64,000 nt of DNA from Sphagnum compactum (GCA_965153455.1 OZ234494.1:12090001-12154000); one strand, 5' to 3'; positions 1 through 64,000 are shown, numbered from the stretch's first letter. Program-made: numbers and translations. Notes: generated by a model from the sequence alone, not told the origin.

Positions 1-1739
1 AAAAGAATTAACAAGTATTATGTAGTTTCTCATTGATTGCAAAGTAGCCTTATAAGCAATGTGTAGAACTTTAACTAGATCAAATGCTTTAGTTCAATGT
101 TGGGAATTTATGCATCAATGTTTGAAGCCTTTATGTCTTGATATATTAGAGCTTTTGTATGTCATTGCATTAGTGAACTATATATAAGGGAATCGATAAA
201 CTATGCATTAATTTATCAAACATTTTTATTAATGATCCATGCCATAATGTATGATTGTACTACTTGGAGGAATGTGTTTCAATTTTTTAAGTTTATAACT
301 TAGCAATGTGGGTGTTATGGTTCTAGTTCCAAACATTGTTTCAATTTATGCACATCCCCTTATTACAATTGCATTACATGACATTGAACTAAGAAAATGA
401 TATCTTGCATGTATGTTATGATCTTGTGAATATATACAACCTCACACCGCAAGGTGTTTGTCACTACCATCCTTATGATTTCACATCATCACTTGGTTTT
501 AAGTGCAACACTAATAGTTGCACAATAAATTAGAAGTTGTAAAATACATGAAGATAGATTAGGTGTGGTCTATCATTGAGACATATTCAAATAAAAGTGA
601 GCCTACATGATTCAATATTTGTGAGAATACAATAGGCTAACAAAGATTGTGACAAACTCAAAATTACATGTTTTTAGGGGAGATTAATTTTTGTTGGTCA
701 AAAATTATATCACTATTTTCATCAATGTTATAAACAATCACCATTAACATTGAATGGCATTAAAACATTTTGCATAAAATTTGAAACAACAATATCACTA
801 AATGCTGCAAAATGTTAATACATTGAAAGTCTATGACACTAAAAACACCTCAATACCATAAACTAAAGTTATTATTACTTATCCAAATGTTTTGCATCGG
901 CATAGTCTATGAGTTTTAAAAAATATTATAATTTTCATGGAAGCTAGATTGTATATTGTGTGATGCAATACTTTTGATGAACACTACGATACACATACGT
1001 GACAAGGTTGAAGTGTTGTGAACCTTGGAAACCTAAAAAAGAAAATGGGATCATGTGGCTATTAATTATTAATTAAGGACTATCTTCACCATCTTCATAT
1101 GTTTTATAAACAAGTCACCATCACAATTGAATGGCATGAATAATTTAAATCTTGAGGGAATTCAGTTCACTATCCATATAAAGTATGAATTTGTAGACTT
1201 CAAATTGGATCCCAATGCTACATAAATTACATTAAAAATATTTATATTGAAGGTACATCAAAGTATTCAAGCTTATACACCCAGAATTTTTTAAGTGCGG
1301 AATTGATAATAGTTGATTATTTTGTGAAGAGCTCTTTAGCACTCACAAAGGTTGCATTTTATGGCATATTTCATATATAATATTTATAAATAATTTATTA
1401 AATATTAAATATTAATTTATGTCTTAATTAATTTAATTACTACTAAACTAAAAACTACATTAAATTATTAGCCCTTAATTTAAATTAATCAATTTAATTT
1501 AGAAAATTTGTGAAATTAATTCATTTAGATAATTAATTTTTCATATTTAACTTCTTAAATAATTAATTAAACTGAATAATAAAATATTCATATGAATTTA
1601 TTAATCAAATTTAGATAAGTATATGTCTAAAATCAGATAATTAATTATTAGATATTTAATTCAAATAATTATGTCAAATTTTTAATTATAAACTTCAGAT
1701 TAATTAAAGAATTAAAATCAAACACAAAACATGTGGGAA

Positions 1740-4700
1740 AATCTATTTTGTATTGTAACTAAGGTGCACCTAAAAGATTTAACCCATATGTTTTTGTCTT
1801 CAATATTTCATTTCACAAATTATATAAAGGAGGCGTTTTCTCTTGCATTCTCACAATAAAATACATGTGTTATATTGGGATGAGTTCATAAAAGTTTAAT
1901 CCTAAAAACAAAACATAAAACAAAATAATTTTTTTTTATGTGGCCATTATTTAGTTCACATACCTTTTTAGTATTCTACCTTCCTACCCACCTATTTACT
2001 TACCCAAGTAAATAAGTTTTACTTTTCTACTAGGTAGGTAGGTAAATAGGTATGTAAAAGCTACCAACTTACCTACCTATGGCTATGTATTGACCTACTT
2101 AGGTATTTATATATAGATATTTGTTCCCAAAATTCAATTAATATGCCACATGGCAATTTTTGATTATGCCCTATGTCATAATTTAAAACCATTTAAAATG
2201 AATAATCATAATGGACAATGGATATCAATATTTTAAAAAAATTCACTATTTTTTTTTCATAATGCCACGTGTTAAATTTTGATGAATGGATGAAAAATGA
2301 CATTAGCATGACATTATGGTTGTAATCATAGGGGAGTTGCATAGTAGTTCAAAAAGAATTTTTGTGACAAAATTGCAATGAGTTGAGCGTATATATGATG
2401 AGTTGCAACTCTTGCAATTCACACAACTTATTCGATAGCGCTCACAACGTAGAAATACAACAATGAGTTACAAGTGGTCATTGTAATTCAAAAATTGAAT
2501 TGCAATGCTAGTTGCAAAACACCCCTTTTTCTCATACAATTGGCTTAGTGGAATTTTGGTTTAGTGGAATTGTTGGTTTATTAGATTAGCTTGGTGGAAT
2601 TGTTGGCATACTATAACTATTGATTTAGTGGATTAGCTTGGTGGAACTATTGGCCTTATACTATAATTGTTGCTCTAATGAAACTTTTGGTCTAATGCAT
2701 TGGTCCATTGTGTTGAACTTCAATAGTTCATGATGGTTAAGTGGTGCACTAATGATGTCCAATGTCCCTAAGGATTAAATGTATTCCATGAGTGGTTGCA
2801 TTTCAAGGTGGATATATTTGGAAGCTTATATACATGTTGTAAGCATGACTATGTGTAATATAGTGTTATTTCAATGTATTTCAATGTGGGTGGTTGAGGA
2901 TGGGTTTCAATTTAGGGATTGGGAAAACATGTTCATTCTGCCACATATCCTAATTGCCACATTTTGCATGTACATGAACCAAATTACTTCCAACAAATAT
3001 AATGAATCTTATTCATTATCAATGGTTTGTTCATGAATGTACTTGCCTTGATTTTCAAATGCATTTGTGTTGGAACACATGCATTCAACACTTGCCTCCA
3101 TAACAACAACAATGTGGGTTGCATACTTGTGTATTTTGTGAAAATCATGCTTGAAAATTACATCAGTATTCAAATGTGACCAAAATTCGACCTAAAAATA
3201 AATAAAAACAATGTTGTTTTTGTTCATTCTAATATAACTTTTGAATCACAAAAAAAAGTAATCATTAGGGGGACCTTAACTTCAAATTGGGGGTGGCTTG
3301 GAGATGATGTGTCATTAAGGTGATTTATGTCATTTGTGATGTGTGTGTGTTAGACAATGATAGTTGTAGGCATCAACATGGTAGCACATGACATCATTTC
3401 CACGTACATATGCAATATGTTGATCATTAACTTTCATTTAAATATTTTTTGGATTCATTAAATGTTATGTTTTAGGTGCAAACATAATAATTCAAATGAC
3501 TCTTGCCCATTTAGGTAGTCTTTAAGTTAATCTTTAAATTTAATGTGGTAGACTAAGTTGGTTATATTAAAATTATGTTTTAAGTTTTTACATCACAAAT
3601 TTAGTATCCAACAATAATGGAAATTGTGTAAATTTCATTCATTCATAGGTTTGTACTTCATTTGTTAACACATTTATTTTTGTGCTTTCAATGTAAGGTA
3701 ATTCATGTGCAAAACATATGGATTTATAAATGATCAAACTTCACAGGATTTTCATTAGTAAATCATTGAATGCTAAGTTTATGATGTAGTTATACTATTC
3801 AAGTTAGTTATTTATTAAAAGCATGGTTAGGTAATTCACATTTGACATTTTGAAGAGCACATCTTACACGAACTCAAATACTCACAATTATAATAGTTAT
3901 CAAACTATAAATTTTATAATTATCCCCTATACTTTTGGTAAAACAATTGATAAACCACCTTATACATATTAGTAGACATGTGATTGGTTCAAATATTGAT
4001 GTGAAAGCTTGGATATTTCAATGTGAAATGGACTATATATATGATAAAAAATGATGAAAATCATGGCATTTAGAAAAAAATAAATCAAAATATTTGGTAG
4101 TGGGAAAGTTGTAATGCATTTTTTGATATTGGGAAAGTAAAATTTCAAATATAAGTTAACCCAAAAAATTCAATAGATGTGAATTTAAATATCCACTTAC
4201 CTCATACAATGATCATATTGTTGAATGATTCATTGTATTTAAATTGCATGTTGTGACAAAAAATGAAATTGGTTATTGTAAACAAAAAATTTAAAAACTC
4301 TTGATCGAAAAGGCTAAATGAAAATTTAAAATATTATTGTGAACCAATTATTTTAACAGCCTACTATTATGTAAAGGGGTATATCAATTGCTTTTAAAAA
4401 ATTGTGATTTCAAATCATTTTAATATAAGGATAAACAACAAATGCACTTGCTACATTGCTTATACATGTTGTTGGTTTTTAAATTGTGAACTTAGCTTGT
4501 GTCAAGAGGTTCAATGTCTTTTGATGAGCTCTAATGTGCAATTTAATAGTTCAAATCAATATAATTCAATTGGAAAATTTGTAATTAATTCTCACAATTA
4601 GAAACTGTCTTTTTCCACTACCCAAATTCACTAGGTTTTTAGTGAAATAAGACAAAATTGACTAATATGCAACTTGTATGGTTTGGTAGAAAAAAATTAG

Positions 4701-7700
4701 TTGATTAGGACATTTTTAATGAAATGGCTTTTAGTCGTTTTGGATGGTTGCATGCAACATTAGATGATTTTTAATTAAAAATTATGACATGGATATACAA
4801 GGTCCCAAATTAATATGACGTGGAATAATGCACATGTCATCATATAACTTTTTGTTTCCTTTTTTTTTCCCTAGTTTTGTCAACATTTAAGCATGATGTA
4901 CATGTTTGTGTATTCACCATGATGTACATGTTTGTAAATTACATTTGTACAAGATACATTAATGCATACATCCATCAAAGATTAAACCCAAGACCTCATG
5001 GAAACCCACTAAGATTTTAACTATCAAATTATTTGAACACTTTATTAGTAAATATGAAAAAGTTTAATTTTATCATGTTTGGCATGAAATTGTTTAGGAA
5101 ATTCAGATTTTAACATACATTTTCTTTTGCAAAATTCATTCAAATGCTACAAATGCAAAGACGATCTTGAAGCTTATTCAATAATGTATAAAAAAAATTA
5201 TAATTTACAAAAAATAAATTTACAATGTTAAATTTTCTTAAGAAATAATATTCTATGAATAAACCAAAAAATATCTTTTTGTTTAAATTGACATAAAATC
5301 TTTGTAAATTCAATGTGAATTCAAAAGTGCATTATTTAAGTTTTTTAAGAAATTTTTTACTACATAAAATAAATCCATTTTTTGAAGAATTACATGTTTT
5401 TATTTTCCCCAATATGATCATATAAAAATTTATTTATTTATTTTTGCGACGTTGTTAAAATGGTAATCATCCATAAGAAAATTACCACATTTGGTTATAG
5501 ACAAGTTGTGTCGTTGAAACTTGTTTAAATATTTTAATATTATGGTTATTTGAGATATTTCATTGTAAATTATTAACAATATATTTTTAATTTGGCCCAA
5601 AAACAATTTCTTTCAAAGAAATCCTATTTTGATGTTGTTGGCCCCTTAAATTGGTAGAAATTGGTCATTAAAAAAAAATTATTAAGTAAAAAATATAGCC
5701 ATTTAATTATCAAAACCATATAATTTAAGCCAGATTTATCATACATCAATACCAATGACTTATTACACAACTTTGAAAAAACATCACAACATGTATAATT
5801 TTTAATGATGTAAAAATATATTTTACATTTTTTTTTGGTAATGGAAACACAATTTAATTTGGTGAAATTTTGAATTTAAATAGTTGGATTAACCCCCCCT
5901 CCCCCCAACCAACATGTTTTTTTGGTTTCAATTTTTTTTAACTTGGCAATTCTTGTTGGGAAAAAATTGGAAAAATAGTGAAAATTCAAAGAAAAACGTA
6001 AATAACAAAAAAACTTGCCAAAAATTTGATTAAATGTTTTTTAAAAAAGTTACTCCTAATGAGTAAAAATTTTAAAATTAAATTTAATAATTCAAACCTT
6101 AAACACATAAACAATTCCAACATCAAATTTATTTAAAAACATTTAAGCTTAATGTTTGAGATCATCATAAACTTTATTCAATTTAAAATAAAATAAAATA
6201 AATATTTATGATGTAGCCGATGGTTTTTTTTAGTGGTGAATTTCCACCATTTTGCAAAAAGACCATCAACAAAGCATTTTTAAAAATGTTTAAACCTATT
6301 TTTTTATTTTTTTAAAATGATATAATGATATAATAGGTTTTAGGACTTGTAATCAAAATTTAAAAATATTTAAATCAATAATGCATTAAAAACATTATAA
6401 TTTATAAAGTTTATTTAAAAGGTTAAAAAAGTAACTTGAAATTGCGTGTCATGAATAAATTTACAGATTTGTTTTTGTTTAAATTGACCTAAAATCATTT
6501 TAAATTCAGTGTCATTAAAAAATGAATTCTACGTATTTTATAATTTTATTTCAATACATAAAATATGCACAATTTTTGTAAAACTGCAAGCTTTTATTTT
6601 CCCCCATATGATTATGTACAATTTATTTATTTATTTTTGTGATGTTGTTGAAATGGTAATCATCCATAAGAAAATTGCCACATTTGTATATAAACAAGTT
6701 GTATGGTTGGAAAATTTTCTAAATCCTTCAATATTACGATTACTTACTATATATTATTGTAAACAATTCACAATATATATTTTGAATTTGACAAAAAACA
6801 CTAGAAGAAATCTTGTAATATGTAACCATTCAATTTGTAACTACACGTGACTGCATGTAACTACTTATTATTTACAACTTTGTTTTATCATTTTTACAGT
6901 TAGTGAACATCATTTAAACTTTACAACTATGGTGCGACTATTCAATTACACATCCTTCTATATTGACTAGTTTTTCGTGTTTTTCATTCAAGAATAAGTT
7001 CCTATGTTCATTTAGTTGCAATTTGGTTACTTATTATGGTGTGTTTGTACATTTACTAATGTACACTAAGGTTTTGTGGATTACATTGAAAGTATATTAT
7101 ATAGATTTTATTCAAGGTATATTAAGCATATTTGACTTGTATTCATGGTATGTAAGATATTTAGTTTGTATTCAAAGTATATTAAACATGTATTTGACCA
7201 TATTATGGGCATATTGGATGGAAAAAAAATCATTTTGATTTTGTATGGTTCATTTAAAAATATACTATCTTTATTAAGTTATGATTAAAGTAAAGTAGCG
7301 AGGTCATATTAGTATGATATAATTGTTGTATGAAACAAGCATTAAAAATCTAGCAATTATTATTTTCAGATAATTCATTAGTTAGTATAAAGTATGAACT
7401 AATAAATTTTATTTCATCATTTAAATTATATTTAAGCTAATAAAAATAAATAAATAATCAATTATTATTTATTAGTTACTTCAAAAAACTTTGTTGATTA
7501 ATTAAATATAAAATTGTAAATTGATACAATAAATAATCATTATTCATCAGTTATTCATATTAATTAATTGATTAATTAAAAATGAACTAATAGTTAGTTA
7601 ATTAAAAATTACTTTATTTCTATCAACAAGTCAATAAGTCTATAAATAAATAATCTATATTTAATATTTATCAATCAATGATTTGTCAATATTTTATTAA

Positions 7701-10260
7701 ATATTATTAAATATTTAGATACTATGAAGTAACTAATTATCCTCAGTAACTATTCCTTATTTATTTAATTCTGAAATATATGATTAGTTCTGAAATATCC
7801 CAATAATCTGATCTAGGTAGTTAATGAAGAGTTATGGTTAATAATTAATGACTACTAATTAGTAAATATTTTGTCAGCCAATGGATAATAAATAATAAAT
7901 TCTTCACAAATTAAATTGTCTAATTTCTGTTAATGATTATTTAAAACTGATATGTTGTTACTTAATAAAAAATAAAATCATAAAATTATTTTTGTCTAAT
8001 ACTTAATTTTTTAACTAGTTAATATTTCTTCAATATAAAGTAGTAATTTATTTATTAATTTAGTAATATTGATTAAATTATGTGATAGTTAATTATGAAG
8101 AATTATGGTTAATAACTAATAAATATTAATCAGGTAATATTAATGTTTTATTAAAACTGATTTAATATCTAATAATTAAGTTAATAAGTTAGAAATTTAG
8201 TAATTTATAGTTTATATTTTGGTATTACCAATTAGTTAATAATTTATTTATTTAGATAATCCATTCATACCGAATTATTTTTTATTTAATTAGTTCATCA
8301 CTTGAAATTCAAAAGGTTTATTTTCAGAGGTAAAAATAATATTTTTATCTACGTAATTTAATAAATAAAAATTTATTATTTTAAAATTAATTGCCAAATA
8401 ATTAGATATATTCAGAACTTAAATGATTAATTTGTGACTTGATTATTTAATTAGATATTCAATAATTATTTCTTGAAATAATGTATTATTAGTTTTGAAA
8501 TTATTACTATGAACCAATTGATTAATTACTAGAAACCATGAATGAACAGTGATCAATGCTACTTCTAAAATTATTAAAATTATTAAAAAAAATCTTTAGT
8601 AAATAGTTTTTGTAAATGGATGGGTGGGTAGGTACTTAGTTATTAGTGAATGAATTATTTAGTTATTTCTTATGTATTTAGTTGTATAATTTTCAAAATT
8701 AGAAACAAGTACAAAGCTTGTGGAAGAATAATTTTAATTGCAATTGAAGTTGTGATTAAGGTGCAATTAAAAGTTTTAACCTATATGTTTTGTCTTTTGA
8801 TGTTATTTTACAAAGTATATAAAGAAGATGTCTTCTTTTTGGATTTCTTATTAAAAATCATGTGCCATTTGGGATGAGCTCCAAAAAGCTTAACCTAAAA
8901 GGCAAAACATAAAATAAAATAAAAGTTCTTACCTAGTTTTTATTTAACTCACCTATTTTTCAACTTTTCCACCTTCCTACCTATTTACCTACCTTCCTAC
9001 CTAGGTAATTAAGTGGGTAAGTAAGTAAATGGCTTAAGTAGGTTTGTATCTTAAAAATAGGTAGGTATTTTTTTATGCATATAATTTTACGTACCTACCC
9101 ACCTATGTAAATAATTTTTTATTTCCAAAATTCAATCAATATGCCATGTGACAACTTTTGATTATCCCATGTGTCACAATATAAATCCATCTAAACTGAA
9201 TAATCATAAGATTTCAATAAGAATTTAATTTTCATCAAAATTTATTCCAAGTGGCAAGTATCAAATTTTCTTTTGACCAAGTGTCATCATGTAGTACTTG
9301 AAATTAGACCATGTTGATTTTTCCTCATTATATATTATATAAAATCATATATTAAAAATTCCAAGTTTTGCCTCGTGTCAAATTTGATTAAAATATCTGT
9401 TGAAATCTATGGCCATTACATTAATATTTCAATAATAAAAGAAAGTTTGCCCAAAAAATTATTATGTTAACAAATGGCAATCTTATATATAAATTCACTA
9501 CGTCCCTGACGGAGCTCGGGTTTCAGGCCGACCGGGCCCGACGCTAATCGGAGGGCGGAATTTCCTGTTCCCAGTCAATATAACCATTTAATTATCAAGA
9601 CCATATTTGTTTAACAAGATGAATCATACAGTGACATATAATTAATTACCAAATTTGAAAACAAATTGCAACATATTATTATTATTATTAATGATGCAAG
9701 AATATATTTTAAATTATTTTCCTTTTTAAAAATAGAAATAATTAATTTGGTGAATTTTTTGGTTTTAATAGTTGGATACTCCCACCCCTTTGCTTCAAAA
9801 CCTACAAATTTTTTGGGCTTTGAATTTTCCTAATTTGGTAATTTTTGTTGGAAAAAAATGGAAAAAATAGTGCAAATTCAAAAAACATTGCCAAAAGATT
9901 GCCATCACAAATTTCAAAGAAAAAAGGTTACTCCTAATGAAAAAATAATTGAAAGTAATTTTAATAAATCCAAGATTAAAAACGTAAATAATTTCAACGT
10001 CATATTTATTTGAAAATTTTTAAGTTTAATCTTTGAAATCATTACAAACCTTATCCAAGTTTTTTGAGAATTTAAAATAATATTAGTAATGTAATATAAT
10101 TTAATTTTGTGATGAATTTTCATCATTTTGCAAACATAAAATATGCCATTAACATCAACAAAAGATTTTTTTTTACATTTTTATATTTAAAAAAATCATA
10201 TAATTCTATAATGGTATCTAGGACTTGTAGCCAAAATATAAAAATATTTTAACAAACTTG
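1740..10260. repeat. Degenerate AT-rich local duplications (approx. 1740-2200 ~ 8740-9200; 5200-5600 ~ 6400-6790; 5700-6330 ~ 9585-10260), probably old TE debris
   Basis: Shared diverged strings in direct orientation, e.g. atttaattatcaa(a/g)accatat at 5701 and 9586, atggtaatcatccataagaaaatt at ~5460 and ~6653, and cctaaaa..caaaacataaaa at ~1901 and ~8895. No credible ORFs. Confidence 0.6.
9481..9576 (+). mobile_element. Orphan Helitron 5'-end fragment
   Basis: A|TCTTATATATAAA start, the same as the Helitron 5' ends at 30196 (+) and 23730 (-), followed by a GC-rich ~80 bp island in AT-rich DNA. No hairpin-CTAG 3' end nearby. Confidence 0.55.
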
Positions 10261-10819
10261 TATTTCCATATATGGCTTATAACCAAAACATGGTTAAATT
10301 TTCTTATGGATGATCTTGAGAAAATTACAAAATTGAAAAAACTGAAAAGATTAAACAAATCATTGATGTCATTATTATTATCACCATTTATAATTCATTT
10401 GTTTATTTATTTTTTTAATGAAAAATTTAAACTCATCATTAAATATTTAAACATAAACTTGTAACAAAAAAATTTTAATTTTTTTGATAAATCATGTTTA
10501 AAATAAAAATAATAAAAATAAAATATTGATAATTTTTCATAATAATAATAATACTTAAAATTTTTAAATTTTAATCCATTTTTTGTAACAATGGATTTTT
10601 TTTCATACACCAAGAAAAAAATGGGGAAAAACTCAAAGATTTTTGTTGTGGCATTATGAACATTCATAATAATAAACTTGTCCATGATGCCTAAAACAAA
10701 ATAAGGGAAAAAGATACATTTTAATTTACATAAACGTACAAGAATTTAAGATATGAAAAATTATAATTTGAAGCTCTACATGCATCCTAAATTTTGCATG
10801 CATGAACATTTTGACCTAA

Positions 10820-11480
10820 TCATTAACCTATTCAAATATAAATGTGCGATTTCCCAAATTTTTATGCATCCATTTCAAAAAATTATGGTGAGTGCAAAAT
10901 GCAATTCATAAATAGTGGATTTAACAACATTCAAAGTGAATGATTCAACTCATGTGCAAATGTTAATAGTTCAAGAGGTGCGAAAAAAATTATTAACTCA
11001 TTCAAGTATAAATGTGAGGCATTAAGTATGTGTGTTTCAATATATACTAATAAGTGAAATATGCAACATTTGAATAGTGGTTTCAATTAGATCAAAGTAA
11101 ATGATTTAACTCATGTAAAAATGTTGATAGTTCAAGAAATGTGGAAAATTTTATTAAACCATTCAAATATAATTGCAAAATATTGAGTTACATGTGTTTT
11201 AGTATATTATAATAAGTGTAAAATGCAATTTGTGAGTAATGGTTTTAATATATTAAAAGTGAAAATTTCAACTCTGATAACTCAAAAGAGTGAAAAAAAT
11301 CAGTAATTCAGTCCAATATAAATGTGGGGTTTAAAAGTGTTACATGTGTTTTAATAAATTATGGTAAATGTAAATGCAACTCTTAAGTAATGGTTTCAAC
11401 ATGTTAAAAGTTGATAGTTCAACTCATGTACAATGTTTATAATTAAAGAAATGTAAAAAAAATCACTAAATTATTATAAT
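10820..11480. repeat. Degenerate tandem repeat, about 4 units of 150-170 bp
   Basis: Recurring taac..attcaa.tataaatgtg / aaatgcaa / ttcaactcatgt blocks near 10824, 10992, 11154 and 11304. Confidence 0.6.
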
Positions 11481-14076
11481 GCATTGGATAAATAAAGTTA
11501 AAATCTATAGGTCAATTTTCATGTCAACAATTTAAAATTATTAAATAATTAAATAAGGTTCAAATTATATTCATAAGTGAATAACATAGTGAACTTAACA
11601 ACTATAAATAATATTGATCATTAATTAATGCAACCAGCCATTTGCAAATTTATGATGGCCATTTATGTAGTTGAAATGTAGTCAAATTGGACAATAATCT
11701 GAATATAGGGGGGTGAAAAAGAACAAGATTTCTTCTTGTGTTCTTTAATGTAAAATATTCTTTTTCAAGGGAAGGGTGGAAGGATCTAGGTGAAGAACAA
11801 TAATAAATATAACTTGGACCTTATTTTGGCCTTTACTAACTTTGGAATACAAGCCAACAAGAAGATTGAATCAAACCAAGATGAACATGTACATTACAAA
11901 TGCTCCTTCCTTTAACTTTCCACACTTAAAAAACTTCTTCATAAGGTTTAGAAGTTGAAGGAAGGCACACCTTTTTCAATTGCATTGAAACTCATTTGCA
12001 ACATTCCCTTTTAGCAATTTGAAGTGAATTTTTGCTATATTTTGTCCCATCCAAGTTGTCATTAAAATTGTAATAACTTAGAAATGAGTTCATCAAAATC
12101 CAAAACTATTTAAGTTTCAAAATTAAACTATTGATCCAACTACCCATTTTGCTATTTAATAATATCAAAAGTTCATATACTTTCATACTACTAAGCTCTT
12201 TCTTTGAAGAAATGTTTAGTATAGTGACATTGGTGAAAGTTGTTTTTTTCAACCTCAAAATCTCTTGCCTTAGTTAATTCACTTCATGATGATGAAAGTT
12301 CATCTCCATGATAATGAAAAAAATCATCTCCACAATCTTGTACACCTTTTATGTGTACACAATTGACGTCAAATTATTTCAGTTGAACCAAACCAATTTT
12401 CCAACTTCAATGACTTTATATAACTTCATGATGTTTTATGAAAATATGTTTTACCTCAACATAAGGATAAAAATGCCCCAAAAATGTTGGATTGGTCCAA
12501 TTGAACCATTGACAATCTTGATACCCCAATCATTTTCCTGCAAGATGCAATCCATTAATGAATATGTTAAAATTGCCAATCTTTTTGTCAAAATAATAGA
12601 TTGGACAAAAAATGGATTAAATTTAAAGGCTCCCATAATATGAAAATTGTTAAGGAATTTCACATATCCAAATTTTTTCCAATTTTCATTATCTTGTGCA
12701 TACCACATGGTACTAATTTCAATAAATAATGGCAAACATAGTTGAGATGAATTTTTTTTTGAATTATAAACATTTCAAAACAACAAATAATTAACCACCA
12801 AGTTTTAAAACTTTGTTCTTGATCATCTTTAATGTTAAAAATGAATGTAAACACTATTTAATGTAATGAGAATTCATAAAAACTTGAATAATGACCTTCA
12901 AATTCACCATTTCTTTAGCCTCTTATGAATTGTGTTTTTTTTAATGATATGATACAAAAACTTTGAAGGAGAAAGGAACCTTGTTTCACATAGACATGCT
13001 CATCTTGTAGGTAGGTCTCAAATATTAATATAAAGAAGTTGCGTAACTCCAATCCTACACTTTTGTAGGTAAGGAGGTAATATGAAAAAAATTCCAATAT
13101 TCCTTCAATTTAGACAAGTAATCAATCGCCAAGTTCACCAACACCTTTGAATTCCTTCATCGAGCAATAAAGATTATTTTACTTAATTTTCACATAATTG
13201 AAGATCATTTTGATAATTTTCAATTATAATATATTACTTGTGATTTGTTGTCAAATTTCAAGATGTACAAATTTGAACAAATCATATTGTTATGGTCGTC
13301 AAAATATAAAATATGAGTTGGTCAACTCACACACAAAAATATTTTTGCTTCCAACTTGAATGAGATGGTGATGCCTCCCACAATGTCACATCTTTCAAAA
13401 TTCATGTAGGCCCATATGTACCCATCTTCCCATCCTTCACATTGACCATACCTTCAATGTTATTTCTCCCCAACATACTCCATCTATAAATGGTGAAGCA
13501 ATTTAGAGACCATTGTGTAATTGATTTTGAATACACTAATCAATGTTAACCTTTCAAGTCTCACAAGTGTCTCCTTTCAAAATGCATAATACATATTATC
13601 ACAAACAAGTATTAGTCTTCCATGTATACTTGGCCCACTTGTCAACGCCCACATAATAAACAACCTTTTAACCATTTAGGGGTTTACAATGAAAAAAACT
13701 TGTTGGAGGAGAAAGATTTGATTTCAAAAAAAATAAAAAACAACATACATAAAACCCACAAAAGAAAAAAACCCAAAATAATAATTGACAACAACCACAT
13801 GACATAATTACGTGCACACCATGAAAACATTTAAATATATACTCTACTAGAACTTCACTTGGACAACACAAGACTAAAAAACTCCCCATAGGTGCAAAAC
13901 ATATATGGTTGCAACATATGACAATGTATATAGATTTAAGACATCAGGTTGGTGCTTAAGACTTTTGAATACATGTTCAAAATAAGTTTTGTTTCCAATG
14001 CTTTGATTTGCAGTTTGTTGATGGATACTCCCCATAAATATGAAATTCTTATAAAAACCATACCATATAACCGAGT

Positions 14077-17021
14077 TCAAAAAGTGAAACATGAAAAGTC
14101 TAAACTTTTTGTCCATACCTTTCGTTTGAAGGACAAATGTGCCACTTGATCTTGAATCGCTTCAAAAAAGTCATTGCCATCAACTGGACTAGTTGTGTGG
14201 ACATAAATCTCAAGGTTTACCAAAGTGTCATGCATCTTCATTCGGAACATCTCTAGTAAGGTTACACAAGTTACAAGTGTTTGAGGAATCATATGAAGGA
14301 TTAATGTTTTCACCGGTGGCCACTTCTTCACTTCCATGACCATGGGGAGGTTCAATTCCATTGAATGCCATAGCCCTGGTCCAATGTTTAAAATTTCAAG
14401 ATTAGGACATTCATATTGTAGTATTTTGAAATTTGGAAGGTTTAATGTCACTTCTTTCAAGACTCCAAGCCACTTCCCATCTTCACCCAATGCCATGCAG
14501 GGAATATCAAGAAACACTTTGTTCAAGAATTGGTTCATCTTCACCAACTTTGAAAGTGCAAAAAATTTTGATGCTCCATAAAGCAATTCTTGCAATTGTT
14601 TGATCTCGCAAAATTCAATTGAAGAGCAATTGTGAACTTCAAGATTGAAGGCAACAAATTTTAACTCAGGTGCAATTATGGACAACTCATTAGGACATGC
14701 CATCTTCAATTGGAGCTTTGATAAATTTGGCAGATTCATTGTGACCTTTTTTGCCTTTGTTGAGAGTCCTAAGCATAGGACTTTTAGTTTTGGTGACTCC
14801 AAGCACCCAATCAACACTCCAAACACTCCCAACAAAGCTAGTGTTTGGAGGTTTTTCATTTTTTCATTTATGTGATCCAAGGCATCATTGTTCACTTTAA
14901 CACAACGAAGTGTAAAGTTGAACAACATTGGCATCTCAATGCACTCTCTTGTATCAATGAACATATTTCGTAAATCAATTGTTTTCAATCTCATGCCTGT
15001 GTAAACAAATAAAAACAACAAAATGATTATTTGCTCGATTGATCAACATTTGTGCACAAGAGACACAAAATCATTCTAAGTATGTAGCAATCTCAATATG
15101 TTTAAACCATGTGTGTGTTAGGCCCCTCACCTTGTAGACTTGGGTTGAATTCGTAGATGTGACAAAGTTTAATTGTACAAATTTTTGGTGTCCCAGGTCA
15201 ATATTTTTTCAAAAAATCAACAAATTCAAAAATAATAATTAATGCCAAATCTGTTCACTAAGTGCGGACTAATTTAGAAACATTAGGCCATTCACTTTTC
15301 ATTATTCAAAATAATTTGAAGCAAATGTTTGTCCATTGAAATGTTGATACAAAGATTTTATAGTTGAATATAATTATATTTATGATTTATACATTGTAAA
15401 AAAATGAATAAATGAAAAGTTATTCTTAAACATCTCCAATGACAAAGAATGTATTGTAATTTTTGAAAATCATTCTTATGATTTTTTATCAATAAAAATA
15501 TAATAATCATTTAATCAAGTTTATGGAATGTACTCTAACAATTAAATTAATTTAAAAAAAAATTCTTGTATGTTCCTATATGATTTTCAATAGTTCATCA
15601 TCATTTATGGCAACCTCAAATTTGATTTTAATAGATAACATGGACATCATGTGATAAGGAAATTAAGGAATGAGGTACTTATGAGGATAAAAGTGAGATA
15701 GTTTTGAAAAGGTATTCAAATAATAACAATAGAAGATAACTAAACTGCTTGAAGCCATAGACTTTGGATAAATCCAGAGAGCACAAAAGTTGGAGAGCTT
15801 ACAATTTTGGGAAAAAATCTTCAAGATTGGTGACTGTCGTGTCATGGCTTGTGGACCGTAGTCCGCAATGCAGACATGCTGCAAAGTGTCGCCTACAAAT
15901 GGCACCCATCTTTGCAAATGATGTGGGTCACTCAACCAGTGATCAGTCAATTGTCTTTCATTCACATCCACGGACTTTGATTGGAGTTTTGGCTCGATTT
16001 CAATTCGGAGCTGTTGAATGCACGGTTTGGACTTAAGACCCTGTTCGACTGCTTCTCGGAAAGGCATGTGCTGATGATTTTGTCTTGACTTGCTTGATTC
16101 ACACACCTCGCTTCCATCAACAGGCTGATCCTTGAAATTATTTGGCTTGTCAACATCTGATTTTGAACCAAATGGAACTCCAAGATTTTGGTCTGTTGAG
16201 CCTTGAGTCTTATGTGCACCACTCTCCTCATCCAACCTTCTTCGGGATTCATTACCGGTTCTCTGGCCTGGTGAGGAACCTTGCACTTCATTTCCAAAGC
16301 TGTCCAGTGATGAATTGTGGCTCCTGTTGTTAACATCCATGCACTCAGAATTTATTTGAGATGTTTCTCCATGATCATCTTCCGAAGGCTTTTTGATAGC
16401 CCTGGTTTTCCTGGCATTTTCATGATCCTCGTTTCGACAAACCCACCGAACAGAGCGGACGTTTTTCCCAGCTTCGTTGAAGCCTCTGCACGTGCAACTG
16501 GCCCTTCCAATATCGCGAGAATCTTCGAGACAACTGAAGATAATATCGCAAATGTGATTTGTTAACATCTGTACAACACAACAATCTATTTGTTAGCATG
16601 GATGTTGTCATCTACTTGCCCTCCCCTGTAGTTATCTTCACGAAATACAAAATAAACTTCCAGAGGATACTTGTTTGAGACGAAGTATGCATCAGATTGA
16701 TGATTCCTTACCTCATTGATACATTTTACAGAATCAGAAGTTGCTTTCTCACTAGCACCACATCCTTTCGATCGCTTCTGAATCAACAAGAAAATAAAAA
16801 AGAAGTTCTGAGAAAATTTAGTTCCAGCCTTGAAGCAATTAAGGCCATTCCAATTCACATTTGCCACCATAGTTAGGCTCCAAAAAAAAAACCATGACCC
16901 CGTCCCCAGTGGCAAACTGCAATATACACGAGGCACCCACAAATCTACGATTACCGACAAACTTAAAATTTACTCTCGCACTCCTGGAACACCACTTTCT
17001 TGTTGAAGATTCGACAAACAT
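14077..17021 (-). CDS. F-box/LRR-repeat protein (At4g29420-like family), predicted 4 coding exons, 599 aa
   Basis: Exons 17021-16974, 16777-16712, 16568-15803 and 14996-14077 have GT/AG junctions in compatible phases (0,0,1) and total 1800 nt. F-box motif INEMLTNHICDIIFSCLEDSRDIGRASCTCRGF; family-typical HWLSDPHHLQRWVP and LRR-like LxLxxV repeats. The first exon/ATG is less certain than the last three. Confidence 0.85.
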
Positions 17022-17072
17022 TGCACACTAATAGAACTCCCTGGAAGTCCTTTCGTTACAACACAGGACTTA

Positions 17073-17108
17073 TCTCTCTCTCTCTCTCTCTCGCTCTTCT
17101 CTCTCTCT
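17073..17108. repeat. (CT)n microsatellite upstream of the F-box ATG
   Basis: Direct reading of the tctctc run. Confidence 0.9.
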
Positions 17109-17384
17109 AAAGAGTGATATTCTTTTATATGCAGAAGCACTCAATCTTCAATCTCAGCATACTTTGGACAACATTATAGTGCCGACGAAACAAAAATAGA
17201 TCCTTCACTTCCTGCAAACTATTTTAAGAAAAAGCTTATCTCACTCGCACAACAACCAGTATGGCATCCGACACTTACAGAAGTTCGCGAAAAGGCGTAA
17301 GAACACATCCTCGGTCTACCTTCGGAGGAAGCATATGCCCCCTCCCCTCTCTCTCCACAAGTATATATTTGCCGACACAACACC

Positions 17385-17537
17385 AACTTATACTACAACA
17401 ACTCTCCGCTGTACCGACACCACAACAACTCTCCCTGTACCGACACCACAACAACTCTCCCCTGTACCGACACCACAACAACTCTCCCCTGTGGTGTCAA
17501 TACTACGTCAACTCTCGTTTGTACGGACACAACAACT
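17385..17537. repeat. 26-27 bp minisatellite (actctcccctgtaccgacaccacaaca), about 5 units
   Basis: Three near-identical units at 17401-17480 plus degenerate flanking units. Confidence 0.85.
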
Positions 17538-17734
17538 TGATACTACCTCAACTGTCCGAAAGTGGAAACTAGGCTCTGTTGTGACGTGATGTTGAAGCAA
17601 GCGGCGAATAAGCAGCAGCGCGAGCTAAGAAAGCAAGGAGAGAGAGAGCCTCAGAGTAGGAGATGAAGAAGAAGAAAACGTTGTGGCTTGTGGCGATGAA
17701 CTGGAGGTTGCAGAAATACACATTTGCTCTCCTT

Positions 17735-17743
17735 GATATATAG
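17735..17743 (-). promoter_or_regulatory. Candidate TATA box of the F-box gene
   Basis: CTATATATC on the minus strand ~30 nt before a CT-rich (Y-patch) leader, with a gag|gtagt donor near 17546. Confidence 0.4.
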
Positions 17744-18689
17744 GCCACCGTTCCGACTGTTTGATTGTTTCAAAAGCAATAAAAATCTTGAAGAATCATG
17801 TACCGTTTTCCACGCAATAAGTTTCAGTTGACAGATCTGTCTGTGAAAAACTTTACATCAGTTTTGAATTCTCTCTGATGAACTGAACTTGATTGGTGGG
17901 TTACATATTACAGATGCCTGCACAGTAGGGTGGATGTACAATCAGTCTGTTGTCGGACTTTGAGGGTTTCAAACAAATCAATAATTTCATGAGTTTTTGT
18001 AAAGAACTTTCAACGCACTGACACAGTTCATTTTTTTGAAGAACTGAAGAACATTGAAAATGGGGTTGCATGGTTTCTCGCAGAACTGTGCAAGGCCGAA
18101 AAAGGTGTGCAAAAATAGAAGCGAAACCAGCGCCGGACAGAGCTCGTTAGGGGGTGTTTAGCTTCTAGCAAAAGTTACCTGAAGCCTCAGGGGAGGGGCA
18201 TTCAGAGTATGGGCCCTGGTGAGGCCGAGCCCAGGCAGCCCCTTGTTCTGAGAATGCCCGAATCCTGCATGAGGCAGAGCCCAGGTGGCCCCTTATTTTG
18301 AGAATGCCTTCTCCCCAGGGTTTTATCATTGCTTAAAGGAAAGCTAATACTGCACATTCTAATCTGAAAAGTTCCTCTGCTGAGAGAAGGGACCTTTCAA
18401 AAACAAGGGGCCTGCATGAGGTAGAGCCGAGGCCAAGGCATCCAATGCGAAGTGCAGACTAAACAAAAATAGACCCTTATTCTGAGAATGCCCTTCCCTC
18501 AAGGGCTTTACTATGCTTAAAGCACAGCTCCAGAACATTCTAAATCTGCAAACTTCCTCCTCTCAGCAAAGGAACTTTAATGGTCATAGGCTAAATATGC
18601 CCCGTTGTGATCGAATTTTTTTTTTGTGTGCGGTTATGGGTGTGGGGAAAAAACAATAACCAAAAAATGTCACAATGTTATATGTAGTC

Positions 18690-19000
18690 ATGTTTGGTGA
18701 TGGGAAATGACTAGCACATTGTACTACACATACTTGGGAACAACTATGGTTTAGGGTTTATCTTGTTTTTAAGAGTGGGTTGAACTCTTCTCCAGAAAAC
18801 CAAACCCAAAGAAGTCAAAAGAATGTTTGGTGATAGGAGAGACTAGCACATTCTTAATTGAACTCTTTTCCAGAAAACCAAACCCAAAGGAGTCAAAAAA
18901 ATGTTTGGTGATAGGAGAGACTAGCACATTCTTAAGGGTGGGATGGACTCTTTTTCACAAAACAAAACCAAGATAAGCAAATAAAAAGAAAAAGTGAATG
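18690..19000. repeat. Local ~79-bp tandem duplication with degenerate extra copies
   Basis: ttgaactctt.tccagaaaaccaaacccaaag.agtcaaaa.aatgtttggtgataggagagactagcacattcttaa occurs at ~18780 and ~18858. Confidence 0.8.
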
Positions 19001-20799
19001 TTTGGTTATGAGGGCTTAGGCTCACATTAAAAGGCATGCAACTAGTCATCAATAAACTCTGAACCCTAACAAGGATACAATGCACAAGGATGAGCAAAGG
19101 ATATCATATTTTTGAATCCTCCTAAGCAACACATTTATTAGTCCCCAAAGGAAAGTCCTTAAAGATTCTTACTATGCATAAGCACTCTGCATTCCCTCTA
19201 ACAAAAGAGGCACAAATCAAACTTTAAACTTAAGCAATGCTTACATCAAAATGAATAGATCATTTTTTACTTTTAGTGTGAGCTTTAAATATGTCCTCTC
19301 TATAAGCCAAAATAGAAGAATAATTCCAACTCTACTTAGAATTCCTAAGTCCTAATGTTGTAGTGTTAGGAAATTCAAACCTACTACTGAAAATAAAACA
19401 TATAAAGAATGATAGTTCAAGTTTGAAAGTTTACTTGCAAAAAATAGGTTTTAAAGAGAAAGTATAGAAAGTTCAATAATAATAACTAAGTTCAAAATAG
19501 ATCTGCAAAAAATAAAAAACAAGGTGAAACTAGAGCATGTAGAAGACGAATCAACATCATAAACACAAATTGAAACTATAAATCAAATTTGCAATCAAAA
19601 GTTCAAGAAATATTTGGATTATCGTTGGATCCAACAATCCATATTCCAAATGGTTGCATCAAAGAGATTCAAGATAGATAAGGATTAGCTAAGTCATATC
19701 AATCATTCCTATATATATTTTCTTGTTACATGCAAATCAACAAAAATGTTGATTTAAATTGGAATGATTTTGTAGAATATTTTGATCTAATATGTTTTTA
19801 TTATAGCACTATTAGAACATGTTATAGCAAAAATTTCAGATTTATTACACTTTTTGGATTCTTGAATCATTTGTAGGAAAAAGAAAGGCATATCATTGGT
19901 TGGGCCATATTGCATTCCATCGAGTTGCTAGAGGTTGGGACCAAAAAGAAGAAAACAATAATAAATTTGACAATCCTTCATAGTCCTTCATAGGCGACAA
20001 AGTAGAATGCCGAACTTGCAAACAACAAATAAGGATAATGTTCTATGTTGCATGCGATTTAAACCTTATGTTCAAAAGTGAATGCTTACATTGAAAATGA
20101 TCAACTTATTTTGAAGATGTTGATCCTATGGATTTTCATCTAATTCAATATGGGAGTAGGTAGCATTTGTTAGTGGCCAAATGATTGTTTGATTTTAGGT
20201 GACTAATCAAACCATCGTGGGTTGCCATGTGTATGATCTTTTTTTCAAATCATTTTTTCCTCATCTTGGACCCTTTTCAAGCAATTTAAACAACCATGGG
20301 TGCGTTTTCTAGTGGTCAATATTTTATCTTCAGGGTGTAGATAGAAATGAGGCATTGAGAGGGAGGTGACTGAGACATTAAATGTTCAACCACTGATTGG
20401 TTGACCTTAAGGTGCCGTTTGAGTCACTATGAAAATGACACCAATGCTTAAAAGGGTTGTTTAAATGTCCTGCATTATTCACCACTTTTGAGGTTTTTTA
20501 AAGGTTTTGTCTAAAGCCAGAAGTACTACTAGCAAAAGTCTAGTAGCCTAGACCACGTTGGGAACTAAAATTAGTGATAACTTACCCATTGGGTGATATT
20601 TAAAGGCATGGATTTTGGTGTTATATAGTAATATTTGTAGAATCTATGTTGATGTTCAATTGGTAGATTTTGCACATTTACACATGTCAATAGTTATTTA
20701 CAACGTTCTGTATTTCCATCGCCATGTGTTTTGTAACGTTATACTGAGTTTAATGTTCGTATCATAGCTATGTTAAAAAAATTATTAAGGTTAAGATCC

Positions 20800-21712
20800 T
20801 GACGCACCCCAAACTCCTTGGTAGACTCAACTGCAAGTCTAAATGTGAAAACAGTGAAAGGATGAGGAGTCGAGGCACGCCCCTTGGCTCGCAGCACTCC
20901 GAGAGTAAAGGGGCGTGCTGGAGCTCCGGGAAAAGGACTAGGAAGAGTGATAAGCAAGTCAATTACCCACACAGACTTGCACAAACCCAACAACAAGTTG
21001 ATTAATGCATAGCTGGAACACTTTTGGTGCACGAATGAGCCATGGGCAACACACGGACTCACAAGACTCACCACGGCCTGGACTTGGGGGAAGCCACCAC
21101 CTTCCCCCTTATAGTACTTTCTATGCCTGGCCATAGGAGCAACACTTAAATGTCATTTTTTAGACTCCTAAATGGGAGTCTCGAAATTCTCAAAATTGGG
21201 ACTCCCGCAACTTTGGAGGCCCATAACTTTTTATGCAAACCTTTGATCGATGTGAGGTTTTAAATAAAGTTGTTGCCTCGTTGAGAACTTTCCAACAATA
21301 TGTGGCATGCCACCTGCATGCAAGGAAATCGAAGCGATTCACGACTTTTAGTGGTCGGGAGTCAAATTGGCAATTTGACTTCTGGCCCTTCTTTTGACCA
21401 TAACTTGTGTTTTAAATACCCAAATGGGTCATGCGAGCCCATTTTAGACATCTACGTTCCAAGAGCGTTTTAATGATATAAGGAACCTTTCAATCCAATG
21501 AGTTTTGACCCCTGCAATTGCCCTCTGAAGATTCTGGGAATCCATTGGGACTCTAACTCCCAAAATGGGAGCTCACTTGGGAGTGTGGGGGTTCATTCCC
21601 TCACATTTTCTTGCACTCCCGGGAGCATGAAATGTGACTCCCGGGCTCATTTTTGGCCCGCACCTTTACAAGCCCTTGCCTTGATCGTGAGCCCAAGGTT
21701 AGGGTTGTGACA
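20800..21712 (-). mobile_element. Solo LTR (913 bp) with 5-bp TSD GATCC
   Basis: TG...CA termini; GATCC at 20795-20799 and 21713-21717; reverse-complement homologue of the LTR at 27733-28644; no internal gag-pol. Confidence 0.9.
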
Positions 21713-21717
21713 GATCC

Positions 21718-22900
21718 TTTGGCACCATAGTGCACCATTTGGTTCATCATCAGGTCATTCTTCTTACTTCTTTAGGGGGGTTAGGCTTTCCCTCAATACT
21801 TTGACGTGGTGCCTTCGCCTTTTTAGGATTCTGGGCTTTGATAAATCCTGATCGATATTAGTCTTTTGTTTCCAGCAGGATGATCACCCTACTTTTCTTG
21901 ATGCAATAGCACATGTAGAGATTGATACTTATCCCTTCCAGTTCGCACTATGGGATACCTGTGCAATGTTACTTGAGGTCGTCTGATCACATGTCTTTCC
22001 TTTCAAGAGTCTAGTGGTGTAATCCTATCCTCAAATGCAATCTTCTTTGATGGACCAATTACACGAGCAAGTTACTTCGCTTTTAGTAGATGCTCTTTTG
22101 GATGTCATGCAAGCACGTTTTCATTCTTGTGTAGGTCCAGTAGCAGGGGCTTGGTTACTAGCTCATCCTATAACCCCTTCATTCTGTTTATTCTTCGCCC
22201 ATTTTTAAAACATTCCATATTCATCTCGGTATACCACATCTTACAATTTCGCATCTTTCACGATGCTAGTGTGGTCATACCATCAATGATTTGGGTATCC
22301 ATTTGTTATGTTGCCCATGTGGGAGTGAGCTCATTGCAGCCCATGATACATTTCGAGATACCATTGCAGCTATCGCATTAGAAAGTGGAACTCACGTACA
22401 GAGAGAGGTTTATCACCTTTTCCCCCACCACACACAAAGATAAGTGGATATTGTCATCGTTAGAAACAGTTTTTGTACCCTGACGGATGTTGTCATTACT
22501 AATCCAACTAGTACAAATTTGGTGCAGCATGCTTCAACAACAACAACGCATGTAGCAACAATTGTCGTTCAAAACAAAGCACAATCCTACACAAAACATG
22601 CACTAGGAGATGATTTCATTCCCCTTGCCATAGAAACCTACAATTGTCTCCATATTCGTTTTGATTCCTTTCTGACTTTTTGTGTACATGTCTATATAGC
22701 TTGTCATCAACAGACCTCCTTGATACTTTTGATGTTTATATCTCATAATAGACAACAAGTGTTGATAGCCCTACATCATGCACGAGCCAATGCAATTCTT
22801 CAACAGGCTACCACGCTTAATCACAATTCTTCATTTTTTCCACACATACCCAGCTAGTTCACCTCCATCGCCAGTTGGTTTGTGGCATAGGATGGCCTTT
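21718..22900 (+). pseudogene. Decayed non-LTR retrotransposon C-terminus with zinc knuckle and restriction-like endonuclease (CRE/R2-type)
   Basis: Translatable pieces QVILLTSLGGLG, C*CGHTINDLGIHLLCCPCGSE..AHDTFRD, R*VDIVI...DVVITNP and DDFIPLAIETY...RQQVLIAL match the CCHC plus PD-(D/E)xK RLE layout, with stops. It probably extends left of the solo LTR that interrupts it. Confidence 0.7.
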
Positions 22901-23033
22901 TAGCATTATGTCTTCCACTTCATTACTACTGTTTTGATGGTCTTGATTTTCCTTTCATGTGTTTACATTTGCATCGACACGTCTTATACTTTTTGTGGAT
23001 GGATTTCCATCCTTGTTTATATATATATATATA

Positions 23034-23739
23034 CTAGTGGTAACCCGTGCCTGCAAGGCACGACACGGCACTGGGAAAAAACTGGGAGTCCAAAGGAGAC
23101 CCCAAAGAACCCCATACTCACATAATCATCCATCCAGAACTCCTAATTAGATGGAACTCTAAATACGTAATATTTTCACCTGCATAATCATCCATCCAAA
23201 ACTCCTAATTGGACGGAATTACAAATACATGATATTTCATCCAAATAAATCACCATGCAAAACTTATCATTAGACGGAACTTACGAATACATAAATATTT
23301 CATCCACATAATCAATCCATCCAAAACTCTAAGTGGACAAAACTACAAAATCTTTAATATTTCATCCACAAATCATTCCTCCTAATTGGACGGAACTACA
23401 AATACATGATATCTCATCCTCATAACCACCCATCCAGAACTCTGAGCTCATTGGACGGAACTAAAAACGTATAATATTTCATCCACATAATCACAGAACT
23501 GCCGGGTTTTCGTGCACAGAACTGCCGGGTTTCACGAAAACCCGGAAAAGAGGAGCCAGGCAGGTGGAATATATTGTTATTTTACTTTTACAATTTGGGA
23601 TCTGGGTTTCAGGACCTCGACCAGACGGACGGACAGGCGGGTCCCGATCTGGGTTTCAGGACCTCGACGGACGGACAAGACCTCGACTTTCAGGACCTCG
23701 ACGGACAGACAAGGCACTTTATATATAAGATTCGATAGA
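23034..23739 (-). mobile_element. Non-autonomous Helitron (~700 bp) with internal ~60-bp tandem repeats
   Basis: 3' CTAG at 23034-23037 with hairpin CGTGCCT-GCA-AGGCACG (23046-23062); 5' TCTTATATATAAAG starting at 23730; A|T target; repeats cataatcatccatcca.aactcctaatt.gacggaact at 23121-23495. Confidence 0.85.
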
Positions 23740-23801
23740 TAATTTTAGCTTGAAAGGGTAAGCAATTTGTGAATGATAGCTAAAAAGTCAAGACTTATGT
23801 T

Positions 23802-24124
23802 CACTTTAGATGGAGGTCCAGGGTCCAAGTTCCTAGAACCAATTTGGACTGATTTGAAGCAAATTAAATCCTTGCGTTGGACCACAACAGTGGACCCTAG
23901 CTTGCATCTTCGTTCTCCACATCATGAGCTTTCCTTGAAGCGCCCTTTTTTGGGTTTGAACCAAGTGATTTTCCCTGCAAAATGATCCCATTTAGGTTTA
24001 GCCTCTGTTTGCCACTTTTTGGTCCTGGACCCTAATCTAAAGTCATGGGTCCAATTTAAGGCTCTTAATCAATAGAATTGCTCTATTTCATTGGACCCTA
24101 GACCTTGGACCCTCATCTAAAGTG
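23802..24124. mobile_element. MITE-like element with terminal inverted repeats
   Basis: cactttagatg(gaggtccagggtcca) at 23802 versus (tggaccct)catctaaagtg ending at 24124. TSD not resolved. Confidence 0.5.
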
Positions 24125-27100
24125 GCTTGTAGCTATGTTTTCAAAGATACTCGTATATCTAAATTGTGAAAAGTGACAGTAGAAGACTTATGCTGTAATG
24201 TCTAGGTTACTTTTTCTTCTTTCAGCCTCCGAATTACATAACAATGTTACATCATTCTATCATTTTATGAACCTTCTTATTGGTTTTCATAGATGAAGGG
24301 TCAGAATATCTTGTTATAATAGGTAAGCATGTATCCACTTGGCAAACATGTGATCCTTGCTTTTAAAAGTTACTTTAGCTTGCTTCGAAAAAGGGTGCTG
24401 ATTTTCATGGAAGTGTTACTTTTGAGCATAACCAAGCACTGTTTCTAGCAAAATATGCCTTCAAAATATTTTACACCAAATGAAAGCACCCATATGGTGC
24501 AAGTGTCTCACTTCACAGTCCGACAGGTCAAGGATTGATGGAAATACAGACCTCATACTTGAGGTAAACGCAAACTTTGAGTCCACTTATGAATTGCTTG
24601 GGGGTGACATTTGTCATCCTTCCTTATGAGAACATAAAGACCCGCAGGATTGTTTTGAGTGTATTCAGATGGCATGTTCTACAGTCGGATTTGGCTTCTG
24701 AGAAATCGCAGGGCATTCTGCTTTAAGTAGGCATTTCCTGTTTTTGCAATGGGATGTTTCATTTTTTGAGGTATCTCCCAATTTTCCATCTTCCATTTGT
24801 CTTGTCCGTGTTAAGTTCCAAGAAAGAAAGAGGGTATCTTTTCCAAATTGAAACTATTCATTCACTTTATTCCTTTAGACATATAAAGAGTAATGATTGA
24901 AACTTTAAACTGATAATTTGCATTCAATAGTTTGATGTTACTAATTGTTATTAAGACTTGTAGAAATACCATAGGTGAAAAGTAAGTCTTGAAAAAATAA
25001 ATGTAATGTGAAAATTATTATCAATATCATTGTGCGAATCTTATAGTCTTTGATGAGTGACCCCCCTAAAAGAAAATCTTTAGGCTTGTGTGATGAACTT
25101 TTTTTTGCAATATAATTCTTATACAAAGATTCAATTTGAAGCGTGTGGATGATTCTGTCATAAGAAAATGGATTATTTCATATTGAAGATTATGTGAACA
25201 AGGAATAATATAAATATTATGTTATAATATGGTTGGATAATTTACCTATGTGTTAGAAGGGATTTAATCAAAACTTAACCCTCATAATAATTCCAAAACC
25301 CCTTAGGCTCCAAGATATACTAAACACAAGGTTATAATGACATTGCACCTCTAGTAACCATAAAACATTCAGAGACATTTCCTGATGACTTTAGAGGTCA
25401 CCTTAGGAATTCAACTCCCAAGTATAAAAAACCTGCACCAATTTGTTTTTAGTGAAATCAAAGAAAATTTTATGAAGCATATTGTTTTCTTTTGTTGTCC
25501 CAGTGCATTTTGAAAAATGGAACAGTCCATTTTTTGAAATGCACCACACAACTTTTTCGTCTTTTCCATGTATCATGGGAAATAATTTAAAATAAAAAGT
25601 GAGTGCATGTCTTTATGTTCCGTAAACCCGGTGGCCATGGGCTTTACTAGACACTTACTTGTCACTACCCTTTTTGTCTGCAAATAAAATTGTGAACTTT
25701 TCACAAGAATCTCATGTCTTTTCTAAGGGGAATTATTTTTTTCTCTAGAAAAGAGGTGAGCTCTTAAGCCACAAACTTAATTAGATATGGAGTGGGTGGG
25801 CAAAATCCCTCCCACTTTTAAAGGAAACGGGTTTTGAACATGATTTCCCTTTCATGTCATTCGCCGGACTCTTTCTTCATGGAAAAGGTAAAGGACATTA
25901 TTGTCTCGAATGCCCAAAAACACATTGGGAACCCAAAAAGTATCTCAAAAAGTACAGAGTGATGAAACCCTGCTAAACTTTATTGGGGGGTGGGGACATG
26001 GACTATGGCAGCAGATATTTATTGTGTGACATGAATTGATTGGTTGTAAGGTCAAAATACAGACAAGACTCCTAAAACCTAAAACCTAGGTACCAGGGAT
26101 TCCTCTTCCCATCATGGGAAGCTGCAAAACACCAGCCCTGACAGCTCTATGGGTGGTCTCAAAGTGTCGGGATAAGCACTGTACAACCCCCCCCCCCTAT
26201 CGAGCTTTGTCCGGCGCCCTTTCTGGGCCTGTCAGTGCAGCCCTGCGGAGAACCATCTGGTTCTGCCGTAGGGTTTCGCTTGTCTCGCCTGTTGCACAGT
26301 TTGACTAACAACACAAAACTAGTTTTTAATTCTTTACGAAAGGACGGGAAACTTGGATGTTTTAGACATGCAAAGAAAGACCCAGTCTCAAGATGAGCCT
26401 AAAGCTTCCATAGAAAATAGAACCAAGATTTAAAGGTTCTTTTTAAAACCAGGAACCAGACAGCACTGGTAAAGACCGACCTTGTAGGATATTTATTTTT
26501 TATTTAACAAGAGAACAAAATAATGGGGATCTCAAAAAACATAGTTTCCACCTTTGGCATAAGAAAAATGTGTCACCAAATAAAACAATTAGGGGAAAGT
26601 CTGTGCAAGGCTTTGGAAAATGTATTCAATAAGGTGGTGGTTGTTCAAATGTGTGCATTTTCTTCCCCTTCCAAATATCTGCATCCACAACAGTAAAATA
26701 GCCTTTACAGCAGAGTTTTTCCTGAAAGTCATACTGTCTTCACCCTGTATTTGGGCCTCTTGTCACCCCCCTATCCCCTCTTTGAGTGAGGTCCCCAAAG
26801 TAATGAAGTTTTATTAAATCTGGGTATGAAGTGCTGGAACTCAGCGTTTAATAATGCCTTGAAAGAGGGAGATGATTGTTTTTGATTGGGTAACAATAAT
26901 GATTAGCCCAGGTGCTGACATTTAAGTAGTCTTACACTTTATATTGCCCAATTTTTCATGTTTATGCATGAGGATTGTGGAAATATACTTAACACTATGT
27001 TGGAAGGGTAAACATTCATATTAACTAAAATAAGGGGTTTGAGTGGATAATTTATTCATTGTGCCCTTCAAAGGAAAAATAAACTTTAATAGTACATAGC

Positions 27101-27732
27101 ATATGACATTGCTTAATTATCATGTATATTGAATAATTCTAGAGATAATGATCCATCAAAATTGGTTTAGGTAGGACAACTTTAAATTTCACCAGCCATT
27201 CCTTTGAATGAGTTGTCCTTTGGACAGTTTCAAACTAGAATTTGTTTCGTTGATTTTCAAATAAAGACGGATGCAAATGTGTCTTTTTGAATATGTGTCT
27301 TTTCAAAAAAACAAAATTTCAATAACTTCTATACCAATTTGCATCCCATTTTTTAAAAATTGAATTGAATTGAATGATAATCAAATTGAATCCAAATCCA
27401 ATTCAATTTGAATTCAATTCAATTGGATCTAAATTCCATTCAATGTATTTGAATCAAATTTAGGATTTTGAATTTAATGCAATTCAATTTAGGGATTAAA
27501 ATTTCACTCAATTCAATTCAAGTTGCATGCAATGTCATATTTTCATTTGGATGGCACTTAATTTTCACAAAATCAATTCAATTTTTCAGTAGTGCATAAC
27601 AATGTGGAACCCAAGTAAATAAATGTAGGGGAGTTTAACCATGAGGGCATAGTGGGGTGAACAGGTGGCCTCATATCTTTTCAATTGTTTTAAGATTGTG
27701 CAAGGGGTTCAATTGATCGCTAAGAGTTTAAG

Positions 27733-28644
27733 TGTCGCAACATTAATCTTGGGCTCGCGACCACGGCAAGGGCTTGTAAAGGTGCGGGCCAAGAGTGAGC
27801 CCGAGAGTCACATTTCATGCTCTCGGGAATGCAATAGAATGTGAGGGAATGAACCCCACACTCCCAAGTGAGCTCTCACTTTGGGAGTTGGAGTTTTGAT
27901 GGACTCCCGAATTTTCAGAAAGCGATTGCAGGGGTCAAAACCCATTGGATTGAAAAGTTTCTAATATCATTGGAAGCTCTTGGAATCTAGATGTCTAAAA
28001 TGGGTTCGCATGACCCATTTGGATACTTAAAACATAAGTTATGGTCAAAAGAAGGGTCAGGAGTCAAATTACCAATTTGACTCCCGACAATTAAAAGTCG
28101 AGAATCGCCTCGATTTCCTTATGTGCAGGTGGCGTGCCACATACCATTGGAAAGCTCTCGACGAGGGCTACAACTTTGTTTCAGACCTCACCCTAACCCT
28201 AAACCTCACCTCAATTGGAGGTCTGCACATAAAGTTATGAGGCCCAATTTAAGGAATTTCGGGACTCCCACTTGGGAGTTCCGGAACAAAATGCCATTTA
28301 GGTGTTGGCCCCGTGGCCAGGCATAGAGTATACTATAAGGGGGGAAGATGGTGATTTCCCCAAGTCCGGGCCATGGTGAGTCTTGTGAGTCCGTGTTTGC
28401 CCATGGCTCTTCCGTGCACCAAAAGCACTCAAACTATGCACTAACCAACTTGTTGTTTGGTTTGTGCAGGTCCGTGTGAATAATTGACACCTATCACTCT
28501 TCCTAATCCCCATCCCAGAGCTCGAACACACCCCTCCATTCTCAAAGTGTTACGAGCCGGAGAGCGTGCTACAACTCATTACTCTTTCGCTGTTTTCACT
28601 TTAGACTCACATTTGAGTCTATCAAGGAGCTTGGGAGCGTATCA
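27733..28644 (+). mobile_element. Solo LTR (912 bp) with 5-bp TSD TTAAG
   Basis: TGTCGCAAC...TCA termini; TTAAG at 27728-27732 and 28645-28649; same family as 20800-21712. Confidence 0.9.
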
Positions 28645-29826
28645 TTAAGCCCATTTTACAACCTTTTTTTTTAAAATTTTAATCTTAGTTTAAAATTTGG
28701 TCCAATTTGCTCATCTATGAAGCAAATTACAAATCCAACCATTAGATTCAAAGTTTTAAAACTCATAGTTCTTTAATACAAATTATATCAGTAATCAAAC
28801 AAATAATAATGAAACAAAATTAGAATGAACTCATATAGGATTGGGCAAGTGCTACCCAAGATTGTATATGAAGATTCACTAACCAAATAAAACTTTTGAC
28901 GTGGATTATTGCATATTCCAATATGGCACTCACAATGACTTATTACTCACTCACAAAAAAATACATCAAAACAAATCGCAATTTTTGAAGGAAGAATGAA
29001 ACCATGCAACTTTTGTGTGAATGTGAGAATCCATGACAGCAAATTCAAAAGGAACGCAATGTTGGAACTCATGGGCTACCTCATAAATGAGTTCGGCCCC
29101 CTCACACGTGGGAAAGTCATTGCATAGGGTTTTCTTGACAACCCCCTCCCTAAATCCACTTGGATGTGCTCAAGTGGCAAACAGTTAGAAAGATATTCAA
29201 TTTGTGCACCCAATGAAAAAATAAAAAATAAAAATATTTAAATCTCTGCCATCTACTTCGATTTACCAAACCAAAACAGCTCAGTTTTGGCTTATCCGGC
29301 AGTTAGGGGTTAAGTAAAAAGCTGGTAACTTACATGGGCATTGGCCATCTTCAAGATTTTTCCATTTAAATTCACACACTTCTTTTTTGATAAGTAGATC
29401 TAGCTATGGCAATATATACATTAAAAAATTCATATGTGATGCATCTTCATACCTCAACTTGATTTTTTTTCAAAAACATATATATTATATTCAAACTTAG
29501 ACCTGATTATGCTCCCAAATACAAAGAGCACACTTGTCCCTCCATTCCCAAAAGATGAAATGTACCAAGACCAGTGTGGTATGTCAAAAGCCTAATACTA
29601 GTCCAACACTGGTTACAACATGAACAACTGCAAAGGCTCAAAAGGGTGAGATCCAACAGAACAAAGATTGCATGTGAGTACATAGAAGATAAATTGCTAG
29701 TTTTAGATTATATACAGTGTCTTTTTGTTTTTTTGCAGAACCAGGAAAAAAAAGTTGTAAAACCATATGCCACACATCAAGGTCTGGGTGGTAGATTATG
29801 TCATTTTTTTATCACATTATATGACA

Positions 29827-30195
29827 CTAGTAGGTACCCGTGACCTTCGGACACTGTGAAATTTCTTCCTTTCCCCCTCTCCCCAAAACCCAAAAAAGGA
29901 AAAAATTGGCTGCACTGATTGCATACCGAGCCTTCCTCAGTGCCTGCCTGAAATTTTTATTATGGGCCAGTACCCCTTCATAACAGGATGGATCCCTATT
30001 GTGCTATAAATAGGGCAGAATGGGCAATTCCCTGAAAGAGTGGAGTTTTGCAATTTAAGAAGGGCCCGCACCCTCCCTCCCCCCTCTTTGCCTTGGATGG
30101 ATGGAGGGACGGATGGATGACGGGATGGACGACCGGATGGATGGATGGAAAGGATGACCGCCAACCACAACAGGACAAAACCTAAAATATTATTA
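29827..30195 (-). mobile_element. Mini non-autonomous Helitron unit A
   Basis: 3' motif ctagtaggtacccgtgaccttcggacactgtgaa; 5'-subterminal ggatggaaagga.gac repeats; body nearly identical to 30620-30939. Confidence 0.75.
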
Positions 30196-30219
30196 TCTTA
30201 TATATAAAAGCTACAGTGA

Positions 30220-30939
30220 CCCGTGACCTTCGGACACTGTGAAGTCCCCCAAAAGTGAGTGGGGGGAGAGGGGGGAGCAAAAAAAGACAAAATTATCAAA
30301 TATATTTGGTTGGTTTTGAGTGTGTAGTCAAAGATATAGAAGCATGATTACAGTTGTTTACTTCATATCCGGCTTTATAGCCAGTTTTGGCACAATCTTC
30401 TTGAGGAAGGTCGTCACATTTTTCTATGGAAGATCCCCACTGTGGCTACAAACAAAAAATCTTAGAAAAATAAAATAAAAAACAACACTGCTAGGGACGA
30501 CTTGGGGTCGGTCCCTCCTGGCAACTACCTCCTTACTATGAGATAAATTGCCACATGAATGTCTCCTCCATTCCATGGATGGATGACGGGACCCCCACCC
30601 CCAATAGAAAAAAGAAAAAATTTCTCCCTTTCCCCCTCTCCCCAAAACCCAAAAAAGGAAAAAATTGGCTGCACTGATTGCATACCGAGCCTTCCTCAGT
30701 GCCTGCCTGAAATTTTTATTCTGGGCCAATACCCCTTCATAACATGATGGATATCTATTGTGCTATAAATAGGGCAGAATGGGCAATTCCCTGAAACAGT
30801 GGAGTTTTGCAATTTAAGAAGGGCCCGCGCCCTCCCCCCGCCTCTTTGCCTTGGATGGATGACGGGACGGACGGATGGAAAGGACGACCGGATGGAAAGG
30901 ACGATCGCCGCAAGCCGACAAAACCACCGATATTATATA
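30220..30939 (-). mobile_element. Non-autonomous Helitron unit with 3' end trimmed by ~10 nt
   Basis: Starts cccgtgaccttcggacactgtgaagtcc (missing ctagtgggta) and ends in the 5'-terminal tract aaaaccaccgatattatata. Confidence 0.75.
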
Positions 30940-31247
30940 CTAGTGGGTACCCGTGACCTTCGGACACTGTGAAGTCCCCCGGATTGTTTAAACCATATTT
31001 ATTTTCTTTAAACCGGGAGCATGCCTCTCTCGGGCAAGACAGTTCCGGCGGATGCGCAGGTCCTCCAAAGGGGCCTCCTCTTCCTCTTCGTTCATTGGTT
31101 TAATGAGGGTTGTTGTGTTGAAGGGGGGGAGAGATAGGTGAAGAGGTCCGTTCTGTGGGAAAGGTAACCAGGGAAACAAAAGGGATCCCAAGTTCTAGTG
31201 TAAATCGGGAATTGTTTTTGTTTCCCTAGTGTAAAGTCGACTAAAAT
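30940..31247 (-). mobile_element. Internally deleted Helitron derivative joining the RepHel start to the 3' terminus
   Basis: CTAG at 30940-30943 plus terminal motif, adjacent to sequence encoding MNEEEEEAPLEDLRIRRNCLARERHA (31094-31017). Confidence 0.8.
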
Positions 31248-32455
31248 CTAGTGGGTACCCATGACCTTCGGACACGGTGAAGTCCCCCCTTTCTTTAAAC
31301 CTGGTTCATGTTTTAGTTTTTCCTAGAAACTTTTATCTTATTTATTTATTTATTTATAAGTGTTTTCTGTTTTTATTATTATTTCGTATAATAATAATAA
31401 AGTGTTTCTTTTTCACTTTTGTATTTTTGTTTATTTGGATGCAAGTTTGAAGTTTGGAGAAAGAAGACGCACCTCATTCTTTTTCAAGTAGGGTTTCTTT
31501 TCATTATTATAAGTTTTATTTTTTTCTTATTTTTTACTCTTTATTTGGTTTCTTCATTTTTTTTAAATTTTTTTGTCTTTTAAAATTATTTTATTGTATT
31601 TCCCTTTCCTTGTTTCATTTGTTTCCATGCCTTTTTTATAGTTTTTGCGTTTTTACTTTTTTTTTGTTTATGTTTGTTTCATGTTTTTATTTTTTCTATT
31701 TTTATTTTGCCTATCTTCATTTTTTTTCTATTTTCTTTTTCAAAAAGATTCTAGTTTTTCAAATATATTTTATAATGAAAATAATTTTAAAAAACTTTTG
31801 TATTTTTGTTTGATTAGATGCAGGTTTGAAGTTTGGAAAAAGAAGACAAACCTCATTTTTTTTTCAAGTATGGTTTTTTTCTCTTTCTTTTGCTCTCTGT
31901 TTTGTTTCTTATTTTTTGTCATCTATTTTTTAGTTTTCTTTTAAGATTATTTTACTGTATTTCCCTTTTTTGTTTCATGTTTAAATATATTTATTTTATA
32001 TGTTTTCATTTTTTTTCTATTTTTAAGTGTTATAAAAAAGTTTCTATTTGTTAAAGTGTTTTTATGTTTTTATTTTTTCTCTAGTTTTTTCCCTTTTAAA
32101 AATATATATTTGTTCTGTTTTTTTCTTTTTGGTTACAACTTTGTTTCATATTTTTAATTTATTAATAACTTGTTTTCTTCTTTTTTAATTTCAAATTTTT
32201 AATTTGTTGCTACCGCTTTCGTCGTCCTCCTCCTCTTCCATCATCTTCTTCTTCAGGGATGAGGAAGTTGGACGGATGGAAAGGACGACGAAAGTAGGGT
32301 TTTTTTTCATTATGTTTTCTTAATGTTTTTCTTCAGACACTGTGAAGTCCCCCGGTTTTTTTAAACCGTATTTATTTCAAAAAAAAATTTATTTCAAACA
32401 GCTACACATCATGAATGTAGCTTCTCGCGGAGCCATTTAAGAGATGCATGCAACT

Positions 32456-35400
32456 TCAAAGGAGGGCTTCTTCGTACACAACATTGCGCATAAGGCCAAT
32501 CCGGCCATGCATAGTGTCTGGCAATAGAACTTTGATGTTCGCTGGTGCCTTGGCACGTGAAAAGGCAACATAAAGTTGGCCATGCGAAAAAACGTCATCT
32601 GCGAGATGAAGGCCAACATGAGAGAGGGTCTGCCCTTGAGACTTGTTAATAGTCATCGCATAGGCTAGCCGCAAAGGAAATTGCTTCCTTGCAAATGTAA
32701 ATGGCAAACCGCTGTTATCGGAAATGAACTTAATGCGCGGGATAAAGGCCACATTACCAGCCCCTTTGCTTGTGATGATCTCAGCCTCAACGACTCGCAT
32801 CGTGAAGCGTTGAATAATCAGGCGTGTCCCATTGCATAGCCCAGCCAATGGGTCGAGATTGCGCAACAGCATCACTGGTGCGCCAATCTTGAACGACAGC
32901 TTGTGTGAAGGCATGCCACTGACTTCCAAAGTGTTGAGGAACTCAGAAGGGTATGTGTTCGCCACTTCCATGTCCTCTGCGAAATCCGCACTAAGGAAGT
33001 CAACTTGTGCGCCTGGAAGGTAGCTTAAAACCATCACGTTTATTAACGAAACCTCCTTGTTGCGAGGAGCCAAAATCGCGCGCTCACGCAAATACTCGTT
33101 TGTGACCTGGCCCTCGTGTAGTTGAGGGTAGATGGCCACAGCCATGGCTCGTGTGTCCGCGGGACGGAGTTTCATCATGTCTGGACATTTGATGTAGTCC
33201 TCATCGATGGTTTCTAACTCGTTGTTGCCAAGACAAAGAAGCCAGTCTGCAAAAGTGCGATTCCCAAGATCAGGGTGAACAGCAATGGCATCATCGGCCC
33301 GCATATTTTCCGAAAGACGGAATACCTCAACAGATTCCCATAGGTAGGAGTTCTTGATCGATGCAGAGACAATGTCTGCATGGGATCCCCGGGGAATGAC
33401 CGGAAGGACCTGGCGAAAGTCCCCTGACATGACGAAAACAATGCCGCCAAAGGGCTCATTCCTGTCTGTAAGGTCACGCAAAGTTCGATCCACCGCTTCA
33501 AAAGCGAGCTTATTAGTCATAGGAGCTTCATCCCAAAGGATGAGTTTCGTTTGACGGATTAGCGCCGCTAAATCATCCTGTTTACGAATATAGCATAAGG
33601 ACGTACAGTCGAGTGCGATCGGGATCTTCAGGTACGAATGGGCCGTTTGCCCTCCTGAGAGCAGAAGTGCAGCAATGCCTGAAGAGGCGACAGCAAGTGC
33701 AATATCGCCACACGAACGCACAACGTTCAAAATCAAGTTTTCAATGTAGGTTTTACCCGTTCCACCGGGGCCATCGATAAAGATGACTTTAGCGTGATGG
33801 GCAGCATATGCGCCATCATAGGCTGCACGTTGCCCATCATTGAGGCTCTCAATGGCCGTAGCCACCTTGATTTGCAAGACCTCGACATTGTAGTCGCGCT
33901 CCACCTCAAGCAGGCGATTGGTCTCTAATCGATCAAAGGCAACAGAGGGGTAGGAAGGCCAAAATCCTCGAGAGTTTTGCTAAATTTGGCAAGCGCATCC
34001 CGTAAGGAATGTAATGCCCAACTTTCAATTTGCTCAATGGACGGTTCCACTATACCGCGACGTTGCAATGCTACCTTGCAATCATCGCAAATGTGCTCCT
34101 TGTACTTGTCCCAGAGCATGCGCGGCTCACTTGGAACGCCAAAGGCCAAGATGGTCACAAACAGAGATCGCAATTGCGCACCTGTTTGCATGACAACTGC
34201 TTCTCCTAAGCAGGCATTCCACTCGTCATCCGAGTCATACAAACCAAGCGCAATGCACGCTGATTTGAATGTGTCATGGACAACACCGTTAATTGTGCGA
34301 AGAACTTCAAAAGAAACAGCACCTTTGACCTTCGTTAACAATGTACGCAAGAAATAGCGTTCGCCAGCGGAAGGACTAACGAAATAAAGGCGCCCGACAC
34401 AGCACCCTCTCTGCCGGATGGTCCATTTTTTCGTCCCATTGGTCCATGTAAACACAGAAGGAAAATCCATGTACGTGACTTTTCTTGCCAAGGGGTAATC
34501 AATATTGGCTTGGAAGTATTCGGTGAGCGTTGTTTTCTGGTTTTGCTCGCTATTAATAGTTTCAAAAATACTGGCACTTTCATTGTACATGACTTGATGC
34601 ATTCCAGGCTCGTGCACGGCAAGGCGTGTGATAGACGGTGTCCCTTCATGCATTCTAAAAGAGAAAAGACGCCACGATGCCTCAGAAGTAGAGACATAAC
34701 GTCCTTCAAGGTATGCTTTAATTTCATCGTGGTTTTGCCCCTCACCAGTAGCAACAACCACCTGCGCATTGTTCTCCTGGCCATGCCTATTCGCCTGCCT
34801 TTCGACAACGGCAATAGCACGGTCAGGTCCCTTGTACACATATTTGTACATGTACTTGACGGCAGATATGGACGAACATATCTCCACGTTGATGTGCGCG
34901 TGGTACTTGGTTGCCAAGTGAAGATTATACGGGACAATCCACCGGTTATCCACCACGCGTTGCATCTTTGGATCTACAAAAATGCGGGTTTGACGGCGTC
35001 GGTACTCGGGGTACCCGTCAACATCACAGCGCGTTTCTTCACTAAAGGAACGTGGGTACCTTTTCTTGCACTTTCCCTGCTCCATGCATTATGCGTTGAG
35101 AAAATCCGGACCACATGGCCCATGCACCATGCACGAAGTGACCGTCTCGTATGCCTCAGGATGGCGTATCGAATCCGGAATCTCGGCTGATACCATCGAA
35201 TCGAAGTCCTCGGTGGTGCGCAATTTTGACGCTTCATCTAAAATGAGCAAAATGTGTGCGTGGGGCAAGCCTCTCTTTTGAAACTCGATGACCCAAATTT
35301 TAGCAATCACATTGCCAAGAACACCGTCTTTGATGTCCCTCAAAAGGGTGTCAAGTTTCAAATTGAAAACGCGAGTTACTAACTCTGGGCGATCCTTGGC

Positions 35401-37440
35401 AATCTGCCCCAGGAGAAGCGCATCTGTAATCTCTTTCTATTTAGGGTTACAGGTAAATGTGACAAAAAGGTCCGGCTTACCAAATTTGCGGACCCTGGCC
35501 ATGGCATCTTGGTACAATTGGCCCATGGCGCGCTCACCACCCTGGAATGACGACGGGAGAATCATCTTCTGCCCGACGTCGTTCCCGAGAACGTCGCCAG
35601 CATTCAATGCATCTTGAAGACCATTGTACAGGTCGCAACGCAACTGTCGTTGGTTCTCGCGAATAAACTTCAAGCGGTTCTGTTCAGTACATGCATACGC
35701 GTCAACAATGAATTGTTGCAAAAGCCTTCCGGCTCGTAGAATCCATTCCTGGTTGACGCGATGCTGTAGCATGTATGCATAATATTGAAGCATGGTGACG
35801 CGCGCAGAACCGCGTTTACCACCTACTGTATTCTCGTCATCCTGGATGAACATGGAACCATCCCATTGAAATCCATTCAATGGGATGCCGTCATGCCATC
35901 CGTTGCGTCCATCTGGGAAGAGAAGGACGTAGTGCAGTGGTGCGTATGCACTGTGCAGGGGAGAAACGCGCTGAAAATAGCCATTAGTCGAACGCAGAAC
36001 AATGTCGCGTGCGTCTACTTCATCCACATCGCCCCCAACCATCAATGCGCCAACTTCGTCAACAGTTGGCGCATTATAACATCGCAAATTAGTGCGACGA
36101 TCGTTCACCAAACGAAGACTTAGCTCAATAGCCCCGCCTTGGAGCCGTTCCGCGGCCGTTTGGTAGATGATGGCATAGGGGTTGCATGCATGTAACATCG
36201 TTTGCAACGACTGCATGGTGTCCCTATTCAAGCCGCCAAAATTGCCCATCCGGCCATCAAGCTCGACATGCGGATCGCTGATGTATAGTTGGGCGAATTT
36301 TCGCGCCTCGCCAGGTTGAGGAAGTAGACTCCCCATCCTGTGGTAAAGCTCACCGCGAAGACGGTAAGTATAATTGCCAGGTTGGGCAACACTGGTATCC
36401 AGGTTGGCCCCCACAGACGTGAAGGCTAACGCACTGTTGTAAGAGCGGATGTGCTGACGAAAGTCTTTCGCATCCGTTTCTTTACCTGTAAGGAGCCGCC
36501 TGAGTGGCTCTGGTGGGGGTGCCAACGGGGGCAGCGTCACTTTACCTTGTGCGCAGCACAGTGTAAATTGCGGATTGGCGCACGAACTTGATGCGGCACG
36601 CTCTTCCAAAAAGTGTAGGGCGCCGCACTTGCCACACATAGTGGTCATTTCACCTAAAGTGTGGCGAAGACCACGATGGCTGCCATCAAATTCATGGCGC
36701 GCCAAAGGTATCATTTGATTCCCACCTTGGTTTGCGCGATCTAGTTCACGCTGGGCACTATGTGCTTGACGGTCAATGTTTCGAATTTCTTGGCGACGCT
36801 TTTCCGGCAATTGCTCATGCTGGCATTGGTGAGCCTGAGGATCCGTGTTATGCATTTCCTGTTGCCTATCAGAATGCAAAAGTGTCTGGGCGTTAACATG
36901 CCCAACATTTTCTAAAGCAATTTGCGCATCGTTGCACGCAGTTCTCTGAACTACCCGCCAGCTGGCATTCGCTGCATTCTGCGCATCGTTGTGCGCAGTT
37001 CTCTTAACTGCCCGTAGGTTGGCATCCGCCATAATCTGGGCATCGCTGCGCCATTTGGCATCTGCTGCAATCTGCCCATCGCTACGCACAGCCCTCTGAA
37101 TTGCCTGCCAGCTGGCATCCGCAGCAATTTGCGCATCACTACGTGCAGCTCTATGAGTTGCCCGCCGGTTGGCATCTGCCGCACATTGCTTCTCAGATCG
37201 AGCAGCGTGCCTCTCCCGAGCAAGACGATTTCGACAGATGCGCGGGTCCTCCAAAGGGGTTGCCCGCCGGCTGGCATCCGCAACAATTTGCGCATCACTA
37301 CGCGCAGCTCTATGAGTTGCCCGTCGGTTGGCATTTGCCGCACGTTGCTTCTCAGATCGAGCAGCATGCCTCTCCCGAGCAAGACGATTTCGACGGATGC
37401 GCGGGTCCTCCAAAGGGGCCTCCTCTTCCTCTTCGTTCAT
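32456..37440 (-). pseudogene. Helitron RepHel transposase, disabled
   Basis: Colinear with the 1611-aa ORF but has TGG>TAG at 35437-35439, CAA>TAA at 35089-35091, a 1-bp deletion in the G run at 33947-33950, a 9-bp in-frame deletion (VIN) near 33811 and a 159-bp N-terminal duplication. Confidence 0.95.
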
Positions 37441-37583
37441 TGGTTTAATGAGAGTTCTTGTGTTGAAGGGGGGGGAGATAGGTGAAGAGGTCTATTCAAA
37501 GCAAAGTTGGCTGGAATGAGCTCACATTGCGTCCCCTTTCCACATGTCGGAACTCCAGAAATCATAATCTTCAGGGCCTCCAT
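37437..37583 (-). other. 48-aa uORF containing a captured adenylate kinase P-loop exon
   Basis: MEALKIMISGVPTCGKGTQCELI resembles plastid adenylate kinase LKIMISGAPASGKGTQCELI; the TGA overlaps the RepHel ATG. A second ADK-like piece (IMISRVPASGKG) lies at ~37816-37857. Confidence 0.8.
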
Positions 37584-37874
37584 TCTTGCCGAGGCCTAAA
37601 CTAATTTTGCCAGAGGAAAAAAAAAAAAAAAAAAACCAATAAGTCGAAATATTTTGATGGTGCAGCAGCAGCAGCGCTTTGGAATTCTGCCTGGACAACG
37701 AAGATAGAATTGTGAAAACAATGTGAAACTGGCTAAATTTACAGCAATATTCCTTCCATCAGAAATGCTTTCCAATTTGCAATTCAGGAAATTTCTTCAA
37801 TGCACCTTGGCTGCATCCCCTTTCCAGAAGCCGGAACTCTAGAAATCATAATCCTCTTAAAAGACTGATCAATA

Positions 37875-39229
37875 TCAATCAATCCTTGGTTGAGTTCTGG
37901 GGGCAGGTTTTCAGGAAATTGAGGATGATGTGGTTATATTCCTTGGGATTCTCAATTTGAGGTATGTGCCCACAATTCTTCATCACAACCAACTTTGCTC
38001 TGCTTGTACCTAAATGTCTGCATAGTTAATGCCTAAGTTAATGCCCTGGTTGCAAGGGCATTCCTGAAATATGTGCTATTCCTTGGCTATGTGCAGAATA
38101 TCAAAAGGGCCATACTGGTACATGCCTCCAACCTCAAGCCATAGGCCCGTCATTGTGGATTCTTTTTTTTCACCCAAATTCTCATATAGGAGTGGTATTT
38201 TGTTTTCTTAGGATTAAAAAAATGAAAATAAGAAAATCCAGCTGTACATGATGATGATGACTCCAGGAAAGTTCAAAGTCTTGAAACAACCAATTTTCTC
38301 AATTGGATTTTTCAGGTTTGTGATAATGGATGATGATGAGTTAAACTCACTTGGAGCATATCGTGAAAAATGAATTTCAAGAGCCACCTTGCCAGCTGCT
38401 GGAAGTCATAACGCTGAGATGCTGCTGCCTTTTGTTTGGCATTGGCTGATGCCCCTGTTGCAGTTGTTTCTGCCACCTCCCCCCTATCGTCAGCGCTGAT
38501 GGCATCAGCACCTGGATTGGTCTAGCTCTCTGTGACCCGCGTATGAAGAAGAGCATTTGGAGGGTCTTGTGAAGTGCTGGCGGTAACACCACCGCCCAGA
38601 TTCCTTGAAATAGGAGATGCAATAACCCGCACCTACTTTAGCTCCCCTATTCCAAATATCCCGATTGAAACTTTGGCACCCACATTGCCAGTCCTGCTGT
38701 TGCTCTCCATGGGTTCCTCCAAAGATCCGCACAAGGTTTCCCACTTTCTTCCACATGAGAGTATTGCGACCGGCCTCGGATGATCATGTTGGAATTGACT
38801 TGGTGACCACTATTAGACCCCATACCTGGTTCACCTAAGCCATAAGCCAGTTCCGATTATCACATCGTCACTGGAATTTGAGAGCATTGGCATTGGGTTG
38901 AAGACGTAGAGGTTCTTCCTGATCACTAATTATGTGACATGGCCATGTTTGCATAACTTTCGTAAAACAAATTTCTCTTGATAGGCAGGCAACTATCACA
39001 TTGCTTTGTATGTCACATTCGCAAGGAAGACCTTCATTCCCTTGACTGAAGATGGCAACATGACCTCCGATATGCTGGACAGATTGCTCCTGGCAAGAAG
39101 CTCGTCCAAGCTAGCTGACATGAAACGCACCCCTGAGCTGGAAATCACCACTTTCTTCACAAAATTTGGATACATCTCTGCCATCCGAAATGCCACCATG
39201 CCACCATAGTTAGTTCCCACCAATTGTAT
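37875..39229 (-). pseudogene. Captured alpha/beta-hydrolase exons, with unidentified sequence interleaved at ~38345-38790
   Basis: Exon from 39229 reads LVGTNYGGMVAFRMAEMYPNFVKKVVISSSG (nucleophile elbow); exon from ~38017 reads HLGTSRAKLVVMKNCGHIPQIENPKEYNHIILNFL (catalytic His region). AG acceptors are retained and stops are present. Confidence 0.8.
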
Positions 39230-40200
39230 CTGGTTATGAAAACCAATTTCGCAAGAGGAACAAAAAAAGAAAAACCAATAAGTCAAAATAGAGCATGAAT
39301 AATTGATGACAACATGTTATTATGATGTTGTAGCAGCAGTAACGCTTTGAAACATGTGGGGGCAATAAATCATATAAAACTCATGACCAAAAATCATAGT
39401 CTTTGAAGTTGAAGGTTTATTAGTATTGAAAAAATGTATCCTACAAAGAAACCGAATCTCACAATTTGTCCTGAAACTTCCCTATGCTTTTGGGTTATGA
39501 AGTACTATTAGGGTTTAGGGTGGTTCAGCGAGAACTAATCCTATCTTTTGGGAAGGAAAAAAATAAAATCTCCTCATTAATATACATTAGGAAGGAAATT
39601 GTTCGCCAAAAAAGACCACTAAATACCTGTTTACAAAATATTCTAAACATTAACATACACTGGTGCAAAACAAATTCGCCCCATTTTTGCTGTTAGGAAT
39701 CCAAAGAGCTCTTGGTGCTTGTAACTTTCAGCCTGCATGAAAAAACCTTTTAGAAAACCAACTTTCTTCTTCTTAGTGATGACTGTGGTAAAAAGCTCCT
39801 GCTTCCTTGTGATGACTATGCAAAAAAACCAGCGCCCAATGTGTTGTTTGGTGATAGGTGTCCAAGAAATCTTGTGCCCATTGCTACGCCCACAAACTTG
39901 CAATGGGTTTGTTGTGCCCACCATTGCGTTCACAAACTTGTGACAGGTTTGGTGAATAGGAGCTTTTAATCCCATAATTGTTGATTTGTAGCCCCAGGTT
40001 TTGCGAAGATTCTGGCCATATGTTCAAAATTGAACAATTATTTTGTAAATGTTCATTGTTGAGACTTTCATCTATTTTGATGATGAGGACAAAAGATGTC
40101 CATAAGAGAGGATATCCTGGTTTGGTTATAGGTGAGTAAGTAAACTCTCTTTGGCTCTGATGTGTTCGAAGTTTGTTTTTTTGGGTCATTTTTAACCAGC

Positions 40201-40890
40201 AGATCTTCAGATGGGCATAACTTCCTTAATATTGACTCGATTTAAACGATTTAAAGGGCGCTGGGTGCGCCCTCCACTCCTCTACATTTTATCTTTAGAC
40301 GCCAGAAACAAAGGAGGCACCCTCTAAGATTTAGAGCTGACTGACACACTGAGTGTTTAGTCACTGGCCTGGTTACCCTAGGATGAAACCGGAAGCAGAT
40401 CTTCAGATGGGCATAACTTCCTTAATATTGACTCGATTTAAACGATTTAAAGGGCGCTGGGTGCGCCCTCCACTCCTCTACATTTTGTCTTTAGACGCCA
40501 GAAACAAAGGAGGCACCCTCTAAGATTTAGAGCTGACTGACACTTAGATCTTTAGATGGGCATAACTTCCTTAATATTGACTCGATTCAAACGATGTAAA
40601 GGGCGTTGGGTGCGCCCTCTACTCCTCGACATTTTATCTTCAGACGCCGGAAAGAAAGGAGGCACCCAGTAAGATTTAGAGCTGAGTGACACTTAGATCT
40701 TCAGATGGGCATAACTTCCTTAATATTGACTCGATTCAAACGATGTAAAGGGCGTTGGGTGCGCCCTCCACTCCTCTACATTTTATCTTCAGACGCCAGA
40801 AACAAAGGAGGCACCCTCTAAGATTTAGAGCTGACCGACACACTGAGTGTTTAGTCACTGGCCTGGTTACCCTAGGACGAAATCGGAAGC
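40201..40890. repeat. Tandem repeat of 196-149-149-196 bp units
   Basis: Units start agatctt(c/t)agatgggcataacttcc at 40201, 40397, 40546 and 40695. Confidence 0.9.
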
Positions 40891-41150
40891 AGTTCCAGTT
40901 CTCGTCGTGCCTCCCGTCCCCGTGCCATAGCCACCGGCTCCAGGACCTCCTCCGGCACCACAACCCCCGGCTCCACGACCTCCTCCCGCACCATAACCCC
41001 CGGCTCCAGGACCCCCTTCCGGCGCCATAACCCCCGGCTCCAGGACCCCCTCCGGCACCATATCCCCCAGCTCCAGGAGCTCCTCCGGCACCATATCCAC
41101 CTCCAGCTGTTGCTGCAGGAGCTCCAGTACCATATCCAGCTATGGCCAGG
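40891..41150 (-). pseudogene. Glycine-rich coding-type repeat (33-bp unit, GAGGYGAGGGP), frameshifted
   Basis: ORFs 40736-41164 and 40867-41133 share the repeat across a frameshift; a shorter copy is at 51236-51346. Confidence 0.65.
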
Positions 41151-41836
41151 TCCAAAACCCCCAAAGCATTTTCTATTTTCTACCTTCCCCACGGATGGAT
41201 GGAGGGACGGATGGAGGACGGGAGGGAGGGATGGATGGAAAGGACGACGGATGAGAAGGACGACCAGCCAAGGACGACAAAACCACCGATATTATATAGT
41301 TAGACTAGTGGGTACCCGTGACCTTCGGACACTGTGAAGTCCCCCAAAAGTAAGAAGACTTGCTGATGAGGGCATTAAAATATGTCCATTCCCATGTCTT
41401 GTGCTTTTCCATGGATCTTTTCCAAGGCTGCTTAGGTTTCATCATGAGAACATGAAGCTCAAGCAAGTCTAGAGTTCAAAAGCTGAACTTCCTTTGAGCA
41501 CTGTTACATTGCCAGCTATGGAGAATGTTTTCATCGGTTCCTGCTCAAGAAGATAAGGAGTTACTAAGAGAAAAGTCTAGGCTTTGAGTCTAAGCTTTCA
41601 GCTTCATGGGACCAAGATTTATGGTGAGAGAACTTCAGCTTTGAGTCTAAGTTTTCAGCTTCATGGTCAGAGGAAGAAGAAGCTTCAGAAGCTTCAAAAG
41701 CAGCTCAGAGTGATGGGTATCAATCTTCTCTAGCTCCATGAGCTTGATGAAGCAGCTCATGATCAGCATTGGAAGAAGAAGAACCACCACCCAGTTTGTT
41801 GTTACTGCTGCTTTTGCTCAGCTTCCTGGACAGTTG

Positions 41837-42047
41837 ATGGCTCAGAGATCATGGAGCTTCATCAAGCTGCTGCTGCTGATCCTACTGCTGCTACTGTTTC
41901 TTGTAGGCCATCCAGCTGAAGAAGAAACCACCTTTAAGTTGTCATGGTTGTTACTGCAGCAGCTGCATCTGTGGTCGACGACAATGACGTAGCAGCATTA
42001 TGGGCATTCAAGCAAGGAACTACATGGCAAGGAGCAGATCCATATCC
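41837..42047 (+). pseudogene. Captured signal peptide plus LRR N-terminal cap fragment (LRR-RLK/RLP-like)
   Basis: MAQRSWSFIKLLLLILLLLLFLVG, then after a frameshift DNDVAALWAFKQGTTWQGADP, resembling the LRRNT D..ALL.FK...W...DPC motif with an internal deletion. Confidence 0.55.
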
Positions 42048-42309
42048 AAAAATTATATACCTGATTTGTTCGTTTGAGATCATAAATCCGCAGATCCTTC
42101 TCATCAATTGTGTCCTCTCTGTCATACATATCTTTCTGCAATGTTCTGAATCATCATGAAACAAATGTCAAATCAGGGCAATCAGAATACGAACATAAAT
42201 GTGACTGCATAGTGCCTTCATTTTGAGTCAGTGCTGTGCTAGGCCCCATGTGCCAAAAAACAAAGCAGAGCAGGCTCATACCGAATGTCAAGTTCACAGC
42301 AGCTACTGA

Positions 42310-43218
42310 TGTCATACAGCTCCTTCTTTTGGTCACTCATCTCCTTCAAATCATCTTGAGCCATATCAAGGTCCCGCTGGAATTCAAGGAATTTCTTTTT
42401 AAAATGCCATTTTCCCCCATAACTTGACGGACTGTGCTATTGGCTTGGTCAAGCAGTTTCTCATACCTGTATATAGCCTCCAATCCCATACCCAGCATTC
42501 ACTATCATCTCTTCACATACATTGCAGTGAATAATCAGTGAACACAGGACTGCTCACATACTGCTCATCTTGTGAACACCCTGTCATAACTGCAGATACA
42601 GCAAGTTAAGGTATGAATGGAAATGACACCACAAAGAACATTAACTTACTCAGCTTTCTGCTGTTCAATCTCAGTGTCAGTATCATCCTCCTGCTGCTTC
42701 CTAACCTCTGCAAAATCAAGGTGGAGCTGCTCCTTATCTGTGTACAGGTTCTTAATTACCACCTCCTGGTCCTCTAGCTTTACTTCATAGGCCTCTATAA
42801 GCTCCTGTTGCACTCAATGTCAGCGACTGAACATATTTGAGAATTTCCAATCTTGCTATGCAAATTAAATAGCACAGCACATAATGAGTGACCTATCCTG
42901 GGTACCTGAAGAGCACGCTCATGTGCCATGTTCATTGTTGCCATGCGCTGGACCCAGCTTGCTACCTCAACTTCCTTTGACCGTTTTAGTTCTTGAAACC
43001 TGTATAGACATATGAATCATACATCTGAGTTTCAGAAAATGATAGACTGGGAGTTTTGGACAATAAAACCCCTGTAATATATTTGGCAGTAGGATACGGG
43101 AGCGCATCGAAAGCTTTTATGGACAAAAAGACATAATACCGCGGTAGAGGAGAGAGAAAGTTGTGTTGTTTCTTCAGCTCTGCATCGTTTTTCTCCTCTT
43201 GCAGTTTCATATACTCCA
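42310..43218 (-). pseudogene. CFAP57: Captured fragment of cilia- and flagella-associated protein 57 (WDR65/FAP57) coiled-coil region
   Basis: Exons 42999-42906, 42804-42650 and 42466 onward splice in phase to RFQELKRSKEVEVASWVQRMATMNMAHERALQELIEAYEVKLEDQ...EVRKQQEDDTDTEIEQQKAEYEKLLDQANSTVRQVMGENGILK, then (1-bp frameshift near 42398) KKFLEFQRDLDMAQDDLKEMSDQKKELY. An upstream piece EYMKLQEEKNDAELK starts at 43218. Recognised from remembered family motifs (E.D.D.EI...K.KYE.....GENGIM.KKF). Confidence 0.75.
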
Positions 43219-44141
43219 CTGCAAAATATTCTCCACTTTCATCGATCGAGCAAGCTTGCAATCAATCCCCTTGCTTCGATCATCACCTCTTGACCACATA
43301 CATACATCACAGAGGAAAAACTGCAGCAGAAAAACAGAACGCCTGGGAGCATCCTGAAAGGAACTCCATAAAAAACCCACTCCATAGTGCAGAATTGCCT
43401 GCAAGTAGCCATACTCACATTCTTTCGCAAGAATAAAACCCCACGATAGCTTCGAGATACCTTCAACGGAACGCCCGCCGCAGTTCGAAGCAGCAACACC
43501 ATCAGCACAGCAATGAGGAGAATTCCGGCCAAAACGTTTGCGCCTTCTCGTCGGCGTTACTCGTGACGACGACGACGACGACGGTGTGACCGCCGTTCCG
43601 GAATAGAATATTGCATTTTATGGCAGGCGGATAGGGGTGTCGCTGGAATACGCTCCTGATTGGTCCACAGGGATTTTCTTACCCACAATTTCGCAGTGCT
43701 AACAGGATCACATGATCGCCATGAGTTGTCGTCCTCCTCCCCTTTCATCATCTTCTTCTTTCGAGATGAGGAACTTGGATGGACGGATGACGGAACGGAT
43801 GGATGGAAAGGACGACCACCCAAGAATATTAGTGGGTGCCCGTGACCTTCGGCCACTGTGAAGTCCCCCCGTTTCTTTAAACTTGGTTTGTGTTTTAGTT
43901 TTTTTTAGAAACTTTTAACTTTTTTATTTTTTATTTTTATTATTATTTTGTGATCATCCAGCCGGACAGACATTTCATCCATCCCATTAATTGGGACGGA
44001 CAGTAGCTAAAAGAAAAAAAGCTTCCCCAAAATCCATCCCGTCATCAACTTTTATCTTTAGCACCGGTGGCCGTCATCGGGACGGATGCAGAGGTGTGTG
44101 CCACCTCGGATGTCACCTAGGTGCTTCAGTTACCCACTTAC

Positions 44142-44247
44142 CTTGGGGTTACACCCCTCTGTGGAGTCCAGCAAAATCTCGCATGGGGCCTTCAGCTTCA
44201 CAGAATGGACCATTTTGAAGGAGTGAAATGCCTTGTGGCCATGGAAA
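44142..44247 (-). pseudogene. Single captured 106-nt exon of an unidentified gene
   Basis: ttcag| acceptor and aag|gtaagt donor; open frame FHGHKAFHSFKMVHSVKLKAPCEILLDSTEGCNPK. Confidence 0.5.
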
Positions 44248-44812
44248 CTGAATTAAATTGCTATTAGGTGCCCACCCAAGGCTTTTCTGGGAGCTAGAAG
44301 GATTTGTAGTGGGTACCCGTGACCTTCAGACACGGTGAAGTCCCTTCTTTCTTTAAACTTGGTTCATGTTTTAGTTTTTTTTAGAAACTTTTATCTTTTT
44401 TATTTTTTTATTCATATGTGTTTTTTGTTTTTATTATGGCCGTAAATGCAGCGCAGTGTTAAACGCCAGGGAAAGGCTAGCACCGGTGGCCGTCATCGAG
44501 ACGGATGAGGGGAGGGATGATGGGACGGATGTTTTAATTATTATTTTGTATAACAAAAATAAAATGTTTCTTTTTCACTTTTGTATTTTTGTTTATTTGG
44601 ATGCAAGTTTGAAGTTTGGAGAAAGAAGACACACCTCATTCTTTTTCAAGTAGGGGTTTTTTTCATTATTTTTTCTTAATGTTTTTCTTCAGACACTGTG
44701 AAGTCCCCCGGTTTTTTTAAACCGTATTTATTTCAAAAACAAATTCTATTTCAAACAGCTACACATCATGAATGTAGCTTCTCGCGGAGCCATTTAAGAG
44801 ATGCATGCAACT

Positions 44813-47800
44813 TCAAAGGAGGGCTTCTTCGTACACAACATTGCGCATAAGGCCAATCCGGCCATGCATAGTGTCTGGCAATAGAACTTTGATGTTCGCT
44901 GGTGCCTTGGCACGTGAAAAGGCAACATAAAGTTGGCCATGCGAAAAAACGTCATCTGCGAGATGAAGGCCAACATGAGAGAGGGTCTGCCCTTGAGACT
45001 TGTTAATAGTCATCGCATAGGCTAGCCGCAAAGGAAATTGCTTCCTTGCAAATGTAAATGGCAAACCGCTGTTATCGGAAATGAACTTAATGCGCGGGAT
45101 AAAGGCCACATTACCAGCCCCTTTGCCTGTGATGATCTCAGCCTCAACGACTCGCATCGTGAAGCGTCGAATAATCAGGCGCGTCCCATTGCATAGCCCA
45201 GCCAAGGGGTCAAGATTGCGCAACAGCATCACTGGTGCGCCAATCTTGAACGACAGCTTGTGTGAAGGCATGCCACTGACTTCCAAAGTGTTGAGGAATT
45301 CGGAAGGGTATGTGTTCGCCACTTCCAAGTCCTCTGCGAAATCCGCACTAAGGAAGTCAACTTGTGCGCCTGGAAGGTAGCTTAAAACCATCACATTTAT
45401 TAGCGAAACCTCCTTGTTGCGAGGAGCCAAAATCACGCGCTCACGCAAATACTCGTTTGTGACCTGGCCCTTGTGTAGTTGAGGGTAGATGGCCATAGCC
45501 ATGGCTCGTGTGTCCGCAGGAGGGAGTTTCATCATGTCTGGACATTTGATGTAGTCCTCATCGATGGTTTCTAACTCGTTGTTGCCAAGACAAAGAAGCC
45601 AGTCTGCAAAAGTGCGATTCCCAAGATCGGGGTGAATAGCAATGGCATCATCGGCTCGCATATTTTCCGAAAGACGGAATACCTCAACAGATTCCCATAG
45701 GTAGGAGTTCTTGATCGATGCAGAGACAATGTCTGCATGGGATCCCCGGGGAATGACCGGAAGGACTTGGCGAAAGTCCCCTGACATGACGAAAACAATG
45801 CCGCCAAAAGGTTCATTCCTGTCTGTAAGGTCACGCAAAGTTCGATCCACCGCTTCAAAAGCGAGCTTATTAGTCATAGGAGCTTCATCCCAAAGGATGA
45901 GTTTCGTTTGACGGATTAGCGCCGCTAAATCATCTTGTTTACGAATATAACATAAGGACGTACAGTCGAGTGCGATCGGGATCTTCAGGTACGAATGGGC
46001 CGTTTGCCCTCCTGAGAGCAGAAGTGCAGCAATGCCTGAAGAGGCGACAGCAAGTGCAATATCGCCACACGAACGCACAGCGTTCAAAATCAAGTTTTCG
46101 ATGTAGGTTTTACCCGTTCCACCGGGGCCATCGATAAAGATGACTTTAGCGTGATGGGCAGCATATGCATTGATTACGCCATCATAGGCTGCACGCTGCC
46201 CATTATTGAGGCTCTCAATGGCCGTAGCCACCTTGACTTGCAAGACTTCAACATTGTAGTCGCGCTCCACCTCAAGCAGGCGATTGGTCTCTAATCGATG
46301 AAAGGCAACAGAGGGGGTAGGAAGGCCAAAATCCTCGAGAGTTTTGTTAAATTTGGCAAGCGTATCCCGTAAGGAATGTAATGCCCAACTCTCAATTTGC
46401 TCAATGGACGGTTCCATTATACCGCGACGTTGTAATGCTACCTTGCAGTCATCGCAAATGTGCTCCTTGTACTTGTCCCAGAGCATGCGCGGCTCACCTG
46501 GAACGCCAAAGGCCAAGATGGTCACAAACAGAGATCGCAATTGCGCACCTGTTTGCATGACAACTGCTTCTCCTAAACAAGCATTCCACTCGTCATCCGA
46601 GTCATACAAACCAAGTGCAATGCACGTTGATTTGAATGTGTCATGGACAACACCGTTAATTGTGCGAAGAACTTCAAAAGAAATAGCACCTTTGACCTTC
46701 GTTAACAATGTACGCAAGAAATAGCGTTCGCCAGCGGAAGGACTAACGAAATAAAGGCGCCCGACACAGCACCCTCTCTGCCGGATGGTCCATTTTTTCG
46801 TCCCATTGGTCCATGTAAACACAGAAGGAAAATCCATGTACGTGACTTTTCTTGCCAAGGGGTAATCAATATTGGCTTGGAAGTATTCGGTGAGCGTTGT
46901 TTTCTGGTTTTGCTCGCTATTAATAGTTTCAAAAATACTGGCACTTTCATTGTACATGACCTGATGCATTCCAGGCTCGTGCACGGCAAGGCGTGTGATA
47001 GACGGTGTCCCTTCATGCATTCTAAAAGAGAAAAGACGCCACGATGCCTCGGAAGCAGAGACATAACGTCCTTCAAGGTATGCTTTAATTTCATCGTGGT
47101 TTTGCCCCTCACCATTAGCAACAACCACCTGCGCATTGTTCTCCTGGCCATGCCTATTCGCCTGCCTTTCGACAACGGCAATAGCACGGTCAGGTCCCTT
47201 GTACACATACTTGTACATGTACTTGACGGCAGATATGGACGAACATATCTCCACGTTGATGTGCGCATGGTACTTGGTTGCCAAGTGAAGATTATACGGG
47301 ACAATCCACCGGTTATCCACCACGCGCTGCGTCTTTGGATCTACAAAAATGCGGGTTTGACGCCGCCGGTACTCCGGGTACCCGTCAACATCACAGCGCG
47401 TTTCTTCACTAAAGGAACGTGGGTACCTTTTCTTGCATTTTCCCTGCTCCATGCATTGTGCGTTGAGAAAATCTGGACCACATGGCCCATGCACCATGCA
47501 CGAAGTGACCGTCTCGTATGCCTCAGGATGGCGTATCGAATCCGGAATCTCGGCTGATACCATCGAATCGAAGTCCTCGGTGGTGCGCAATTTTGACGCT
47601 TCATCTAAAATGAGCAAAATGTGTGCGTGGGGCAAGCCTCTCTTTTGAAACTCGATGACCCAAATTTTAGCAATCACATTGCCAAGAACACCGTCTTTGA
47701 TGTCCCTCAAAAGGGTGTCAAGTTTCAAATTGAAAACGCGAGTTACTAACTCTGGGCGATCCTTGGCAATCTGCCCCAGGAGAAGCGCATCTGTAATCTC

Positions 47801-49648
47801 TTTCCATTTAGGATTACAGGTAAATGTGACAAAAAGGTCCGGCTTACCAAATTTGCGGACCCTGGCCATGGCATCTTGGTACAATTGGCCCATGGCGCGC
47901 TCACCACCCTGGAATGACGACGGGAGAATCATCTTTTGCCCGACGTCGTTCCCGAGAACGTCGCCAGCATTCAATGCATCTTGAAGACCATTGTACAGGT
48001 CGCAACGCAACTGTCGTTGGTTCTCGCGAATAAACTTCAAGCGGTTCTGTTCAGTACATGCATACGCGTCAACAATGAATTGTTGCAAAAGCCTTCCGGC
48101 TCGTAGAATCCATTCCTGGTTGACGCGATGCTGTAGCATGTATGCATAATATTGAAGCATGGTGACGCGCGCAGAACCGCGTTTACCACCTATTGTATTC
48201 TCGTCATCCTGGATGAACAAGGAACCATCCCATTGAAATCCATTCAATGGGATGCCGTCATGCCATCCGTTGCGTCCATCTGGGAAGAGAAGCACGTAGT
48301 GTAGTGGTGCGTATGCACTGTGCAGGGGAGAAACGCGCTGAAAATAGCCATTAGTCGAACGCAGAACAATGTCGCGTGCGTCTACTTCATCCACATCGCC
48401 CCCAACCATCAATGCGCCAACTTCGTCAACAGTTGGTGCATTATAACATTGCAAATTAGTGCGGCGATCGTTCACCAAACGAAGACTTAGCTCAATAGCC
48501 CCGCCTTGGAGCCGTTCCGCGGCCGTTTGGTAGATGATGGCATAGGGGTTGCATGCATGTAACATCGTTTGCAATGACTGCATGGTGTCCCTATTCAAGC
48601 CACCAAAATTGCCCATCCGGCCATCGAGCTCGGCATGCGGATCGCTGATGTATAGTTGGGCGAATTTTCGCGCCTCGCCAGGTTGAGGAAGTAGACTCCC
48701 CATCCTGTGGTAAAGCTCACCGCAAAGACGGTAAGTATAATTGCCAGGTTGGGCAACACTGGTATCCAGGTTGGCCCCCACAGACGTGAAGGCTAACGCA
48801 CTGTTGTAAGAGCGGATGTGCTGACGAAAGTCTTTCGCATCCGTTTCTTTACTTGTAAGGAGCCGCCTGAGTGGCTCTGGTGGGGGTGCCAACGGGGGTA
48901 GCGTCACTTTACCTTGCGCGCAACACAGTGTAAATTGCGGATTGGCGCACGAACTTGATGCGGCACGCTCTTCCAAAAAGTGTAGGGCGTCGCACTTGCC
49001 ACACACAGTGGTCATTTCACCTAAAGTGTGGCGAAGACCACGATGGCTGCCATCAAATTCATGGCGCGCCAAAGGTATCATTTGATTCCCACCTTGGTTT
49101 GCGCGATCTAGTTCACGCTGGGCACTACGTGCTTGACAATCAATGTTTTGAATTTCTTGGCGACGCTCTTCCGGCAATTGCTCACGCTGGCCCTGGTGAG
49201 CCTGAGGATCTGTGTTATGCATTTCATGTTGCCTATCAGAATGCAAAAGTGTCCGGGCGTTAACACGCCCAACATTTTCTAAAGCAATTTGCACATCGTT
49301 GCACGCAGTTCTCTGAACTACCCGCCAGCTGGCATTCATAACATTTTGCGCATTGTTGTGTGTAGTTCTCTTTACTGCCCGTCGGTTGGCATCCGCCGTA
49401 ATCTGGGCATCGCTGCGCTTGCTGGCATCTGCTGCAATTTGCACATCACTACGCACAACTCTCTGAGTTTTTCGTCGGCTGGTATCCGCAGCAATTTGCG
49501 CATCACTACGCGCAGCTCTATGAGTTGCCCGTCGGTTGGCATCTACCGCACGTTGCTTCTCAGATCGAGCAGCGTGCCTCTCCCGAGCAAGACGATTTCG
49601 ACGGATGCGCGGGTCCTCCAAAGGGGCCTCCTCTTCCTCTTCGTTCAT
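44813..49648 (-). CDS. Helitron RepHel transposase (Zn finger, HUH/Y2 Rep, PIF1-family SF1B helicase), 1611 aa, intronless
   Basis: CGKC...CCAQGKV Zn finger; Rep motifs FVTFTCNPKW, EFQKRGLPHAHILL and KYMYKYVYKG; helicase motifs GPGGTGKT, WDEAPM, GDFRQVLPV, GLCNGTRL, AMTINKSQGQT and HGQLYVAFSR. Confidence 0.97.
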   Translation of the reverse strand: MNEEEEEAPLEDPRIRRNRLARERHAARSEKQRAVDANRRATHRAARSDAQIAADTSRRKTQRVVRSDVQIAADASKRSDAQITADANRRAVKRTTHNNAQNVMNASWRVVQRTACNDVQIALENVGRVNARTLLHSDRQHEMHNTDPQAHQGQREQLPEERRQEIQNIDCQARSAQRELDRANQGGNQMIPLARHEFDGSHRGLRHTLGEMTTVCGKCDALHFLEERAASSSCANPQFTLCCAQGKVTLPPLAPPPEPLRRLLTSKETDAKDFRQHIRSYNSALAFTSVGANLDTSVAQPGNYTYRLCGELYHRMGSLLPQPGEARKFAQLYISDPHAELDGRMGNFGGLNRDTMQSLQTMLHACNPYAIIYQTAAERLQGGAIELSLRLVNDRRTNLQCYNAPTVDEVGALMVGGDVDEVDARDIVLRSTNGYFQRVSPLHSAYAPLHYVLLFPDGRNGWHDGIPLNGFQWDGSLFIQDDENTIGGKRGSARVTMLQYYAYMLQHRVNQEWILRAGRLLQQFIVDAYACTEQNRLKFIRENQRQLRCDLYNGLQDALNAGDVLGNDVGQKMILPSSFQGGERAMGQLYQDAMARVRKFGKPDLFVTFTCNPKWKEITDALLLGQIAKDRPELVTRVFNLKLDTLLRDIKDGVLGNVIAKIWVIEFQKRGLPHAHILLILDEASKLRTTEDFDSMVSAEIPDSIRHPEAYETVTSCMVHGPCGPDFLNAQCMEQGKCKKRYPRSFSEETRCDVDGYPEYRRRQTRIFVDPKTQRVVDNRWIVPYNLHLATKYHAHINVEICSSISAVKYMYKYVYKGPDRAIAVVERQANRHGQENNAQVVVANGEGQNHDEIKAYLEGRYVSASEASWRLFSFRMHEGTPSITRLAVHEPGMHQVMYNESASIFETINSEQNQKTTLTEYFQANIDYPLARKVTYMDFPSVFTWTNGTKKWTIRQRGCCVGRLYFVSPSAGERYFLRTLLTKVKGAISFEVLRTINGVVHDTFKSTCIALGLYDSDDEWNACLGEAVVMQTGAQLRSLFVTILAFGVPGEPRMLWDKYKEHICDDCKVALQRRGIMEPSIEQIESWALHSLRDTLAKFNKTLEDFGLPTPSVAFHRLETNRLLEVERDYNVEVLQVKVATAIESLNNGQRAAYDGVINAYAAHHAKVIFIDGPGGTGKTYIENLILNAVRSCGDIALAVASSGIAALLLSGGQTAHSYLKIPIALDCTSLCYIRKQDDLAALIRQTKLILWDEAPMTNKLAFEAVDRTLRDLTDRNEPFGGIVFVMSGDFRQVLPVIPRGSHADIVSASIKNSYLWESVEVFRLSENMRADDAIAIHPDLGNRTFADWLLCLGNNELETIDEDYIKCPDMMKLPPADTRAMAMAIYPQLHKGQVTNEYLRERVILAPRNKEVSLINVMVLSYLPGAQVDFLSADFAEDLEVANTYPSEFLNTLEVSGMPSHKLSFKIGAPVMLLRNLDPLAGLCNGTRLIIRRFTMRVVEAEIITGKGAGNVAFIPRIKFISDNSGLPFTFARKQFPLRLAYAMTINKSQGQTLSHVGLHLADDVFSHGQLYVAFSRAKAPANIKVLLPDTMHGRIGLMRNVVYEEALL

Positions 49649-49791
49649 TGGTTTAATGAGAGTTGTTGTGTTGAAGGGGGGGGAGATAGGTGAAGAGGTC
49701 TGTTCAAAGCAAAGTTGTCTGTAATGAGCTCACATTGCGTCCCCTTTCCAGATGTCAGAACTCCAGAAATCATAATCCTCAGGGCCTCCAT
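49645..49791 (-). other. 48-aa uORF containing a captured adenylate kinase P-loop exon
   Basis: MEALRIMISGVLTSGKGTQCELITDNF...; polypyrimidine tract plus AG acceptor at ~49805; TGA overlaps the RepHel ATG. Confidence 0.8.
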
Positions 49792-50119
49792 TCCTGTCGG
49801 GGCCTAATTTTGCCAGAGGAAAAAAAAAAAAAAAACCAATAAGTCGAAATATTATGATGTTGCAGCAGCAACAACGCTTTGGAATTCTGCCTGGACAACA
49901 ACGAAGATAGAATTGTAGAAACAGTGTCAAACTGGCTAAATTTACAGCAATATTCCTTCCATCAGAAGTGCTTTCCAATTTGCAATTCTAGAAATTTCTT
50001 CAATGCACCTTGGCTGCAATGAGCTCACATCACATCGTCACTGGAATTAGAGAGCATCGGCATTGGGTTGAAGACGTGGACGTTCTTCCTGATCACTAAT
50101 TATGTGACATGGCCATGTT

Positions 50120-50389
50120 TGCACAACTTTCGTAAAACAGATTTCTCTTGATAGGCAGGCAACTATCACATTGCTTTGTATGTCACATTCGCAAGGAAGA
50201 CCTTCATTCCCTTGACATGACCTTCGATATGCTGGATAGATTGCTCCTGGCAAGAAGCTCGTCCAAGCTAGTCGACATGAAACCCACCCCTGAGTTGGAA
50301 ATCACCACTTTCTTCACAAAATTTGGATACATCTCTACCATCCGAAATGCCACCATGCCACCATAGTTGGTTCCCACCAATTGTATCTG
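50120..50389 (-). pseudogene. Captured alpha/beta-hydrolase exon (sister of 38960-39229)
   Basis: LVGTNYGGMVAFRMVEMYPNFVKKVVISNSG; 13-bp deletion relative to copy 1 near 50216. Confidence 0.8.
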
Positions 50390-52233
50390 GTTCTGAAAAA
50401 CAATTTCGCAAGAAGAAAAAAAAAAAAAAACCAATAAGTCAAAATAGAGCATGAATAATTGATGACAACATGTTATTATGATGTTGCACCAGCAGTAACG
50501 CTTTGAAACATGTGGGAGCAATAAATCATATAAAACTCATGACCAAAAATCATAGTCTTTTAAGTTGAAGGTTTATTAGTATTGAAAAAATATATCCTAC
50601 AAAGAAGCCGAATCTCACAATTTGTCCTAAAATTTCCCTATGCTTTTGGGTAATGAAGTATTATTAGGGTTTAGGGTGGTTCAGCGAGAACTAATCTTAT
50701 CTTTTGTGAACGGAAAAAAAAAATTCTCCTCATTAATATACATTAGGAAGGAAATTGTTCCCCAAAAAAGACCACTAAATACCTGTTTACAAAATATTCT
50801 AAACATTAATATACACTGGTGCAAAACAAATTCGCCCCATTTTTGCTGTTGGGAATCCAAAGAGCTCCTGGTCCTTGTAACTTTCAGCCTGCAAGAAAAA
50901 ATTCCAAATCAAAGAGCACCTTCAGATAGCATCACAAAAACACTAACTCAGCACTTTAGGATATGGGATATATTTCTTACATTATATATTCCATATATTC
51001 CCAAGTGCAAAAAATTATTGAAACAAAAGCATAGTATCCCCAAAAAAGCAAAAGTAAAGATTTTATAACAAAATTGACAACAAACAACAAAAAAATTCTG
51101 CAAAATACATTTGTTGTGAACCAAAATGTGTAAGAAACATCACTTGGTGCATTTTGCTTGGAATTTCATACGAAGTGGATCTAGTAGTCTCTGTGGTGAC
51201 CACCTATCATGCTCTTCACTTTCCGGATGAAACCTTCATAACCCCCGGCTCCAGGACCTCCTCCAGCACCATAACCCCCGGCTCCAGTACCTCCTTCGAC
51301 ACCATATCCCCCAGCTCCAGGAGCTCCTTCGGCACCATATCCACCACGAGACAGTCCTTAAAAACTCCTGGCCACTCAACTTACGACGCCCACATGGGCC
51401 TGCATTTGTGTGTAGTGTGGACAGAGGACACGCGGGATGCATGGAGAGGTGCATGCCAATCAACTGTCCCAAATATAGAGGAAGAGGCATGCTCATCATT
51501 TTCAAATCCCTTATCTGCAAGTCACAGTACCCAATGGCGTCTTGTTTCTCTCACCACTCTGGCTCCATCAGGGAATTGGAAAAAAAAAAACAAAAAAACT
51601 GTTGTGAAGCAGTGCTTTTTTTTTTTTCTGGCCCAGATTTCTACTGTTTAAAAACTCTGGCTACCAATGCAAAGCGGTCCTTTTTTTATGGAGATGTAAT
51701 GGTTTTATGTTTGCAATGGAGTTTTCCATTTGTTTCTCGATATATATATATTTATATTTATAATTTTTTTTAAAAGAGAAAAAAACGTGTGAAGAGATTG
51801 ACGAAATGATGATGCTTTGAACATGGTTTTGTAACGTGTAATCTATTTAAGAAAACTTATCCAATTCTTTATGCTAGGTGAAAGACATGAGCGAGCATAC
51901 TCAAGGGTCCCATGCCACTTAGCCATCACCGCCTCATGTCGGGCCCCTCATTCCATTGCAAGAATACCCCATTCCACCTCTCTTCTCCTCCTCGGGACCT
52001 ACGCAAAACTTTGCCATTGTGAATTTCCCTTCTTTGCGGATACCACTGAAAGAGGGGATAGGGAGTGGAAGCAGGCCCAAAGACAGGGTGACTTTCTGGA
52101 TAACTCCAGTACACAGAAAACAAAAAGGGGGACCAAAACTGGGTTTCGTCACCTAAAGTCGTCACTGCACTTCGACCCCTAAAGGACGACCACCCAAGGA
52201 CAAAACCACCGATATTATATATATAGATAGAGA

Positions 52234-53056
52234 TATAAAAGCTACAGTGATGTCTGTGTGTCGCAAGACATTACGACGTTTTAACATTACGCCGGAACCG
52301 GTCCATTTTTCAACAACTTTAGGCAACCATATTCTCTTCTGAAATTAGTCTGTGTGGACAAAAATTGGGCAGTGCCTGGAAGATTCCAGTCACTGCCCAT
52401 TCCCTGTGGAGCTTCCCAAGATGTAACTTCCCCAGATGTAACTGACTCCAGAGAAAAAAGAAATAGGGGCAGTCTGATTTTTTGAGGCAAAAGATTTGGT
52501 AGACCAGAAAAAAAATATTTAGGCCTTGGACAGCCCAGAATCTTTTTTTTTTTTTTTTTTTTTGTATTGACCAAGACTACCTTTTTTTTCTTTTAGCTAC
52601 TGTCCGTCCCGATTAAGGGGATGGATGAAATGTCCGTCCAGCTTGATGACGAAACAGATTTAGGGGAAGACCAGAAAAAAAATATTTAGGCCTTGGACAG
52701 CCCAGAATCAATTTTTATTTTATTTTTTGTATTGACCAAGACGACCTTTTTTTTCTTTTAGCTACTGTCCGTTCCAATTAAGGGGATGGATGAAATGTCC
52801 GTCCGGCTTGATGACGGGACGAATTTTGGGGAAGCTTTTTTTCTTTTAGCTACTGTCCGTCCCGATTAAGGGGATGGGGCCAGCAGGGGCGGGGGGGGGG
52901 GGGGGCGGGACGGGCGGGGAAGGACCGGGCGGGTGGGGGGGCACGGGCAGGGAAGGACCGGGCGGGGGGGGGCACGGGCGAGGAAGGACCGGGCGGGGGG
53001 GGCCAGCATGGGCGGGGAAGGACCGACGGGTGCATTATGCACCGGGTTCACACTAG
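52234..53056 (+). mobile_element. Non-autonomous Helitron B (its 5' end TCTTATATATAAAAGCTACAGTGA lies at 30196-30219)
   Basis: Hairpin GGTGCAT-T-ATGCACC (53029-53043), 9 nt, then CTAG|T; internal ~165-bp duplication (52502 and 52668); G-rich tract at 52870-53025. Confidence 0.85.
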
Positions 53057-56000
53057 TATGACATAATCTTCTAGTGATGATCATACATTGGTATCAGTAA
53101 ACAAAATCTCTGCTGAACATGAAACTTTTTAAAAATTGTTGAATTTGCCACTCCAGACCTTAATGTCATGTAATGGACTCATCCTTGCCCATTATGTTGA
53201 GTGGGTCACTAAACTTGCCCTAATGGGTTCACCTGGTGCCTTACCCAACATAATGGGTATGAGCTTGACTAGTAACCAGGCCAGTTCAACACTAATTATA
53301 TTATTTTCAGAAATGTTGAAATTTTCAAAAAAAAATTTATTTTCAGTAATATTTATTCTGAAGGAATATATGATTTGTTGAAATGGAATCTCAGAATTTA
53401 TTAATTAATGGACAAACTAATGGCCAAGGTACTGCCCTTTTCCATAGTACATTATAAGTTGACAATGTAATCCCTTTAATCTTCTTGCTTCCTTGTTGCT
53501 TGCAATCCATGGAATAATGTCTTTCAAGGCGATCCCAACTTTAATCTAATTCAAGGTTCCATATAGGTAACATATATTGAATGTTGATTTTCACCATTTG
53601 CCTAAAGAGGCTATGATTGAATGTTTGTACAAATTGCACGTTGTAGATCACTAAACAATAGGATGTCTAATTTTTAATTTTTTACATGAAGTCTTTCAGC
53701 AATTACTTCATATTCACAATTATCAATTGTTATATTCTACAAAATACATAAAGGAATTTAACCGATAGTTATGTTCACAAGTGTTTGTGTATCCATTTTC
53801 TTAAAAAATAAAAATTCAAAATGATGTAATTCCTTTTGTTGGAAATTTGATTTATAATATACATATTTTGCTAATGCCTTGAAAATATATGTGAAATGTT
53901 TCCAAGGTTCATGCAAGAAGGAAATTTATAAAGTCCAATGTTCTACAAGACACGGTAAAACCTATTATTGAACATTGATGAAATCAAAGACAAAATGTTG
54001 GAAAATGGTGACACCCTTGATTATGACATGATCCATGTATGAAAATGAATTTGTAATGTTGTGTAAAACATTGTGAATAGGTAAAGTCATCCCCAACTCA
54101 TTTCTTTTTTACCATCTTCATTAGCTTAGGTTTGCTTGTCCATGCTTGATTAGAAACACATCTATGGTACTTCTAACATTCATGTTTGTAAGTTGTTCCT
54201 ATTGTTCCTATTGGCATTTTTTTTAAAATGTTTATTTGTTCTTGTATGTGTTCAAAATAGTTCCAATTAATGTTATAATAGTTTTTCGAGTGTAAAACTT
54301 CCAATCATGTCCCAACAAGGCCAAACATTTTTCACATGGAATTTGCAAGGAAAAAAACTATTGACCAAATTTGTAACCTTTGGGTACTATAAACTTGCAA
54401 GATAGCACAATGAGGTCAAATCCATGAAGGATCACCTTTCCACGTGCACACAAATATTTTACAAGGAAATTAAGACTTGGTAGTAAATATCTACTACCAA
54501 GTTACACAACCAACATACAAACTTTCAAGATTTTTCAATGATTTCAGGCTTTTGTACTTGCAATGGATTATCCCTTGTTGTTCACACAAATTTTATACAT
54601 AAGAAAATTTGGGAGTGAAGGACTAAAAGAAGGTTTGAAATGCAATGTTATACAACAAGTGTTCAAGCATTCAAGGTATTTCAATGATTTTGTAATTGTT
54701 AACCATGACAATCCTTCATCATCAATCAAATTGTATGTAACAAAATTTGGGAATGAAAAGGAAAAGAAGGCTTCAAATATAAAGTACACACTAAACATTA
54801 AATTACATGGATGATAAGTGGTTTTACTTATAACCACATAAGAAATTACATGGATATATTGAATTGAATTTCACTTAAAATAATTGGAAATTAATCATTA
54901 ATTTTTCAACTATATTTTAGTCGTAATGGACACATGCAACTAAAAGTGCCTATAGTTGCCTTGGACAAGTGCCATATCTCCCAACTGTAAAATCAATATT
55001 TAATTTTAAAATATCATTAAATTATAATACTTATAATATTTCATATCTTATTGATATTTGTCTAAACAACAAAATTAAAATATCACTTTTAAATTCATTT
55101 CAACAAAAAAAAAACTTGAATTTCCTTGCTTAATAAGATTTCAATGACCATACTTTTGAAGAAAAACTTAAGCACATGATTTATTAATGAAAAAGATTAT
55201 TCAGTTAACACAACAATAAACTAATGATATATTATTTCCCAGAATTTTAACCAATATTAATTTAAAACTATATTATAAAATTATGATGTAAAATATATCA
55301 TAATTTTCTTTATAAAATTTTAATTTAGATGTAATAATATATAATTTATTGAAATATAATATCAACAATAAATTGTAAATATTTTACATTTAAAAATATG
55401 TTCTAGTTTTGTTGAATTAATTATATTATAAGTGATCTATATTAATTTGGAAATATTAGATTCCAAAGTAAAAGATATTAGATAACTTTCATGCCTAACT
55501 ACTTCATTTTTTTCTTAATAACTACTTCCTTTCCCTATTAACTTTCTTAATAACTATCTCCCACCTTTCCTAATAAACTATCTCCATTTTATGACTGCCT
55601 CATTCTTTTTTTCTATCCACCAACATGGATATGAGAAAACAAATTAACATGTGTTTGATGTCCATGAAATGTATATTAATTTAAATTATACTTGACATTG
55701 ACATAACTAATGATGAACTATTGAAAATCGTATGAAAACACAAGAAAACAACAAAAAGCTTATCGTCACTAATATTGCACAATAACATGGATCTCAAATT
55801 TTTGTATTGACTAGTCTTTAACATTGACTTAAAGAAGCAAAACAAGTTTGTGATTGACCAAGACTCAATTGTAACATCAAGGGTAAAAAACATATTAAAT
55901 ATCCAATCAACCAAATTACAAAAACAATAAGTCAAAATCATTTAGTTAATTGAGAATTACAATGTAATTTAGATTGATACTAAGCAAATTGATGTGCATG

Positions 56001-58059
56001 GTTGTGGGTTTACATGCACATCATATAATTGACAAAGAGTTAAATTCATTATTAACCAATAAATAAATAATCATGATATGTAGTTCATTTTTCATTTGCA
56101 TATATCAATTGGTTGTTTAGTGCCCTAGCCAATATACATTTTAATCCTCAACTATTAACATACACCCTTCACAAAGATGCAATTGGTATTTTGTATATGA
56201 ATATAATGCAATTTCATTTTATGTTTTAAACCTTTAATTCAACCTATGTGTCACCTTTTGAAGAAGATCAAATCTTCAAGCAGCTTGAATGAACTTCCTA
56301 ATGAAAGGCATTCATGAGATTTAGGGTTTGGCTTGGGTACCAAGCCCCTTATTTTAGGAAAACCCCAATGGTTTTACCTTGCACATTATCAATTGCCCTA
56401 ACCAATACTCCATAAGTTTGTTTGTTCACAATGCATTAAAAGCATAAGCTCACAAAACTAAAGTTGGCAACATACAATATTAGTACACAAAATCTAGATT
56501 GAGTTTCAACTATCCAATTGAGTGTATCAATCTAATGGATGCACTTCAACACAAGCAAAGCAAGTATGAAAATTGAAAACTATGAAAATATCTTAACTTT
56601 ACATGATACATCAAAAAATGAATTAGAATTACAAAATTTGACAATATGTTATAGACTTCATCAAGATTTCAAGCTTGCATTTATCCCTTGCCAAAAATTT
56701 ACTTAAATTTTTAAAAAAATTTAGTATGCAAATTTTTTAAAAATCTTAATTGTTTTAATTAGTTGGCTAAAAAGACTTCTGATGAATGGAACAATAAGAC
56801 ATTCAACCTTCAATTTTGAAAACAATTGTTGTGGAACACAATTTATCTTTAAATTTACAAAATTATAACTCAAGTCACTACAAAGCTTCAAGTCTAAAAT
56901 GATAAGAAACATGCTCTAAATGAACTCAATGAAGTGTGAGATTGGAGGCACTCATGTGGGAGATCAATGGCACAAAGTGGGGCATCTACCAATTAGACAT
57001 TTGTATGAGTAATATAACCAAAATTTGAACCATGTGAAGTATTGCATGAAAATTGTAACAAAGCACAATGAGTATCATAATCATAAGCCTTGATCAAAAG
57101 TTAGCCACAGGGACCACCACCACCACCGAAGTTGCCACAAACTTGTGATCAACACTGAGCTTTAGCCTAACATTTACAGGTAAATATTAGCTTAAAAATT
57201 TCAAAGAAAACACTTTCCCCATTGCTACCATAAAAAGTATACACATCACAATACTCTGTAATGAGGGACTCAAGATTTATTGCAGTACAACTGTCAACAA
57301 AGCATGTCATCTCCTAATAGCTTCACCCTTTATGGCCAAATTCAAACAAAATCATGAGAAATGATGAAACCATATTCCATGGTTAGGTAATTTGACTGCA
57401 AAATGAAATTGAATTGAAAGAAGGAGGCCTGCAGAGTATAGCTAGGTCTCCCATTGTCATTCACACATTGATTTAGAAAACTTCCAAGTTCATGAACCAA
57501 AATTTTACCCCAAAATTTGCAGAGAGGCAAAATCTTATCTTTTGCAGTTGTTTGATTAGGATTTCTGGTCAATCCAAGCTTCTGTGAGTGGAATCCATGT
57601 TCTCTGTTGTTGCATGCTGGAGTGGTCTTAGATGGTCCTTGGAGCAAACTGCTGTTGTTTCAACTTCAGAAGAATCTGCACATTCAGATACACACGCCGA
57701 AATTTCTGATTTCTCAGCTGGAAACTCATGAAGGAAAATCCTTGACTCAAATGAATAGATGAAGACAGTTGGGAGTGATTTGTCTTCCTAATCTACCTAC
57801 AAGAAAACCCTTTTGCTTGATACACAACACCAAGGTTTGCCATCCCAATTTGACTGATTGCACACAACAATATAATAACAATCTTGCACAAGCAAGCTCA
57901 ATGTAGTACAATATGATATTTTCTCAAGGGCACAAGCTGATGTAAACCTACCAAACTCTATTGCAAGAAAGCAACACAACAACAAGAAAAAGAAGAGAAT
58001 TTGAAGAACAACAACAACAAATGTACGAGTCCTAGGTATCTTTTTGGCTTCTAGCCCCT

Positions 58060-58430
58060 CATGTGAAAAACGTTAGAGAGTTCATCTGGCATTGTAGAGT
58101 TCATCTGGTCCCAAATTCCGAAGAATGTTCACCATGTGTTACTTTGAACAACTTTGAGTTCATTTTTTGGTCTCATATTTTGAAGAATGATCACGAGGAA
58201 TGTTCATTATGTGATATTTTGATCAACTTTGAGTTCATTTTTTGGTCCCACATTTTGAGAAATGTTTATGGAGGAATGCTCACTAGGTGTTACTTTGAAC
58301 AACTTTGAGCTCATTTTCTGCTCTCTCATCTTTTGAGGAATATTCATTCTCAGTTGGTTACTTTGACCAACTGTGACTTCAATTTTTGGTCTCTTATTTT
58401 CAGGAATGTTCACTCAACTGTGAGCTGAAC
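58060..58430. repeat. Degenerate ~65-75 bp tandem repeat
   Basis: Repeated actttgaacaactttgagttcattttttggtc..atattttga.gaatg. Confidence 0.75.
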
Positions 58431-58504
58431 TGTGAGTATCATGTTTTGGGAACTTCATGGAACGTTCTTAGCTGGTTTGAACTTTGAACTTGCCAAAAGG
58501 GAAC

Positions 58505-58805
58505 CAGTGTTTTTCGTTTGTAGCCAAAGTGGCGACCAGCCATAAGAGGACGTAGAAAAAGTGGCCATCATCCCTCGGGAGATTTAGCCATATCTGACAT
58601 TAAACCAAAAATAAAGTAATTTTTTTTGTCATCCCTTTTTTTGGGGGGCTAGATAATGAAAATCAAATATATGAATCTGGAGATTTTTTTTACATTTTTT
58701 TCCTCACTTCTGGAGACTAAAACCCGCCAACAGCATTCCTTTTTCGAATTTCTAATTTTTAATTTTTCTTTTTGGCGAGACTTCGACAGTAAGAAAAAAA
58801 CACCG
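58505..58805. mobile_element. hAT-type MITE (301 bp) with 8-bp TSD AAGGGAAC
   Basis: TIR cagtgttttt / aaaaacaccg; AAGGGAAC at 58497-58504 and 58806-58813. Confidence 0.85.
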
Positions 58806-60045
58806 AAGGGAACAAGCGCAAGTAATGAGCTGCGTGTTTTCTAACGCTAAACAGAAGAAGGATTCTCTGTGCATCTCGCTCACCTCTTTCATACGGGAGA
58901 CATCAGCCGTTCTCTTGCGTGGTGAAAACGCGCTTGCTTTCTTAGCATCCGACCAGCTCATTGCTATCACTTCGGCAGGAGATTTCGGTCTTTGAGATTC
59001 GGACATGATGTCTACGGCAGCTGGGATGATGTTTTGGGCTGTGGCGCTCCTGCTGTTCATGGTACTAGTACTTGGAAACTCATTGTCCACGTCAGTGAGA
59101 GATAAAACTGTTTTCCAGATATTGCTCTCAGTGCCCTCTTTGATCCTGGTTTCCATTTCCCGATAGTATTGTTCCTCCTTCTCCCTGAACAAAAAAACAT
59201 CCATAACGATCCCTGTTTGTGTCGACGGTCCATGTCCGCATTCGAGTGCTTGCATTTCCAGTGTGTAGATGATGCATTTTCTCTCTCCTTGTATTCTTTG
59301 CTAGGATAGAGGGTTCATTCTTTGAGGGCTAGAAGGATCTGTCATACCGGTTTGTGGACTTTGTAACCCGAATTTGAGCCGCTCTCTCTGTGTAAAATGC
59401 TTCACGCTGCATTGCTGCTTCCTCCAGGATCTGCTGTCCAGAGATATCCCCAAGGAATGCAGATTGGATCATGCTACATTTGCCACAGATCATACCAGAA
59501 TATGGTACTATGTTATCCGGAAGCTTGCATAACTTCTTAGCATGGTGAGTGTTTCATTGCTAGTCTGAATGAAATCTCTTCATAATCTTGTCAATTCTGT
59601 CTCTAGGATTTATGACGATAAATATCTTCTGCTTTGAAAGAGAGAAGATACCCTTCCGTTGGTCATGTTCTGAACTTCTGACAGTGACGGCCGTGCTAGA
59701 GCAATGTGTTACGTACGCGGTATTGCCGGTCGTTTGATTCTTTCCGTCTTTCTTCGATTTCCAGAGCATTGTGCTTGTTCCATTGTCTGCATCATCCATT
59801 CGACTGAAGAGCTGTCAGATGCACAAAGCTTGTCGAACCCAGGCAGGGTCGACATTGATTTGATGCTCACATCTCATCAAACACGATGCGAGCTTTTGTG
59901 CAGATGCCAAAACTACCTCAGTAATGCTCTTTCTAGTGTTAGATCCCATAGCGAAATGGCACTCAACCGGATTTGATTCTAGAGAAGGATACGGATCTGT
60001 GCATTGATAATATGCAAGGTTTTCTTAGGAGCTAGAGACAATAAC

Positions 60046-60050
<5 letters not shown>

Positions 60051-60100
<50 letters not shown>
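60051..60100. repeat. (GA)n microsatellite
   Basis: Direct reading. Confidence 0.95.
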
Positions 60101-60106
<6 letters not shown>

Positions 60107-63100
60107 AAAATCTGGACACTTTCTGTCACAAACAGATACGAATTCTATTTGAATACTCATGAGAGGATATAAGAACACAATCAGATGTGAGCAATTCACA
60201 TTTCTCTGAATTCTATTTGTTGATGCCGACAGTGACAAGAAGCGAATGATTTTCAAGGGTTGAAGATTCATCCTTCTTTTCTCTGCCTAAGAGCAAAGTT
60301 ACCTGAGAATCTGAGACTCCTCCTCGGGTGGAGGAGATCGACATTTTGGGCTGGAGTGAGAATCGTTGTCAGTATTCCGCAAGAAGGCTGGGACTCCATA
60401 ACGGCCAACGGACACTGGAACTATGCATTGATTGTCAGAGGGCGGGATAGGGAGGGCAAGAGTGGTCGAGACGGAGCCCGCCTGTGATAGGAGAGGAGGC
60501 CTTGACAATATTTCAACCTTGAGCAAGCTTTCTCGACCTCCAGGTACGGCATCTCTTATATTCCCCACTACCTTGTGTTTGCTATCTTTCGCCATCTCTT
60601 TTGCTCACTCAAGTGCCAGGCTACAAATGTATACTTGCCAAGACAACAAAGTGCACAATTACCGCAGTGCAAAACATGACTCAAGCTCTAGGTTGTGTCC
60701 TATCCGTGGTATCTTCTGAGATCCTTGTTCCTAATCTTGCAGCAGGTAATCTAATTTCAGCTAATATTGCCACGAGATTCTCAAATCCTCTTAAAACTCA
60801 CCATCATCATCATCATCATCATCATTTTCTTCTTCTTCTTCATTCTTCATCATTTTTTTCTTGTTCTTCATCGTCCTCTTTCCTTTGAGGTTCTCAAGGA
60901 CCAAAAAACAAAACCGCTCTGATATGAAACGCTCTCTCTCCCCTTCTTGTTTGGTTGGCTCGGCAAAGAAAGAGACTACAGTACCTACGACACACCTAGC
61001 AGTTATAATCAGTATTTTCTTTTTGCAAATTTGCTAGGTATGTTGGCCACAAGAGGACGTGGCCAAATTTGGCTACAGGTCAGAGAGGAAAGTAAATGAG
61101 TTTAGGAATGCTAGAATATATTGTCTAAATATGGCGATTCCCAAATATGGTGATCTCACCTACCTAAGTACATATTACGCGCCTTTTTGGCACTACCTAC
61201 CAACTAAGAATCAAGGGCTCCCCTTCTCACCTACCTATTAAATCCCCATCCCCCCTTTCCCACCTACCCACCTACTGGATTCAACACCCCCACCTATGTG
61301 CCCACCACCCAACTAGGCACCCACCTCTACATGTCTATGTCGTTCATATTCTTACCTACCTCCCCACTCTCCCTCCTACCTATCATAAATATTAATCCTT
61401 AATAGATAATAATAATTTTTTTATATTTTCAATTATAATGGTTGTAATAAAAAATAAGAAGAAACACATATAAAATTATCATTAATCAAATATAAAATAA
61501 CAATTATTTTAAATAAATTTCAATTAAAGTTTTTTGGTAATATTGGGGAGTGTATAGCCTTTTTTAAATCATTTAATTGTCACTGGTAGTGCAAAATAAC
61601 ACGAAACCCAAATAATAAAAATGATAATATTTATTATTATTATTATTATTAACTAATAATTAGCCTAGGCTAACTATTTTAATATATATTATCATTATTT
61701 CAATACTTTTAACTTTTATTAATTATAATAATTAATATTTAAATAATAATAATGTCATTAGGTTTAAAACAATTTGATAAAAATTGAAATACACACAAAT
61801 GGGCACTATTGAAAATGTTGTCAATTGGTCCAAGTCCCTCAAAAAAAATTATGTTCCACAAATGCAATACTTGCCCATGGGCACCAAGGTAAAAACACAT
61901 TCAAAGGAGGCACCAAAGTGAGTGGACGCTCCATAAAACTGCATTTTTATGTGTTTGAAAAATCACACAAACATGAAGCATAATAGTTTGAATTATCATA
62001 ATTGGTTTTGGAATATTTTCCATTAATTACAAAGTTTACATGTTCAAAGTTTGACACAAATCAAAAATGTTTTTGTATGTTGAAAGCATTCAAACCTTGA
62101 GAATGGATAATCCTTATTTTATTCAAATGTTTTTTTTCCTACCAAATGTGCGTCATTCCTTTTTAAAATTGGAGAGGATTTTAACATTCATGATTAAAAA
62201 GGCACAAGGATTTGAATCGATGAATTTTTTTTTTATAACCAATTTGAGCACATTTGGTTCAAAAGTGCTTTTGACCTTGAAAATTATAGATTTTGAAAAT
62301 GTGCCTTTAACAAAAGTTATTCATGTTTATGTGATAGAAAGCATGAATTACATAATATACATGATATAAAATCAATTTGTAGTCAAAATGTATTTGTATT
62401 TAAAATGTAATGCTAAAAGGGGTACCCAAAACACAAATTTTAAAGTTATAAACCAACACAAAAATGACATCTGTCATGTGTAGTCTTTGGAAAAGGACTT
62501 TTACCTTGACGCCCTTGGTACCTTTGACCGTGTTTCACCCACCAACAAAATTGTTGTTTATTGGGCCAAACCCCCCTAAAATGAATCTTTATTGCAAAAA
62601 TTTAAAACTTGTATCAATCAAATTTGTTTAGTTGAATGTGAGTAGTACAAAAGGTTTTTATGACCCCTATGCAAGTATTACATTTGAAAAGGAAAAACCC
62701 AATGTTTGTTTTGTGAATGCCATGTAGGTATTACACTTTGAATACCTTCAATCCAATTTATTTTTGGTGACCCTAATGTAAGTATTATAATTTGTACACC
62801 TTTAATTCAATTTTGTTTTTGTGACCCTATGTGAATATTGCAAATGTTGCGTTTATTTCAATGGCAAATAAACACCAAAAATATGGGTATTGCATCTTTT
62901 GTATTAATGATTTTTTGTATTTATGGAAGTATTGTACCAAAAGTTTCATGGAAAATGTATTAATCCACATCAATGCAACCAAAAATGTTCAAAGAACTAC
63001 CCAAGAAATGCAAAAAAGGACATTCATCTAACTCAAAGACCATCATCATTAAATCCATTAGCTTGATGGTAAACCTAAGTTACCACTTTTGTCAACCTTG

Positions 63101-64000
63101 TTATGATGGTTCATGTACCTTTGGTGGTGTTCTATGGCGAGATGAATTACATCCGCCACAATCAATTTTATGGTTCCAAACAACCTAAATCACAATTAAA
63201 AAATTAGTTTTAGACTTGAAACTTTTAATTGAATTTTAACTAATGGAAGGATTTGAAAACATATACCATTCACGAATCATTTTCAATGCATGGAAATCAA
63301 AGATTATTTACATATCTTCAACTTGAGTGGACTAATTGCTACACTCCCACTCCCACAAGGTAGCATTCCATGCGACCTTGGCTTTTTTAACATAAGAGAA
63401 TTTGCATTGAAAAAGGGTGTTAGCAAGAACCTCATCTTTTTCAATCCCTCTTTTGCCTTACTTGTCCTACTGCCTCACCCCCTCTTCCTTTTTTTCTACC
63501 CTTCTCCTTCTTTCCTTCTTTATGCTTGTCTTACTACCCCTCTCTTTCTTTCTCTCTGTTTGCCCTGCATATCACACACACACTTTTTTTCTTTCCCTAT
63601 TTTTTGTCATGTTGCCACACACACTTTTTCTTTCACTCTTTCCCTTTTTTGTTTTGCTTGTCCTACCACACATTCATAGAATCTCCCTCTCTTTTTTTAA
63701 CCCCTTTTTCTTTTTCTATCTCACTACCACACATATTTTCTTCCCTTTTTACATCTTGCTACCCTACATATCCCCACAAATGCACACTCTCCCACTTTCC
63801 TTCTTTCTATCCCGTTCCCTTTTTTTTCATGTTGCCACACACACACCCATCTTCCCTCTTTCACAAACACTAAATTTTAAAAAAAATTATAAAAAAGACC
63901 TTACTTGGTGTGTGTGAAAAAACTATTTCTGGAAGAAGAATAAGAAAGTGTTTGGAAGAAGGGAATTGAGAGGCATTTTTCTTCACATTGCTAGAAAAAA

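Follow-up and report, generated by a model that had tools for sequence, protein, structure and literature searches.

Two outward-facing Helitron 3' termini and a 7-bp target site duplication bound a 23-kb insertion in Sphagnum compactum

A 23,230-bp block in the moss Sphagnum compactum, at 29827-53056 of the window analyzed (the whole stretch of 64,000 nt, GCA_965153455.1 OZ234494.1:12090001-12154000, with coordinates counted from its first letter), is an insertion with a genuine 7-bp target duplication, and both of its ends are canonical, outward-facing Helitron 3' termini, that of family A on the minus strand and that of family B on the plus strand. Part of the definition of a Helitron is that it leaves its target unduplicated, a feature read as the mark of single-strand integration; the elements that we describe are Helitrons, but the event that inserted them was not canonical. 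The best explanation, to which we assign a probability of roughly 0.45, is a non-canonical Helitron insertion into the stem-loop of a small MITE, with breakage of both strands.

RESULTS

Both junctions can be read directly in the window. On the left, atcacatta and the first copy of TATGACA (29820-29826) are followed by CTAG (29827-29830) and taggtaccc, and on the right, gggttcaca and CTAG (53053-53056) are followed by the second copy of TATGACA (53057-53063) and taatcttc, just as the preliminary description of this locus had reported; on the plus strand of 29000-54000, the 7-mer occurs at these two junctions only. At each outer joint (marked here by a slash), the CTAG-3' end meets a target T at an A/T step, the contexts being cacATTA/TATGACA on the top strand and aagATTA/TGTCATA on the bottom strand. 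The target at both joints is ATTA/T, with the same four bases ahead of the nick on each strand, and the two steps lie on opposite strands, 7 nt apart, with a polarity that leaves 5' overhangs. The junction letters thus agree with the earlier claim of one A/T step per strand, 7 nt apart, with each CTAG joined to a target T, and because the steps are so placed, a two-strand staggered event is the simplest reading of them. No 5' end is found at either outer junction of the block.

The duplication was compared with the corresponding site in related mosses. When 22 nt of the right flank were used to search metagenome contigs, 19 moss loci (15 distinct sequences) were recovered, of which 2 are orthologous to the window locus (L016 and L007) and 17 are paralogous copies of a MITE of ~145 bp. 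To the left of the search pattern, a homologue of the window's left flank is present in all 19 loci, with the 7-mer position occurring once; the letters at that position are CATGACA in six loci, TATGACA in five, TACAACA in three, AATGACA in two, and TGTGACA, TTGGACA, and TATTATG in one each. L016, a metagenome contig of a related moss, matches window positions 24852-29826 over its positions 892-5867 (the last block, 29516-29826, at 95.2% identity) and positions 53048-55489 over 5853-8528, with no sequence between the left and right blocks. Colinearity extends for ~5 kb to the left of the site and ~2.6 kb to its right, with one 7-mer and without the insert, and L007 has the same empty arrangement over a shorter left arm. 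The empty site that had been predicted (cacatta, one 7-mer, and taatcttc) is therefore present in L016, L007, and the 17 paralogous loci; the flanks are contiguous in L016, and the empty site lacks a second copy of the 7-mer. Because L016 has a single 7-mer and no insert and the related MITE copies likewise have a single 7-mer, 29827-53056 is an insertion with a true target duplication, and the recovery of the empty site means that the duplication is not a product of chance. L016 and L007 carry A, not T, at the first position of the duplication; from the paralogs, with T or C at this position in 16 of 19 loci, we infer that T was probably in place when the insertion happened. No match to the 23-kb block was found within the 19 loci (~190 kb), so that the family termini are defined only from the copies in the window, and no further copy of the flanks was found inside the window.

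Alignment with the 15 distinct paralogous and orthologous copies delimits the target MITE. Its left part (29779-29826, plus strand) carries the left TIR, aaggtctgggtggtagatt, at 29779-29797 and the 5' arm of an internal hairpin at 29793-29804 and ends in the left copy of the duplication; to the right of the block, the 3' arm of the hairpin lies at 53058-53069, and the right part of the MITE (53064-53161, plus strand) ends with the right TIR, aatttgccactccagacctt, at 53142-53161. In the ortholog, the target is a hairpin with a 14-bp stem (-10.6 kcal/mol; z, -3.55; none of 200 shuffles is as stable), and this predicted fold would favor single-stranded exposure of both strands. Contigs from 4 of 21 listed read runs were compared with the window over 52000-57000. 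The segment 53002-53335 is high copy in the four runs, the depth of the MITE being 1500-38000 versus roughly 5-30 for the unique flank. One contig from run X10 (1400 nt, at single-copy depth) matches the right flank from 53255 as far as 53057 exactly and then continues with 1201 nt that do not fit element B, and the sample of this run thus seems to have an unoccupied site. Among the contigs listed for run X6, none spans 53056/53057, which counts neither for nor against the junction.

The left end of the block is formed by A1, a nonautonomous family A Helitron of 369 bp (29827-30195, minus strand) whose 3' terminus, ...GGGTACCTACTAG, ends at 29827 and whose body is 93.6% identical to 30618-30896. 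A1 starts with TA..., with ~7-9 nt of the family 5' end missing, and looks 5' truncated. It is adjoined, at a canonical A/TC step (30195/30196), by the first 24 nt of family B (TCTTATATATAAAAGCTACAGTGA; 30196-30219, plus strand), the last 18 nt of which recur only at 52233-52250, directly ahead of the B body. The body and 3' end of this nonautonomous family B Helitron occupy 52251-53056 (plus strand), with the hairpin GGTGCA-tta-TGCACC at 53029-53043 (fold, -8.4 kcal/mol; z, -2.11) followed by GGGTTCACACTAG, which ends at 53056; contigs from three runs span 52250/52251 at multicopy depth. B and an A-type element at 43954-44048 have a module in common, in the same sense relative to the 3' end of B. 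The two 5' ends had been described as meeting head to head at 30195/30196, and the 5' end of B does adjoin A1 there, but only 24 nt of B are present at that point. Nor does the complex consist of just two outer elements, as was first supposed: A1 and B are split by a 22-kb tandem array of family A elements with a 17-bp flanking repeat.

This inner array comprises six family A elements arranged head to tail on the minus strand over 22,014 bp (30220-52233), namely, A2 (30220-30939), whose 3' end is shortened by 10 nt, an element at 30940-31247, a first autonomous copy (31248-41304), elements at 41305-43828 and 43829-44305, and a second autonomous copy (44306-52233). A precise head-to-tail CTAG/TC joint is found inside the array. 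The direct repeat that flanks it, TATAAAAGCTACAGTGA, lies at 30203-30219 and 52234-52250, and of its two outer joints, one is canonical (A/TC at 52233/52234) and one is truncated (10 nt missing at 30220). The sequence TCACTGTAGC... (minus strand) was considered as the 5' end of family A and rejected, as it is absent from two of four A 5' ends and contigs from three runs continue from it into the B body at multicopy depth. The second autonomous copy contains an intact RepHel transposase open reading frame of 1638 amino acids (44813-49729, minus strand), on the same strand as the family A termini, with HAH as the HUH motif, the tyrosine pair in YMYKYVYK, and GPGGTGKT as Walker A; it matches Pfam Helitron_like_N (1.7e-57) and PIF1 (5.5e-71) and, nearly over its full length (query residues 178-1621), Helraiser 7LCC (E, 3.3e-302). 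The RepHel gene of the first autonomous copy (32456-37491, minus strand) is broken into three frames of 507, 387, and 684 amino acids; 32292-37259 and 44648-49626 are 97.2% identical. No transposase family besides RepHel was detected in the 13 of 35 open reading frames of at least 110 amino acids in the block that were scanned, the remainder mostly overlapping the two RepHel genes.

The terminus motif GGGTWCMCACTAG, allowing at most two mismatches, has eight matches versus 1.88 expected, a number reached in 0 of 100 shuffles; six of them are minus-strand matches within the block, a seventh, at 53044-53056, is on the plus strand, and the eighth, at 23034, marks a third family. A hairpin stands directly ahead of the motif in B (z, -2.1) and in the third family (z, -2.4), which has the same design of a hairpin and GGGT..CACTAG, while the 3' hairpin of family A is imperfect and weak and no better than shuffles (z, +0.5 and +0.9).

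DISCUSSION

Two-strand, break-type integration using two 3' ends is the most likely course of this insertion, as inferred from one event whose junctions come from assembled sequence. In such a reaction, RepHel, an HUH transposase, would nick both strands of a locally melted, nearly palindromic target, and on each strand, a Helitron 3'-OH end would resolve the tyrosine-linked 5'-T of the target, which amounts to normal 3' strand transfer done twice. The free 3'-OH ends of the target would prime fill-in over the 7 nt and the incoming strands, and the two 5' ends would end up head to head inside the insert; closure of the middle by host end joining would fit with the short 5' end of A1. By an equivalent route, a preexisting head-to-head A+B piece might have been released by cleavage at each 3' end and then pasted into the site. 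What inserted first was probably the A1+B pair of ~1.2 kb, and the 22-kb A array that splits the 5' end of B may have entered later, with a 17-bp duplication of its own, or may already have been in the donor. Both strands at the Helraiser right end are cleaved precisely at the transposon end in vitro (PMC4778049), and Helitron2 insertions that are 5' truncated but have their 3' joint at the canonical target come with duplications of 7-19 bp (PMC3627910), in the same stagger polarity as the moss insertion. Against the best explanation, Helraiser cannot do without its left end and integrates by a single strand (PMC4778049, PMC5876387), and a joint made from two right ends has no known experimental precedent. 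The weak 3' hairpin of family A counts against it as well.

A pseudo-duplication produced by transduction, in which the left 7-mer would be a carried donor flank and no second strand would have been broken, is unlikely. A minus-strand A element would have inserted canonically at TATGACA/TAAT in another copy of the MITE, B would then have inserted at the 5' edge of A, and a top strand of ATTA/TATGACA-A(rc)-B-CTAG would have been mobilized as a single Helitron, on a makeshift 5' end, and inserted canonically at ATTA/T in the present locus. Nothing beyond known single-strand chemistry (PMC5876387) would be needed; the great depth of the target MITE relative to the unique flank marks it as high copy, the exact TATGACA is found in 5 of 19 copies, and a hairpin hot spot could be struck repeatedly. 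Three events, a non-TC 5' end, and an old site of A exactly 7 nt from the new site of B are nevertheless all required, and the need of Helraiser for its left end (PMC4778049) weighs against a makeshift one. The left half of the MITE in the window has locus-specific letters in common with the ortholog up to ...ATCACATTA, so that nothing beyond the 7 nt can be donor derived. Moreover, none of the 19 related MITE copies has an insert at either A/T step, and no other MITE fragment was found inside the block.

We consider it similarly improbable that the transposase joined only the 3' end of B, at ATTA/T, and that host repair did the rest, the duplication arising from fill-in as in the CRe elements of Chlamydomonas and linear or broken Helitron DNA, cut by the transposase at the A1 terminus in the donor, being end joined to a break 7 nt away. 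Such insertions have a direct precedent, in which the duplications measure 7-19 bp and the 3' end is intact and canonically placed but the other side is not canonical (PMC3627910), and the moss block likewise has a B 3' joint at ATTA/T, a 7-bp duplication, and another side that is not a 5' end. The inner array is similar, with its 17-bp repeat, one canonical joint (52233/52234), and one truncated end (30220). A/T steps are frequent in the AT-rich target (about 3 of 14 steps), and the location of the left joint on one of them is therefore weak evidence for an enzyme-made joint. What speaks for the enzyme at both joints is that the left one is exact to the last base of A1, without loss, filler, or microhomology, and that it lies at ATTA/T on the bottom strand, behind the same four bases as on the top strand.

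There is little to recommend a cut-and-paste (DDE) transposon or composite, even though the ends form an imperfect inverted repeat (CTAGTAGGTACCCG versus CTAGTGTGAACCCG, 11/14) and a 7-bp duplication is a typical product of such elements: there are six occurrences of the left end sequence, all oriented alike and in tandem with RepHel genes, the hairpin and GGGT..CACTAG design is also found in the third family, and apart from RepHel, the open reading frames scanned (13 of 35) gave no transposase match. A chance match or an assembly artifact is scarcely credible, for although the many repeats inside the block could have led to a wrong array copy number in the assembly, from which the junctions too are read, a misjoin could not make the two flanks colinear with a single orthologous contig and a single MITE consensus, and the probability that the exact 7-mer stands at both junctions by chance is ~6e-5. 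Four further readings were rejected: two independent canonical insertions at the two A/T steps would give the order B-7-mer-A, with inward tails and no duplication, the opposite of the order observed; the fusion of two MITE copies by deletion conflicts with an ortholog that is colinear on both sides; an inverted duplication conflicts with a flank repeat that is direct; and a LINE-type duplication conflicts with the lack of a poly(A) or reverse-transcribed structure.

The moss elements resemble canonical Helitron1 elements (Helibat1/Helraiser) in their RepHel, which joins a two-tyrosine HUH nuclease to a Pif1-like helicase, in a 3' CTAG with a hairpin, and in the joining of CTAG to T at A/T, and the CTAG/TC joint of the array resembles the Helraiser circle junction (PMC4778049). 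TC stands at the 5' ends at 30196 (B, after A), 41304, and 52233, but A1 starts with TA. A canonical insertion (PMC5876387, PMC4778049) has a 5' TC on one side, CTAG on the other, and no duplication, whereas the moss block has 3' ends on both sides and 7 bp duplicated. The nearest precedent is the one-ended, duplication-flanked Helitron2 insertion of Chlamydomonas (CRe-1/2/3; PMC3627910), with duplications of ~7-19 bp, an intact 3' end at the canonical target, the other joint downstream with the same stagger polarity, and no normal 5' end on the 5' side. Those elements, however, are Helitron2 elements of a green alga, with a TTTT target, two hairpins, and a random 5' truncation on the other side, while the moss elements belong to a Helraiser-like Helitron1 and have, where the alga has the truncation, another 3' terminus that is exact and inverted and lies at an A/T step. 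The preliminary description had treated the inferred integration mode as not known to be described for Helitrons. Chlamydomonas Helitron2 derivatives do make target duplications, but an arrangement of two opposed 3' ends was not described in anything that our literature search turned up. Helitron2 and Helentron elements in general have asymmetric terminal inverted repeats, hairpins at both ends, and a T-rich (TT/TTTT) target, with an added endonuclease domain in Helentrons (PMC3627910), in contrast to the A/T target, the TC...CTAG ends, and the Rep and Pif1-type domains, the only ones shown by Pfam, of the moss elements.

Other systems are likewise comparable in part. Replitron-1 of C. reinhardtii (Craig 2023, PMC10288648) has an HUH transposase, variable duplications, and a suggested double-strand break at the right end, but it belongs to another transposase group, has no helicase, and has "fuzzy" right ends, and its description includes no opposed ends. 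The DDE transposition of a segment with inverted ends also brings two 3'-OH ends to staggered positions on opposite strands, with gap repair generating the duplication (PMC5876387), though by RNase H-like rather than HUH tyrosine chemistry. One-ended transposition of IS91 is a rolling-circle process in which one end alone can drive transfer, and it is cited as an analogue in both PMC3627910 and PMC4778049; IS91 is bacterial and is not associated with a duplication (PMC3627910).

In summary, a duplication verified against an orthologous empty site, together with exact 3' ends at A/T steps, suggests that the enzyme, or the enzyme and host repair in combination, sometimes acts on both strands. 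It is a doubtful extension that Helitron transposases can run a concerted, cut-and-paste-like reaction in which two right ends (RTS), either separate or bounding one segment in inverted orientation, join opposite strands of a hairpin-prone target at A/T steps a few bases apart and leave a true duplication. If this were true, a eukaryotic HUH transposase would have a second mode of integration that recurs, and the unexplained duplications of Helitrons and Replitrons in Chlamydomonas would be linked to double-strand breaks made by the transposase. The locus also supplies a concrete substrate design for testing, namely, two inverted right ends and a hairpin target. For annotation, the locus serves as a warning that a target duplication and short inverted ends do not exclude a Helitron, and it points to a route by which Helitron clusters and the gene fragments that they carry could move as blocks.

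Results

The window is eukaryotic, with relics of F-box/LRR genes, and its flank was found in runs labelled as moss metagenome and in six coded organisms. Both junctions of the Helitron block read as the preliminary description had claimed: on the left, ...atcacatta is followed by TATGACA (29820-29826) and then CTAGtaggtaccc, and on the right, ...gggttcacaCTAG abuts TATGACA (53057-53063), which is followed by taatcttc; on the plus strand between 29000 and 54000, the 7-mer occurs at these two junction sites only (29820 and 53057). Because 53002-53335 is a high-copy repeat, with a depth in the thousands versus roughly 5-30 for unique flank (reads on 52000-57000), metagenome contigs were scanned for the empty site with 22 nt of right flank (53064-53085), yielding 19 moss DNA loci that comprise 15 distinct sequences. 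The predicted empty site was recovered, with a single 7-mer position at all 19 loci, and at every locus the sequence preceding the search pattern was homologous to the left flank of the window (...GGTCTGGGGTGGCAGATTATGTCATTTTCTT..CCACATTA and then the 7-mer). The 7-mer was CATGACA at 6 loci, TATGACA at 5, TACAACA at 3, and AATGACA at 2, with three other variants found once each.

L016, a related-moss metagenome contig, is the ortholog of the window locus: it aligns with 24852-29826 in eight blocks at 86-95% identity, the last of them (29516-29826) at 95.2%, and after 29826 it resumes directly at 53057 and continues to 55489. A second such contig, L007, has the same empty-site arrangement with a shorter left arm. 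Since the empty site was recovered with a single 7-mer, the 23,230 bp at 29827-53056 were inserted, and the 7-mer is a genuine target-site duplication (TSD). A contig of single-copy depth from the sequencing run X10 tracks the right flank exactly to 53057, followed by 1201 nt without a fit to element B, the right-hand element of the block. Two more stretches, 27623-28644 and 28976-29515, are missing from L016 and probably reflect further insertions by which the two mosses differ; the former forms the right-hand member of a ~0.9-kb repeat, with an inverted copy at 20808-21712 and copies in contigs L005, L009, and L014.

The flanks are two parts of one ~145-bp MITE with terminal inverted repeats of 19-20 bp (29779-29797 and 53142-53161), and the insertion fell within the 3' arm of its internal hairpin, which in L016 has a 14-bp stem (-10.6 kcal/mol; z -3.55; an equal fold in 0/200 shuffles). 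The empty site is near-palindromic (ATTA/TATGACA/TAAT) and presents A/T steps 7 nt apart, cacATTA/T on the top strand and aagATTA/T on the bottom strand. The first TSD position is A in both L016 and L007; we infer the T required for the A/T step from the paralogs, which have T or C there in 16 of 19 cases. The terminal bases of B (53047-53056, TTCACACTAG) are similar to the target left of the 7-mer (29811-29819, ATCACATTA), and the BLAST alignment of the ortholog takes in the last 9 nt of B (starting at L016 5853 = 53048); this similarity may be chance or homology aiding the joint. Immediately next to the MITE, at 53165-53335, is another short palindromic repeat (CCCATTATGTTG...CCCAACATAATGGG), which is very high-copy in all four runs mapped.

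Self-comparison of the window revealed two minus-strand copies of an autonomous Helitron, with 97.2% identity between 32292-37259 and 44648-49626 and homology on to 39745 and 50901. Copy 2 has an intact ORF of 1638 aa with Helitron_like_N and PIF1 domains and with HUH, double-tyrosine, and Walker A motifs, and it matches Helraiser, the reference bat Helitron (7LCC), over nearly its full length (E 3.3e-302); the gene of copy 1 is split over three frames. As defined from copies within this window, the family-A 3' terminus (...GTGTCCGAAGGTCACGGGTACCCACTAG, minus strand) is present at 29827, 30940, 31248, 41305, 43829, and 44306 and, truncated, at 30220, with minus-strand 5' ends at 30939, 41304, and 52233; counted from these six full termini, one truncated terminus, and 5' ends, seven A elements are arranged head to tail in the block, all of them on the minus strand. 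The outer element, A1 (29827-30195), stops ~7-9 nt short of the family-A 5' end. At 41304/41305 (CTAG/TCTAAC...) and 30939/30940 (CTAG/TATATAAT...), A elements meet in exact minus-strand joints with zero host bases between them, the signature to be expected from rolling-circle concatemers or from an element inserting at a neighbor's end, and the CTAG/TC joint at 41304/41305 resembles a Helitron circle or concatemer junction (compare passages of PMC4778049). Both autonomous copies carry, close to the 5' end, fragments encoding a glycine-rich repeat (GGYGAGG-like, minus strand; 40913-41139 and 51224-51350), which are probably a captured piece of a host gene. A weak alpha/beta-hydrolase-like fragment (E 3e-4, below the Pfam cutoff) lies at 50204-50536, and copy 1 only carries a ~150-bp unit in 4-5 tandem copies (40198-40895), inside a stretch (39746-40900) absent from copy 2.

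The right end of the block belongs to B, a plus-strand family distinct from A, the 3' end of which has a hairpin with a 6-bp stem (z -2.11) and then GGGTTCACACTAG; 11 of its last 13 positions match family A. The same terminus design is found in a third family (23034, minus strand), and the motif GGGTWCMCACTAG has 8 matches in the window versus 1.88 expected, a count reached in 0/100 shuffles. The third-family 3' end (23034-23083, minus strand) consists of the hairpin CGTGCCTTGCAGGCACG and then GGTTACCACTAG/T inside a (TA)n tract, and ~60-bp tandem repeats follow it (23119-23494).

The 5' ends of the outer elements had been described as meeting head to head at 30195/30196; a B 5' end (TCTTATATATAAAAGCTACAGTGA, preceded by A) does adjoin A1 there, but only 24 nt of B are present. 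The last 17-18 nt of this piece have one further copy, at 52233-52250, right before the body of B (52251-53056). Since 52250/52251 is spanned at multicopy depth by contigs from three runs, other B copies have this stretch uninterrupted. Between the two parts of B lie 22,014 bp (30220-52233) comprising the remaining six A elements, an internal copy number that is assembly dependent; one edge of this array is a canonical A/TC joint, and the other is a 3' end minus its final 10 nt. The outer event thus involves A1 (369 bp) and B (830 bp), which form a head-to-head pair of ~1.2 kb. On both sides of the array, within the B 5' end, stands a 17-bp direct repeat (TATAAAAGCTACAGTGA; 30203-30219 and 52234-52250), which possibly records a second duplication-making Helitron insertion at the same locus; as B's ...CTACAGTGA is similar to the missing terminus CTAGTGGGTA, a microhomology join is also possible. 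The array is either a second event, likewise duplication making, or arrived with the A1-B pair. Many contigs in all four runs start fitting at 52022 and have in common a different upstream sequence (consensus ...GATTTAATAA); compared with the more abundant genomic copies of this repeat, the window copy thus has a breakpoint at that position.

Discussion

According to both Helraiser papers (PMC4778049 and PMC5876387), Helitrons make no TSD; TSDs are explained by two strands transferred at staggered positions (PMC5876387), and both right-end strands of Helraiser are cut in vitro exactly at the transposon end (PMC4778049). We suggest, at a probability of roughly 0.45 and from a single locus, that the block arose by paired 3'-end integration, either of two ends or of a preformed composite. 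The polarity, with the top strand nicked on the left and the bottom strand on the right, leaves 5' overhangs, and the 5'-T end of each is joined to a CTAG-3'; in this reading, an HUH transposase would have carried out its usual 3' strand transfer twice, once per strand, the free target 3'-OH ends would have primed the fill-in that created the duplication, and the 5' ends would have finished inside the block, closed head to head. Against paired integration stand the observation of one event alone, the weak hairpin of family A, the frequency of A/T steps in the target, and the behavior of Helraiser, which depends on its left end and integrates a single strand (PMC4778049 and PMC5876387).

It is rather unlikely that one enzymatic joint was combined with host end joining, as in Chlamydomonas, where the Helitron2 derivatives CRe-1/2/3 provide known TSD-flanked Helitron insertions (PMC3627910, taken up in PMC10288648). 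These are 5' truncated and "one-ended"; their 3' joint falls on the canonical site, and their TSDs measure ~7-19 bp (PMC3627910). That flanking DNA was brought along from a donor site in a paralogous copy of the MITE, which would call for single-strand chemistry only, is improbable to a similar degree: the left MITE half has the ortholog's locus-specific letters right up to the 7-mer, no MITE fragments were found within the block, and 0/19 related MITE copies have any insert at the site. A DDE element with pseudo-TIRs is very unlikely, as no transposase was detected in the 13 ORFs (of 35 in the block) that were scanned in addition to the Helitron transposase RepHel, and chance or artefact is scarcely credible. 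Two ordinary insertions at both A/T steps were rejected; they would yield the order B-7-mer-A, tails inward and without duplication, whereas the observed order is reversed, with the 7-mer on both sides.

In summary, because full-text searches did not turn up two opposed Helitron 3' ends with a TSD, and one-ended TSD insertions are known, we class the elements themselves as canonical Helitrons, and their insertion as a new form of noncanonical Helitron integration.
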